A stretch of 64,000 bases of DNA, from positions 352,001 to 416,000 of the forward strand of contig CAWHHI010000011.1 of assembly GCA_963829055.1 (NCBI GenBank). The letters are read 5' to 3'. The notes beneath the pieces are model-generated. The model was not told where the DNA came from. It searched no databases and saw only the letters and a program-made list of their open reading frames with translations. Positions 1 through 64,000 of this stretch are shown piece by piece; the stretch's first letter is position 1, and each line of letters opens with the position of its first letter. The DNA comes from an uncultured Gemmatimonadaceae bacterium. GTDB lineage: Bacteria; Gemmatimonadota; Gemmatimonadetes; Gemmatimonadales; Gemmatimonadaceae. The position numbers were made by a program, and so were the translations under genes.

Positions 1-34
1 GCTCGCTCGGAATGACAAGCCGCTCGGAATGACA
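1..34. repeat. REP-like element half-sites, CGCTCGGAATGACA x2
   Basis: Same arm as the GTCAT(T/C)CCGAGCG...CGCTCGG(A/G)ATGAC elements at 17837-18096, ~21392-21420 and 52423-52502. Confidence 0.7.
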
Positions 35-44
35 GCACGGCCTG

Positions 45-976
45 TCAGTCTCGGCTCACCGTCCGCGCAGGCCGCTCGTTCACCGTGAGCTGAAAGACGT
101 CGGGCCGGGCGTAGTGGCCGACGACGTCGAGGTCGAGCTTGCCGCGGACGATGTCGTCGAGGTCGATGTCGGCCGTGAGGATGGCTTCCTCGTCGTAGAC
201 AGGACCAGCGATCAGCGCGCCTAACGGGTTCACGATGCAGCTGCCGCCGGCGTCACGATCGCGCCCGGATCGCTCGGTGAGCTCGCCGGGATAGTCGGTC
301 GGATAGTCACTGCGTCGAGCGAACTGGTTGCTGCTCAGCACGAAACAGCGCCCTTCGACGCGCGATGTGCTGCATGCTCGCCACCCAACTCGCGCGGCTG
401 TCGGCCGTCGGCGCGAGATAGAGTTGCACGCCCTTGGCGTACAACGCCGTGCGGTAGAGCGGCATGTAATTCTCCCAGCAGATCGCCGCGCCGATCCTCC
501 CGACGTCCGTATCGAACACGGGCATGGTGCTGCCGTCGCCCTGCCCCCAGACGAGCCGCTCGCTCGCGGTCGGCATCGAGCTTGCGATGTTTCCCGAGGT
601 AGTCGCCGTTAGGCGCGAAGAAGAGCACCGTGCAGTAGAGTGTCCCGCCCTCCCGTTCGATGACGCCGATGACGAGGTGTGTCTCGCTCTCGCGGGCAAT
701 GTCCGCGAGTACGTCGACCGTGGGGCCAGGGACGTCCACGCTCGACTCCCAGTACCGGCGGTACCACTCGCGTCCTTCGGCCGTGCGATTCCCGATGACG
801 GCGCCGAACGTCATGCCGCGCGGATACGCGCTGACGAACGCTTCCGGGAACACGACAAGCCTGGCGCCCTTCCCCGCGGCATCGTGCGTGAGTGATCGCA
901 CCTTGGAGAGCGTGCACTCGCGATCGAAAGCGACGGGCGCTGCCTGCACGACAGCGACGCGGACGGTAGTCGTCAT
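45..976 (-). CDS. Nitrilase (carbon-nitrogen hydrolase family), split by 2 frameshifts
   Basis: Catalytic triad motifs FPEA, HRKL/MPT and ICWENY across ORFs 335-1036, 307-699 and 45-341; C-terminal [10 protein letters not shown]. Confidence 0.9.
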
Positions 977-1054
977 TGACGGGTCTCGATGAGCAAGTCG
1001 GCTTCGCGACGGGCACTGGGGCGGGGTGCGGTACAAGAAAACCCGATCATCGCT

Positions 1055-1513
1055 TCACCTGACGAGTTGCACGACGGTCGATCCGACGCGGTCCCGCAGG
1101 CTCGCGGAGTACTCGGTCTGCTCTCTTCGCTTCACGCTGTCCGGTTGCAGGCGAACGCCGGCAGCCGTGAGTGCATCGCCAAGCGCGCGGAGCTGCGTCG
1201 AGTCGCGTAGCATGAAAACGCGCATGTGCGTCCACGGCACGGTCGTGTCGGACGCCATATAGGTCGTCACCGACAGGAATGCGCCGGCGCGTCGAGCCTC
1301 GTTATCGATGGGCTCCGCGTGCTCGCGGATGTAGCGCGTGTACTCCTCGAGCTTTCCGGGCTTTGCGCGCCAGAAGTAGATCTGCGCCAGCGTGGTCGTG
1401 CTATCCGCGCGGTCCGCGACGACGGCAGGGTTGTACGCTTGCGGGCCGCCCGCCGTCGCGCAACCGAGCAACACAGACGCCAGCAGGAACGCCGTGCGGC
1501 GTGGGCAAACCAT
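1055..1513 (-). CDS. Putative lipoprotein, NIPSNAP/dimeric alpha-beta-barrel-like
   Basis: Lipobox LLGC; YFWRAKPGKLEEY pattern. Confidence 0.55.
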   Translation of the reverse strand: MVCPRRTAFLLASVLLGCATAGGPQAYNPAVVADRADSTTTLAQIYFWRAKPGKLEEYTRYIREHAEPIDNEARRAGAFLSVTTYMASDTTVPWTHMRVFMLRDSTQLRALGDALTAAGVRLQPDSVKRREQTEYSASLRDRVGSTVVQLVR

Positions 1514-1773
1514 GGATTCCTCCGAGATCGTGGTCGACCCGACGAGAATGCCGGCGACCGCGACCGAGCGCCAGACCCTCCGCGTACCGATCGCGACCCG
1601 GACTGAGAGGTTTACCGCAGCTGCCTAACGGCCACCACAATGGGCGCGACGGGGTAGCACCGTGATGAACCTGTGACGTCCTGCCGTGACTTCGCACGTC
1701 ACTGCCGCCCGACTCGTGGGCAGCGCGGATGACGGAACTCGTGGGTCTGGGCGGGTCCGCTAGGCCACGCGTC

Positions 1774-2751
1774 TCATCGAGCAACGGCTGAACGAAGCGT
1801 GGCGGTCGAGGCATGGAGTGCCGCCTGAGTCGTAGCGGCAAGCATGCGGTATGCGCACGTAGGCCGTAATTCGCCTCTCCCCAATGCAGTACGTTGCGTC
1901 ATTGCCAGCACAGCGGTGCTGGCGGAGGACAACTCGCTCCCTCCGATCGACGTACAGGACGGCACCTTGCTTGGCAGCTTCACATCGGAAATGAACGCGC
2001 TCTGCTCGAGGAGGGCGCGATCGGCCGTCGTTAGGTATGTGTTGGGGTACGTCGTGTAGCCGAACCACATGAGCGCGTACGTGGGGCAGTCGGGTGACCC
2101 CGCCTCGCACGCCGCTGGATGTGGAAGTCCGAGCGCATGGCCAAGCTCATGTCCGAGCCCGCCCACCCATCGGCAGGGTCCCTGATACGCCTCCACCGCG
2201 CCCGTGCAGGTGTTGATCGTCGGCTCGCCTGCGAGGCCGCGAAGGTCGTTGGCGGGAAGCAGAGCGACGCTCGCTGCACCGCCCGTCGCCTGCCCGCATG
2301 CCGGCGCGGCGTCGATGTAGAAGATCCATATGTCGTCCGGGTCGTAAAAGCTCCCACCAGTCAACGCGAAGCCGTCGGCTGTTGCATTGAACCAAAACCA
2401 GAGCGACTGGTCCGTGCCCACCACTGGAGTCGTCGCGTACCAGCTCGCCTCGTGCTCTGTTTGATAAACTGCGACGGTGGGGCTCGCCAAGGTGAACGTC
2501 TCGCCAGTTCCTAGCGCCGTGCTGTACCACGCCTGGAGGTTCACGGCGGCATCGCGAAGGTTTTGAACATAGTCGCCCTGCACCCGGACGCCGGCCGGGA
2601 CCAGGTAGACGATATGTACCTTGGGCGTACTCGTGCGAGTCTTCTCTCCGACCGGCCGCAATGCAGTACTGGAGGTCGTCGGTCCTGTAGCTTGGTCGGA
2701 ACACCCGAAGAGGGCGACGGCGAGCGCGGCACCACAAGCGGACTTGCGCAT
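1774..2751 (-). CDS. Secreted zinc metalloprotease lipoprotein (metzincin-like)
   Basis: Lipobox LFGC; HELGHALGLPH matches HExxHxxGxxH; downstream Met-turn ALM. Confidence 0.8.
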   Translation of the reverse strand: MRKSACGAALAVALFGCSDQATGPTTSSTALRPVGEKTRTSTPKVHIVYLVPAGVRVQGDYVQNLRDAAVNLQAWYSTALGTGETFTLASPTVAVYQTEHEASWYATTPVVGTDQSLWFWFNATADGFALTGGSFYDPDDIWIFYIDAAPACGQATGGAASVALLPANDLRGLAGEPTINTCTGAVEAYQGPCRWVGGLGHELGHALGLPHPAACEAGSPDCPTYALMWFGYTTYPNTYLTTADRALLEQSAFISDVKLPSKVPSCTSIGGSELSSASTAVLAMTQRTALGRGELRPTCAYRMLAATTQAALHASTATLRSAVAR

Positions 2752-3031
2752 ACGGAGCTCACGATTAGGGGCCGCTAATATAAAATGCCGACCCGATACG
2801 ACAAGAGCTAGGCGAACGCCAGTACTCGTTAGGGTATGAAGACGTGCTCCCGCGTTCCCAACGACGAGCGCTTCCAGGCATTGCCGACGCTCGGTTGGCT
2901 CGCCGTCCAAGATTCTGTTCACTTACAATTCGATGCAACGATCGGGTAGGCGAGCCCGTGCGCGCACGCGTCGTCCCGACGACGCGGATTCATCCGACGT
3001 CGATGCCCGAGCGAGTTACGAAGGTGGAGCT

Positions 3032-5813
3032 ATGAAGAAGCGAACGAGAATCATTGCCATCATCGGGACGGTACTCATCGTCCCGCTCGTTGCCCTCGCC
3101 ATTCTGCCGTTCGTCTTCCGCGACCGGATCATCGCGCGCGTGAAGGCCGAGGCGAATTCAGCGATCGAAGCGCGCGTGAATTGGCGGGACGCAGGGCCTG
3201 TCCATCTTCCGTGACTTCCCGAATCTGACGCTGCGACTCGACGATCTCAGCGTCGCGGGAACGCGGCGTTTCGCCGGAGACACGCTCGCCAAAGTGGGGC
3301 GGCTTCAAGTAGTCCTCGATCTCGGCAGCGTGCTGCGGAACGCCCGAGGTGGCGGGCCGATCGTCGTGCGCTCCATCGCGCTCGAACGACCGGTGCTCGC
3401 GCTCCGGGTGCTCGAGGATGGCACCGCGAACTGGGACATTACGAAACCGACGACCGGTGAACAGAAAGCCTCTCGTCCGCTCGCGGTCACCCTCCGCAGC
3501 CTCGACATCAGCAACGCAACGGTCTCGCTAAGCGATCAGAAGGCAGAGCTGTTCGCGACGGTGAACGGCTACCGCCAATCACTCTCCGGCGACTTCGCGA
3601 AGGATCTGTTCACCATCGTGACGCGTGCGCACGCCGATTCGGTGTCGCTCCGCTTCGCCGGGATCCCATACCTCAACCGTGTCGCCCTCGATGTGACCGC
3701 GGACGTCGCTGCGGATATGCGGACGAAGAAGTTCACGTTTGGGAAGAACGAGGTTCGACTCAACGACCTGCGGCTCGGCTTCTCGGGTTCCACGGTTCTC
3801 GCCGATGACCGCACCACGCTGGACATGGCGTTCAGCGCACCAAGCACGAACTTCCGCAGCATTCTGTCGCTGGTGCCGGCGATCTACCTGCACGATTTCC
3901 AGACAATAAAGACGTCCGGCGCCGTCGCGGTCTCCGGTAACATTAAGGGTGACTACGGGAAGCAGGCGTTCCCCTCGTTCGCGGTGAACGCGAAGGTCAC
4001 GAACGGTGCGTTCCAGTATCCCGACCTTCCGCTCCCGGCGCGCGACATCGCCCTCGAGCTCGCGATCCGAAATCCCGGCGGCAACGTGGACAGCACGCTG
4101 GTGCAGCTCGACCGCTTCCACGCGAGGATCGGGAGCCAGCCCATCGATGGCGCGCTCGTGCTCAGGACGCCAGTCTCCGATCCGGATGTCGATCTCCGCC
4201 TAACGGGGAAGCTCGACCTCGCAGACGTGCGCAAGACAGTGAAGCTCACCGGCGTCGACGAGCTCACCGGACAGATCGGCGCCGACGTCGCCGTGCGAAC
4301 CCGCATGTCGTACGTCGACCGCAAGCAGTATGACCGGATCGCGGCGCGCGGCACCATTGACGTTCGCAATCTCGCGCTCAAGAGTGCGGACCTGCCGCAT
4401 CCGCTTGCCATCACGCAGGCGTCACTCCAGCTCACTCCACAGCGCGCGGAGCTCAAGTCATTCGCCGGCACGATCGGCAGCAGCGACATGCGGCTGTCCG
4501 GCTATCTCGAGAACCTGCTCCCGTTCGCGCTGCGCGGCGACCCGCTGCGCGGCAGCGCCACGTTCGCCAGTCAACACTTCGACCTCAACGAATGGCAGTC
4601 GGACGACAGCCTGAAGGTCATCGAGGTGCCGGCGAACATCGACTTCGCGCTTCAGGCGACGGTCGCGGAGCTGTTGTACGGCAAGCTCACAATGACGAAC
4701 GCGCGCGGCGGGCTCCGCGTGAAGGACCAGCGGGCCACGCTGGAGAATTTCTCGATGAACACGCTCGGCGGACAGATCGGCGTGAGCGGCTTCTATGAGA
4801 CCACCGATGTGACGAAGCCGAAGTTCGATGTCGACCTCGCGATGAAGGAGGTAGACATTCCGACCGCGGCGGCGAGCCTGACGACTGTCCAGTTGTTGGC
4901 GCCAGTAGCTCGCTTCGCACGCGGCAACGTCTCGACCGATCTCAAACTGAGCGGCTTGCTCGGCAAGGACATGCTGCCGCTGTTCAACGTGCTGGATGGC
5001 CGGGGCTCGCTCCGAACATCCGAGCTGATGATTCAAGGGCTGCCGATTCTGATCAAAGTGGCCGACGCGCTCAAAATCGAACGACTGCGAAGCCCGACGC
5101 TCGATGCCGTGCGAGCCTCCATACGGATCCAGAACGGTCGGCTGAACGTGAATCCGTTCGACGTGAAGATCGGCCAGTCCTCGATGCGAGTAGAAGGGTC
5201 GAACGGCATCGATCAGTCGCTCGACTACACCCTGCACCTTCGCGTTCCCCGGTCCGAGCTTGGAGCGGACGCGAACCGAGTCGTCGCGGGCCTCATCTCG
5301 CGGGCGGGCAAGACCGGGCTGGATCTACAGGCGGCCGAAGTCGTCAATCTCGACGTCAAGGTCGGCGGTACCCTAACGAGTCCCACGATCCAGACGAACC
5401 TCGGTGACGTCGTGGCATCGGCCGGCGAGAGCGTAAAGCAGGCGGCGCAGAAGGAGATCGCCGAGCGGGTGGATTCCCTGAAGCAGCGCGCCGACTCGGC
5501 TACGGACGAGGCGCGAAAGAAAGCGCAGGCGGAGGCCGAACGTCTGATCGCCGACGCAGAGCAGCAGGCCGCGCAAATCCGCGCCGAGGCGCAACGTGTT
5601 GCAGACGGCGTTAGGCGCGAGGCGGCCGCGAGGGCGGACACGCTCGTCGCGCGAACAACGAACCCGCTCGCGCAAGCCGCTGCCCGTGTCGCGGCCACCC
5701 GAATGAAGAAGGAAGCCAACGATAGGGCGGACGGGATCCTCCGAGAGGCCGACAAGAAGGCCGCCGACCTCGTCGCCGAGGCGAGGAGGAAGGCGGCCAG
5801 CATCAGCGGGTAG
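3032..5813 (+). CDS. AsmA family protein, frameshift near 3200
   Basis: N-terminal TM helix, long beta-rich body, coiled-coil tail; ORFs 2933-3214 and 3294-5813. Confidence 0.8.
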
Positions 5814-5851
5814 ACGTCGCGTTCGTTCTCGCGTTAGGCCGATGCGAAACG

Positions 5852-6289
5852 CTACGTCGCGCTCGCGCAGTTGAACATCCACCGGATCCCGAACTTGTCG
5901 ACGAGGATACCGAAGTACGCGCCCCAGAACATCGCCTGGAGGGGCATGTCGACCTTCCCACCCTTGGCGAGCGCGGCGAACAGCGTATCCGTCTCCGCGC
6001 GCGTGTCCGGCTCGAGGTTGATCGTGACCGTGTTCCCCTCTGTCAGCGTGAAGCCCATCGACTCGGGGGCATCGGTGCCCATCAGCACGTGGCCGGCCAG
6101 GATCGGCAGCTCGATGTGCATCACGAGGTTCTTATCTGATTCCGCCAGCGGCGGCTGACCAGGTTGCGCCGGGATGTCGCCGAACCGCATGATCGGGCCG
6201 CCGAACTCGGTGCCGAACACCGAGCGGTAGAAATTGAATGCGTCCTCGGTGGAGCGTGCGAAGTTGAGGTAGGTGCTGACGCGGGCCAT
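5852..6289 (-). CDS. VOC/PhnB-like glyoxalase family protein
   Basis: STYLNF...FYRSVFG, MFWGAYFG, DKFGIRWM. Confidence 0.9.
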   Translation of the reverse strand: MARVSTYLNFARSTEDAFNFYRSVFGTEFGGPIMRFGDIPAQPGQPPLAESDKNLVMHIELPILAGHVLMGTDAPESMGFTLTEGNTVTINLEPDTRAETDTLFAALAKGGKVDMPLQAMFWGAYFGILVDKFGIRWMFNCASAT

Positions 6290-6392
6290 GTGTGCCTCGA
6301 TGTATGTCGGTTTTGCCGGGAAGCTCCCGGGCGCAGTCGCGTGTCTTCACAGACGTCGAGTGAGCCGGCGTACAATCGACATGCACGCAGCA

Positions 6393-6854
6393 CTATGGCT
6401 CGTCGCCGCTCGGCCCGTAAATCTGGGGAACGGTCGATCCCATTGGCCGCAGGTACGTCGAGATCTGGCCGCGGTGATGAACGATGTCGAACAGGAAGCT
6501 CCACGCCATCTGTGAGGCAGACCGCTGGTGGCCGAAGAACTCGAGCGTGCCGTCCCATCGCTCGACGGGGAGTGCGTTCCAGCGCTCCGTCATTCCGGCG
6601 CTCTGCGTCTCGTAGGCACTGACGATTTCCTTCATCGTCGCCGGCACTGGCGGCGGGTCCCACGCAGCCTTCCCGGTCTCGAGCGCCTCGATGATCATCT
6701 TCTCCTCGCAGAAGATCTGCCACGCGATGTCGCGCGCCGTGCGCGACTTCGGGTCGGGGCGGTAGTCCGAGCCCTCCGGAATTCTCGCGAGCACCTTGCG
6801 GGTCGTGAGCGCCTCGTCCGTCCAGAACTTCGTGAAGAGTGATTTCTCGTCCAC
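6393..6854 (-). CDS. DinB family protein
   Basis: YRPDPKSRTA and HHRGQISTYLR motifs. Confidence 0.85.
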   Translation of the reverse strand: MDEKSLFTKFWTDEALTTRKVLARIPEGSDYRPDPKSRTARDIAWQIFCEEKMIIEALETGKAAWDPPPVPATMKEIVSAYETQSAGMTERWNALPVERWDGTLEFFGHQRSASQMAWSFLFDIVHHRGQISTYLRPMGSTVPQIYGPSGDEP

Positions 6855-6908
6855 GGGTTCTCCTCTCGAGAAGGTTGGATGCGGAACATACTCTGCCCGC
6901 GCCGAGCC

Positions 6909-7838
6909 TCACCCCAATGCCAGCGACTGGTGCGCGGAGATCCCGGCCGTCACTCCGTCCGCGGACGCCCACGTCGCGTTGTGCGGTACACGCGCGGCGT
7001 CTCCGGCGGCATACACGCCAGGTACCGTTGTCAACTTCATCGCGTCCGTGCGGATCACTGGACCGAACGGACCGTCGTCGAACTCACAGCCGAGCTGCTC
7101 GGCAAGCGGACTCGCCATGCGCGTTCGCGAGGCGGTGAAGAGCGCGTCCAGGCCAACGAGCTGATCGCCGTCCGCGCCAGTCACACGGACGCCGGCGAGC
7201 GTTAGGCCATCTCCCATGACAGCGGTAACCGGCCGCGCGTCGATGCGTACACCGCGAGCCGCGAGCGCATCCAGTTGCGCCGCGTCGAGGTCGAAGGTGC
7301 CACCCGTAAACAACGTGACGTCCGCGCTCCAGTCAGGGAGCAACAGGGCCTGACGGATGCTGTGCTCCGATACGGCGAGCACACCGAGCCGTCCATCGGA
7401 CACCTCGTAGCCATGGCAGTACGGGCAATGGAGGACGCTCCTCCCCCAACGCTCACGAAGCCCCGGGATGTCGGGCAGGTCATCGATAATGCCAGTCGCG
7501 AGCACGAGCCGCTTCGCGCGCGCGGTCCTGCCCGATGCAAGCGCGACGTCGAACAGGGCGTTAGGCGTCGCCGCAATCGCCGACGCCTGCATGGCTTCGT
7601 CGGCTCGAAACTCGACCGTCGGGTAGGCGAGGACCTGCGCACGGGCGGTTTCCAGGATCTCCGCCGGCGTGCGCCCATCCTGTCCGAGAAAGCCATGGGA
7701 CGCATGCGCGAACCGGTTGCGCGGCAACCCGGCGTCGACGACGAGGACCCGCCGGCGCGCCCGGCCCAACTGCATCGCGGCCGAGAGTCCGGCGAAGCTC
7801 CCACCGACTACAACGGCTTCGTATGTGTCACTCGGCAT
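6909..7838 (-). CDS. NAD(P)/FAD-dependent oxidoreductase, thioredoxin-reductase-like
   Basis: VVGGSFAGLSAA, LATG, HCPYCHG, VYAAGD. Confidence 0.9.
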   Translation of the reverse strand: MPSDTYEAVVVGGSFAGLSAAMQLGRARRRVLVVDAGLPRNRFAHASHGFLGQDGRTPAEILETARAQVLAYPTVEFRADEAMQASAIAATPNALFDVALASGRTARAKRLVLATGIIDDLPDIPGLRERWGRSVLHCPYCHGYEVSDGRLGVLAVSEHSIRQALLLPDWSADVTLFTGGTFDLDAAQLDALAARGVRIDARPVTAVMGDGLTLAGVRVTGADGDQLVGLDALFTASRTRMASPLAEQLGCEFDDGPFGPVIRTDAMKLTTVPGVYAAGDAARVPHNATWASADGVTAGISAHQSLALG

Positions 7839-7907
7839 ATGAAGGGTTTGGCGAGGCTTTTTCGATCTCCATGATGGTCGCTCTCACACCGCTCACCCAC
7901 GCATCCA

Positions 7908-8522
7908 ATGACACACTCGTCTTTTCGTGCCCTCCGTGCAACTGTCGCCCTTGCTCTCCCCTTGCTCGTCGGGTGCGACGCGTCGGCTGCTGACAATCCG
8001 AGCGGTCCGCCAACCGTTCGATCAGTGGCGTCGTCAGGCGAGCCGAGCGCAGCGCGCAACGGCGTGGTGTCTCCGCAGCAGCAGGACGTCATCGACGCGC
8101 TCGAGGCGTACGAGACAGCCATCGTCGCCTCGGACACCGTCACGCTGAAGCAGATCTGGTCCGAGGACTACACGTTCATCAATCCGCAGGGCGGTCTGGT
8201 GACTCGCGCCGAGCGCCTGGCCAATCTCGCGTCCGGCGCGACGAACGTCGTCGAGGGCGTGAACCAGCGCGAAATCGTGGTCCCGCCGTACACGCTGCTC
8301 CTCCAGCCCGCGATGCGTGGAGGCACGCGGGTACGCGAGCCGCAGCCGCTGTCAGCTGCGCGCGATCGGGTGCAAAGCGAGCTGACAGCGTTCCACGCGG
8401 GAATCAAGCGGCTCGTGAACCCTCACCGGTATCCGGTCGGACTCGAGCGCGGGCTCCATGAGCGGAGAACCGCGCTGGTGTTGGCAGCGCGCGGCGAGGT
8501 GTCCGAACCGGACGGGCCGTAG
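7908..8522 (+). CDS. Chimeric ORF: lipoprotein with partial DUF4440/NTF2 domain fused to a nicotinate phosphoribosyltransferase-like C-terminus
   Basis: Lipobox [24 protein letters not shown] (DUF4440-like); after ~8280, [19 protein letters not shown] resembles the PncB C-terminus. Confidence 0.6.
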
Positions 8523-8546
8523 CGAGCGAGAACGCTACCGGCCCCG

Positions 8547-10242
<1,696 letters not shown>

Positions 10243-10247
10243 GTTCT

Positions 10248-10279
10248 GGGGACTGGGGATTCGGGACTGGGGACTCGGC
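10248..10279. repeat. Heptamer tandem repeat (GGGACTG/GGGATTC type)
   Basis: gggactggggattcgggactggggactcgg directly upstream of the ettA start. Confidence 0.6.
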
Positions 10280-10401
10280 CGACCGCGACCGGGGGCCCTG
10301 GCGGGAGCGGAAATGTAAGCGCCGAGGGTGGGCAGTCCCTAGCCCCGCACCTGCGGACCGGTGACCCGTATTGGCTGAAGACGCTTACGTATGGAGGCGC
10401 C

Positions 10402-10881
10402 ATGAGCGCGATTCGACGCTGTATCGTCCTGTCATTCCTGCCCGTGCTGTTGCTGGCCTGCACTCGCCGTCCTGCGGCGGACCACGCGGCCGTGACGGAC
10501 ACCGTGCGTCCGGATGCCTCGGTCTCTGCTCCGGAGCTCATCAACACGTACTGGAAGCTCACGTCGCTCGCGGACACGCCGGTCACCGCCACCGACAACA
10601 AGAGCGAGCCGCACATGGTCCTCAAGCCGGACCCGAAACAGGTAAACGGCTCGGGTGGATGCAACCGATTCTTCGGCAGCTACCAGACGAGTGGCAACGC
10701 GCTCTCGTTCGCCGGCATCGGATCGACGAGGATGGCTTGCCCGAGCGGCATGGATACCGAAGGGGCGTTCCTCTCGGCACTGGGTCGAGCCGCGACCTGG
10801 CGCGTCAGCGGCCAACAGCTCGAGCTGAGCGACTCTACGGGCGCGGTGCTGGCGCGGTTCGAGGCCCGGGCGACGAAGTAG
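10402..10881 (+). CDS. META domain (HslJ-like) lipoprotein
   Basis: Lipobox LLAC; GSGGCNRFFGSY; STRMAC. Confidence 0.88.
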   Translation: MSAIRRCIVLSFLPVLLLACTRRPAADHAAVTDTVRPDASVSAPELINTYWKLTSLADTPVTATDNKSEPHMVLKPDPKQVNGSGGCNRFFGSYQTSGNALSFAGIGSTRMACPSGMDTEGAFLSALGRAATWRVSGQQLELSDSTGAVLARFEARATK

Positions 10882-10903
10882 CCGGTCGTTGATAGGGTCC
10901 GGC

Positions 10904-11519
10904 TCACGGCTTCTTCTTCGGCGGCGGCTTGACCCGGCCCTTCGCGTCGAGGTTCTCGAAGCCGCCTCGGATCTTTCGCACGTAGCCCAGTGTCTCGCGG
11001 TACCGCCAGCGCGGCACGTTAGGCGCGACGGTCTCCACGCTGCTCCACGCACGCCGGTCGAGGGAGTGTTGCGACACAGGCGCGCTGCGCGTTCATGATC
11101 GTCCCCTCGCCGGCGTTGTAGCTCGCGAACATGAACTCCTTGCGATCGACGTCGATGGAGTCGCGCTCCCAACGGCGCCACAATCCACGGTCGTGCATGA
11201 TACCGGCCGCAATGTTCCACTCCGGGTCGTCGATGGATCCAAACGTGGACGACCGCGACGTGATTTCCTTGTACGTGGACGGCATGAGTTGCATGAGGCC
11301 ACGCGCGCCAACCCAGCTGCGCGCGTTAGGGTTCATCTCGCTCTCGGCCATCGCCTGCGCCTTGAACAGGCGCCAATCGTACCCGACGCCGAAATACCGC
11401 TTGCTGTACTTGCGGAACGTGTCGTCGTACCGGTCGGCGTCGCGCTTCGTCTGCGCGACGACAGGCGTGGGAGGAATGGCACACAGCACGACAAGGCCGG
11501 CGACGAGACGATGGATCAA
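10904..11519 (-). CDS. Lytic transglycosylase (SLT/MltF-like catalytic domain), frameshifted near C-terminus
   Basis: AQAMAESEMNPNARSWVGARGLMQLMP, ASYNAG, ETLGYV. Confidence 0.88.
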
Positions 11520-11719
11520 TTCAGCGCCCCGCCGATGATGATCGCGACGCCGAGGAACAGTGCGGCGATGAAGATCGCGACGGCGACGTTGCCGTTCTTG
11601 AGCTCCGCCTGGAAGTCGACAGATGGCGTGAGGAGGTCGATCAGGCGATACGCACCGAACATCAGCACAACGCCAAGACCGGCATACAGGAAATTCAGGC
11701 CGATGACACGCCATTCCAT
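11516..11719 (-). CDS. DUF350 family small membrane protein
   Basis: Two TM helices; ELKNGNVAVAI motif. Confidence 0.8.
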   Translation of the reverse strand: MEWRVIGLNFLYAGLGVVLMFGAYRLIDLLTPSVDFQAELKNGNVAVAIFIAALFLGVAIIIGGALN

Positions 11720-11824
11720 GCTGCGGCTCCGAGCTACGGGGTAAGGACAACGCCGTCGGCCATCGGCTATCAGCGACCCGCTGCTACCAGCTGGTCGCCG
11801 TGGCCAGGAGATGACGACTGACGC

Positions 11825-12616
11825 CTAATGATGGTCGCCCCAGACGTCGGTATCAAACACGTTGGCGTGCACCATCCAGTTGAAGACCACCGGCAGGAAG
11901 CGGCCGTTCACGGCATCGCAGGCGTCCTGGGTCGCGACAGGGCTCATCGGCCCGAACACCGGCTTCCCGTCGCTGACCTCGAGCCATCGTACCTGCTGCG
12001 TGAGTCGCGGGACACACATGTTCGTGTGGAGGTGCCACCGGGCAATCCCGAGGGGAACGCGTGCGTCGAGCTCCTCGGGCGACGCATCCTTGGGCGCCGT
12101 GTACATCGCGCCGACGAGGCTGAACGATCCGTCCGCGTGCTTCCGGTAGAGCAGCGAGGATGGCCTCGCGACGTCGAAGACGAAATGCTCGCGAACGGCT
12201 GCGCCGCAGGCTCGTGAAGTGGTACACGTCCTGGGGCACGTTAGGCGCGAACATGCGGTACCCCTCGCGCTCGGCGACGTGCACGTCCTTGTACTTCTGC
12301 GAGCGCGGCGCGGGCGTCGACGACGATCTGCGCGGCGCGGGCGGAGTCCGCGGCGCTCGCCGCGCGCTCGGGCGACATGCGCATGTGCGGATTCGCCTTC
12401 ATCACGCCGCTCATCGCGTCGTTGACGGCGTGGCCCGGATCGGAGGCGTCCGCGCCTCTGGTCGGTGTCCGCGACCCCGACGTTGGCGACGGCGTAGATG
12501 TGTGGCGATGCTCGCCGGATTGCCCGGCCGCCGTTCCGGACGTGAGAACGGCGGAAAGCATGACGACAGCGAGGCACTCGATCGAGCGCCGGCAGAACGG
12601 GGCCATTGACGCTCCC
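11825..12616 (-). CDS. Secreted His-rich hypothetical protein, frameshifted
   Basis: Signal peptide; GAMYTAP, WHLHTNMC and WMVHAN across overlapping ORFs. Confidence 0.6.
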   Translation of the reverse strand, partial: GSVNGPVLPALDRVPRCRHAFRRSHVRNGGRAIRRASPHIYAVANVGVADTDQRRGRLRSGPRRQRRDERRDEGESAHAHVARARGERRGLRPRRADRRRRPRRARRSTRTCTSPSARGTACSRLTCPRTCTTSRACGAAVREHFVFDVARPSSLLYRKHADGSFSLVGAMYTAPKDASPEELDARVPLGIARWHLHTNMCVPRLTQQVRWLEVSDGKPVFGPMSPVATQDACDAVNGRFLPVVFNWMVHANVFDTDVWGDHH

Positions 12617-12691
12617 ATGCAGGATCTGGAATCACTACCCGCCCGGCCTGCGATCTGTTTCGGGCAGAATGTCGGTGACGGATATCCAGCG

Positions 12692-12722
12692 GCCATCAGC
12701 CATCAGCCATCGGCCATCAGCT
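12692..12722. repeat. Heptamer tandem repeat (GCCATCA) x4
   Basis: gccatcagccatcagccatcggccatcagc. Confidence 0.75.
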
Positions 12723-12761
12723 AAAAACGACTAGCACCAGCGCGAGCGAGCAGCCACGGTT

Positions 12762-12837
12762 CCCCAGTCCCAGTCCCGATTCCCGATTCCCGATTCCCGA
12801 TCTCCCGATTCCCGATTCCCGATTCCCGATTCCCGAT
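12762..12837. repeat. Heptamer tandem repeat (TTCCCGA), about 9 copies
   Basis: cccagtcccagtcccgattcccgattcccgattcccga... abutting the CHRD gene stop codon. Confidence 0.9.
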
Positions 12838-13775
12838 CACGGCAATACAGACACCGGTTCGATCTGCGCGCGGATCTCGCCGCCGGGATTGGCCTCTGTG
12901 TGCACGTTCACGTACGTGCGGCCAGTCCTCATGAGCGTCAACAATGAGTCGAGGCTGATTCCGGGGATCTGAATGTTCGTCGACGTGAAGCTTCCGCTGG
13001 CGAGGGTGCCGGTGATGGGGCCCGTCGGCGGCGTGGCGCTGAACAGGGGGACCACGATCGGCCCCGCGGAGTCTGCGACGCCGGCATGAATGTGCGCCAT
13101 GGTCGCGCCGGTGAGCCCGGCAACCGAGATGTTGTACTTCACGCTACCGTCACTCCTCACCTCGAACGTCGCCGTCCCGGTCGCCGTCGACAACACCGGT
13201 GTCGGCCGCTCCTTTGCGCCACTGAGCGCGCTGGCCGCGAATAACTCGTTGGGTGCGGCTTGTCCGTTCGAGGTGAGTTGACCGCGTATTAGACCTGTAG
13301 GATACGCCCTCGTGTGAATATCGATATAGGCGGCGCCAACGCTCATGAGCGTCGCGAGCGAGTCGAAACTCACACCACCACCTACCTCCGATTCCGACAC
13401 CGAGCCACTCGCGATAACCCCGGGGGACAGCGCGGTGTCCGACGCGTTGGTGAACAGCGTGACGAGCACCGGGCCGCTCGAGACCGCGGCTCCACCGAGA
13501 TGGATGTGCGCGGCAATGGCCGACCCGAGATTTACTGACGTGATTGCGTAGGCGAGCGTTCTCAGGTTCGAGCCGATCTCAGCCTCGCGAATCCTCACAT
13601 CAGCGGTGGCTGTTACAGTCGTGGTGACTGGTACGGGGCGAACGCTCGCTCCCGAGAGAGCGGCGCTGAACCGATCGACATTGCTCTTTCCGAGCCCGAG
13701 CGTGTTGTCCTCATTACACGCAACAAGGAATGGGAGGACGAGAACAGCGACCGCGACAAGACGGGTGCTACTCAT
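12837..13775 (-). CDS. Tandem CHRD-domain lipoprotein
   Basis: Lipobox LVAC; two AHIH...YxxxHT...GxIRxQ units. Confidence 0.88.
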   Translation of the reverse strand: MSSTRLVAVAVLVLPFLVACNEDNTLGLGKSNVDRFSAALSGASVRPVPVTTTVTATADVRIREAEIGSNLRTLAYAITSVNLGSAIAAHIHLGGAAVSSGPVLVTLFTNASDTALSPGVIASGSVSESEVGGGVSFDSLATLMSVGAAYIDIHTRAYPTGLIRGQLTSNGQAAPNELFAASALSGAKERPTPVLSTATGTATFEVRSDGSVKYNISVAGLTGATMAHIHAGVADSAGPIVVPLFSATPPTGPITGTLASGSFTSTNIQIPGISLDSLLTLMRTGRTYVNVHTEANPGGEIRAQIEPVSVLP

Positions 13776-13919
13776 CTGATGAGACTCCGGCACAGTTTCA
13801 CTTCCGTGGATTGCGTGGGACACATGGTCAGCAAGAATCGCGCAGACTGATGCGTTACCAGCGCATGCGCGGCACTTCGTTCCGTATCGCGCTCGCGCTC
13901 AATAGCTTTCGCAACCGTA

Positions 13920-14637
13920 ATGGACTTCTCAAATATCGCCAGCACACTGTCTGGCCGCCCACTCGTCGCACTGCCGCTGTTGTTCGCCGCCGGAGTGCTG
14001 ACCAGCCTCACGCCGTGCATCTACCCGATGATCCCGATCACCGCGGCGATCGTCGGTGGCCACAGCGCGACCGAGACGCGGACCGGCCCGCTGGCGGCCT
14101 CTGCTATTATCGCTAACATACGCGTTCGGCCTCGCCATCGTCTACTCGGCGCTGGGACTTTTCGCCGGCCTCACGGGTACACTCTTCGGCACCATCAGCA
14201 CGAACCCATGGCTGTACTTTGCCATGGCGAACCTGGTGGCGTTCGCCGGACTGGCGATGCTCGACGTCATTCCGGTACGCATCCCGTCGTCGCTGATGCA
14301 ACGCGCATCGACGGCAGGCACGGGAGGCCGGTTCTCGGGCGCGTTGGTCATGGGCGGGATGTCGGGGCTCGTGGCGGCCCCGTGCTCCGCACCCGTGATG
14401 GCGGCGGTGCTCACGTGGGTCACCACGACAAAGAGTGCGTGGCTCGGGTTTGCGTACCTGTTCGCGTTCTCGCTCGGGATGTGTGCGTTGCTCGTCGCCG
14501 TCGGAGTGTCGAGCGGCACGGTGAGTCGATTGCCGCGGGCGGGAATCTGGATGGTTCGCGTGAAGCAGGTGTTCGCGTTCGTGCTGCTCGGCGTCGCTGA
14601 GTACTACCTGATCAAAATGGGACAGTTGCTCATATGA
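13920..14637 (+). CDS. ccdA: CcdA/DsbD-beta thiol:disulfide transporter, 1 frameshift
   Basis: SLTPCIYPMIP and AAPCSAP Cys motifs; multiple TM helices. Confidence 0.88.
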
Positions 14638-15230
14638 GCTATCAGTTATCGGCAATCAGCCAGCGGCAAAGCAGAAGCCTGAGCATCGCGACCCTCGCGA
14701 CCATCGCGGCGGCCCTCGTCGCGATAGCACTGAGCCCGGCGCTTTCCGTTCCCGGTTCCCCGTTCCCGGTTCGCGCCCTTCAGGCGCAGGAGACCGGACT
14801 GCCCGTGGGGACCAAGGCTCCCGTGTCGACGATCGTGCAGACGCTGGACGGCAAGCAGTTCGACCTCGGACAGTACGTCGGCAAGACGCCAGTGCTGCTC
14901 GAGTTCTGGGCGACGTGGTGCCCGAACTGCAAAGAGCTCGAGCCGACCATGGATCTGGTGGCGAAGAAGTACGCCGGCAAGATGAAGTTCGTCGCTGTCG
15001 CCGTCTCGGTGAACCAGTCGCCCGAGCGCGTGAAGCTGTACGCGGAGAAGCACGCACTGCCGCTCGAGGTCTACTTCGACACGAAGGGGAACGCCGCGGA
15101 CGCGTACGACGCCGCGGCGACGTCCTACATCGTCGTCCTGAACAAGGCCGGCACGGTGGTCTACACGGGGCTCGGTGGGACGCAGAACCTCGAAGCCGCG
15201 GTCAAGAAGGGGCTCGGCGGCGGCTCAGAT
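14634..15230 (+). CDS. TlpA family thiol:disulfide oxidoreductase (3' end uncertain; ORF reads to 15395)
   Basis: FWATWCPNC; ATGA overlap with ccdA. Confidence 0.88.
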
Positions 15231-15726
15231 GCTCTTCGCGACGGCGCCCTCGCGCTTCGTGAACAGCAGCGTCTGGCGCCGCCCGCCGATGGATGTCTGC
15301 ACGATGTTCACCTGGTCATCGTAGCGGTCGAACAGCACGCGATTCGTCAGGCGTGCGCCGCTGACGGTTCGCAGCGCCGGCGCGCGCAAGCGTGACCCAC
15401 ACCAGGTCTTCCGTCCGCCGGACATTCGTCACGACGAGCGCGGCAGATCGCCCGGCCGCGTCCGTCAGCCCTACGGTTCGCGCCAGGTATCGTGCTGCCG
15501 CCGAGTCCGACGGCGTGGGAACCGGAGCCCGTACCGTGCGCGTGTGCCCAGCAATCGCGGCCGAGAAGTCGTCGACGAACGCGCGGAGGACGATCTGCAC
15601 ACCGCCGTCCGGTGCGACCGTCACCTCGGTGAGCGTGGTGTGGAGCGGATGCGAGTAGGCTCGCGGCGCGAGAACGCCAAGCGCTGTCAGACCCGCCAAC
15701 GTCAGAATCACCCATCGCCACATCAT
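15225..15726 (-). CDS. DUF6702-like secreted protein, frameshifted
   Basis: Signal peptide then HPLHTTLTE; LFDRYDDQVNIV. Confidence 0.7.
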
Positions 15727-15792
15727 ACTCGACCTAACGAGTGCAGTCGCGTGGAGTGATGTCGACCCGCCGGGGCGACCATGGACGCGTCA

Positions 15793-16409
15793 CTACCATG
15801 GGAAGCGCTCCAGCATCCAGCGCGCCGCGACAGACATCACGAGCGACTGAGACGCCGAGCGTGCGGAGTCGTACCGCGCGCTCGGGCATGCCGCGCCACG
15901 ACGCAGACGACGCAACGGTGATCACGCGATCGAGCGCGACGAACGACAGGAACGCGATCGCGATCACGATCAACTGACCGGCCTCGAGGCCGAGATTGAA
16001 GCCCGAGGAGCGGAATGGCAAGTCGATCGACGAACAGGCTGCGCAGGTAGTTGGCGAAACCGGCGCCGTGCACGAGACCAAAGACCGCCGCGAACACGGG
16101 ACGATACCGGCGACCCCAGATCGCTGTCGAGCGATCGCGCACGATCAGGTTCTCGAGGGCCGTCGCGACGATCGTCACGGGAATCAGGAATTCGATGATC
16201 GCCGATGGCATCACCAGCGCGCCGGTCACCGCCAGGGCGAGCGTGATCGAGTGCCCGACCGTGAACGCGGTGACCACCTTGACGCACTCGCGCCAGTCGC
16301 GGAAGCGGTAGATCGCCGCGAGCGCGAGCAGGAACAGGATGTGATCGGCGCCTCGCGGGTCAGTGATGTGCCGAAAGCCGAGTGTGGCGAATGCAATAAG
16401 CTCAGACAC
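15793..16409 (-). CDS. HupE/UreJ family membrane protein, frameshifted
   Basis: DHILFLLAL, AFTVGHSITL, FGLVHGAGFA, FNLGLEAGQ. Confidence 0.88.
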
Positions 16410-17746
16410 CGGGCTTCCCTCCCGCCGCGACGACCGGCTCGTCGTGAAGCCCGACGCCTAACGCCCGAAGCGTGCGCTCGGCGATCGGCCCCTGGGTCGG
16501 ACTGAAGCGGGCATTGAGCTGAATCGTGCGAGCGAGCATCGAGCGCGCGGTCACCGAGTCGCCGGCGGCGAGGGCGATCATGCCGCTGTGATAGAACAGG
16601 GATGGCGTCCTCGGTGCCCTGCGACAACGCGGCCGCCGCTGCTCGACGCGCCTCCGCGATGTGACCGGACTTGTACGAGGCCCACGCGAGCAGATCGTAG
16701 CCGTACACGTCGCGTCGTCCCACGATGTCCCTCCGCGCCTCGCGCAGGACGCGGGCGACGTCGCGGTCGTGGTCGAGCAGGAACAGTCCCCACGCGCGGT
16801 GAATTGCCCCCGGTTGGCTGAGCGCGCTCACGGCCATCGCGTCCGCGAACGACCGCGCCTGTGCGGTGTCGCCGAGGGCGGAGTAGGCGTCGCTCATGGT
16901 GCCTAACGTTGCCGGGTCGAGCTGCACGGCGATCGCCCGCGCGCCGTAGTCCACCGCCCTGGTCCAATCCGCCCTCGCCGCGGACAATCGAGCGAGACCA
17001 CCGAGCGCGCGGTAGTCGGTTGGCAGCGCGACGAGCGCCCGCTGGAACGCGGAGTCGGCGGCATCGAGCTGCCCACCTCGCAGGTAGAGCTCGCCCAAGC
17101 GGTAGTGGAACCACGCCAGTTGCTCGCGTGGCGCGTCGCTCACTCTGGCCAGCCGCGTCGCCGACTGCCGCAGGATTGCCCGTGCCTTCTCGAGACGCCC
17201 GGTCACCTCCGACCAGCGCGCGAGTCGAGCGGCGATCGATGGCTTGTCGGCGTCGTCTTTCACAGCGGCGAAGTGTCGATCCGCGTTCGCGTAGTCGCCG
17301 ACCTCGAGCTCGACTTCGGCGAGCAAGGCGGTGTGGCTCGCATCGGTCGTGTCCGTCGCGTAGAGCTGTCGCGCGACGCGCAGCGCTTCCGCGAAGTCGT
17401 GCTTCGCGAGCAGTGCGGACGTGAGCAGGACGAACGTGGCGGAGTTGTGGGACTCGCGCAGGTCGAGCGATGCGCGAGCGAGAACGGCCGCGCGCTCGTA
17501 GTCCGGGTAGCTACCGGTTTCGCGCGCACGCTGGAGGTACAGCCCGGCCAACCGTGACCGGTCCGCGGCGCTCAGAGTGTCCTCCGCGATGCGGCGCTCG
17601 TAGAAGTCGATATCGAGCGATCGGATCTCGGATTCGGATCGCGGCGCCGCGGATGGTGTCGCCGTTACCCGGTGTGGTCGGGCAAGCGTGAGCCCCCCAA
17701 CGATCGCTGCGCCGGCCGCGAGCGCGGCCCAGGCGGTACGCCCCAT
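16402..17746 (-). CDS. Tetratricopeptide repeat protein, frameshift near C-terminus
   Basis: N-terminal TM; helical repeats YLQRARETG, RRDVYGYDLLAWA. Confidence 0.8.
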
Positions 17747-17836
17747 GATTCCTCCACGTCAGTCGGTGCGGGGCGAGCGATTGGCTCGCCACGTGGAGGT
17801 ACGTCGGGCGCGGCGGATCGGATTGGGGATGGGATT

Positions 17837-18096
17837 GTCATCCCGAGCGTCGGCGAGAGTACTCTTGGATCCCTCACGTACCCGATCCTCCGAGCCGACA
17901 AGAACAAAGCGAAACGGCAACAGCAAGAGACAGGATTGCCAGGATTGGCAGGATTAACGGGATGTCTCACGGACGGACGCGATCCGCCAGCCGGCAATCC
18001 TGTCAATCCTGCGAATCCTGTCTGTCGTTGTTTTGTAGCTGCAGGTCCCGGCTACAATCAAGTTCGAGAAGGTCCCTCGCTGGCGCTCGGGATGAC
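17837..18096. repeat. Composite nested palindrome: REP-like arms enclosing CAGGATT/AATCCTG inverted repeats
   Basis: gtcatcccgagcgtcggcgag pairs with ctcgctggcgctcgggatgac; inner gacaggattgccaggattggcaggatt pairs with aatcctgtcaatcctgcgaatcctgtc. Confidence 0.8.
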
Positions 18097-19598
18097 AGGC
18101 GCTGCCGCCCCTCTTGGTGACATAGCGTCGAGGACCTCGCTGCCCACGGCGAGCAGCCCCTCCACCATCGCTCGAATGTGCGCCGGCGTCGATCGCGGGT
18201 TCATCATCGTCACGCGCAGGACTCGGCGGCCCTCGAGCAGCGTAGACGTGATCCAGCCGGCGCCCGATCGGTTGTACCGGTCGCGAATCTCGCGGTTGAT
18301 CGCGTCAGCGTGCTCGTCATCCGACGTCGCCTGCCGCCCACGTAGCGGAAGCAGAGGATGTTCGACTCGGGCGCGTGAAGGACCTCGAACTCCGGGTGCG
18401 TCGAGAGCTCGTCGCGGACCGCGACTGCCAGATCGCACAGGTGATCGTGCAGACGCCGCGATGCCGCGACGCCCGAGTCGCTGGAGCACCACCCACAGCT
18501 TGAGCACATCGGCGCGTCGCGAGCACTGGAAGCTGCGAACGCCCTGGTCCCGAACGCGCGTCGCGTCACCGTCACCGTGGAAGAGGTACGGCGCGCGCTG
18601 GAGCGAACGCCGCCTGCAGCTGGCGCTCGTCGCGCACGAGCAGCATGCCGGCCGGAAGCGGCAGCAGCATCATCTTGTGCGGGTCCCACGCGATCGACCG
18701 CGCACGCTCGATGCCGCGCACGCGATGTCGATGACGTTCGGACAGCAGCGCGGTCGCGCCATGCGCGCCATCGATGTGCAGCCAGATGTCGCGCTCCTCG
18801 CACAGGCGCCCGATGGCGTCGATGTCATCGAACGCGCCGGTTGCCGTGTGTCCCGCGGTCGCGACGACTGCCATCACCGGCGTGTCTGACGTCCGCGCAG
18901 ACGATCGAGCTCGCGCTCGAGTGCGCGAACGTCCATGCGGTAGCTCGACCGACGGAATGATCGACCACGCTTCGCATCCCGAGACCGAGCTCGAGCGACG
19001 GCGCGCGTGACCGCGTAGTGCGTGTGCTCGCCGCAGAGCACGACTGGCTTCGGGTCGCCGACGCCATTCGTCCATGCGTCGGGCAGCGCGGCCGCGCGCG
19101 CCGCCAGCAGCGCGGAGAATGTCGCTTCGGTTCCGCCCGACGTGAACGTCCCACCACTGCCCGCGGGGTAGCCGACCGCGTCGCACATCCAGCGGACGAC
19201 GCGGTGCTCGACCGACGTGAGCGTGGGCGACATCTCCTCCACGGCCACGGACTGGTTCAGCGCGGAGATGACGGCGTCCGTCCAGACGGCGGTCGGCAGC
19301 GGAAACGACACCTGGTGCCCCATGTACATCGGGTGCGCGAGCCGGTTCGCGTCGGCCAGGATCTCGCGTTCGCATCCGCGCGACGATCGTCGGCCAGCGG
19401 ACGGTCCGTCCTCCGGCAGCGGCTCATCGAATCGCGCGGTCGATCTCGTTAGGCGGACGCCCGGCGACACCGGACCTTCGCCGCGGCGTGTGGTCTCGAA
19501 GTATGTCGTCGCGAGCGCCGATCAGCTGCGCCGCGCCTTCCGCCGTGGCATCGGCTCGAGCGTCGCGCATCACATCATCGATCATTGGATTCCTGCAT
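18058..19598 (-). CDS. Group II PLP-dependent decarboxylase, many frameshifts
   Basis: HPMYMGHQV, GTFTSGGTEA, ATAGHTATGAFD, WLHIDGAHG, WDPHKMM (PLP lysine). Confidence 0.88.
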
Positions 19599-19599
19599 T

Positions 19600-20149
19600 C
19601 ACTCGTGAAGTAGACTGCCCGTGAGCGGCAGCGTGAGAAGATGGCGCGCCGGTTGTGGGTCGTTGCTCAGCGAACATTCGATCTGCGTCACCTCGACCGG
19701 GCCATCGACGCGAAACGACAGCAGCGAGCGCCGTTCGCTCGGCGCGACGAGCTGGCGGTAGAAGCTCAGCGTGATGTGCGGCGTGAACGCGAAGCGCGGA
19801 GGCGATACGTCAGCCCACTTTGCTCGATCCGTTCGTGCAGCTCACGCAGCGGCCCGTACGGGCGTAGCGGCAGCACGATGATCTCCGTCTGCATGAACCG
19901 AACGGGAGCGCCCGAGCTCGAGCGTGAGCGGCGGCGTGGACGCGGCAATCGGCCCGAGAGCAGCCGCGAGATCGCGCACCGTCGTCGTTGGAGCGATCGG
20001 ACCCGCGCCGGATGACCCGATGATCGTGATGTGCGGCGGCAGAGGCGCGCGAGCTTCGGATCGAAGCGCGCCTGGACCTGGCGAATCCAGCTCGGCGAGC
20101 GACGTCTGGATTGGCGCGATGACATAGATACCCGTCCCCGGCTCGCCAT
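19600..20149 (-). CDS. 2H phosphoesterase (2'-5' RNA ligase family), frameshifted
   Basis: Two HxT motifs on manual translation: PPHITII and FTPHITLSF. Confidence 0.7.
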
Positions 20150-20247
20150 CGTCGGGGCGGTTTCGCCGGGGACCCGCCTGGCTTTCCCTTCACCGTCTGC
20201 TCGGTGCCATGGCTCGGTAATATCGACGTCGGAACGGCCGGACCGCC

Positions 20248-21292
20248 ATGCTCGCCTTGGCGCAGCTGGCCGTCGACGGCATCATTCCGGCCGTGACTAC
20301 GACCATCGATGCGTCGGCCGCCGTGCGCCGCGCGAATGAATTTCCATCGCTCGCACTCGGCGAGTTCCCGTCGCCGATCGAGGAAGCTCAAGCGGCTTCG
20401 CTCGGCGCTCGGCTCCGGGCGCGCGCATTTTCGCGAAGCGTGACGACGCGATCTCGTTCGGCTTCGGCGGCAACAAGGTTCGAAAGCTTGCCGATCGTCG
20501 CGGCGCAGGCGATCGCTGATGGCGCCGACGCGCTGATCACGGTCGGCGGCGTCCAGTCGAATCACGCGCGCGCGACCGCGGCGACGGCCGCCAAGCTCGG
20601 GCTGCGCTGCCATCTCGATCGCGAACGGAGCGCCGCCCGACAGACTCACGGGAAACGCGTTGCTCGACTGCGCTGCTCGGCGCCGAGGTCGAGTACGTGG
20701 CCGCGCGGACGGATCGCGTGCCGGCGATGCGGCGAGCGGCGGAGCGCATGCGCGCCGCGGGCGGGCATCCGGTCGAGATTCCGCTCGGTGCGTCGACACC
20801 CGACGGGCGCGATCGGATTCGTGCGCGCGGTCGGCGAGATGCTCGCAGCAGGGCGTGCGTCCGGACGTGATCGTGCACGCGACGTCGTCGGGCGGTACGC
20901 AGGCGGGGCTCGTGGCGGGGTGCGCGCTACACGGCCTCTCGACGCGCGTCATCGGCGTGAGCGCGGACGATCCGGCGGCCGACGTCGAGCATCAGGTTCG
21001 CTCGATCATCGCGGGAATGGAAGCGCCTCTCGGCTCTCCACTCGCGGACATCGCGCGCGACGTGCCGATCGAGGTCGACGACACGTTCGTCGGCGACGGC
21101 TATGGCGTGCCGACGCCGGCGTCGATCGAGGCGCAGCGGCTCGCGGCACGGACCGAGGCTTTGTTCGTGGACCACACGTACACGGCGAAGGCGCTTCGCG
21201 GCCCTCGATCGTGCGTACGCGACGGGCGGATGCCTAACGATGCAACGGTGTTGTTCTGGCACACGGGCGGGCAGGTCGGACTGTTCGCGTAA
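20248..21292 (+). CDS. D-cysteine desulfhydrase/ACC deaminase family PLP enzyme, frameshifted
   Basis: GGNKVRK, GGVQSNHAR, SSGGTQAG, DHTYTAKA, FWHTGG. Confidence 0.88.
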
Positions 21293-21391
21293 CCGTCAGC
21301 GTGTGATCGCGCGCGGGAGCCGGCGCAGCGGGCAGATGAGGGAGCTTGTCGAGCATCATTGTGGTCGGACCGGCTACGATGACATCACAGA

Positions 21392-21420
21392 AGATCCCTC
21401 GCTGCCGCTCGGGATGACAG
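21392..21420. repeat. REP-like half element
   Basis: agatccctcgctgccgctcgggatgacag is nearly identical to 18073-18098. Confidence 0.7.
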
Positions 21421-21421
21421 A

Positions 21422-21468
21422 GGCACCCAGCGTCACCCAGCCACCAGCACGACCACCCAGCCACCAGC
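21422..21468 (+). repeat. 47-bp dispersed repeat, copy 1
   Basis: 44/47 identical to the reverse complement of 58297-58343. Confidence 0.8.
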
Positions 21469-22198
21469 GCTGTTCGTCGTCTCGCTACCAGCTTCCGCGT
21501 TCGCCGGCAGCCGCAACCACCGTTGCCAGTCGCTCGGCCGCGTTTCGCCAGTTCGTTTCCACCGCTGCCTGCGCGCCCGGCGCGTTGCCGCCACGAATCG
21601 TCTTGACGATCGCGCGGTGCTCAGCGACGGAACGGTGGAGCTCGGCCGTCGAGCATGCTCACGTACAGACGCTCGTAGCGCTCCGCCTGCGGCTTCACCG
21701 TCGCGTGAAGCGCGAGCACGCGCGGACCGGCAGCCTTCATGTAGCCGCGATGGAATCGCTCGTCGAGCTCGAAGATGCGAGCGTGATCGGGGCGCGCCGC
21801 GGCGGCCGCCGCGCGCGAACGCGTCGTTGATCTCGGTCAGCTGCGGCCGCGACCGCCGAACGCTCGGGCGCGGGAGCCTAACGCGGCCTGCGAAACGCGG
21901 CCAGTCCCTCCAGGGCACCGACGAGCAGGAACAGCTCGCGCGCGTCCTCGCTCGTGAGCGGTGCCACCGTGGGCCGCGTCTGCTGGAGCGTCGGCGAGTC
22001 GACGACGTACCCTTCCTGCTGCAGTCGCTGCAGCGCACCGCGCACCGGCGTGCGACTCACGCCCGAGCCGTGTCGGCGACCTCCGTCTCGACGATGCGCG
22101 TGCCCGGGCGCGAGCCGGCCGTCGATGATCAGCGCGCGCAACCGCTCGTACACTTCCTGCGGTCGGGCGCGCTTGCGCGGGGTGGCCGGTGTGCTCAT
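21433..22198 (-). CDS. GntR (FadR/FCD) family regulator, frameshifted
   Basis: VYERLRALIIDGRLAPG, GVSRTPVRGALQRL HTH; 3' end uncertain. Confidence 0.88.
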
Positions 22199-22210
22199 TA
22201 TTTGTATCGG

Positions 22211-22226
22211 AATTTGTATACAAATT
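22211..22226. promoter_or_regulatory. Putative GntR operator, perfect palindrome AATTTGTATACAAATT
   Basis: 16-bp perfect AT-rich palindrome between divergent gntR and GNAT genes; TTGTATACAA core typical of GntR sites. Confidence 0.75.
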
Positions 22227-22255
22227 TCGCCTATTTACCAACCGCCCGACCCGCA

Positions 22256-23121
22256 GTGCAAGAGTCTTCGCTCGCCCACGCCGTGACGTCGGAGCCGACG
22301 GCATCGTTCTCCGCCCGCTCACCATCGCATCGCCGAGTACGACGAGGCCGTCACGCTCCAGGACGAGATCTGGGGCGCGGGGTTCAGCGACCGCGTGCCG
22401 GCATCCATCCTCCGCGTCGGCCAGAAGGTCGGCGGCGTCACCGCCGCTGCGTTCGACGCCGAACGGTCGCATGCTCGGTTTCGTGTTCGGGCTCACCGGC
22501 GTGCGCGACGGTCGTCTGGTCCACTGGTCCGACATGCTCGCCGTCCGCGAGGATGCGCGCGGCAAGCAGCTCGGCGAGAGACTCAAGCATTACCAGCGCG
22601 AGGTCGTGCGCGCCGTCGGCGTGCGAGACGATGTTCTGGACGTTCGATCCGCTCGTCGCGCGGAACGCACACTTCAACCTGAATCGACTCGGCGCGCGCA
22701 TCGCCGAGTACATCCCGAACTTCTACGGCTCGAACACCGGCAGCATCCTGCACGGCGCACTGCCCACAGACCGCTTCGTCGCCGAATGGGAGATCACGCC
22801 CGCGGGTCGCGAACCGGCCGAACGCGGCCAGCGCGACCGCGAACGCCGCCGACGACATCGCGCGAACCACGGTCGTCGAGAACGGACGAGTCCGCGGCGA
22901 TCGATCCACTGCCGACGCGGCGACGGTGCCGGTGCCCATCCCACGCGACATCGAGCCCTGCTCGCTCCGAGCCGGACACGGCACTCGCGTGGCGCCTCGC
23001 GACGCGCGAGGCCATCATGCACTATCTCGCGCTCGGCTATCGGTGACCGCGTTCCACCGTGGCATCGAGCACGAGCTACCCGCCTACGAACTCACGCACT
23101 CCCCTTCCCGACCACGCATGA
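22256..23121 (+). CDS. GNAT-fold acyltransferase (putative D-amino acid N-succinyltransferase), frameshifted
   Basis: HWSDMLAV, WTFDPLVARNAHFNLNRLGA, PTDRFVAEW; directly upstream of NSAR/OSBS. Confidence 0.8.
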
Positions 23122-24248
23122 TCACTCTCAGCAAGATCCGACTGCGCGAGATTCGTCTCCCGCTTCAAGGAGCCGTTTCGCATCTCGTCCGGCGTCATCT
23201 CCGATCGTCGCATCCTGCTGCTCGAGCTGACCGACGTGAACGGCGTCACGGCGTGGAGCGAGTGCGTCGCCGGCGAGTCGCCGAACTACACGCCCGAGAC
23301 GATCGACACGGCGTGGATCGCGATCACGAAGTGGGTCGCGCCGCGCGTGCTCGGCACGGCGTTCGCAGCAGCCGGGCGACGTCCACGCCGCGCTGGACAA
23401 GGACTTCCGCGGCCACAACATGGCGAAGGCCGGCGTCGAGATGGGCATCTGGGGGCTCGCCGCCGACGGCGGCGGGACTGCCGCTCTGCCGGATGCATCG
23501 GCGGCACCCGCACGTCCATCGCCACCGGCATCTCGCTCGGCATCGAGAAGTCCCCGGCAGCGCTCGTCGCCAAGGCGCGCGCCGCGGTCGCCGGAGGGCT
23601 ATCGCAAGGTCAAGATCAAGATCATGCCGGGATCCGACGTCGAGTTCGTGCGCGCGGCGCGCGAGGAGCTCGGGCCGTCGGCGCCGCTCATGGCCGACGC
23701 GAACAACGCCTACACGCTCGACGACATCGATCAGCTCGCGGAGCTCGACACGCTCGACCTGATGATGATCGAGCAGCCGCTCGCCTGGGACGACATCGTT
23801 CGCCACGCGCGAGCTGCAGCAGCGCCTCGAGACGCCGGTCTGTCTCGACGAGTCGATCACGTCGCTCGACCGCGCGATCGACATGCACACGTTAGGCAGC
23901 GGCCGCATCATCAACATCAAGCCGGGCCGCGTCGGCGGCTTCGGACCGTCCATCGCCATTCACGACTTCTGCGAGCAGCACGGGATTCCGGTCTGGTGCG
24001 GCGGCATGTTCGAGAGCGGCGTCGGCCGCGCGTACAATGTCGCGCTCGCGTCGCTCCCCAACTTCACCAAGCCTGGCGACGTGTCGCCGAGCGCGCGCTA
24101 CTGGGAGCGCGACATCGTGACGCCGGAGTGGACGATGGACGCGCGGGAATGGTCAAGGTGCCGCTCGATCGCCCCGGGATCGGCGTCGACCGTCGACGTC
24201 GATCGCGTGGACAATCTGACGGTACGCAGCGACGTGATCTGGACGTGA
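23118..24248 (+). CDS. menC: o-succinylbenzoate synthase / N-succinylamino acid racemase (enolase superfamily), frameshifted
   Basis: [51 protein letters not shown]. Confidence 0.9.
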
Positions 24249-25471
24249 GTAACTCGTGTCGGTGCTGCTCCCTGCCCTGCGGTCGCTGTTCACGTGATGC
24301 CGACGTCACAGCGTCCTCGTCGAGCTGCGGCGCGATCTTCATCGAGCACCCGAGCTGTCGTGGAAGGAGCAGCGGACCGCGGCCCGGCTCGCCGAAGTCG
24401 TCACCGCGCTCGGCGCGGTCGAGCGTTCACGCGCGTCGCCGGCACGGGCGTCGTCGCGCGGTTCGCCGGCCGCGACCGCTCGCGCGCCGATCGTCGCCGT
24501 TCGCGGCGACATCGACGCGCTGCCGATCGAGGAGGCGACGGGACTCCCGTTCGCGTCCACGTCGCCCGGCGTCATGCACGCGTGCGGCCACGACATTCAC
24601 AGCACGTGGGCGATCGGCGCCGCGCTGCTGCTCGCGCGCAATCCGGCCGCCGGCGACGTGCTCGTCGTGCTGCAGCCGGCCGAGGAAGTTGGGCGAAGGC
24701 GCGAAGGCCATTCTCGACACCGGCGCGCTCGACGACGTGAAGGCCATCTTCGGCGGACACGTCGATCGTCGGTTCGCGGTCGGACAGGTCGTCGCGGACG
24801 CGGGACCGCTCGCCGCATCCGCCGACACGTTCGAGATCGAGCTGATCGGCAAAGGAGCACACGGTGCGCGGCCGCACGAATCCGCCGATCCCATCGTCGG
24901 CGCGGCGGCGCTCATCTCGGCGCTGCAGACCATCGTCGCTCGACGCATCGATCCGGCCGCCGCGGCCGTCGTGACGGTTGGCTCCATTCATTCGGGGACG
25001 GCGTCCGAACATCATCCCCGAGCGCGCCGTGCTCACCGGCACGCTCCGCGCGACCACTCCGGAAACGCGAGCGGCGATCGGCAACGAAGTGCGACGCATC
25101 GCCGAGTCCGTGGCGGAGGCGTATCGTCTCACGGCGCGCGCCACGGTGCACCTCGGCACGCCACCCATCGTGAACCCGCCTCGCGCGTCGCAGTGGGCGC
25201 GTCAGGCAGCGGCGGCGGTGCTCGGCGACGCCGCGGTCGTGCCGTTCGGCCTCACGAACATGGGCGGCGAGGACTTCGCGTTCTACCTCGAGCGCATCCC
25301 GGGGTGCTTCATGCGCGATCGGCGCGCGCGAGGAAGGCGGCGAGCGTACTCGCCGCGCACTCGCCGCGGTTCACCGCGGCGGAGGAGAGCATCTTCGTGG
25401 GCGCCGCCGTGCTCGCGGAATCGGCGCGCGTCGCGTCAGCGACGCTGCAGGCGGAGCGCGGCGGCGCCTAA
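24245..25471 (+). CDS. M20 family amidohydrolase (putative N-acyl-L-amino acid desuccinylase), frameshifted
   Basis: [35 protein letters not shown]. Confidence 0.88.
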
Positions 25472-28284
25472 CGCGCCGGCCGCCAGCGCGCGGCGTCTCG
25501 CCGCACGGCGTCGAGCAGCGCCTGCGGAAGGACCAGGTTCACCGGCTTCCCGCCACCTGTTCCGGTAACCTCGACGGAATACGCGCCTGTCTTCGCGAAG
25601 TCGTCCAGGCGGAATACGCAGCAGGCGCTCGTCACGGACCGGGCGCTTCTTGTCCTGGTAGTCCTTCGGATTCACCACGCCGACGAACCGCGCCGAGTCG
25701 AGCGCGATGATCTGCTGGCCGTCACGAACCAGCTCGCGCCGAGCGGATGTCGCTCTTGTCCGACTTGGAGTCGCTGAGCTCAGGGAACCGCTTGTACCGA
25801 AGTTCCGGGAACACCATCGGGCACGACGCTCAGCACGATGACCGGACGCCGCTCGCTGATGGTCGGCCGGAAGCCCGACCACGCCTGGATCGGATCCATC
25901 AGCTCGTACGGATACTTGTTGAGCTGGAACGGCGAATCCCAGTAGGCCTTCGTGCGAGCGATCGTCGAGTCCCGCCAGGCGATGACAGGCGGCGTCATCG
26001 ACCAGCACGCGATAGCCCTGTCCACCGGCACGGTACGGCGCGAGGTCGAACGTGTCCTTGCGGCTCGCCTCACGAAGGGCGTCGGCCGGATACGCGGGCG
26101 ACGGCCACGCCGGAAGCAGCGTCGCGCTCGGCGCCGTGAATCCGTCACGGCCGACGCGCGTCTTCGCGGCACGAACCGCGGCGTCGATGGCCGACGCCAT
26201 CGCGAACGTCGATTGCCCGCCCTTCTGCGTGGCGAGCGCGATCGACCGACGATCGCCGCCGAGACGATCGGACGACCCGCGTCGGCACGCGTGACGCTGA
26301 GCGCCGGCCGCGCCTTGCCATCGTCGCCTGCCTTGGCGGTGCCTCGGCGCGACAGCGGACCGGCGAGCACCGAGCCTAACGCGAGCGACCGAGTCGCCAC
26401 TCTTGACCGCCGATTCACCGCCGACGGCGAGCACGCGGTAGCCCGACCACGGCTGCAGGGCGACGGCGAGCACCGCCACTCCCGCGGTCCGCGATCAGCC
26501 GATGCGACGCGACCACGAAGGCGAGTCGATGCCGTCGATCTGCACGTCGACGAGGCTGTCCCTCGGCACGAGCGACGTCGACGTGACGATGAACCCCGCG
26601 CCGCTCGCCGTGTCAGCGAGGAAGCCAGTGCCGCGCCCCTCCGATGACAACACGCCGACGACGCCGTTCCGCATGCGCGTGACGGCGGAGTCGAGGGCCA
26701 ACCCACCGGTCGGAGTGGCAGGTGCAGCGGCAGGGGTCGAATCCGATGACCGGCGCGGCCACGGGCACAGGCGCCGCAACGGCAGTGTCGGTCTTCGGCC
26801 GGGCGCTGTCCACGGCAACTGGCGGGGCGATCGCGACCGGTTCGGCCGTCGTCGGCTTCGAATCTCCTGGTCTGAGGACGAACGCCGCTCCAGCAATGGC
26901 GACGACCGCGCCGCCAATGACCAGTGGAAGGCGGCTCTTCGACTTGCGCTTCGTGGTCGCGACGGGCATCGCGAGCGTCGACTCGTCGCTGTACGCGCCA
27001 CCCGACCCGGTGGCGGCGCCCACGGCGCCCGTCGGCGTATCCGTCGCGCTCGTGAAACGCGCGCCGGCACCCGACAGAACGGGGATGGACTCGGGAGGGC
27101 TGCTCGCCCGACGGCGAGACCGCGACGGCGGAACCCTCCTCGGACCACTCGACATCAGCAGCGGTCGCGTCGGATGGCGTATTCGTGCCGCCGCCGATCG
27201 TGACATCCATGGTCGGCACGCCACGCGCGGGCGTGAAGACGCGCGGCGGAGTCAATCGCCGCGAGGCGATGGCGCTGAGGTAGTGCTCCTCGGTCGTCGT
27301 GACCGGAAGCTCGGCCACCGCTTCGGTGAAGTCGCGCGCGAAATCCAGCACGTCCGCGTAGCGCTGTGCCGGATCGGCGGCAAGTGCCTTGTCGAACACC
27401 GCCTGCAGCGAAGCGGGCCACGCGACGTCCGCCTTCACCAGCGACAGGCGACGCGGCGGCTGCGTGAGACGAGCGAGCAGGTGGTCGGTCGTCGTCCCGG
27501 AACCGAACGCGTGGGTTCCGGTGAGCACGTGGTAGCCGACGAGCGCGAGCGAGTAGATGTCGGTCCGCGCGTCGAGCACGTCGCCGGCAAACTGCTCGGG
27601 GCTCATGTACTCGGGCGTTCCGACCGCGATCCCGGTGGACGTGAGCTGCTGCGATTCCTTGGACATCACGCGCGCGATGCCGAAGTCCACGATCTTCACG
27701 TGGTCGGTGCCGGCGCGCGACTTCGCGATCATGATGTTGTCCGGCTTCAGATCGCGGTGCAGGATGCCGAGGCCGTGCGCGGCGCTGAGCGCGTCCGCGG
27801 TCTGGGAGATGATGTCCGCCGCGCGAACCGGGATGAGCGAGCTTTCCTGCTCGAGGGTCCGCGACAGTGACTCGCCGTCGATGAACTCCATCGCGAGGTA
27901 GATCAGCCCATTGGCGGTCTCGCCGAAGTCGTAGACGGCGCAGACGTTCGGGTGCGAGATCTGGCTCGCGTTCTCCGCTTCGCGGTTGAATCGGACGACC
28001 GCGACCGGGTCGCTCATGAGCTGCGGGCGCATGACTTTGACGGCGCACCGCCGCTTCATGCGGACGTGTTCCGCCAGGAAGACCTGACCCATGCCGCCGT
28101 CGCCAAGCTTCGAGACGACCCGATACCGGTCCGCGATGATCGACCCGACGAGATCCGTCGAGTTCTGCGCCTGAATCAGGGCGGCGCCATCGAGGAAGCA
28201 GAACATGTGGTCTGCCTCGTAGCGCGTGCCGCACTGCGGACAGACTTTTTCGCTCGGCACGAAAGCTCCCCCGGGCTCTATCAC
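25468..28284 (-). CDS. Hanks-type Ser/Thr kinase with N-terminal Zn ribbon, TM and extracellular trypsin-like region, frameshifted
   Basis: CPQCG/FCFLDG; LGDGGMGQV, HRDLKPDN, DFGIA, GTPEYMSPEQ; GRGTGFLAD. Confidence 0.88.
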
Positions 28285-28554
28285 AACGACGTCGCTGTGC
28301 GCACGTCAGCACCCCTCCGGGAACAGTATTGCCCGTCGGGGTCGTTACGACGCTCAATGTAGGGTTGAACGGCGACCGGTCAACCTCCCACGTCGAGCAC
28401 TCCTGTCTCGACTTTCCTGATCGGCGGAAGTCACGAATCAGGCAGCGAGTCAGAAACGACCGGCCCGTGAGAAACGAGCGTTGGTACGCAGGCGTCATCC
28501 TGGGGCGCACGCATTTCGCGACGGCGCCTTCCCGACACCAGTTCATACTCGCTC

Positions 28555-30297
28555 ATGCCCCCTCGATCGCGCGCGGCGCTCTACATCGCGATCCTTGCAC
28601 TGGCGGTTGCCGCGTCGGCGACGAGCGTCGCGAACGGCTTCGCGCTCGACGATGTCCCGTTGGTGGCCGACAATGCGACCATCCATACGCTGCACGGGTG
28701 GTGGGGGCTGTTCACAAGGCCGTACTGGCCACCGCAATACGGGGCGTCGCTTTACCGGCCGTTCGTGATGCTGGGTTTCGCCGTGCAGTGGGCCGTCGGC
28801 AACGGATCGCCATTTGTTTTTCATCTGACGAGCATCGCGCTGTACGCGCTGGCGAGCGCGCTCGTCCTGGCGCTCTTTCTCCTTCTTCTGCCGCCGGCGC
28901 CAGCACTGATCGCCGCCGCACTGTTCGCCGTGCACCCGGTTCACGTAGAGGCGGTGGCGAATGTCGTTGGACAGACCGAGCTCGTGGCCGCGGTCGCTGC
29001 GCTCGGAGCGGCAATACTCTACGTGCGCCGCCGCCGGTCCGGCACGCTCGGTCCTCGTTCCGTCGTGCTCATCGCGATGCTGTTTGCGATCGCCTGCCTC
29101 TCGAAGGAGAGCGGGGTTCTTCTGCCCGCCGTCCTCGTGGCGTTGGAATTGTTCGCGGTGGCGCAGGACGGAGACAGCTGGCGTGACCGCCTGCGACGGC
29201 GCGTGGGGGCCCTCGCACCGCTCTTCATCACGCTCGCGCGTGGTCGGCGCGAGCTACCTCGTCGCCCGCACCCTGGTTGACGGTGACGTCCTTGGCGAAA
29301 AGGACGTCGTGCCGCTTCACGGGTTCGAGCCGGCTGTGGATGATGCTCGCGGTCGCGCCGCACTGGGTCCGGCTGCTGGCCTGGCCGGCCCACCTCTCCG
29401 CCGACTACAGCCCACAGGAGATCCCCGTCCCGTCTGGCGTCGGCGCCGAGATCATCCTGGGGGCGCTCGTCATCGGCACGGCGTCGCCTGGTGTTTCTGG
29501 CGTTAGGCAGGACCGACGAGGCGCAACGCGACGAGCGGTCCGTCGCGCGACTCGGATTCGCGTGGGCTGCGATCGGCATCCTGCCTGTCAGCAACCTGTT
29601 CTCGGTCATGGTCCTTGGCGAGCGCACGCTGCTTACGCCGAGCATCGGCGCGATGCTGCTGGTCGGCGCCGCGACATCGGCACTCTGGCGTCGCTCGCGC
29701 GGACAGCCTCACGGTGCGCTGATGCGTGGCGGACTCATGACGGTTGCGGCATCGCTTGTCGTGGTGGGGGCGATCAGGAGCCGCGATCGACAGCGCGTGT
29801 GGCATACCAGCGCGACGCTCGTCGCGCAGACGATCGTGGACGCCCCGCGGAGCTATCGAGCGCAGTTCTTCTACGGTCAACTGATGTTCGACCAAGGCAA
29901 GCGCGCCGAGGGGGAGCGTCATCTGCGTCTCGCGATCGCGCTCAACCCGACGCCCGCCGATGTCTCGCCGCTCAACTACCTCGCGACGGAGTACCGAGAC
30001 GCGGGGATGTGCCCGCAGGCGTTGCCGCTGTACGAGCGCGCGCTCGCGAACGACGCCGAGCGGCCGGACGTTCGCTACGGGCTCGCGGCGTGTCTGCTCG
30101 CTGTCGGTCGCGTCGACGACGCACGACGGCTCGCCCGTGACGGGGTACGGCGCGGCGACCTCAAGGCGCTGTTCCTCGACCTGATCGCGCGAAGCGACAG
30201 CGTCCCTCCGCACGCCCCAGCCCTCGCAGTAGCGGCCGGTCCCCAGCTGGCACTCACGGCGTCCACCGCGCCGTTGACAAAGCGGCTGCGCGAGTGA
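28555..30297 (+). CDS. TMTC-like GT-C membrane glycosyltransferase with C-terminal TPRs, frameshifted
   Basis: FALDD, YRP, FAVHPVHVEAV, LSKESG, LSADY, GERTL. Confidence 0.8.
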
Positions 30298-30324
30298 ACT
30301 CTACCTATGTAGAGTTTTACATAG
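30274..30324 (+). promoter_or_regulatory. padR promoter/operator: TTGACA plus overlapping inverted repeats
   Basis: TTGACA 30274-30279; AACTCTAC-N4-GTAGAGTT 30297-30316; ATGT-N8-ACAT 30307-30322. Confidence 0.65.
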
Positions 30325-30340
30325 CCACCTCGGAGCCTAC

Positions 30341-30670
30341 GTGCCACGCGCGCCTCGCCTCACGCTTCCCACCGCCATGGTGCTGATGGCGGTCTCTCGA
30401 AATTATCGCTACGGGTTCGACATCTCCGACGCGACAGGATTGCCGAGCGGCACCGTGTATCCGGTGCTCCGCCGGCTCGAGGAGGCGGGTCTGCTGCGCT
30501 CGCGTTGGGAGGCGGTGGAGTCCGCGCGCGCCGAACAGCGTCCGCCGCGGCGCTACTACACGGTCACCGCGTCAGGCGGTCAAGCCGTTCGCGACGCGAT
30601 CGATCGATATCCGACGCTCGAGCGCGCGCTCGACCGTCCAGCGTCGTCACCCGAGCCGCGTCCGGCGTGA
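30341..30670 (+). CDS. PadR family transcriptional regulator
   Basis: YGFDI, SGTVYPVLRRLEEAG, PPRRYY. Confidence 0.92.
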   Translation: MPRAPRLTLPTAMVLMAVSRNYRYGFDISDATGLPSGTVYPVLRRLEEAGLLRSRWEAVESARAEQRPPRRYYTVTASGGQAVRDAIDRYPTLERALDRPASSPEPRPA

Positions 30671-33349
30671 AGTCTCTCGTCGATGGATCAGGGGCAGCCG
30701 CCAGGCGCGGGCATTGTCGCGGCGTGCGCGCGACTCGTCCCACCGGATCGACGCGCCGACTGGCAGGCGGAATGGCTCGGCGAGCTGTCGTACGCGTGGA
30801 GCGTGCGGCTGCAAGCGGGCGACGTCTCACCGACCGCGCGCGCGTCGCTCGTGCATGCGGGCGCTGGGTGCGGTCTCCGATGCGATCTGGTTTCGACGCC
30901 ACTATGGAGGCGACTCGATGTTCTCTCAGGATCTGCGCTATGCGTTGCGCACGTTGTATCGGTGGCCGGGGTTCACGGCAGTGGTGGTGCTGACGCTGGC
31001 GTTAGGCATCGGCGCCAACGCCGCCATCTTCAGTGTCGTCAACGCGGTGTTGCTGCGTCCCCTGCCCTACAGCGCGCCCGACCGGCTCGTATTCGTGCTC
31101 GGAACGCCCACGGATGGCGATTCGGCGAAGGTCGGAGCGTCCAGCTCATACCCCGATTACGTGGACATCCGTGACCGTGCGCGATCGTTCAGCCAGCTGG
31201 CGGCGACGTCGGTGCGGCAGACGACCGTTACGGGGAAGTCGTTCGAGCCGGCGATCGTATCCGGCGCGCCGGTGACGGCGAACCTGTTCCCGATGCTCGG
31301 TGTCGCCCCAGCGCTGGGGCGCTCGTTTCTGACGGAGGAAGACAAGCCGGGCGCGCCAGGCGTCGTCATCGTGAGCGACGGATTCTGGCGGCAACGACTG
31401 AACGCCAACCCTAACGTGATCGGCTCGGCGTTGTCGGTGAACGGCACACCGGCGACCATTGTCGGGGTCATGCCGCCGCGGTTCGACTTCCCCGGCGCTG
31501 CCGCGCTGTGGTATCCCGCCGCCGCACCTAACGATCCGCAATACACGCGGACAGCACTCGTTCACGATCGTCGGACGGCTGGCGGCCGGCGCGACGATCG
31601 CGAGCGCGACTCGCGAGGTCGCGGGGATCGCGCGGCAGCTCGAGACGGAGTATCCCGGACTGAACGCGAAGCGTGGCGCCCGCGTGCAGGGGATGACCGA
31701 GGCGATCGTCGGTGATGTGCGGCCGGCGCTGCTGGTGCTGCTGGGGTCCGTCGGACTCGTGCTTGCTGATCGTGTGCGTGAACGTCGCGAATCTGTTCCT
31801 CGCTCGGGCCACCGCGCGCACCCGTGAGGTGGCGGTGCGCACCGCGCTCGGCGCGGGACGAGGTCGGCTCGCTCGCCAGTTCCTCACCGAGAGCTGTGGT
31901 GGTCACGGCAATCGGCAGCACGCTGGGACTGGCGGTGGCGTACTGGGGGAGCAAGCTGCTGGTCTCCAAGGCGCCGCGCTCGATTCCGCGCGCCAGCGAG
32001 ATCGGCATCGACGGCAACGTGCTGCTCTTTCTCCTGGCGCTCTCCGTAGTCACCGCGGTGATCTTCGGCGTGCTGCCGGCGCTGCAGATGTCGCGCGGGA
32101 TGCCTATCGCGTCGCTTCGCGAAGGCCGGACGCGGTACGCGCGGCGGCATCGCCCGCCGTGGGCTGCGGCAGGCGCTGGTCGTGTCCGAAGTGGCGCTGG
32201 CGGTGGTGCTGGTGGTGGGTGCGTCGCTGCTCGTGAAGAGCTTCTGGAAGATGCAGCGCGTGGACCCTGGCTTCGTGCCCGATCGCATGCTGGTCGTGCA
32301 GATTCAGCTTCCGCAGTCGCGTTATGCGGGGTTCGCGAATGGCGATCGCGTGCGCGCGTTCTACGCCGATCTGTATGCGCGCCTCGCGGCACGGCCGGAG
32401 GTCCAGTCGGTCGCTGTAGCGATGCAGCACCCGCTCTCACCCGGGTGGACGTCGAGCTTCACGATTGCCGGCCGCGAGCCGCCGCCTGCCGGTCAGGAGC
32501 CGGAGTCGAGCATCCGCCCTGTGATGCCGGGTTATTTCCGCGCGGTCGGCGCGAAGCTGCTTCGTGGACGCGAGATCAAGGAATCGGATGGCGTCGGCGC
32601 GCCGGGTGTCGTCGTGATCAACGAGGCGTTCGCGAGGCTGCACTTCCCTAACGAGGACCCGACTCGGTCGGCGTATCGAGCGCGCCTCGTGGTGGAAGGG
32701 CATGCCGTCGTCGTACGAGATCGTGGGCATCGTCGCGGACGAACGATTCAACGGACCGCGCGCGCCAGCCGATCCGGCGACGTATTTCTCGCTCGCGCAG
32801 TTCACGTTCAACGACAACTGGCTGCTCGTGCGCACGAAGACGGACGCGAAGGCATTCGCGCCGATGCTGCGGCAGATCGTGTGGTCGATGGACCGCGATC
32901 TCCCGCTCGAGAACGTCCGCACCATGGACGAGATCCTCGGAGACTCGGTCGCGGATTCCCGGTTCAATACGGTGCTGTTGTCGCTCTTCGCGGTGGTCGC
33001 GCTCGTGTTGGCGGCAATCGGGATCTACGGTGTGCTGGCCTACATGGTGGCGCAGCGCACGAGCGAGATCGGACTTCGGATGGCACTCGGCGCGCAGCGC
33101 TCGAGTGTGCTGCGACTCGTGGTGGGCAACGGACTCACGCTCGCGATCATCGGAGTGGCGATCGGCGCGGCGGGAAGTCTCGTGGCCACTCGGGCGCTCG
33201 AGCGACTGGTATTCGGCGTGAGCACGACGGATCCCGGTGTGTTCATTGCGGTGGCGGTGGCGCTCACGGCGGTCGCAGGGACTGCAGCGTTGGTCCCGGC
33301 GCTGCGGGCGAGCCGAGTAGACCCGATTATCGCGATACGAAGCGAGTGA
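30667..33349 (+). CDS. ADOP-type duplicated ABC permease (MacB/FtsX domains), frameshifted
   Basis: [47 protein letters not shown]...RMALGA. Confidence 0.9.
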
Positions 33350-33352
33350 TTC

Positions 33353-33658
33353 CCGGGGTCGAGTTCGGATCAGCGCGGGTCAAGGCCATCGCGCCGGGGC
33401 CGGTGGGAACTGCGATTGCGCGGATGTACTGCGAAACGGCCGGATACGGCTTTGCATTGACGCGGGCTCATCGCCGGACCCTGAACTAATGGGAACGGCC
33501 GCTCGGGACGTATCCTGCGTCACGAGCGGCCGTTCCCAAGAATCCCGGCTCGTTGCGTGAGGAGCGTGGATGCTACCGAGCGGTATCCTGATTCTTCCGT
33601 TTCATCCGCCCAATCGCAGTTCCCACCGGCCGCGAAGCGCTATGCGACTCGACCTCGG
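33353..33658. repeat. Nested imperfect palindrome of about 300 nt between convergent genes
   Basis: 33398-33426 vs 33603-33631 inverted, 28/29 match; central perfect 15-bp stem 33491-33505/33523-33537. Confidence 0.8.
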
Positions 33659-33663
33659 CCCGC

Positions 33664-34082
33664 CTAGCCGACGAGATCCATTTGACCAGCATCGCCACCT
33701 TCGCGATGCCCATCGCGGCAATCGGCAGCAGCGTTAGGCCCACCGAGAAAATCAGCCCCTGCCGGAACAATGGCGGGCCCACGCGCGGGGTCTCGTCGCG
33801 CCACGCGCGCTGCATCGCCGCCTCGGTCATGAATCCGAGCGAGTAAAAGAGATTCGCCAGCACGCCGTAGGCGACGATGCCCGGCCAGAGCATCGACAAG
33901 CTCAAGCTCATCGAGAACGGCGGCAGGAGTGCCAGCACCTTCAGCGCCGTGATCGTCACGAGGCCGGTCGCACCGACGACGACGTTGAACGTCAGGCGGC
34001 GCGATTCCCACCACCGGAGGATTCCGCCGGTGTTACGCACCTCGGCGGGCGCGGGAAAGAGGACACGTGTGAGGGCAGACAA
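33664..34082 (-). CDS. Hypothetical membrane protein
   Basis: WWESRRLTFN followed by three hydrophobic helices; 3' end uncertain. Confidence 0.65.
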
Positions 34083-34252
34083 GCGAAGCTCCGAGCAAGC
34101 GTCTCAAGCAACCTAGCCCGGCGTCCGGGATTGATCAAGTACTTTGCAATGCAGAGGGTCCTCGGTGGGAACTCAGGGAGCGGCCAGCGGTAGAGTTTGC
34201 CGGGCATCATCACATTGCCCTGAGTCCCGCGGTCTCGATCCCATCAACATTC

Positions 34253-34330
34253 ATGGCGAACTACATCACGCTGCTCCGGACACTCCTGTCGTTCGCCGTC
34301 GTCGCCATGCTACACGTGCGTCGTTCGCGG
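34253..34330 (+). pseudogene. Possible N-terminal fragment of a CDP-alcohol phosphatidyltransferase
   Basis: MANYITLLRTLLSFAVVAMLH resembles PgsA-type starts; no continuation before the convergent lhr end. Confidence 0.35.
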
Positions 34331-34399
34331 GCTGCCCGTAGTGGCCGAAGCGCGCCGACTCGTCCAGCGTTAGGCACCCGGAGCAGCCCAGCGCCGCAG

Positions 34400-37300
34400 T
34401 CAGGGCCCGAAGTCGAGCGCCTTTCGCAGCGTGAGGCCGTCGCGACGAAATCCAACCGCGACGAAAGCGCCCGAGTGTGGGCTGCGCGTGGCCGCCGCGC
34501 CATCGATCGTTTCGATCTCGAGGTCGTGCCGCCGCTGGCCTCCCGGAGACGGCAGCGACAAGTGCGCGACGAGCGACTCGGCCGCGGCGCGCGCGTCCTC
34601 CTCGGACGTGTCCGCTGCGACGATGATGCGCCGACCGCGCGCTTCCGCCGACATGATCACCCGACCCCGCATGGTGACGAGCAGCGCCCCGCGCCCCCTG
34701 CGGCCGCGCGAGCGCGGGGCGATCGTTCTCGTCCACGACGAGCGGCAACGCGTAGGCGTTCGCCGGGTCGGTCACCGACATCGTGACGGCTGGAGCGCTC
34801 GCATCGGCAGCCGCGTCTCGTAGCGCATCCACCGCGGCAGCCGAGGCGAATTGCGCACCAGCGAGCCCGCGAACGAAATAGCCGCGGCGGACTTCGCCAC
34901 GTAATTCCAGTCGGCGCAGCTCGCGGTAGATGAGTCGCCACGACACCGCGGGCCGTTCGCGTCGCCACCAGTCTCGCGTCACGATCCCGTAGCGATCGAG
35001 CCATTGGCGCGCGATCGCCTCGGCGCGGGTCTCATCGTCCTCGGCCGGCCCCATGATGCCCGGCGTCCTAACGAGTGACCAGCGGCCGACCCAGCCGTCC
35101 CGCCCGCCCGGCAGATCGGGACGTCGCCATTTCGGCAACCGCCGGAGGTTTGGACGTCGCTGCACAATCGGTCGGCCAGGCGAGGGCGAGAAGTCAGCCG
35201 GAAGCCAGCGCGTCGGGTCCGGATCGTCTCGACGATTCCCTGGGAGCAGCGGGCGAAACCTGATGACTTCGCGCAAGGCTTCCGCACTGTCGTTCGTGAC
35301 GAGTCCCGCCGCAGCGAGCTCGCGCAACGCTTCTCGCAGCGCGAGCATCGTGAGTCCTGTCGCGGCTTGCAGGTCGCTGACGAACGACGCGCCGTATGAT
35401 CGCAGCACTTCCACGGTCTTTGTCGCGGCGTCGCTGAGCGCTGCCTTCGCAACCGGTTGCTGCGTGCCGCCCGCGTCGGGCGAAGGGTCAGACGGTGCGA
35501 GCCACCGTGACGCCGTCCCGCGCTCGACGAAGCGGAGCCCCGTGAGCGCGCGCGCCTCGCTGCGCTCCGTCGAACCGGCGTCGCCGATCCAGACGACTGC
35601 GCCGCTCTGCGTGAGCGTGCTGAGCGCCGTCGCGTCGTACGGCCTAACGCGAGACGGCAGGTAGTCGCGCTCCCACGCCAACGGCGGGACGAACGATGCC
35701 GGCAAGCTGACGCACCGCCACGCCAACACCTTCGCCACCGGCGAGACGATCGCGCGGGTCGAGGTGCTGCCACCGCTGCAGGAACGCCACGAGGTCCGGG
35801 AGACCTACGGCCGTGATCTGCTGCCTCGCGTGTCGCCAGCGCTCGGCGACGCGCGTGCTCGAGCACGCGCCGCGAACACCAGCGCGCCACACTTCGATCG
35901 TTGCCGTAGAAGCCGCGAACGAGCTTCCCTTCCCGCTGCCACTCTTCGAGGCGCGCGGCGATCCACGACTCGGGAAAGTCGTACCGAGCGCGGATCTCGT
36001 CGACCGACACGGGGCCCGAGAGTGTCAGCCACCGTGCGAGAATCTCCCGCCGCGCTGCGCCGCGACTGAGTACGGGCTCACGAAGCGTGGCGGGCACGAC
36101 GTCGGCGGCAGGGCGCGCGTCGAGGTCCGGTCCGGACTCGTACGATCGTACCGGCGTCCAGACGCGAATGCGGCCGCATAACGCGCGAACGTCTCGGTGA
36201 GGATCAGCCGCGTCGCTCCGTCCTCCGCCGACGGCGTGCTCGCGGCGGGGACGTCGATGCCGATCAGACGCGTCGCTCGCGAGAAGATCGACGAGCGGAT
36301 CGCCGCGGGTCCATCGGGCCGGATCGGCGACGCGCTCACGGGCTTCATCGAGCGTGACGTCACCCGCGCGGTCGATGAGCGCTGCAAGCTCGTCGGCGTT
36401 TCGCGCGCGACGATTCGCGCGCGGTACCACGCCGAATCGCGAGCACTTCGTCGATCGCTTCCGTCGTTTCGGGATCGGCGCCTTCGCTGCCCATGACTTC
36501 GTCGAGCAGCGCGCGGTCGAGCGAGAGATACGCGGCCCGCTGTTCGGCGCGCGGCGTGTCGTCGACGTACAGCCAGTCCATGACGAACCCGAACTGCAGC
36601 GACGCCGCGAACGGCGACGGCCGATCGAGCTCTACGACGCGAACGCGGATCGCACCGCTGCGCAGGTCGCCGAGCACGCGTCGCGAGCGCGGACATGTCG
36701 AACGCGTCCTGCAGCACGTCGCGATACGTCTCGACGAGAATCGGGAACGACGGGAACGCTCTGGACGGTCTGCAAGCAGATCGAGCGCCTTGAGTCGCTG
36801 CAGCCACAGCGGCATGCGCGTCTGCGGATTGCCGCGCGGCAGGAGCAGCGCACGAGCAGCGTTCATGCGGAAGCGCGCGCCGAACAGCGACGTGCTCCCG
36901 ACTTCGTCGAGGATGCGCCGCTCTGCCTCGGCGGCTCGAGCCCGAGGATCGCGTCGACCGGAATGCGGTCCGCCGAGGTTGGGCAGGCGAAGCATGATCC
37001 CATCATCGGTCGTTTGACTTGAACATCGGGACTGGGAACTCGGGAACCGGGAACCGGGTCTCCCGAACCAGTTGCCGGTTCCCCGTTCCCTGTTCCCGAT
37101 TCCCGACAGCGCTTCGCGCACGCGCTGCGCCAGCGCCATTCCCCACGGCGCGTTCACTCGACCACCGAACGGCGCGTGCAGGACGATGCGAACGGCGCCG
37201 ACCTCGTCGCGGAAATGCTCGAGCACGAGCTCGCGGTCGTCAGGCACCGAACCGCACACCGCGCGTTGCTCGCGCACGTAGCCGACGAGCGAGCGCATCG

Positions 37301-39172
37301 TCGCCCGGTCCGCGGAGTAGCGCGTCGGCGAGCACGTCGAGCGCCGCTTCGTCATCCGGATCGACGCCGCGACCGTGCGACGCAGCTCGCCGATGCGGTG
37401 GCTCAGGTGGAACGAGCGCGCCATGTACTCGCCGTGCCAGAACGGCATCCGCGCGGGCGCGCCCGGGCGCCGGCGTCACGATGACGCGGTCGTGCTCGAT
37501 GGCCGAGATCCGCCACGTGCTCGAGCCGAGCTGGAAGACGTCGCCGACGCGCGACTCGTGCACGAACTCCTCGTCGAGCTCGCCGAGTCGCGTGCGGTCC
37601 GGAAGATTGACCGTGTAGAGACCGCGATCGGGGATCGTTCCGCCGGAGATGACCGCCGTCATGCGACTGGCGCGCGATCCCGTTAGGCGATCGGTCACGC
37701 GGTCCCACGTCAGGCGCTGCGCGAGCTCGGCGGCGAGGTCCGACGGATACTTCCCGGACAGCATCGCCAGCACTTCGTCGAACGCGGCTCGCGTGAGCGT
37801 CTGGTACGGATACGCCCGTCGAACGACGCTCGAACAGATCGGCCGACGTCCAGTCGTCCACCGACACCGCGGCGACGATGACCTGCGCGAGCACGTCGAG
37901 CGCGTTGTGCACGACGCGCGTCGGCTCGACGTCGCCGTCGCGCATCGCCTGGACGATCGCCGGTGAGCTCCATCGCGTCGTCGAGGAACGTCGGAACGAA
38001 CACCCCGCGGCTCACGGCACCGAGCGTGTGCCCGGCGCGTCCGACGCGCTGCAGTCCGTTCGCGACTCGCTTCGGGCTCTGGAGCTGAATCACGAGATCG
38101 ACCGACCCGATGTCGATGCCCAGCTCCAGGGAGCTCGTGCTGACGAGCGCGCGCAGATCACCGGCCTTGAGGCGCTGCTCGAGCAGCAGGCGTCGCTCGC
38201 GCGACAGCGACCCGTGATACGGCAGCGCGAGCTGCTCGTCCGGCGAGCGTGTTGATGCGCGCCGCCATGCGCTCTGCCTGGCCGCGATTGTTCACGAACA
38301 CGAGCGTCGTGCGCGCCGCGCGGATGCGCTCGAGCACGAGCGGCGCGACGGACGTCCAGATCGTGCCGCCGACGTCGCTCAGGTCCGGGACCGGCGAGAC
38401 GATCGCCGTCTCGGTCTTCTTCACGAGGCCGCAGTCGACGATGCGGCAGTCGCGCGCGCCGACGAGAAACCGCGCGATCTCCTCGAGCGGTCGCTGCGTC
38501 GCCGACAGGCCGATGCGCTGCAGCGGGCGCCCAACGAGATGCTCGAGGCGCTCGAGCGTGAGCGCGAGGTGCGCGCCGCGCTTCGTGCCGGCCACCGCGT
38601 GGATCTCATCGACGATCACCGCGCGAAGCGCGCTGAACATGCCGCGGCCCGCGCAGGCTCGTGAGCAGGATGTGCAGCGACTCGGGCGTCGTGATGAGGA
38701 TGTGCGGCGTCGTGCGCATCATCCGCGCGCGCGCGGACGCGGGCGTGTCACCCGTTCGCACGGCGACGCGGATCTCGGGAAACTCCTCGCCGTCCGCGAT
38801 GAAGCGCTCGCGCAGCTCCGCGAGCGGACGCTCGAGGTTGCGCTGGATGTCGTTGTTGAGCGCCTTGAGCGGCGAGATGTAGAGGAGGTGGATCGCGTTC
38901 GCGAGCGGACGCTCGAGGCCATCGGTGATGAGCGCGTTGAGCTCCCAGAGGAACGCCGCGAGCGTCTTGCCCGTGCCGGTCGGCGCGAGGATGAGCGCGT
39001 TCTCGCCGCTCGCGATCGCCGGCCAGCCCCTGCTGCTGCGGCGCGCTCGGCGCGCCTAACGTTTCGGTGAACCACCGGCGGACGATCGGATGGAAGTCGC
39101 GGAGCGCCGCTTGCGCGGCCGGTGCTGCGCGCGAACCACGCGACCGGCGTGCCCGCCTCGCGGCGTCGCCAT
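34400..39172 (-). CDS. lhr: Long Lhr-type SF2 helicase with C-terminal winged-helix domain, many frameshifts
   Basis: [80 protein letters not shown]. Confidence 0.92.
37026..37108. repeat. Inverted heptamer-repeat hairpin inserted within lhr
   Basis: gggaactcgggaaccgggaacc ... ggttccccgttccctgttcccgattccc. Confidence 0.75.
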
Positions 39173-39411
39173 CGTCAGTCGAGCGTCGCGAGGCGCCGGC
39201 GCGAGCCGGACGACCGTTCGGCTTCGGGACGATCTGTCCCACGACCGCACAGCGCGCTCGCCCGGACCTCGCGGCGAGCGACGCGACAACCGATTGTGAC
39301 GCAACGACATGGCACAACGTCGCCGCGGCACGAAGCTTTCGTTTGGGACAGGCAATCATTCGCAGGCGCTCCATCCTCCTGCTCCAGCCTCATCCGGGTC
39401 ATCAGACAGCC

Positions 39412-41851
39412 GTGCTTCAAGATATTCGCTACGCCGCGCGGAAGCTTTCGCGCACGCCCGGCTTCACGCTCATCGCCGCGTTCACGCTCGCGCTCGCGAT
39501 CGGCGCGACGACCGCGATCTTCAGCGTCATCGACGGCGTGCTCCTCAAGCCGCTGCCGTTCCGCGACCCCGAGCGCGTCGTCCGCGTGACGAACATGCGC
39601 GACGGGAATCGCATGGTCGTCGTCGGTGCCCGGACTTCCTCGACTTCCGCACCCAGATCGAAGTCGTTCTCGTCGATGGCGGCGATCGACAATCAGGCGA
39701 TGAACCTGACCGGCGGCTCCGAGCCCGAGCGCGTGCAGGCGGCGCGCGTCAGCGCGACGTTCTGGAGTCTGCTCGGCGTCACGCCGCCGATCGGCCGCGG
39801 CTTCGCGCCGAACGAGGACGCGCAGTCCGCCGGGCGCGTCGTCGTGTTGAGCGACGGGCTGTGGAAGCGACGCTTCGGCGCCGATCGACGCATCGTCGGC
39901 AAGACGATCGCGCTCGACGGCAACACGCTACACCGTGATCGGCGTCGCGCCGCCGCGGTTCAGCTTCCCGGACCGCCCCGACGTCTGGGTTCCGCTCGTC
40001 TTCTGCACCGGACGACCTCAATCCCGAGAACCGCGGCGCGCACTGGATGGGGATGATCGGCCGTCTCGCGCCTAACGTGACGGTCGCGCAGGCCACGGCC
40101 GAGCTGGTCACGCTGACCCGGCGGCTGGAGCAGCAGTATCCCGGAGTCGAACACGAACATGACGCGGCGCGGTCATCCCGATGCAGGAGTACATGGTCGG
40201 CGATGTGCGTCCGGCGCTCTACGTCATGCTCGGCGCCGTGGCGTTCGTGCTGCTCATCGCGTGCGCCAACGTCGCGAACCTGCTGCTCGTGCGGGCGGCG
40301 TCTCGCGAGTCGGAGATGGCGGTGCGCACCGCGCTCGGCGCCGGGTGCGTGGCGAATCGTTCGGCAGCTCGTGACCGAGAGCGTGCTGCTCGCGGTCGTC
40401 GGCGGCGTGTTCGGAACGCTGCTCGCGCTGTGGGGCGTGGACCTGCTGCTCGCGATGGCGCCTAACGGGTTGCCACGGATCAACGAGGTGACGGTCAATC
40501 GGCACGGTGCTCCTGTTCACGGCCGGCGTCGACGGCGCTCACCGGTGTGCTGTTCGGGTTGTTCCCCGCGCTTCACGCGGCGCGCGCGAACGTGAGCGGC
40601 ATGTTGAAGGAGGGCATGCGCGGCTCGAGCGGCGGCGTTGCGAGTCGCCGCGCGCGCAACAGGCTCGTCATGGCGGAGATGGCGCTCGCCGTCGTGCTGC
40701 TCGTCGGCGCCGGACTGCTGATCCGCAGCTTCTCGCAAGCTGCTCGCCGTCGATCCCGGGTTCCGCGCGGAGCGCGTCGTCACGTTCGCGATTGCGGCGC
40801 CGGATACGAAGTACGGTCAGTACGCGCAGCGTCGCGAGCTCGTGCGCCGATCTCATCGAGCGCATGAAGCGCGTGCCGGGAGCGCAGGGCGCGGCGATCG
40901 TCACCGGTCTGCCGCTCGGCAACATCGATGATGCGCACGTCTGCCCACATTGTGGGCACGCCTCCGGATCGGCCGGCGGAGCGGAAGTCCACGGACGTCG
41001 CGATGGTGACGCCCGGGTATTTCACGACCATGGGCATTCCGCTGGTCGGCGGGCGTGACTTCACCGATCGCGACGGGAGCGGCGCGCCGGTCGTGTCGAT
41101 CGTGAATCAGGAGTTCGTCAAGCGCTACTTCCCTAACGAGAACCCGATCGGCAAGCGCATCGCGCTCGGCTGGGACCAGGACACCGCCTCGACGGGTGGC
41201 AACATGACGCTCGGCGGCGAGATCGTCGGCGTCGTCGCCAACGTGAAGCGGCGCGGCCTGAGCCAGGAGGTCTTTCCGGAGACGTACGCGTCGTACATGC
41301 AGCCGACGTTCTCGAACTTCTCGGTCGTCGTGCGGTCGACGGCGGATCCGTCGACGGTCGATGGCGGCCATTCGCGCGCAGGTTCGTGAGCTCGATCGCG
41401 ACCTGCCGTTGAGCGAGCTGCGTCAGCTCAAGGAGCTCGTGTCGGCGTCGGTGTCGCGGCCGCGGTTCTACACGACGATCCTCGGCGTCTTCGCGTCGAT
41501 CGCGCTGATTCTGGCGGCGGTCGGGATCTACGGCGTGATCTCGTACGCGGTGAGCCTGCGAACTCGCGAGCTGGGGATTCGGATCGCACTGGGCGCGACG
41601 GGTCGTCAGGTGTCGGGGCTCGTGCTGCAGCAGGGCGTGGCGCTCGCGATCGCCGGTGTGCGTGGTTGGCGGCGCGGGCGCGTACTGGCTCACGCGACTT
41701 CTGAGCAAGCTGTTGTTCGGCGTGAGCGCGACGGATCCGCTGACGTTCGTCGGCGTCGCCGGCACTTCTGACGGCGATCGCGGCGCTCGCGTCCTTCGTT
41801 CCGGCTCGGCGCGCAGCGCGAGTGGATCCGCTGCTCGCTATGCGAGAGTAA
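39412..41851 (+). CDS. ADOP-type duplicated ABC permease, frameshifted
   Basis: [29 protein letters not shown]...IRIALGA. Confidence 0.9.
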
Positions 41852-41853
41852 TG

Positions 41854-42004
41854 GCGCAACAGAACGGGTAATTCGGTTAGCTGGAATTGGTTATCGAGTG
41901 CAGTCTGAACCCTCGGGATGCTCGATCTCGCTTGCGAGAGTCTTCCCGAGGGTTCTGATCACTCGATAACCCGTACCAGTAACCTGTTACCAGCTCTGTT
42001 GCGC
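41854..42004. repeat. Imperfect hairpin of about 150 nt between convergent genes
   Basis: Nested arms gcgcaacaga/tctgttgcgc, ggttatcgagtg/cactcgataacc, gaaccctcggga/tcccgagggttc. Confidence 0.8.
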
Positions 42005-42006
42005 GG

Positions 42007-43214
42007 TTAGTGGCAGGTTCCTGACCCGGAATCCGTGAAGGTCGCCGGCAGCCGGGATGAACTGCCAGTCGTATCCGCCCGCTGTGCAGCGTCAGCTTCA
42101 GCACGCCCATGGACGTGTTGTTGCGGCGCTCGCTGTTCGGCTCGGTGTCGGCTGAACGAGTAGAGCGCTCGCGCCACCGGTGCCGACCGTGAACTGGCGG
42201 ATGCCGTTGGCGCATCGGCGACGGCGTTAGGCGTCTGCGGCGCGAATCGCTCGTACACGTGCTCGTGGCCGTTCAGAACGATCGTCTGCACCGGCCGCGT
42301 AGAGCGCGTCCCAGAACGGCGCCACGTTCAGTGATGGTTCCCGTGCTCTGCGCCGGAGTTGAACCGCGGATGGTGCCAGTACGCGAGCGTGCACGACTTC
42401 GTGTTCGCGGCGAGGTCCGCCTCGAGCCACTGGACCTGCGCGGACGTGGCTGAACAGCTGATCGTCGCTGCAGGCCGAGTTGCTGTTCAGAACGACGATG
42501 TGCCAGGCGCCCAGGTCGTAGCTGTAATACCCCTTGGTCGGGATCGCCCGCCGCGCTGCCGAAGTAGCCGAAGTACCCGGCGGCATCCGCGGTGTGGTAC
42601 TCGTGGTTGCCTGGCGTTGGCATCGTTCGCGCCTTATGTCGGCCCCACGATCGGGTTGTAGCAATTCGCGTAGTCGGTCGCCGACCCGTTCAGGGTACGC
42701 GTTGTCGCCGAGCGTGAACACGGTGCCGGTCGATGCGTCGAGCAATGTTCGCGGTCGCGTCGTCGCCGGTCGAACCACAGACCGCAATGTCACCCGCGCC
42801 AATCGAGCACCTGGCGGCGCGGGCGGGGGGGCGGCGTGGAAACCGTGATCGACGAGTTCCGGACTTGCCACCGGCCGACGCACTGATCGTCGCAGCACCC
42901 GCCGCAACACCGGTGACGAGTCCCGTCGACGACACCGTCGCCACCGCGGTGTTCGACGAGCTCCAGTGAACGTCGTGGCGGATCCGGGCGGGTTCGCAGT
43001 CGCCGTGAGCTGCACCGTTGTGCCAGCCGCGACGGTGGCGCTCGAAGGCGACGACCGAGATCGACTTCACGGTCTTCGGCGGACCCGCCCTTGGCGAACG
43101 ATGGCGCCAGCGTGTCCGGCGCTGGCGGAGCGACGTGTCGGAGCATGCCGCGAACGCGACGGCGACGCTGCCCGATGACAGCCGCGCCGCGTAAACGATG
43201 GTGCGTCTCTGCAT
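42007..43214 (-). CDS. Lipoprotein with Big_2 Ig-like domain and calcineurin-like metallophosphoesterase, frameshifted
   Basis: FAAC lipobox; [39 protein letters not shown]. Confidence 0.85.
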
Positions 43215-43487
43215 AACCTCTCGCTTGCGAATTCGATCCACCGACGTTCGGCCGGTGGAATCACCCACACAAGTGCCGCACCGTCACGCAACAGACATGC
43301 TGCTGACCTGCTGACCTAACGCGGTAACGGCGAGACACACGTGATTTTGGTTACCGACTGGCGCATCGGAGAGAACGGCCATCATCTCCATGGGAACGCG
43401 TGCATCCCCGAGACGCGGCGCCGCTGGCGGCGGCGCTCGCGCCGATGCAACATCCGGGCGCGGCTGCCATTCACGCAACCATCCTCA

Positions 43488-45191
43488 ATGCCCGCACACG
43501 TCTACCTAATCGTCATAATCTTCCCGAACTTCGCGGAGCACAACTCTCCTGACTTCTCGTCGCGATTTTCTGACCGGCGCCGCCGGCGCCGTCGCCGCCA
43601 TGGTGGGCGCGCCCTCGGTCATCCTTCCGCGACGCAGCCGCACTACGACCTCGTGATCCGCGGCGGCAACGTCATCGACGGCACGGGCGCACCCGCGGTC
43701 GAGATGGACGTCGCGGTGCAGCGGCGGCCGCATCACGGCTGTCGCATCGACGCATCGCCGACAAAGGCACGGTCGAGATCGATGCGCGCGGCGTCGCCGT
43801 CGCGCCGGGATTCATCGACATCCACTCGCATGGCGACGGCTCGCTGTTCTCCGACCCGCGATCCGAGTCGGTGATCCGTCAGGGCGTGACGACGATCGTC
43901 GTCGGGCAGGACGGCAGCTCGCGCTTTCCCTCGCGACGAGCGGGGACGACGAGGCGGCTACGCCTCGTACACGGCGTTCGCGGCGCCATCGATCGCCTAC
44001 CGAGCTCCGTGAACGTCGCGTCGATGATCGGGCTCGGCACCATTCGCGGGATCGTGGTCGGTGCACGACGATCGTCCGGCGACGCCTGACGAGCTGCAAG
44101 CGCATGTGACGATGGTTCGCGACGCGATCGCCGACCGGTGCATGTGGTGCGTCGTCGGGGCTCGAGTACACGCCGGGCGCGTTCGCGTCACGGGCCGAGC
44201 TCGCCGCGTTATGCGCGCCGCTGGCCGCGGCGACGGCTTCCGTACTCGACGCACATGCGCAACGAGGACGATCGGCTGCTCGACGCGATCGACGAATCGA
44301 TCGACGTCGCGCGTCAGGCGCAGCTGCCCGCTGCAGATCTCGCACCTCAAGACACAGGGGCCGCGCAACTGGGGCAAGCTCGACGAGGTGTTCCGTCGTA
44401 TCGATGACGCGCGCCGCGGCGGCATGGACATCATGTTCGACCGCTACCCCTACATCGCGTACCAGACCGGCCTAACGAATCTCTTCCCGGTCTGGAGCCG
44501 AGACGGCGGGACCGCCGCGTTCTTCCGCCGCCTCGACGATCCCGTCGACGTCCGACCGCATCAAGCGCGAGACGCTCGCGAAGATCGAGCTCATCGGCGG
44601 CTGGGACAACGTTCTCATCTCGGGCGTGGGCCGCGGCGGCGACACGACCGCCGAAGGCAAGCGACTCGGCGCATTCGCGCAGGCCAAGGGCGGCCGACCC
44701 GTACGACGCGACGGTGGCGCTGCTGCGCTCCGCAACGGCAACGTCGGTATGGTCGGCTTCGCCATGAGCGAGGACAATCTCGAGCGCATCCTCGCGCATC
44801 CGCTCGGCATGGTCTGCAGCGATGGCGGCGCGTTCGCGACGACGGCGCGTCGCGCCGCGGCAGCCCGCACCCACGCGGGCTCGGCACGTTCCCCCGCGTA
44901 CTCGGCCGCTACGTGCGCGAGCGAAAGGCACTCACGCTCGAGCAGGCGGTGAGGAAGATGAGCGCACTGCCTGCGTCGCGCATCCGACTCGGCGACCGCG
45001 GCCGCATCGCGCCGAAGCTCGCGGCGGACCTCGTGGTCTTCGACCCCGCGACGGTGACGGACAAGGCGACGTTCGAGGATCCGTTCCAGTATCCCGGAAG
45101 GCATTCGCGCGGTCATCGTGAATGGGCAGATCGCGTTCCGCGATGGACAGCGAACGAAGGCGGCGGCGGGAAGGCGCTCAGGCCCAGCTGA
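43488..45191 (+). CDS. N-acyl-D-amino-acid deacylase (D-aminoacylase), frameshifted, start uncertain
   Basis: DLVIRGGNVIDGTG, PGFIDIHSH, HMRNE, ISHLK, PHPRGLGTFPR, ADLVVFD; SRRDFL Tat-like motif upstream. Confidence 0.88.
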
Positions 45192-45192
45192 A

Positions 45193-45305
45193 CGGGAACA
45201 TGGGACATCGGGACAGCGGACGGGATCATGACGGCCGCGTAGCCGTGCGGCAGAAGCTTCACGGCAAGAGCCTGCGATGCCCGGGTCCCCATGTCCCCGT
45301 TCCCG
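45193..45305. repeat. Inverted repeat hairpin between convergent genes
   Basis: cgggaacatgggacatcgggac pairs imperfectly with gtccccatgtccccgttcccg. Confidence 0.6.
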
Positions 45306-46630
45306 CTATTCCTTCGCAGCTGCGCCTACGACGACTTCTCCGCCTTTCATCACGAACTTCACCTTGCTGCAGATCTTTCACGTCCTTGAGCGGGTCGCCC
45401 TCGACCGCGATGATGTCGGCCAGCTTGCCCGCTTCGATCGACCCAATGCGATCGGCCCAGCCTAACAACGTCGCTGCATTCACCGTCGCCGTCCGCAGCA
45501 CCTCGAGCGGCGACATGCCCGCCTCCTGATACGCCTGCAGCGTCAGCAGGCTCGCCTGGCCGCGCGTCTTCCCCGGCGTGTCGTAGTACTCGTCCGACCC
45601 GAACGCGACCTTCACGCCGGCCTTCACCGCGCGCATGAGCCGCTCGGCGTTTCGCCTTCGCGAACTGCTGTGCGCCCGCGAGCTGCTGACGCTTCTGCTC
45701 CGGCGTGAGGTTACTCGGACCCAACCCCTCGACGTAGAACTCGGCCGGGTAGTCCGTGGCGACGAGGTAGATCCCCTTCTGCGCCATCATTCTCAGCACC
45801 TCGTCCGGAACCGTGTAGGCATGCTCGATCGATGTCACGCCCGCCTCAGCCGCAATGCGCGTGGCCGTGTCACCGATGGCGTGCGCGGCAACCGTGCGGT
45901 TCACGCGTCGCGCTTCCTCGACAATCGCCTTCATCTCGTCCAGCGACACCACGCGCGGACCCGTGTTCACGATGACCTTGATGAGGTCCGCCCCGTCGTA
46001 GAACGCCTGCCTAACGGCTCTGCGCGCTTCGTCGACGGTGCTCACCACCGCGTACTCCTGTTCGATCAGCTTCTGCGTCTCGGGCTGTAGCGGGCCAAAC
46101 TGGCCACCGGCAGCGGACAGCGCGCGCGTCGACGCGCGAATGCGCGGGCCCATGACCCAGCCCGCGTTGATCGCATCGCGCAGCGCGACGTCTCCGCCGA
46201 AGCCGGAGTTCCCGACATCGCGCACCGTCGTTATGCCGGCCTCCAGATCCTCACGGCCCATCTTCGCGCCGAGCAGAGCGCGCTTGGCCGTGCTCATGGT
46301 GGCGACCGTCATCAACATGTTCGGGTCATCGCCGCCGAGATCGCCGCGATAGTTCTGCAGCAGATGCGTGTGCGCGTCGATGAGGCCGGGCAGCAGGGTG
46401 ACGTTACCGAGGTCCGTCACCTTGGCGCCGCTCGGGATGGCGGCATTGGAGCCGACGCTCACGATGCGCCCGGCGCGAATCACGACGACCGGATTCTCCA
46501 TCGTCGTTCCGCTCTTCGGATCCACCATGCGCGCGGCGCGGAGCACAGTCGTCGGTGGCGCGGCTACCCCCGGCGTTGCCTGGGCACCGGCAGAAATTAC
46601 CGGGAGCTGAGCGATGCATGCTGCGACCAC
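45306..46630 (-). CDS. Secreted amidohydrolase (prolidase-like metal-dependent), frameshifted
   Basis: PGLIDAHTH, GITTVRDVG, AAHA, SIEH, FGSD, GKLADIIAV. Confidence 0.88.
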
Positions 46631-46829
46631 GACACGGCGAGCAGTGCGGGCAGATTGAATTCACGAAGTCCTCGAACGGAGCGAGCTGAGATGCGACGAG
46701 TCGACAGAGAACTCGAATCTATCGGTCGAGGCTGCGCGAGGCAGCCGTCGAGTTGGGCGTGTCTCTTGCTTTTACGCATGCCGAGGCGGCCGGGGCCGTT
46801 CCTGGCGCGCGAACGGAGAGATCACCACC

Positions 46830-47708
46830 ATGCGACTAAACAGAATATATTGCCCAATCCATTGTCCTCGCCTTGGTCACATCGCACGACTGCGTCGGCC
46901 CAGGTCACGCTTCGCAACACGGCCCGCGAGTTGACCGATGCGCTCAGCGACGTCGCTTCATATCTGGGTATCGCCATTCCGCGCGGAAGGACGCGACTGG
47001 ATCTCGGCGTTGGGCGTCGCGGCCGGAGCGGCGGCCCTGTTGCCTGTCGACGATCAGGTCGATTCGTGGATCGTGCGTCACTCGAACGCGGCCATCGTGC
47101 GTGCGGTGTCGCCGTGGGATGAGAACCATCCGAATCTCGGAGACCTGTCCACGGGACAGCGGCTGCTTCCCATCTCGGTGGCGCTGCTCGTACCCGGCAT
47201 GATCAGCGACAACCGCAAACTCAGAGAGGCGGGCTGGGGATGTCTATCAGCCTGGCAGGCGAGCAGCACGATTCGCGAAGCCGTGTATGCCGGCATCTCT
47301 CGCGAGCGGCCGTCGATTGCAGAGGGAGATCAGTACGCCATCACCACACCAGGTGGAGAGTGGGAGTACCACTCGTTTTTCGCCGGCCACGCGACGAACG
47401 CATGGGCGTGCACGTCGTTCTGGAACTCACGCTTTCATCTGGGCGCGCTCGAACCGATTCTCTACGCCGGCGCGACCGGAATCACGCTCTCGCGCATGAA
47501 GGACCGCCGACACTGGGCGTCGGACACGTGGGTGGGCATCGCGGCAGGCTACGCGATGGGCCGATCGGTTGCTGCGCGTTATGCACGGCGTGAGGCCAAG
47601 CGCAACGCGAAGCCCGAGGCAGAGCCGATTCGTGCGTCGTTCCTCGAAGGCCTCTCGGTGGCGCCAACACGCGGCGGCCTCGCGCTCGGCTGGTCGGGCA
47701 TTTTCTAA
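46830..47708 (+). CDS. PAP2 superfamily phosphatase, N-terminal frameshift
   Basis: [22 protein letters not shown]. Confidence 0.8.
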
Positions 47709-48034
47709 GGCGGGGACGAGGTCGAGGCGAGCTTCAGGCCCACGATGCCCGCGACGATCAGCGCGATGCAGGTCAGCCGCATCGCGGTAGCCGGCTCGCG
47801 GAACAGGACGATGCCGAGCACCGCCGTACCTACACTCCCAATGCCAGTCCAGACGGCGTACGCGGTCCCGAGCGGCAACGTGCGGAGCGCCACTCCGAGA
47901 AGACTCAGGCTCGCGATCAGAGCCACGGCGGTGGCGACCATCGGCCAAGCCCGCGTGAAGCCCACGGTGTACTTGAGGCCCACGGCCCAGCCGATCTCAA
48001 ACAGTCCAGCAGCGAAAAGGACGGCCCACACCAT
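47705..48034 (-). CDS. sugE: SMR family guanidinium exporter Gdx/SugE
   Basis: [24 protein letters not shown]; riboswitch upstream. Confidence 0.93.
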
Positions 48035-48054
48035 CTCCGTACTCCACGGATGAT

Positions 48055-48103
48055 GTAGGGTCGTCCCTACGTTCTCGCGCGACTCCGAGGGTCGTCCCCC
48101 GGA
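48055..48103 (-). ncRNA. Guanidine-II (mini-ykkC) riboswitch
   Basis: Two GC stems capped by ACGA tetraloops (UCCGGGGG-ACGA-CCCUCGGA and GUAGGG-ACGA-CCCUAC), 13-nt linker, 20 nt upstream of the sugE ATG. Confidence 0.92.
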
Positions 48104-48200
48104 CGTGGTGTGCTTCCAAAATATTCTGAAGCAGCGAGCGAGTCCAGCGATCGGACCTCGTTGCGCGCACGCCCCAGCCTGATACCCGCGTTAGGTCCAG

Positions 48201-49016
48201 TCAGGGCAGCGAGTCGATGACTCGGCGCTTGCTCAACTGATCGACGTCGAACGACACGGCGCGACCTCGGCGCGACTCGGCGCCGCGCACGGTCATGAGC
48301 GCCGAGTAGTAGTCGAGGTACGCGAAGGACGAGATCTTCCCGCCGACGAACTCGTACTTCGTCACCGCGTTGCGCCAACGCGACGAGTCCTCCGGCGCGA
48401 CGCCAACGTAGACGTACGGACGAAATCCGTCGGGATCCTCCCAGTTCTCCGCGTACCACACGGACCGAATGCCGCGCCACGCAGGGTGCTCGGTCACGAC
48501 GCCAGGCAGCGACGCGAGCAGCACAGCATCGACGACGACGCGGCTCGCCGCCGCGTGATCCTTGTGGATGCTCGAGCCCCAGTGCGTGAGAACGTGCGTC
48601 GGCTTCACCTGACGAATCACATCAGCCACATAACGCCGCGTCGCATCATCATCCGGCAGCTGGCCATCCTTGTACGGCGCGAACAACACCTCGGCACCTA
48701 ACGCGGCGGCGACGGCCTGAGCCTCGCGGCGCTTCTGTTCGCCGTACGTCTCCGGCGAGAGCTTCGGGTTGCCCCCTTCGCCCAGCGTCAGGTGGAGAAT
48801 CACCGTGCGGTCGCCGAGCCGCCGCTGATGCGCGAGCAGCAAGCCGGTCGTGAGCTCGGCGTCCCCAGCATGCGCGCCAATCGCGAGAATGGTGCGAGCC
48901 GGCGTGGCGGCCTGCGAGCCCTGCGCACCGAGGTCTCTCCCGGGAGTAGCGATCGTTGCGACTGCGACGGCCATCGCGAGCATCAGCGTGATGCGCCGGC
49001 CCGTCGCGACGTTCAC
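48201..49016 (-). CDS. PIG-L/LmbE family deacetylase with signal peptide
   Basis: IGAHAGDAE, LTLGEGG, HKDH. Confidence 0.85.
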   Translation of the reverse strand: MNVATGRRITLMLAMAVAVATIATPGRDLGAQGSQAATPARTILAIGAHAGDAELTTGLLLAHQRRLGDRTVILHLTLGEGGNPKLSPETYGEQKRREAQAVAAALGAEVLFAPYKDGQLPDDDATRRYVADVIRQVKPTHVLTHWGSSIHKDHAAASRVVVDAVLLASLPGVVTEHPAWRGIRSVWYAENWEDPDGFRPYVYVGVAPEDSSRWRNAVTKYEFVGGKISSFAYLDYYSALMTVRGAESRRGRAVSFDVDQLSKRRVIDSLP

Positions 49017-49240
49017 GACGCTTTGGTTTCCTTGGGCGCGACCTGGCGCTGAGAGCGACAGGCGAGGCAGACCACCGGCGCACCGAACGAAACCTGAATC
49101 CGACGCACCAACGAGCCGTGCAGATGGTTGTCGCACAGGATTCTCCGACAGCGCTCGCACACGCCGCCTCCGCCAATGTGAAAGCGCACGTGACAGCGGT
49201 CGCACTCGGAAAAGAAGATCGACTTCTTGAGGAAGGGCAT
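49013..49240 (-). CDS. Small Cys/His zinc-finger protein
   Basis: CDRC, CERC, CDNH, CLAC in 75 aa; GTGA overlap with the PIG-L gene. Confidence 0.65.
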   Translation of the reverse strand: MPFLKKSIFFSECDRCHVRFHIGGGGVCERCRRILCDNHLHGSLVRRIQVSFGAPVVCLACRSQRQVAPKETKAS

Positions 49241-49271
49241 GTCGAAAAAAATAGCGCCGCGCAACGCGGCG

Positions 49272-49703
49272 TCACACGTTGAGCCGGTCATCGTACGGCA
49301 CCGTTTCGCCGAACTCGACGTGGCGGCGAAGGATCCGCAGATAGAGCGCCCAGCAATGACACGACGTCCGATAGTGGTCGTTGGCCGACGGCCAGCCGCG
49401 ATGGTAGAAGCGCACTCGCGTAGTCTCGCCGGCTGGCTCGAGCTCGAAGCCGACCAGCGAGTCGGTCCAATCGGCATCGGCGCTCGTCAGGCGCAGTTCG
49501 AACGCGGTACCTGGGGCCGCCTTCGTGACCACGGCATTCCAGTGATACCCCGGTCCGAAGTCCAGGTCGTAGGTCGCACCGACCGCGGCCCGTCCGCTCG
49601 AGCGTAGCGTCCACCATTCGTCGAGCAGACGCGGCTCGCTGACCGCCTCGTACACGCGCGCCGCCGACGCGGCGATCGGAAAGTCCTGGAGGATGTCGGC
49701 CAT
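49272..49703 (-). CDS. SRPBCC/Aha1 domain protein
   Basis: VYEAVS...DEWWT, FYHRGW, CHCWALYLRIL. Confidence 0.85.
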   Translation of the reverse strand: MADILQDFPIAASAARVYEAVSEPRLLDEWWTLRSSGRAAVGATYDLDFGPGYHWNAVVTKAAPGTAFELRLTSADADWTDSLVGFELEPAGETTRVRFYHRGWPSANDHYRTSCHCWALYLRILRRHVEFGETVPYDDRLNV

Positions 49704-49830
49704 CGAATCACTGACTGAAGGAATCAGGTGACGACTGGGGTAGTAACACTACGCGTCGAACTGTTCGCGCACGACTCTCGCGGAACGAGGCGCTTGCGGT
49801 TACCTGACTGCCATCACGGAGCCACAAGAT

Positions 49831-50435
49831 ATGAACTCGCTCACCACTCTCGTCCAGGCACTCGGCGTCGCGTTCGCGTCGGGGATCAGCCCGTACGCAA
49901 CGGTCGCGCTGGCGGGCCTCGCGAGCCGCATGGGATGGATCGACTCGCTGCCCGGCGCGCTCGGCGCCGTGAGTCATCCGGCGGTGATCGTGCTCGCGTC
50001 CGCGCTCACGCTGATGGAGTTTCTCGCGACGCTCATTCCCGGCGTTGCATCGGTGTGGGAGACGATTCACACGGCGATTCGGCCGCCGGCCGCGGCTGCA
50101 CTGGCCGTACTCACCGCCTGGCATGGCGACCCTGCCATCATCACGGCGGCCGCGCTTCTCGGTGGGGGGCTCGGATTCGCGACCCACGCCACGAAGCTCG
50201 GGCTTCGCTACACGATCGACACGTCTCCCGAGCCTGTCACGAACGGCGCCGCCAACATCGCCGAGCTGGGCGTGGTCGCGACGATCGCGTATACCCTGTG
50301 GCACCACCCATACCTGACGCTCGCCGGAGCGCTCGATCGTGCTCGTGCTGCTCATGCTTGCTCGTCCGCACGATCTTCCGCGCGGCAAAGCGTGCGTTGC
50401 GTGGGCTCCGACCCGCAGCGCCCACCACCGGGTGA
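49831..50435 (+). CDS. DUF4126 family membrane protein, frameshifted
   Basis: FASGISPYAT, IHTAIRPPA, SPEPVTN. Confidence 0.8.
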
Positions 50436-50439
50436 CCGC

Positions 50440-51175
50440 CTAACGGATTCTGGTGGGCGCGAAGACCGTCACGGGTGACCCGTCAGCGACGAACGCCGAT
50501 CGTACCGGGCTGCGAAGCACCTGCGCGAACTCCGCGCCGTAGACCGGCTCCACGTTGCCGTCGAGTCGCGCGTCGACCGCGCTCCAGACGTTCCAGCGGG
50601 GATGCTGTACGCGGTATTCGACGGTGCCGCCGTCTCGCTGGCGGGTGTAGCCCCAGTAGTGCTCGGTGATGAACTCCTCTTCGGAGCCTACCTCGAGCGT
50701 TCTTGCCGCGCCCGTCGTGCGGGCTGAGAGGCGAGTCCACGCGCCGTTCGATCGCCACGCGTACTCCCGCTCGACGCACGTCACCGGGCTGAGAATCGTG
50801 GCGATGCCGCATGGGCAGCGCGCGGTACGGCTCGTTGTACAGCAGCCGGGCGACCACGGCGATAGCGGGACGCGGAACGATCTCGCGGACGAAGACCACG
50901 CCTCGACGCACCTCGTTCCCGACCTCGCGGCGAACGTAGAAGCGCAGGTTCACCTCCTCGAACGTCCGGTGCCACGGGATCGGTAGCCCAAGCACGCGGG
51001 TGTCGCGGAAGAGGAATCCGACGACGCTGACGTACAACGTTCCGCGCCAGCGATCCATTTCGACGCCCGCGGGTAGCAGCGGGGCGAGCAGCGCTGGCGC
51101 CACCTCGTAGTTCACCATCACGAGGTCTCGCCACTCGGCGCGGAGGAACGGGCGTTCGCTTGCTGGGTCGCTCAA
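50440..51175 (-). CDS. DUF2071 (YqjF-like) protein, 1 frameshift
   Basis: AEWRDL, FEEVNLRFYV, FITEHYWGY, VQHPRW. Confidence 0.85.
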
Positions 51176-51372
51176 TCTGGTCGTGTCGATTGCGGTTCAG
51201 CGCGTCCCATTTTCGAACAGCCGCTGGCCTGGCCAGGCCGGTGCGCAACAACACAACACGTTGATTTGACATGTAGTTAGCTGCACATTCGCGACGGCAC
51301 AAGACTTTCCTAAGTGGTATGGCGAGAAGACTCGCCCCCGCGGTCGTAAACCGCCTGCGCTGCACGTAGGAG

Positions 51373-52419
<1,047 letters not shown>

Positions 52420-52422
52420 CCT

Positions 52423-52502
52423 GTCATTCCGAGCGGCGAGCAGGATCGCGTCCGAGAGGCTCGACAACCCGAGACTCGACTCCGGCGTCCGCTCGGAATG
52501 AC
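52423..52502. repeat. REP-like palindromic element
   Basis: Perfect 14-bp arms gtcattccgagcgg ... ccgctcggaatgac. Confidence 0.8.
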
Positions 52503-52564
52503 GACGCTAGCGCGAACCGCCTTGCCAGTCGCATCATGATTTTCCGCGAAGACGAGGATGCGAG

Positions 52565-52981
52565 ATGGCTCTCGACGAGTCGGACCTTGGCAACGTAGGT
52601 CCGGACAAGAGCAGAGGCGCTGGCGGCACACCTGGTGGACTTGGGGAATTTTTCATGGGCCTCGCCATGGCCGCTGGTGGCGGATACCTGCTGCTGAATC
52701 AGGTGACCGTCACGTCCGGCTACTGGCAGCTCGGCGGCTACAACGCGTTCGGCATCTCGCTCATCCCGCTGCTGATCGGGATCGCGATGCTCTTCTTCAA
52801 CGGCCAGTCGAAGCTCGGGTGGGTGCTCACCGCACTCGGCGCGCTCGTCATCCTGCTCGGCATCATCACGAACCTGACGATCTTCTTCCGCCCGACGAGC
52901 CTGTTCAACACGCTCATCATTCTCGGATTGCTCGCGGGCGGACTCGGGCTGATCGTGAGAAGCCTTCGCACGAAAGTCTGA
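52565..52981 (+). CDS. Four-TM membrane protein
   Basis: GAGGTPGGLGEFF N-terminus followed by hydrophobic helices. Confidence 0.75.
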   Translation: MALDESDLGNVGPDKSRGAGGTPGGLGEFFMGLAMAAGGGYLLLNQVTVTSGYWQLGGYNAFGISLIPLLIGIAMLFFNGQSKLGWVLTALGALVILLGIITNLTIFFRPTSLFNTLIILGLLAGGLGLIVRSLRTKV

Positions 52982-53006
52982 ACGCCGCGAGCGGCGCCTA
53001 ACGAGC

Positions 53007-53309
53007 CTAACGCCCCGACAGCAGACGGCCGCGACGTGGCGGCTTCCGTCCGGTCACGCGTGTCCAGCCAGCGGCCGCGCCTCGCCGGGCGGCCAACTGC
53101 GCGACACTCACGAGCACGCCCGTGATCGCGCTCCACGCGACTGCCTTTCCCCAGCTCGTGGTCGACGCGTCGGGATCGATCGGCGGCTCCTCGTCGCGAA
53201 TCGCCCGCCAGCCGCCTTCGATCAACCCTGTCGCCGCAGCGCCCGCGGCCATCGCGGATCCAGCACCCACCAACATCCACGTCACGCGCTGCTTTCGTCG
53301 TTTGTTCAC
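53007..53309 (-). CDS. DUF4235-like protein
   Basis: GWRAIRDEEPP, AVAWSAITG, ARRGAAAGW. Confidence 0.7.
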   Translation of the reverse strand: MNKRRKQRVTWMLVGAGSAMAAGAAATGLIEGGWRAIRDEEPPIDPDASTTSWGKAVAWSAITGVLVSVAQLAARRGAAAGWTRVTGRKPPRRGRLLSGR

Positions 53310-53365
53310 CCTGCCCCCTCCGTCAGTAGTCTGACCACTAGCGGGCAAGGCCGGTGCCGGACGTT

Positions 53366-53548
53366 CTACGGCTCGTCGTCGTGGTCAGCCGGAGGACCCG
53401 ACCTGAGCGGTTCCCATGATGGAGGATCGCTCGCAGGAAAGCTTTCCTCCGATGCTTCCTCCACGGCGTCTACTGGAGGCGTACTCACGTCCGCCTGTGG
53501 TCGCGTGGCTGCGCGCGTAACCTCGGGCCGTTCATGTTCTTCGGGCAT
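53366..53548 (-). CDS. Small acidic protein with EASEESFPASDPP motif
   Basis: Recognisable small-protein motif; GGAGG RBS upstream. Confidence 0.65.
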   Translation of the reverse strand: MPEEHERPEVTRAATRPQADVSTPPVDAVEEASEESFPASDPPSWEPLRSGPPADHDDEP

Positions 53549-53709
53549 TGGTGGACCTCCCTGAAATGAGCTGAGCACGAACCCGAACGATGAGCCCGTT
53601 CGAGAACGATCACTCCGCGTAATGGACCAGCTCGACAGAGTGCGGCATGCGTCGTGCCCGTTAGGCGCCCTTCCCTCTGCACACGCCTGACAGCCGCACG
53701 CGGAGTCCC

Positions 53710-54099
53710 ATGGCGCTCCATCTCACGAATTTCAACGTAGCACATCAAATCGCGGGTCGCATCCGAGCGCTGATCGCGCGACAGGACAACGGCGACGTCA
53801 CCGCCGCCGCGCGCCGACTCGAACTTCCCATCGCGGACGTCTATCTACCGGAACGCGTCATCTCGCTCGAACGATGAGCCGGCGGCGCTCGAATTTCTCG
53901 CGACGGTCGTTCGCAGCTACGACGCGGACGTCTGCTGGCTGATCACCGGCACGACGGCCCGCAACGCGCAGCGCGCGACGCCATTCTCCGAGCGAGGCGC
54001 GCGGTGACGATCGTCGAGCTCCTCGGCGAGTTGAGCGACCGGCTGCTCGACGAAGTGCGCAGCGAGCGCGAGACCACGTCGAAGCACGGGCCACACTAA
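53710..54099 (+). CDS. Putative HTH DNA-binding protein, frameshifted
   Basis: Manual translation: RIRALIARQDNGDVTAAARRL ... DVCWLITG. Confidence 0.5.
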
Positions 54100-54108
54100 C
54101 GCGCACCG

Positions 54109-55008
54109 TCAGCCTGCGATGCTCGGCGCCATGCCCATGGAGTGGTAGCCCTTGTCGACGTAGATCGTCGTGCCGGTGATGCCTGACGCGAGCGGGCTCG
54201 CGAGAAACGCCGCGGTGACGCCGACGTCCATCGGCGTCAGCTCGCTCGTGAGCGGCGAGTTGGCCGAGCAGTACTCGACCATGCGCTCGATGATGCCGAT
54301 GGCGCTCGCGGCGCGCGACGCGAGTGGGCCGGCGGAGATGGTGTTGATGCGAACGCCCCACTTGCGGCCGGCCTCGTAGGCGAGCGTCCGCGTGTCGCTC
54401 TCGAGCGCCGCTTTCGCCGACGACATTCCGCCGCCGTAGCCCGGGATCACGCGCTCGCTCGCCATGTACGTGAGCGAAACGACCGACGCGTTAGGCCGCA
54501 GCAGTGGACCCGAGCCGACTCACGAGCGAGATGAGCGAGTACGCGCTCACGCCCACGGCGGCGAGATAGCCCGATCGCGACGTCTCGAGCAGCGGCTTCT
54601 TGACCTCCGGGCCGTTCGCCAGCGAGTGCACGACGAATGTCGAGTGCCGGGGTTCCGAAATCACTCGTCAGGCGCGTCGCGAGCCCGTCGATCGAGAAGT
54701 CGCCGACGCTCGCGATAGCGCTTGTTCGTGCGGATGTCCTCGGGGGCGTCGGCGAGCGTGTCGAACGCGGCGTCGAGCGGATAGATGCGCTCGAACTCCA
54801 TCAGCGAGCCGTTGCCGAGTCGACGGGACTCGTCGAGCTTCCCGCGCTCGAGCAGATTCATGAAAATGTTGAGCGCCGGCGGCCACGTGCCGACGCAGAC
54901 CGACGCTCCGGCCTCGGCGAGCGCCTTCGCGATGGCGAACCCGTATCCTGCATCGTCGGCGACGCCGGCGACCAGCGCGCGACGGCCGGTGAGATCGATG
55001 GCTAGCAT
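54109..55008 (-). CDS. fabI: Enoyl-ACP reductase, plant/chlamydial type, frameshifted
   Basis: [55 protein letters not shown]. Confidence 0.9.
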
Positions 55009-55089
55009 GGCGTGATATCGCCACTCGGGTTGCGCCGGGCAAGTGGCCGGGACTTCCGATAGTACCGGTGGTTGTGCTATGGTCGGCTG

Positions 55090-55136
55090 GCTGTCGCAGG
55101 TCAGCTGTCGCAGGTGAGCTGTCGCTGGTCAGCTGG
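55090..55136. repeat. 14-bp tandem repeat GCTGTCGCAGGTCA x3
   Basis: Direct repeats at 55090, 55104 and 55118, just before the RBS. Confidence 0.75.
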
Positions 55137-55143
55137 AGGAGAA

Positions 55144-55508
55144 ATGCCAACCGTGCTGTATGTCGACGACGACCCTGCGGTCCGCATGGTCGTTCGCCGC
55201 CAACTCGAGTACCACGGACTCCAGGTGTATACCGCCGAGGGCGTCCGAGAGGCGAAGGAGCGCATCGAGCAGATGCCGCCCGACGGCCTGTTCATCGACA
55301 TCTGGCTCGGTGACGGTACCGCGTTCGAGCTGCACGCGTGGCTGCAGGAGCATCATCCCGCGCTCGTCGAAGCGGGTGGTCTTCGTGAGCGGCGACGTCC
55401 CGGGCGACACGAGCTGGTCCCACACCCACCGCGCTCGGCTGTCCGGTCCTCGGCAAGCCGCTCGATGTGCCGGCGATGGTGCGTCTCGCACAGGAGTGGG
55501 ATGGATAG
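55144..55508 (+). CDS. Single-domain response regulator, frameshifted
   Basis: VLYVDDD, LFIDIWL, VFVSG, GKP. Confidence 0.8.
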
Positions 55509-55532
55509 ACGCCGAGCGAGTCCTGGCGCCGC

Positions 55533-56754
55533 GTGCCTGCCGGCAGCAACGTCCTCGATCCTCGCACGACTCGCGTCGGCGGCTCGCCGCTTCCACCCTC
55601 GGCGGAGCGACGGCTGCGCAGACAGTCAGCCAGGAACACCCTCGTTCGCGCGAGGCCTGTGGCGCATTGCCGCCGCCGACGTCTCGAGCGGCAACCGGGT
55701 CACGCTGCTCCGCAACGGACCGGCGACGTTCGAGGCGATGCTCGCGCTGATCGACGGCGCGGAGCGGTCGGTGAGCCTCGAGGGGTACATCTTCCGGAGC
55801 GACGAGGTAGGCCAGCAGTTCGCCGACGCGCTCGTTGCCGCAGCGATGCGGGGCGTGAAGCGTGCGTCTGCTGGTCGACTGGATCGGCCGCATGGGGACG
55901 CCGATACTCGTTCTTCAACACCATGCGCGCCGCGCGGCGTCGACGTGCGGATCTTCAATCCGCCGGGATTCCGCCGCTGGCTCGGACTCGTGCCGCGCGA
56001 TCACCGAAAGCTGCTCGTCGTCGACGACCGCGCGGGCGTGACCGGCGGCATTGGCATCGGTCGCGAGTGGAAGACCGGCGTGCTCAAGCGGCGTCGTGCG
56101 CCGTGGCGCGACACGGCGGTGCTGATCGAGGGCGCCGCCGCGAACGACATGATTCAGGCGTTCGAGCGGATGTGGCGACGCGCGACGGGCAAGGAGCGTC
56201 GCGGCTCGCATCGCCATCTCACGCGGCCCGCGCGATCGACCCACCTCGATCCGAGCGTGCATCCGCCTGCGCTGGTCGGCATCATCGAAGGCGAGCCCGG
56301 CCGGTTCCGGGTCTCGCGCGCACTTCAGATCCAGGCTGTGTCGGCCGAGCGGTCGATCTGGATCGCGAGCGCGTACTTCACGCCGAGCTCATCGGAGGTC
56401 GAGGCGCTGACGGGCGCGGCGCGCGACGGGGTGGACGTGCGGGTGCTCGTGCCGAGCCGGTACGATCACCCGTGGATTCGACTCGCCACACGGCACTTCT
56501 ACCGCCGTTTGCTGCTGAACGGGGTACGGATCTGGGAGTGGCGCGGCGAGATGATGCACGCGAAGACGAGCGTGGTGGACGGTCGCTGGACGCGCATCGG
56601 CTCGACCGATTTCAACCCGCTGGGTATCGCCATCAACTTCGAGCTCGACGCGGTCATCGAAGACCGCGTCCTCGGCGCGCAGGCGGAGGCGATGTTCCTC
56701 GAGGACCTCGAGCAATCGAAGGAGATCACGATCAACATGGCAGCCGCACGATGA
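55533..56754 (+). CDS. Cardiolipin synthase / phospholipase D (ClsB-like), start uncertain
   Basis: Two HKD motifs: DHRKLLVVD and MHAKTSVVD. Confidence 0.9.
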
Positions 56755-58282
56755 AGCCACTGGCTCGACGCCTCAGCCGGCAGCGAACGCTCTCGTTCGT
56801 GCTGGTGGCGGCGTGCGCTGGCCCGACGGAAGCGCAGCTGCCGGCGCAGGCGTCGAAGTCCGCCGCCACGACGGTGCGCGTCGAGGTGAACGCCGCCGCG
56901 GCGCATCAGGTGATGGAGGGGTTCGGCGCGACGACCGCGTCGCTCATCTATCAGAACGGCGCCGACGACAAGGTGCCGGCGGCGCTCCGCACGCGCGCCG
57001 TGCAGGCGGTGTATCGGCGACGTCAAGCCTGACGCTCGGCAACGTGTCGCTCGGCCAGTGGGAACCGGCGAACGATGACGCGGACCCGATGCATCTGAAC
57101 GAGCCGGCGTTCGAGGTGGCGGGGCTGCAAGCGGTCAACGAGAAGCTGCTGGCGCCGGCGCGCGCGTTAGGCGCCGATGGGCTCTACCCCGGCAACGTCA
57201 TCAGCATGGACGCGACCGAGTGGCTCAAGCCGCTCCGCGCGAGTTCGAACTACAATCGCTACATCGACGAGTGCGCCGAGTACGTGGTGAGCGCGGTGCT
57301 CAAGTGGCGGGACGTGACGGGCCAGATTCCGCGTTACCACGCACTGTTCAACGAAGCGATCTGGGGAAATCAGGAGCTCAAGGGCGGGAACACCGAAGGA
57401 GATCATCGGACATCATCAAGCGCGCCGGAGCGCAGACTGCGCTCGGCCGGTATGCCGACCAGGTTCGTGATCGCGTCGGAGTACTCTGCCGCGCAGTCGG
57501 CGGCGCTGTCGAAGGAGATTCTCGCCGACCCGGACGCGAGGCAGTACGTGGGCGCGATCGGGTATCACCCGTACCCGTACGGGTCGGCCTACTCGAGCAT
57601 GCCGGTGATTCTCGCCGGCGCGGGTGCGGGTCGTCCGGATCCGGCCGCGCTCGCGGATCGCCGGCGCTTCGCGACCTCGGGCGCCAGTACAACGTTCCGG
57701 TGTGGATGACGGAGGTGTCGCACGGCGAGCTCGATCCGCGGACGATGGACGCGCTGCGCGCGCGGGCGATCCAGATTCACGATGAGCTGGCGTACGCGGA
57801 TGCGAGCGCGTTCTTCGGCATGCACGCGATGTGGGACAGCAAGTCGAACTCGGAGCACTTCGGTGCGGGGCGGTCGCTGCTCAAGGAGGAGGACACGATC
57901 GTGCTGATCGACGTCGACGCCTCGTCGGTGTTGATCACGGGGACGGGGTATGCGATCGGGCACTACGCGCGGTGGGTGCAGCGCGGCGCGTTGCGGGTGG
58001 AGGCGACGAGCGACGATCCGCTGGTGATGGTGAGCGCGTTCACGAACCGGAAGACGTGGCAAGGCGTCGTTCGTGATCATCAACAAGCGATGCGGCGTCG
58101 AAGACGGTGCGCGTGCACGTGAGCGGGGCTGACGTTCACGGGGCCGTTGACGGGCGAGCAGTCGTCGGGCGACGCGCGGTGGAAGGCGTTAGGCGCGGTG
58201 GCGCTGGATGGGGATGCGAAGGACGCGTTCGTGGTTACGGTGCCGGGGAAGTAGCGTCACATCCCTGGGTGGTAAGTACTGA
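56751..58282 (+). CDS. Secreted GH30-like glycoside hydrolase, frameshifted
   Basis: QVMEGFG, ALFNEA, GYHPY, VWMTEV, AIGHYARWV. Confidence 0.75.
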
Positions 58283-58296
58283 AAGATCAACTGCCG

Positions 58297-58343
58297 GCTG
58301 GTTGCTGGGTGCTCGTGCTGGTGGCTGGGTGACGCTGAGTGCC
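58297..58343 (-). repeat. 47-bp dispersed repeat, copy 2
   Basis: 44/47 identity to 21422-21468. Confidence 0.8.
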
Positions 58344-58360
58344 GACGGCGTCAGGTAGAT

Positions 58361-58398
58361 GCGAGAACCCCGGGGCTGAGCTCCCGGGGTTCTCGTTT
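58361..58398. terminator. Hairpin / putative intrinsic terminator
   Basis: cgagaaccccggg-gctgagct-cccggggttctcg-ttt between convergent genes. Confidence 0.7.
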
Positions 58399-58414
58399 GG
58401 CAGACCAGTGAGCG

Positions 58415-61400
58415 CTACTTGTCGTGGATCTCGATGCTGCCGCCGCCGAGCGTGGTGGTCGGGTGCAGTCGATCGGGCGCGCCGATCTGGTTGTCGTAGA
58501 CGACCGCGTCGCCGTTGTTCTTGTTCCAGATCTTCATGCGGAACGTGTCCGCGCCGCTTCCCTTCGACGTCGCCGTCGATCGCGGTGAGCATGAAGCCGT
58601 AGTCGCCGCCGCCGTTGATCGTGCCGATGCCCTTGAACTGCGCCTTCGTGCCGGCGACCACGAGCCATTCGTAGTGCCGTCGCTCTTGAAGTTCATGTTG
58701 CCAGCCTGGAACTGGAACTCGGTGTTCCCGTCCGGCGTGCTCTGGCCCTTCTTGTACTTCGAGACGAAGCCGAAGTTGGCCTTGCCGGTCGAGCGACGGG
58801 TTCGGCGCACGTACGCGCCGGCCGGTGAGTTGATCCAGCCGCCGCCGGTCACGAAGCCGCCGTTCGGGTCGTAGACGACGACGTAGTACTCGAACGTCTT
58901 CGTATCGACGTGCGTGATCGGGAAGTTGTCCTGCTTCACGGTCACCGTGACGATGTACACGCCGGCGCCGGAGTAGGTCTTCGTGCCTGAGATCGTGCCC
59001 GGTGTAGTGAACGTGCTCATCGCTGTTCGAGCCGTTGCCCCAATCGATCGTCGCCGTGTACGGCTGGCTTGCTGCGACGTCGAGCGTCAGTGAACGGCGC
59101 GCTGACGATGACTGGCGTCGCCGACCGCCGTCGGAAGCTAGCGGGCGCGGTGAATCAGCACCGAGCACCGGCTTCGCGTTCGCTGTGACGGTCAGCGTGC
59201 CGTTGGTCAGCGTCGGCGTGTAGTTCGCCGAGTCTTGTTCGTCGGGATCAAGGAGCGCTGGGACGATCGGATACGTACCCGGCGGCGACAGCGTGACCGC
59301 GGTGGTGCTGTACGTCGCGGTAATGTTGTCGGCAGAACTGCACACCGACCATGGTACCAGCTGAACGCCGGATTCACGGCGCCCGCGATCTTCGACTTGT
59401 TCGCGGCCGTGACGGTCAGCGCGCGCTGGCGTGATCGTCAGGTTCGCGCCGACGTAGCGTGAGCGCGTAGTTCGGCGTCGAGCGCGACGCGTGCCCTGGT
59501 TGATCGCGTAGCATCCCGACGTTCTCGCCGGCGACGCGTGTCAGCGTACCGCGAGAACGCATCGCTGAAGGCGAGCGAGCCCGCTCGTGATCTGGTACGT
59601 GAGCGCGGGATCGCGCATTGCCGTACGTCTTCGTCTTCGCGTCGGCGGTGATCGTGACGGCGCGCTGGCGTGATCGTGAGGTTGGCGCCGACGAACGTCA
59701 GCGCGTAGTTCGAGCCAGCGCCAGCGTTCCCTGCTTGATCGCGTACGTGCCGACGTTCTCGCCGGCTACGCGCGTCAGCGCGCCGCTGAAGGCGTCGCTG
59801 AAGGCGAGACTAGCCGGTGGTGATCTGGTACGTGAGCGCCGGATCGGCATCGCCGTAGACCTTCGTCTTCGGCATCGGCGGTGACGGTGATCGGGCGCTG
59901 CGTGATCGTGAGATCGGCGCCCGCGTACGTGAGGTCGTAGTTCGCCGCCGGCGGTAACGCGTACCCTGCGTGAATCGCGTACGTGCCGACGTTCTCGCCG
60001 GCGACACGCGTCAGCGCTACCGCGTGAACGCGTCGCCGATGACGAGCGATTGCCGGTCGTGACCTGGTAGGTGAGGCGCAGGGTCGGCGTTGCCATACAC
60101 CTTGGTCTTCGGATCGGCGGTGATCGCGATCGGCCGCTTCGTGATCGTCAGGTTCGCGCCGACATACGTGAGCGTGTAGTTCGTGCGTCACCGCGAGCGT
60201 ACCCTGCTTGATCGCGTAGCTGCCGACGTTCTCGCCCGGCGACGCGCGTCAGCGTACCGGTGAGCGTCGGTCTGTCGAACGCGAGCGAGCCGACTGTGAT
60301 CTGGTACGTCAGCGCCGGGTCCGCGTTGCCGTACACCTTCGTCTTCGTGTTCGCCGTGACCGTGATCGGCCGCGGCGTGATCGTGAGGTTTGCTCCGACG
60401 AACGTGAGGTCGTAGTTCGCGCTCAGCGCGAGCGATGCCCTGTGTGAATCGCGTACGTACCGACGTTCTCGCCGGCAGCACGCGCCAGCGCTACCAGTGA
60501 ACGCGTCGCCGAATGCGAGACTACCACTCGTGACCTGGTAGGTGAGCGCCGGATCGGCGTCGCCGTAGACCTTCGACTTCGCGTCGGCGGTGACGGTGAT
60601 CGCACGCGTCGGTGATCGTGAGGTTCGCGCCGACGTAACGTGAGCGTGTAGTTCGGGCCGGCGGTCAGCGTGCCTTGTGTGATCGCGTACGTACCGACGG
60701 ACTCGCCCGCGAGTGCGCGACAGGCTCCCGTGAAGGCATCGCCGCCGACCAGCGCTCCGGTTGTCACCTGATAGGTGAAGGTGGGATCGGCGTCGCCGTA
60801 GACCTTCGTCTTCGGGTCGGCAGTGACGGTGATCGCGCGCGTGTGATCGACAGGTTCGGCGGAACGAACGTGAGGTCGTAGTTGGTGCCAGCGCCAGCGT
60901 GCCCTGCAGATCGCGTACGTGCCGACGTTTTCGCCCGCGACTCGCGTGAGCGCGCCGTGAGATCGCGTCGCTCCCGACGCAAGTGACCCGATCGTGATCT
61001 GATAGGTGAGCGCAGGATCCGCGTCGCCGTAGACCTTCGACTTCGCGTCGGCGGTGACGGTGATCGGGCGCCTGGTGATCGTGAGGTCTCGCTCCGACGA
61101 ACGTGAGGAGTAGTTGGCGTTGAGCGCGAGCGTTCCCTGATTGATCGCGTACGTGCCCACATTCTCACCGGCGACACGAGCGAGCGCCCCGCTGAAGGCG
61201 TCACCTGACGCGAGGGAGCCGGCGGTGATCTGGTAGGTGAGTACCGGGTCCGCGTCGCCGTACGTCTTCGACTTCGCGTCGGCGGTGACGGCAATGGCCC
61301 GTGTGGTGATCGTCAGGTTCGCACCGGTAAATGCGAGCGCGTAGTTGGCGCCGGCGCTGAGTGTCCCCTGCGTGATCGCGTAGGCGCCAATGGCCTCTCC

Positions 61401-63993
61401 CGGCTGCTCGAGCGAGCGCGCCGGTGAACGCGTCAGTGGATGCGAGTGATCCAGCCGTCACCTGATAGGTGAGCGTCGGGTCGGCGTTGCCGTAGACTTT
61501 CGTCTGCGGGTCGGCGGTAACCGTGATCGGGCGAGTGGTGATCGTCAGGTTCGCCGATACGAATGCGAGGGTGTAGTTGGAACCTGCAGAGAGGGTTCCG
61601 ATCTGTGATCGCGTAGGTGCCGACGTTCTCACCTGCGACGCGGGTGAGCGCGCCAGTGAACGCGTCACCAGTCGGCGAGCGTCCCGGTCGTCAGCGTGTA
61701 GGTGAACGCCGGATCGGCGTCGCCGTACACCTTCGTGGCGGCGTCTGGCGGTGACAGTCAGCGGGCGAGCGGTGATCGTCAGGTTCGCGCCGACGTAGTT
61801 GAGCAGGTAGTTGGCACTCGGCGTGACGGTGCCCTGCAGAATCGCGTAGGTGCCGACGGGTTCGCCGGCCACACGCGTGAGCGCGCCAGTGACGGCGTCG
61901 CTGCCGACGAGTGGTCCGCCGCTCACGACGTAGGTCAGCGCCGGGATCGGCGTCCCCGTAGACCTTCGTCGGCGGCGTTGGCCGTGATCGTCAGCGGCCG
62001 CTGTGTGATCGTGAGGTTTGCGCCGACGTACGTGAGCGTGTAGTTGCGTTCACGCGCCAGCGTGCCCTGGTGGATCGCGAAGGTGCCGACGTTCTCACCG
62101 GCAGCTCGGGTGAGTGAACCGCTGAACGCATCGCCGCGGACGAGCGGACCGCCGCTCGTGATCTGATACGTCAGCGCCGGGTCGGCGTTGCCGTAGACCT
62201 TGGTCTGTGCGTCAGCGGTGACGGTGATTGCGCGCGTGTTGACCGTGCAGCGACTGCGCGCTGCTCGTTGCTGCCGAGGACTGCGCGCCCGCGATCGTCA
62301 CGGCGGCGATAGTCTCGTGCCGGCGGCTGGCTGTCGCCGGGCAGCGACGACGTTGACGATAGCGTTGCGACACTGATCGGCGTTCACTGGTCGTGCGGAG
62401 CCGATGGTCGGGCCCGCGTCGACCGTGAAGGTCACGGTCGCCGTGCCGACCGTGCGCCGACTCAGCTGTGCGCGTCAGGTCGAGACTGAGCGTTGCTGAC
62501 CTGCGCGTGAGCTCGTAAGGTCACCGACGTGGGCTCGACGCTGACAGCGGTTAGCGTAGTCGCTACGATCGCTGGAGCGCGGTGGTCTCGTTGCGGCCGC
62601 ACCGCTGCTGCTGCCGGTGAACCCAGCGTTGCCCGTGGGCGTCTGGCCAGACCGAGCGTCGAGTGCGTGAACGAGAACGCTGTTGAGCGCTGCCGGCGGG
62701 ATCGTCACGCTCGTCACGGCGATTCCGGCGCATCCGTTCCGGTAAACGTCGCCGGCGCACGTTGCGCTGAACGCGCCGGAAGCCCGCTGGCTGTGACAGT
62801 GGCGGTCACGAGCCATTTCCGTTGGCAGTTTCCCGAGTTGGTGACGCGTTGAAGCACCGTACGTCACGGAGTTGCCAGGCACGACGCGGCATTCGGCTGC
62901 CACGCAGCCGAGGACGCTGACACGTCTGGGTTGGCCGTCGGTGAACGTCGCTTGCGCACGCTGCCCACTGCTCTGTCCGACGGCCGTCAGGACGAAGCGG
63001 ACATCCAACGTCGTATTCCGCCGGGCGCGAAGTCCGTAGTTCGTGATGTTACCGCTCCCGTCAGCGGTGGCCGTCAGCTCCGTGTCCGCTTCGCGGAGCG
63101 GATCCATGTGCAGCGTCAGCCTCACCGTTTCGCCCGGCTGCCAACCAGTCCCGGTGATCATCACCGTCGTCGCCCGGCGCGTAGTCGTCCTTGTCGGTCC
63201 GGACCGTCGCGCCACTCGCGTTCCCGGCCTCCATCGTCACCAGCACGACCTGGCCACCCTGCGCCGTTCCCGTCTGACCAACGGCGTCCAGGCTCACTCC
63301 GGCGGCGCCGTTAGGCACCTGGAATCCGAACGTCGCCATGTTGTCGTACACGATCGGCCCAGCGCCCGACGTCAGAATCGTCGTCGCGCGCGGGTTCAGC
63401 GCGCGCACGCTGTTGTAGATCAGCAGCGCCGGATCCGACGTCACCGGCAGCGGCGTGATCGCCCGCACCCAGTCATAACGCGATCCTGACGTTCGCCGAC
63501 GCATCCAGCAGCGCCACGAGGCCCGGCCCCTTCGCCGCACCGAACGCGCCACCGGCCCAGCCGACCAGGTTCTGGATCAGCGCGTCCTTCATCGCCGCGA
63601 TTCGTCGCGCCCTGATCAGGACTCCCCGACCACATCGCGATCCGCCCGATCAGCGCCGCCTTGAGGTGCTCCACCACCTCCGGGTCGCGCAGCTTCGCGT
63701 ACGGCTGCGACGTCGCGCCATCGGCGAGCGACGGCACGACGAACACCGAATACGTGAACAGGTCGACCGTCTTGAGGTCGACCGTCCCGCCGGTGCCGTC
63801 GTAGCCGCGGTCCACGCCTAACGGGTAGGCCGGACCGGTCAAGGCATTGACGATGTTCGTTGCATCCGGTCGCGTCGACGGTCACCGGGCAGTACACGAG
63901 GGCTTTCTGGGCTCGTACGGCCGCTGGCATGGTGACCATGCCTAACGTGACGCCGACGAGCAGCGCGAGGCGCCGGGGGAGGAGTCGCATCAT
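58415..63993 (-). CDS. Large secreted surface protein with 12 MBG-2-type repeats and a PKD-like C-terminal region, many frameshifts
   Basis: Signal peptide; repeats KVYG(D/N)ADPALTY...AGENVGTYAI at about 234-bp period, 59620-62190; C-terminal VYDPNGGFVTGGGWI. Confidence 0.85.
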
Positions 63994-64000
63994 TGGGGAG

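What the first reader, a model, noticed from the sequence alone, without database searches (positions are those of the whole stretch)
220..63947. Over-represented non-palindromic heptamer CCTAACG/CGTTAGG across the whole window: candidate undescribed DNA signal
Seen: by eye I count at least 53 exact copies, about 1 per 1.2 kb. CCTAACG (29) starts at 220, 1624, 4199, 5372, 15733, 16457, 16902, 21233, 21877, 25467, 26375, 31410, 31527, 32647, 35067, 35643, 39055, 40071, 40461, 41132, 43315, 44471, 46010, 48697, 50439, 52997, 53006, 63817, 63941. CGTTAGG (24) starts at 607, 2029, 2827, 5609, 5832, 7200, 7559, 11017, 11324, 12239, 19447, 23890, 29501, 31000, 33732, 34368, 37681, 42225, 48189, 53659, 54489, 57165, 58187, 63309. 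A rough independent-base estimate at ~69% GC (GC estimated by eye) gives about 7 copies, and TA-containing words are otherwise scarce here. Most CTAA/TTAG words I noticed lie in this heptamer. Within genes it occurs in several frames (TTA-GGC Leu-Gly, CCT-AAC Pro-Asn, CTA-ACG Leu-Thr) and forces rare codons, so the constraint acts on DNA rather than protein. Established: Chi and KOPS are strand-skewed, HIP1 is palindromic, and DUS/USS are non-palindromic and unskewed. Inference: an uptake-sequence-like signal, a nucleoid-protein binding site, or a methyltransferase/repair-driven iterated motif in this lineage.
Basis: partly seen in the sequence, partly recalled or inferred. Interest (0 to 1): 0.9.

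Follow-up and report, generated by a model that had tools for sequence, protein, structure and literature searches.

The report
Hyper-abundant integron-core DNA word
This soil bacterium and many of its relatives have written one eight-letter DNA word about once per kilobase into genes and spacers alike, in the way Neisseria and Haemophilus carry their DNA-uptake tags, and the word turns out to be the core sequence of the recombination sites of these bacteria's own integrons.

Summary
All 53 listed copies are exact (3 expected by shuffling). Genome-wide there are 6,391 copies in 7.78 Mb, the strongest 7-mer outlier: 18-26x over low-order Markov models, 42-71x over a background with the word masked, and at least 11x over synonymous-codon shuffles. 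The full word is GCCTAAC(G>A).

It behaves like an uptake sequence (USS/DUS):
- no strand or replichore bias;
- all four stop-free frames used, through rare codons;
- encodable peptides enriched;
- a deficit of close neighbours, so spacing is even;
- orthologous sites conserved about 3x above background;
- no conserved flanks.

It is dense in 67 of 201 sampled genomes of the family (probably Gemmatimonadaceae) and near-absent in the rest of the phylum.

New here: the word is identical to the inverse-core/core site (RYYYAAC/GTTRRRY) of the integron attC sites found in carriers and non-carriers of this order. The dispersed copies are not attC sites. Integrase presence and type do not track the word, nor does any methyltransferase.

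Best reading (0.4): an uptake- or transfer-biased self tag whose specificity matches integron cassettes. This scan found the same word before in another genome (e1-7736590). My literature searches found no description of it.

The parts
220..226 (+). copy, GCCTAACG form; outside my crude ORF calls
607..613 (-). copy, GCCTAACG form; outside called ORFs
1624..1630 (+). copy, GCCTAACG form; outside called ORFs
2029..2035 (-). copy, ACCTAACG form; outside called ORFs
2827..2833 (-). copy, CCCTAACG form; outside called ORFs
4199..4205 (+). copy, GCCTAACG; read nnC-CTA-ACG (Leu-Thr) in AsmA-like ORF
5372..5378 (+). copy, CCCTAACG; read nnC-CTA-ACG (Leu-Thr)
5609..5615 (-). copy, GCCTAACG; antisense, read nnC-GTT-AGG (Val-Arg)
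5832..5838 (-). copy, GCCTAACG; outside called ORFs
7200..7206 (-). copy, GCCTAACG; read nnC-CTA-ACG in Pyr_redox_2 ORF
7559..7565 (-). copy, GCCTAACG; read CCT-AAC-G (Pro-Asn) in Pyr_redox_2 ORF
11017..11023 (-). copy, GCCTAACG; outside called ORFs
11324..11330 (-). copy, CCCTAACG; outside called ORFs
12239..12245 (-). copy, GCCTAACG; outside called ORFs
15733..15739 (+). copy, ACCTAACG; outside called ORFs
16457..16463 (+). copy, GCCTAACG; antisense, nnC-GTT-AGG (Val-Arg) in TPR ORF
16902..16908 (+). copy, GCCTAACG; antisense, nCG-TTA-GGn (Leu-Gly) in TPR ORF
19447..19453 (-). copy, GCCTAACG; read nnC-CTA-ACG
21233..21239 (+). copy, GCCTAACG; its TAA ends ORF 20248..21237; my caller reads it CCT-AAC-G in another frame (frame uncertain, assembly has indels)
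21877..21883 (+). copy, GCCTAACG; outside called ORFs
23890..23896 (-). copy, GCCTAACG; antisense, nCG-TTA-GGn (Leu-Gly)
25467..25473 (+). copy, GCCTAACG; its TAA ends ORF 23420..25471; alternative frame CCT-AAC-G
26375..26381 (+). copy, GCCTAACG; antisense, nCG-TTA-GGn in Ser/Thr kinase ORF
29501..29507 (-). copy, GCCTAACG; antisense, nCG-TTA-GGn in TPR ORF
31000..31006 (-). copy, GCCTAACG; antisense, nCG-TTA-GGn in MacB-like permease ORF
31410..31416 (+). copy, CCCTAACG; CCT-AAC-G (Pro-Asn)
31527..31533 (+). copy, ACCTAACG; CCT-AAC-G (Pro-Asn)
32647..32653 (+). copy, CCCTAACG; its TAA ends ORF 31824..32651; alternative frame nnC-CTA-ACG
33732..33738 (-). copy, GCCTAACG; nnC-CTA-ACG
34368..34374 (-). 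copy, GCCTAACG; nnC-CTA-ACG in Lhr helicase fragment
35067..35073 (+). copy, TCCTAACG; antisense, nnC-GTT-AGG in Lhr fragment
35643..35649 (+). copy, GCCTAACG; antisense, nnC-GTT-AGG in Lhr fragment
37681..37687 (-). copy, GCCTAACG; outside called ORFs
39055..39061 (+). copy, GCCTAACG; CCT-AAC-G; kept in G003
40071..40077 (+). copy, GCCTAACG; outside called ORFs
40461..40467 (+). copy, GCCTAACG; its TAA is the stop of a called ORF
41132..41138 (+). copy, CCCTAACG; CCT-AAC-G; kept in G001
42225..42231 (-). copy, GCCTAACG; its TAA ends ORF 42227..43015(-); not kept in G003
43315..43321 (+). copy, ACCTAACG; kept in G005
44471..44477 (+). copy, GCCTAACG; kept in G005, replaced by CCTCACG/GCTGACG (synonymous Leu) in G001, G002, G003
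46010..46016 (+). copy, GCCTAACG; antisense nnC-GTT-AGG in amidohydrolase ORF; kept in G005, G001, G002
48189..48195 (-). copy, ACCTAACG; outside called ORFs
48697..48703 (+). copy, ACCTAACG; antisense nCG-TTA-GGn in PIG-L ORF; not kept in G005
50439..50445 (+). copy, GCCTAACG; nnC-CTA-ACG in DUF4126 ORF; kept in G005, G001, G002
52997..53003 (+). copy, GCCTAACG; first of two direct copies 9 bp apart; kept in G005
53006..53012 (+). copy, GCCTAACG; second of the pair; not kept in G005 or G003
53659..53665 (-). copy, GCCTAACG; kept in G001
54489..54495 (-). copy, GCCTAACG; CCT-AAC-G; kept in G002, G005, G001, not in G003, G014
57165..57171 (-). copy, GCCTAACG; antisense nCG-TTA-GGn; kept in G002, G005
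58187..58193 (-). copy, GCCTAACG; kept in G002, not in G005
63309..63315 (-). copy, GCCTAACG; CCT-AAC-G
63817..63823 (+). copy, GCCTAACG; outside called ORFs
63941..63947 (+). copy, GCCTAACG; outside called ORFs

Best explanation
GCCTAAC(G>A) is a lineage-wide 'self' DNA word. It accumulated by point substitutions under a transmission bias (molecular drive), not under per-site selection. The most likely source of the bias is sequence-preferring DNA uptake, or another sequence-biased horizontal DNA transfer, followed by homologous recombination, as for the USS of Pasteurellaceae and the DUS of Neisseriaceae.

The preferred word is the inverse-core / core sequence of the attC sites of this order's integrons. 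The same preference would therefore also favour import of integron cassettes, which chromosomal integrons can recruit from transforming single-stranded DNA.

Shown here: the hyper-abundance, its DNA-level nature, the USS-like genomic statistics, the clade distribution, and the identity to the attC core.

Inferred: that a DNA-uptake or transfer step reads the word, and that the match to attC is functional rather than historical.
For: Abundance:
- 6,391 copies in 7.78 Mb, one per 1.2 kb. PMC1939737 (passage) gives 1,471 copies for H. influenzae and 1,965 for N. gonorrhoeae; PMC7811141 (summary) gives a USS spacing of about 1,000 bp.
- It is the top 7-mer outlier: O/E 18.1 (order 1), 25.7 (order 2), 8.9 (order 3), and 42-71 with a masked background.

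DNA-level force:
- A synonymous-codon shuffle gives 251+106 copies against 2,008+2,130 observed.
- CCT-AAC is used at 60% of Pro-Asn-(Gnn) sites, against 9% otherwise.
- The rarest Leu codon, TTA, is used at 27% of [SPTA]-Leu-Gly sites.
- PN[VADEG] tripeptides are 1.73x their reverse-order control and [SPTA]LG 1.27x. PMC2817400 (abstract) reports about a doubling for USS/DUS.

Orientation:
- 3,154 forward and 3,237 reverse copies.
- In 50-kb windows with positive GC skew there are 1,172 + and 1,260 - copies; with negative skew, 1,771 + and 1,750 -.
- 1,962 copies are sense and 2,089 antisense to called ORFs.

Spacing:
- 6.4% of gaps are under 200 bp, against 14.9-17.5% for 12 control 7-mers of equal abundance.
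- The chance of meeting the next copy rises from 0.2/kb beside a copy to about 1/kb beyond 500-800 bp.
- In G014 the CV of gaps is 0.72, against about 1.0 for seven unrelated control 6-mers; the eighth word drawn lies inside the motif itself and also gave 0.72.

Conservation and flanks:
- 18 of 29 orthologous site-by-genome comparisons are conserved among congeners at 75-81% identity, against 22.8% of all 7-column windows. Gains and losses are synonymous.
- Between genera, 16 of 39 G000 sites are conserved, against a 12.8% background.
- There is no conserved flank beyond -1 and weak +7/+8, so this is not a mobile repeat.

Distribution:
- All 7 genomes of the genus carry it.
- By my hand tally, 67 of 201 family genomes have at least 80 copies of the 8-mer per Mb, and 34 have at least 300 per Mb.
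- Of 119 genomes elsewhere in the phylum, only G323 is mildly raised.

Uptake machinery:
- ComEC in 31 of 31 genomes, ComEA-type HHH_3 in 31 of 31, PilM in 200 of 201.

Link to integrons:
- The few copies in non-carriers sit as the R'' box of about 100-bp attC sites in cassette arrays next to integron integrases.
- A finder that did not use the word found 14 attC sites beside intI in 11 genomes; 12 have GCCTAAC at one end.
- The second enriched form, GCCTAACA, is the reverse complement of the R' form.
- Natural transformation feeds cassettes to chromosomal integrons (PMC12614218, abstract).
Against: - No uptake experiment exists. My two searches for natural transformation or uptake sequences in Gemmatimonad bacteria found nothing relevant.
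- The competence genes are present in carriers and non-carriers alike, so they explain nothing about who carries the word.
- No candidate receptor was found. ComP_DUS has no match in G000, which is 85.9% complete.
- Close pairs are avoided here (2.3% of gaps under 100 bp), and only 28 opposite-orientation neighbour pairs lie within 60 bp (13 +/-, 15 -/+). In H. influenzae 23% of USS lie within 100 bp of another (PMC7811141, passage).
- One-off variants are mostly at or below expectation, whereas I recall decayed USS being common; that is recall, not checked.
- The match to the integron core could point to an intracellular reader instead.
- The evidence that foreign DNA lacks the word is weak. 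The three long word-free stretches look like chimeric contig ends.
Confidence: 0.4

Rival explanations
1. The dispersed copies are genome-wide double-stranded sites read by the integron integrase. They would act as high-affinity 'attG-like' landing or binding sites, and would be kept because they channel or buffer cassette recombination.
For: - The word fits GTTRRRY/RYYYAAC exactly (definition in PMC3053210, passage).
- It equals the R'' 8-mer of local attC sites.
- The family is unusually rich in integron integrases: 114 of 201 genomes over the curated cut-off, in 60 of 77 genera, against 0 of 14 control genomes.
- G000 has an intI and an attC-like array.
- Integrases insert cassettes at double-stranded genomic sites (bioRxiv 10.1101/2022.09.11.507474, passages).
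Against: - Integrase presence does not track the word. By my hand tally, 48 of 67 carriers and 79 of 134 other genomes have a match at E<=1e-40. Dense carriers G002, G004, G065, G099, G123, G147 and G198 have none, and in G014 the gene is broken into three frames.
- Integrase type does not track it either. Carriers and non-carriers interleave on the IntI tree, and the label is no more clustered than in 286 of 500 shuffles.
- Reported attG sites need only GWT, whereas here all 7-8 positions are nearly invariant.
- Integrase chemistry cannot create sites by point substitution.
- Per-site selection on about 6,000 sites, many at rare codons, would have to be implausibly strong.
- Landing pads inside genes would be harmful.
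Confidence: 0.2
2. The word is the binding site of another abundant intracellular protein, unrelated to uptake: a nucleoid-structuring factor, or a self-marking site for a defence or repair system.
For: - The even spacing with short-range exclusion over a few hundred bp is what a lattice of bound complexes would give.
- Both orientations are equally used.
- Karlin's old proposal for USS was of this kind (PMC1939737, passage).
- A family-wide operon of an Eco57I/MmeI-like methyltransferase and an SNF2 helicase exists. It could read asymmetric words.
Against: - No candidate protein co-distributes with the word. That operon is in carriers and non-carriers alike, and it follows species relationships in every region of the protein.
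- Selection per site would be weak, yet the word overrides codon preference and shifts amino-acid usage.
- This reading does not explain the identity with the attC core.
Confidence: 0.18
3. The word is made abundant by a methyltransferase together with a very-short-patch-type repair bias, as has been proposed for HIP1.
For: Asymmetric 6-8-bp words containing adenine are typical targets of type IIG, type III or BREX methyltransferases (recalled). One Eco57I-like enzyme is present in every genome examined.
Against: - Carriers G066 (96% complete) and G188 (89% complete) have no match to PF00145 or PF01555. G188 and G014 have none to PF02086. The non-carriers G124 and G033 have more methyltransferases than their carrier congeners.
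- No single one-off variant is drained. Transition neighbours are at 0.36-1.8 of expectation, and 6,391 copies exceed what any single neighbour could supply.
- A repair bias does not predict the deficit of close neighbours.
- Vsr itself was not searched for.
Confidence: 0.05
4. The word is a Chi- or KOPS-like polar signal for recombination or chromosome segregation.
For: It is a short, non-palindromic, over-represented word.
Against: - There is no skew with GC skew (Spearman -0.17; counts 1,172/1,260 and 1,771/1,750) or with gene orientation (Spearman -0.03).
- Per-contig counts are near-equal on the two strands.
- The apparent '+ only' runs in the listing were a listing artefact; fetched DNA has both strands equally.
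- An over-representation of 40x or more is far above what I recall for Chi.
Confidence: 0.03
5. The word is an assembly or basecalling artefact.
For: The window's assembly does contain errors. Genes are split (Lhr, a MacB-type permease, chorismate synthase). Contigs from independent runs agree with each other against the window on 1-bp indels.
Against: - The stop-containing phase is almost never found inside continuing coding signal: 20 sites, against 937 and 320 for the two open phases. A frame-blind error would not avoid it.
- Alternatives at orthologous sites are synonymous codons.
- The word is equally dense in over 60 other genomes, many in hundreds of contigs.
- Frame changes across the word (15.9%) are close to those at random positions (11.6-13.7%).
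Confidence: 0.01

Closest known systems
DNA uptake sequences: USS of Pasteurellaceae and DUS of Neisseriaceae
   Same: - Short non-palindromic word at about one per kb.
- No orientation bias.
- Found in coding and non-coding DNA.
- Reading-frame preferences.
- Encodable peptides enriched.
- Relatively even spacing.
- Shared by related species, with variant forms (GCCTAACA; GCATAACG in G030).
comparison values from PMC1939737, PMC2817400 and PMC7811141 (passages read).
   Different: - A different phylum (Gemmatimonadota).
- No uptake experiment, and no receptor known.
- Close pairs and inverted terminator pairs are avoided rather than common.
- Only 7-8 informative positions with almost no flank signal.
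- Densities form a continuum, from about 80 to 1,340 copies per Mb across genera.
- The word equals an integron recombination core.
Integron recombination sites: attC core (GTTRRRY) and inverse core (RYYYAAC), and genomic attG sites
   Same: The word fits the consensus exactly. It is the R'' 8-mer of attC sites found next to integron integrases in this order. G000 has its own integron.
   Different: - The dispersed copies lack the attC palindrome, L boxes and array context: 0 candidates in the window and 3 loci in the genome.
- They sit inside conserved genes through synonymous changes.
- They do not co-vary with integrase presence or type.
- Reported attG sites need only GWT (bioRxiv 10.1101/2022.09.11.507474, passages).
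HIP1 (GCGATCGC) of cyanobacteria
   Same: A hyper-abundant, clade-specific word written into genes, with an unknown function. PMC5861425 reports 15- to 300-fold over-representation; I saw only the abstract line in a search listing.
   Different: HIP1 is a palindrome and has been linked to methyltransferases (recalled). This word is asymmetric, and no methyltransferase tracks it.
Chi and KOPS
   Same: Short asymmetric over-represented words.
   Different: Those are co-oriented with replication. This word is not.

Membership tests
DNA uptake sequences (USS/DUS) | Competent cells preferentially take up DNA that carries the word | not testable with these tools
   Needs uptake assays in a cultured carrier.
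DNA uptake sequences (USS/DUS) | Hundreds to thousands of copies of a short non-palindromic word, about one per kb, far above expectation | tested here: met
   6,391 copies in 7.78 Mb. O/E is 18-26 against low-order Markov models and 42-71 with a masked background.
DNA uptake sequences (USS/DUS) | [quoted passage not shown] | tested here: met
DNA uptake sequences (USS/DUS) | Present inside genes in several frames, with enrichment of the peptides it can encode | tested here: met
   All four stop-free frames are used: 1,172, 790, 1,505 and 584 copies. PN[VADEG] is 1.73x and [SPTA]LG 1.27x their reverse-order controls. Gene calls are crude.
DNA uptake sequences (USS/DUS) | More even spacing than random | tested here: met
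   Unlike USS, very close pairs are rare.
DNA uptake sequences (USS/DUS) | Under-represented in newly acquired DNA | tested here: inconclusive
   Three stretches of 31-50 kb lack the word, but they look like chimeric contig ends. In G000's cassette array region, the copies whose flanks I read lie at attC-like sites.
DNA uptake sequences (USS/DUS) | Competence machinery present (ComEC, ComEA, type IV pilus) | tested here: met
   It is equally present in non-carriers, so it is not discriminating. In G000 the ComEA match is only an 81-aa fragment.
Neisseriaceae DUS specifically | ComP-type minor pilin receptor (PF16732) | tested here: not met
   No match at E<=0.1 in G000, which is 85.9% complete.
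Integron attC site | Core GTTRRRY / inverse core RYYYAAC sequence | tested here: met
   GTTAGGC / GCCTAAC fit. Consensus from PMC3053210 (passage).
Integron attC site | Imperfect palindrome of 57-141 bp between inverse core and core, in cassette arrays next to intI | tested here: not met
   Window: 0 candidates. Genome: 80 pair hits counted on both strands, of which 6, at 3 loci, have terminal symmetry. Real attC arrays with this core exist elsewhere.
Integron-read genomic sites (attG-like) | Occurrence tied to an integron integrase | tested here: not met
   48 of 67 carriers have a match, against 79 of 134 others (hand tally). The IntI tree is not clustered by carrier state.
Integron-read genomic sites (attG-like) | Recombined by IntI | not testable with these tools
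   Needs recombination assays.
Chi / KOPS polar words | Strand skew co-oriented with replication | tested here: not met
HIP1-like methyltransferase-linked words | Palindromic word with a co-distributed methyltransferase | tested here: not met
   The word is asymmetric. Methylation itself is not testable here.
REP / MITE-type dispersed repeats | Conserved sequence beyond the core | tested here: not met
   Information content outside positions -1 to +8 is 0.05 bit or less.

The most novel reading that the evidence does not exclude
A large clade of Gemmatimonadaceae uses the integron attC core as a DNA-uptake (or transfer) signal. If so, this would be the first uptake sequence outside Proteobacteria. 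It would also be the first case in which uptake specificity is tuned to gene cassettes. Carriers would preferentially import both their own clade's DNA and the soil cassette pool, and molecular drive would have painted the integron core across their chromosomes. As a by-product, every gene is flanked by integrase-type core sites, which could make these genomes a source of new cassettes.
Probability: 0.25. Interest if true: 0.95.

Novelty: new variant of a known kind. Interest (0 to 1): 0.85.

Why it matters
Sequence-tagged 'self' DNA is experimentally established only in two proteobacterial families. A third, phylogenetically remote case in abundant soil bacteria would show that the phenomenon is general. 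Its graded densities across dozens of genera, and its congeneric carrier/non-carrier pairs, would give a natural series for studying how such tags arise and decay.

The identity of the tag with the integron core site is unexpected. It links two fields, natural transformation and integrons, that have only recently been connected experimentally.

It also bears on an old open question, where gene cassettes come from. These genomes carry an integrase-type core site about every kilobase in both orientations.

Practically, the word is a sharp marker for binning and for spotting chimeric contigs in Gemmatimonadota metagenome assemblies.

Tried and rejected
- A full-text search for the heptamer itself returned 1,452 papers. 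The 15 listed were unrelated primer or oligonucleotide hits, so it was uninformative.
- The search for related loci with a thioredoxin-reductase-like window protein returned mostly Proteobacteria. The taxon therefore rests only on the two best named hits, a Gemmatimonadaceae MAG at 74% and Longimicrobium at 66%.
- Runs of '+'-only rows in the listing suggested strand polarity in some genera. Fetched DNA showed both strands equally, so this was rejected.
- A self-BLAST for IS-type repeats found only 68.7 kb of repeats, mostly contig-end overlaps. It was not informative on mobile DNA.
- Read laying printed 40 of 864 base differences, none inside a copy. I cannot state per-site support from it.
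- Tandem Repeats Finder and an ORF search on the array of G021 found nothing. Reading the flanks showed attC sites instead.
- My first attC finder, which required terminal symmetry of at least 12 of 20, missed known sites. It was replaced by a fold-based one.
- Five of the 30 IntI rows sat on a branch of length 2.5 with odd composition. They were probably translated from the wrong strand. I did not redo them and ignore them.
- Gene-content contrasts gave nothing that tracks the word: ComEC, ComEA, PilM, five methyltransferase families and IntI.
- The search of earlier findings by place returned nothing for this genome.
- I did not attempt structure prediction, complex prediction or the large protein searches, because no candidate reader emerged.

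Full report
**1. The observation**

One search finds 53 copies at exactly the coordinates listed: 29 as CCTAACG on the + strand and 24 as CGTTAGG. One hundred dinucleotide-preserving shuffles gave a mean of 3.0 and a maximum of 8. The window is G000:C11:352001-416000, from a 7.78-Mb assembly of 20 contigs with 66-67% GC.

Genome-wide there are 6,391 copies, spread over all 20 contigs with near-equal counts on the two strands. Among all 7-mers it is the strongest outlier. O/E is 7.2 (order 0), 18.1 (order 1), 25.7 (order 2) and 8.9 (order 3). The signal disappears at orders 4-5 only because the sub-words carry it. With the copies masked out of the background, the expectation is 90-151, so O/E is 42-71. 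Of all CTAA words, 72% lie in the heptamer.

The logo adds one position. Position -1 is G in 78% of copies and A in 13%. There are weak preferences at +7/+8 and nothing further out. This is therefore a free-standing 8-mer, GCCTAACG, not part of a longer repeat.

**2. A force acting on DNA, and real DNA**

I made crude ORF calls: 5,522 ORFs covering 74.6% of the genome. They are imperfect because the assembly has indel errors (section 10).
- 4,051 copies lie inside called ORFs, in all four stop-free frames: CCT-AAC-G 1,172; nnC-CTA-ACG 790; nCG-TTA-GGn 1,505; nnC-GTT-AGG 584. None lies in the two frames that would read TAA or TAG.
- 2,340 copies lie outside ORFs or at ORF edges.

Shuffling synonymous codons within each ORF gives 251+106 copies, against 2,008+2,130 observed in ORFs. 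That null is itself inflated by the rare codons the word supplies.
- CCT-AAC encodes 60% of Pro-Asn followed by a G-starting codon, and 9% otherwise.
- CG-TTA-GG encodes 27% of [SPTA]-Leu-Gly.
- CTA-ACG encodes 23% of Leu-Thr after a C-ending codon, and is not among the eight commonest encodings (each at least 2.1%) after other codons.

The proteome is shifted too. PN[VADEG] is 1.73x its reverse-order control and [SPTA]LG 1.27x.

The word also supplies stop codons: 230 of 689 TAA stops and 187 of 1,447 TAG stops of called ORFs.

A gene-call-free test uses the GC3 phase of the 180-bp flanks. Where coding signal continues on both sides, the stop-containing phase occurs 20 times, against 937 and 320 for the open phases. 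A frame-blind sequencing error could not do that. Frame changes across the word (15.9%) are close to those at random positions (11.6-13.7%).

**3. Genomic statistics**

There is no polarity. In 50-kb windows with positive GC skew there are 1,172 + and 1,260 - copies. With negative skew there are 1,771 + and 1,750 -. The correlation with gene orientation is -0.03.

Neighbouring copies avoid each other.
- 6.4% of gaps are under 200 bp and 2.3% under 100 bp. For 12 control 7-mers of equal abundance the figures are 14.9-17.5% and 7.4-10.4%.
- The chance of meeting the next copy rises from 0.2/kb next to a copy to a plateau near 1/kb beyond 500-800 bp.
- In G014, which is twice as dense, the CV of gaps is 0.72, against about 1.0 for seven unrelated control 6-mers. 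The eighth word drawn, CGTTAG, lies inside the motif itself and also gave 0.72.
- Close inverted pairs are rare: 13 +/- and 15 -/+ neighbour pairs within 60 bp.

One-off variants are at 0.36-1.8 of expectation, with these exceptions: CCTAACA (462 copies, 10-12x), CCTAACC/T (2-4x), CATAACG (820 copies, about 5x) and CCTAAGG (65 copies, 1.1-2.9x).

**4. Relatives**

All 7 genomes of the genus hold 3,400-6,700 copies of the 7-mer. G014, from another genus of the same family, holds 9,004 in 5.1 Mb. Most other relatives hold 10-230, below the reversed-word control.

A scan of 201 genomes of the family for the 8-mer shows a continuum. By my hand tally of that table, 67 genomes have at least 80 copies per Mb and 34 have at least 300 per Mb. 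The rest have 1-60 per Mb, usually far below the control.

Carrier state can differ within a genus. G124 has 66 copies, against 3,479-4,141 in G066, G166 and G198. G033 has 173, against 858-1,991 in G103, G151 and G188.

Of 119 genomes from other families of the phylum, only G323 is mildly raised: 726 copies against a control of 293.

Samples of fetched DNA:
- G014 (254 kb): the same word and the same flanks; 479 copies, O/E 27.8.
- Non-carrier G008 (400 kb): no hyper-abundant word at all, and 8 copies where 8.2 are expected.
- G010: the word is the top outlier at low density.
- G030, from another family: mild enrichment, plus the variant GCATAACG.

On a weakly resolved PilM tree of 61 genomes, 22 carriers form one cluster that includes the window's genus and G014. 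Other carriers (g47, g55, g62, g48) lie elsewhere, and well-supported branches force at least 4-5 changes of state.

The tallies include genomes flagged unpublished (G013, G051, G052, G150, G255, G282). Of these only G052 is among the carriers.

**5. Orthologous sites**

Syntenic DNA of four congeners (75-81% identity) and of G014 was aligned to window 38,900-58,900. In 18 of 29 site-by-genome comparisons the word is kept, against 22.8% of all 7-column windows. Where it differs, the alternative is a synonymous codon (TTA against CTC/CTG; CTA against CTC/CTG). Relatives also have copies where G000 has none.

Between genera (44 kb aligned, 70.9% identity), 16 of 39 G000 sites and 16 of 82 G014 sites are shared, against a 12.8% background. 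Sites are thus both conserved and turning over, in each lineage separately.

**6. Comparison with uptake sequences**

From passages I read:
- H. influenzae has 1,471 USS and N. gonorrhoeae 1,965 DUS. Of these, 65% and 35% lie in ORFs. They are non-palindromic, commoner in non-coding DNA than expected, without orientation bias, and significantly evenly spaced (PMC1939737).
- USS/DUS roughly double the tripeptides they can encode, and they show frame preferences (PMC2817400).
- USS spacing is about 1,000 bp. Even distribution is an expected outcome of molecular drive by biased uptake. However, 23% of USS lie within 100 bp of another (PMC7811141).

The present word matches every genomic criterion except the last. 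The general uptake genes are present: ComEC in 31 of 31 genomes, ComEA-type HHH_3 in 31 of 31, PilM in 200 of 201. They are present in non-carriers just as in carriers. The Neisseria receptor family ComP_DUS has no match in G000.

**7. The methyltransferase option**

Five DNA methyltransferase families were searched in two carrier/non-carrier congener pairs plus G014.
- Carriers G066 and G188 have no PF00145 and no PF01555 match.
- G188 and G014 have no PF02086 match.
- The non-carriers G124 and G033 have more methyltransferases.

The only enzyme common to all five genomes is a protein of about 1,070 aa of the Eco57I/MmeI type, followed by an SNF2 helicase. Its sequence follows species relationships in every region: G066-G124 58% and G188-G033 59%, against 48-52% across genera. 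Nothing here supports a methylation- or repair-driven origin. Vsr was not searched for.

**8. The word is the integron core**

In non-carrier genomes of the sister family (G021, G265, G268) the few copies cluster on one strand, every 500-650 bp (listings). Reading them shows classical attC sites. The word GCCTAACG is the R'' (inverse core) box. About 90-120 bp further on comes TGTTAGGC, the R' (core) box, with complementary L boxes between them.

Integron integrases over the curated cut-off lie beside the arrays: G265:C23:3689-4633 and G268:C109:1315-2277. The consensus RYYYAAC ... GTTRRRY is the textbook definition of attC (PMC3053210, passage).

To avoid circularity I searched the 1.5-kb flanks of integrase genes with a finder that uses only that degenerate consensus plus a hairpin. 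It found 14 attC sites in 11 genomes, both carriers and non-carriers. Twelve have GCCTAAC at one end. The exceptions are G011 (GTCTAAC) and G075 (GCCCAAC).

The second most enriched form in carriers, GCCTAACA, is the reverse complement of the R' form.
- G000: 462 copies of its 7-mer CCTAACA, 10-12x.
- G014: 31 against 1.7 expected.
- G179: 9 against 0.19 expected.
- G008: not enriched.

A random hyper-abundant 8-mer would contain a 7-mer fitting this consensus with a probability of about 0.4%, and the exact local form with about 0.02% (my arithmetic). I therefore take the match as meaningful.

**9. The dispersed copies are not attC sites, and the integrase does not explain them**

The window has no attC-like candidate. 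The genome has only 3 loci with terminal symmetry, out of 80 inverse-core/core pair hits counted on both strands. In addition there is one integron: intI at C20:208041-208958 (265.7 bits), with attC-like sites at about C20:200.7-207.2 kb.

Integron integrases are remarkably common in the family. 114 of 201 genomes are over the cut-off, in 60 of 77 genera, against none of 14 control genomes. But they are found in 48 of 67 carriers and 79 of 134 other genomes (hand tally). Several of the densest carriers lack a match or have a broken gene. On an IntI tree, carriers and non-carriers interleave (five rows, probably mistranslated, ignored).

**10. Reading**

A force strong enough to install about 6,000 copies against codon preference, in several lineages separately, with diminishing returns for a second copy nearby, is most simply a transmission bias. 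The only documented kind for short words is sequence-biased DNA uptake followed by recombination. That reading has no experimental support here, and no reader has been identified.

The identity with the attC core suggests one of two things:
- The uptake or transfer specificity is tuned to integron cassettes. Chromosomal integrons can recruit cassettes from transforming single-stranded DNA (PMC12614218, abstract).
- An integrase-like protein reads the sites inside the cell. Integrases do act on double-stranded genomic attG sites, though these need only GWT (bioRxiv 10.1101/2022.09.11.507474, passages).

My odds: uptake- or transfer-biased tag 0.4; integrase-read genomic sites 0.2; another intracellular reader 0.18; methyltransferase/repair 0.05; polar Chi-like signal 0.03; artefact 0.01; the rest unknown.

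**11. Is it known?**

Searches:
- the heptamer itself: 1,452 papers, and the 15 listed were unrelated primer or oligonucleotide hits;
- 'Gemmatimonad' with 'uptake sequence': 0 papers;
- 'Gemmatimonas' with 'natural transformation': 6 irrelevant papers;
- 'Gemmatimonad' with 'methylation motif': 2 papers, with no sign of relevance in their titles or abstracts; I did not read them.

None of these searches found a description, though subscription journals are not covered.

Within this scan, the same word was reported on another genome of the order: about 1,400 copies, reader unknown, said to occur in a cultured strain (note e1-7736590). I did not test the cultured-strain statement. As far as I can see from that note, the integron identity, the family-wide census, the spacing analysis and the gene-content contrasts are new here.

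**12. Quality of the assembly**

Several genes are split: Lhr, a MacB-type permease and chorismate synthase. Near-identical strains occur in 20 runs from 16 soil, rhizosphere and sediment studies. Contigs from four of these runs agree with each other against the window on 1-bp indels. The window therefore carries indel errors. These affect my ORF calls, and hence the coding/non-coding split and some frame assignments, but not the counts of the word.

Noticed in passing
G000:C6:5440-55038, G000:C11:1-44055, G000:C6:591808-623330 (all outside the window): Three stretches of 31-50 kb have no copy of the word at all. They are tetranucleotide outliers (98.8th-100th percentile). They carry housekeeping genes (ftsK, aroC, DAHP synthase, rpe, folD, pepA) that have divergent second copies (47-59% aa identity) elsewhere in the genome. 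The two inner junctions I could check (C6 near 55 kb and C11 near 44 kb) lie in sequence duplicated on other contigs. They are probably chimeric contig ends from another organism, and the word works as a chimera detector.
   Followed up: yes
window 30387-33346, 34269-37475; also 44065, 44097, 44106, 45323, 53563, 53864, 53992, 54002, 58255: Genes are split into pieces (a MacB-type permease, the Lhr helicase). Contigs from independent public runs agree with each other against the window on 1-bp indels. The assembly has indel errors, which fits its 85.9% completeness despite having only 20 contigs.
   Followed up: partly
G000:C20:200700-208958: The genome has its own chromosomal integron. An integrase gene lies on the - strand (265.7 bits, just over the cut-off). 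Several attC-like sites beginning with the word lie beyond its 3' end, which is an unusual, convergent arrangement.
   Followed up: partly
family scan: Integron integrases are extremely common in this family: 114 of 201 genomes over the curated cut-off, often 2-5 per genome, against 0 of 14 control genomes. On the IntI tree they do not follow the species groupings, which suggests frequent transfer.
   Followed up: partly
G000:C8:73509-76755; L186:2885-6295; L189:3272-8781: An operon is conserved in all five genomes examined and in G000. It encodes an Eco57I/MmeI-like methyltransferase of about 1,070 aa (with DUF7814) and an SNF2/ResIII helicase of 763 aa. It appears vertically inherited, and in G000 it is broken by frame shifts. 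Its function and target are unknown.
   Followed up: partly
L148-L157 (G030), G000 genome-wide: The variant word GCATAACG is enriched in G030, a different family (9 copies against about 1 expected). Its core CATAACG is enriched in G000 (820 copies, about 5x). This may be a 'dialect'.
   Followed up: no
L262:3196-3293 (G075): One attC site next to an integrase uses a different core pair (GCCCAAC / GTTGGGC). attC cores are therefore not uniform in the family.
   Followed up: no
window 52997-53012: Two direct copies lie 9 bp apart in a stretch outside called ORFs. This is one of only 6 gaps under 10 bp in the whole genome. Only the first copy is kept in G005.
   Followed up: partly
G000 genome-wide: Other mildly over-represented longer words probably belong to a dispersed repeat family unrelated to this finding. 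Examples are GGATGACA, TCATTCCGA, AGTCGAGGAA and TCCGAGCGGA, at O/E 1.6-2.1 against maximal-order Markov models.
   Followed up: no
G000:C18:97493-97547: An inverted pair of the word flanks a near-perfect GC-rich hairpin, 55 bp in all. It looks like either a terminator or a minimal attC-like element. It is one of only three such loci in the genome.
   Followed up: no
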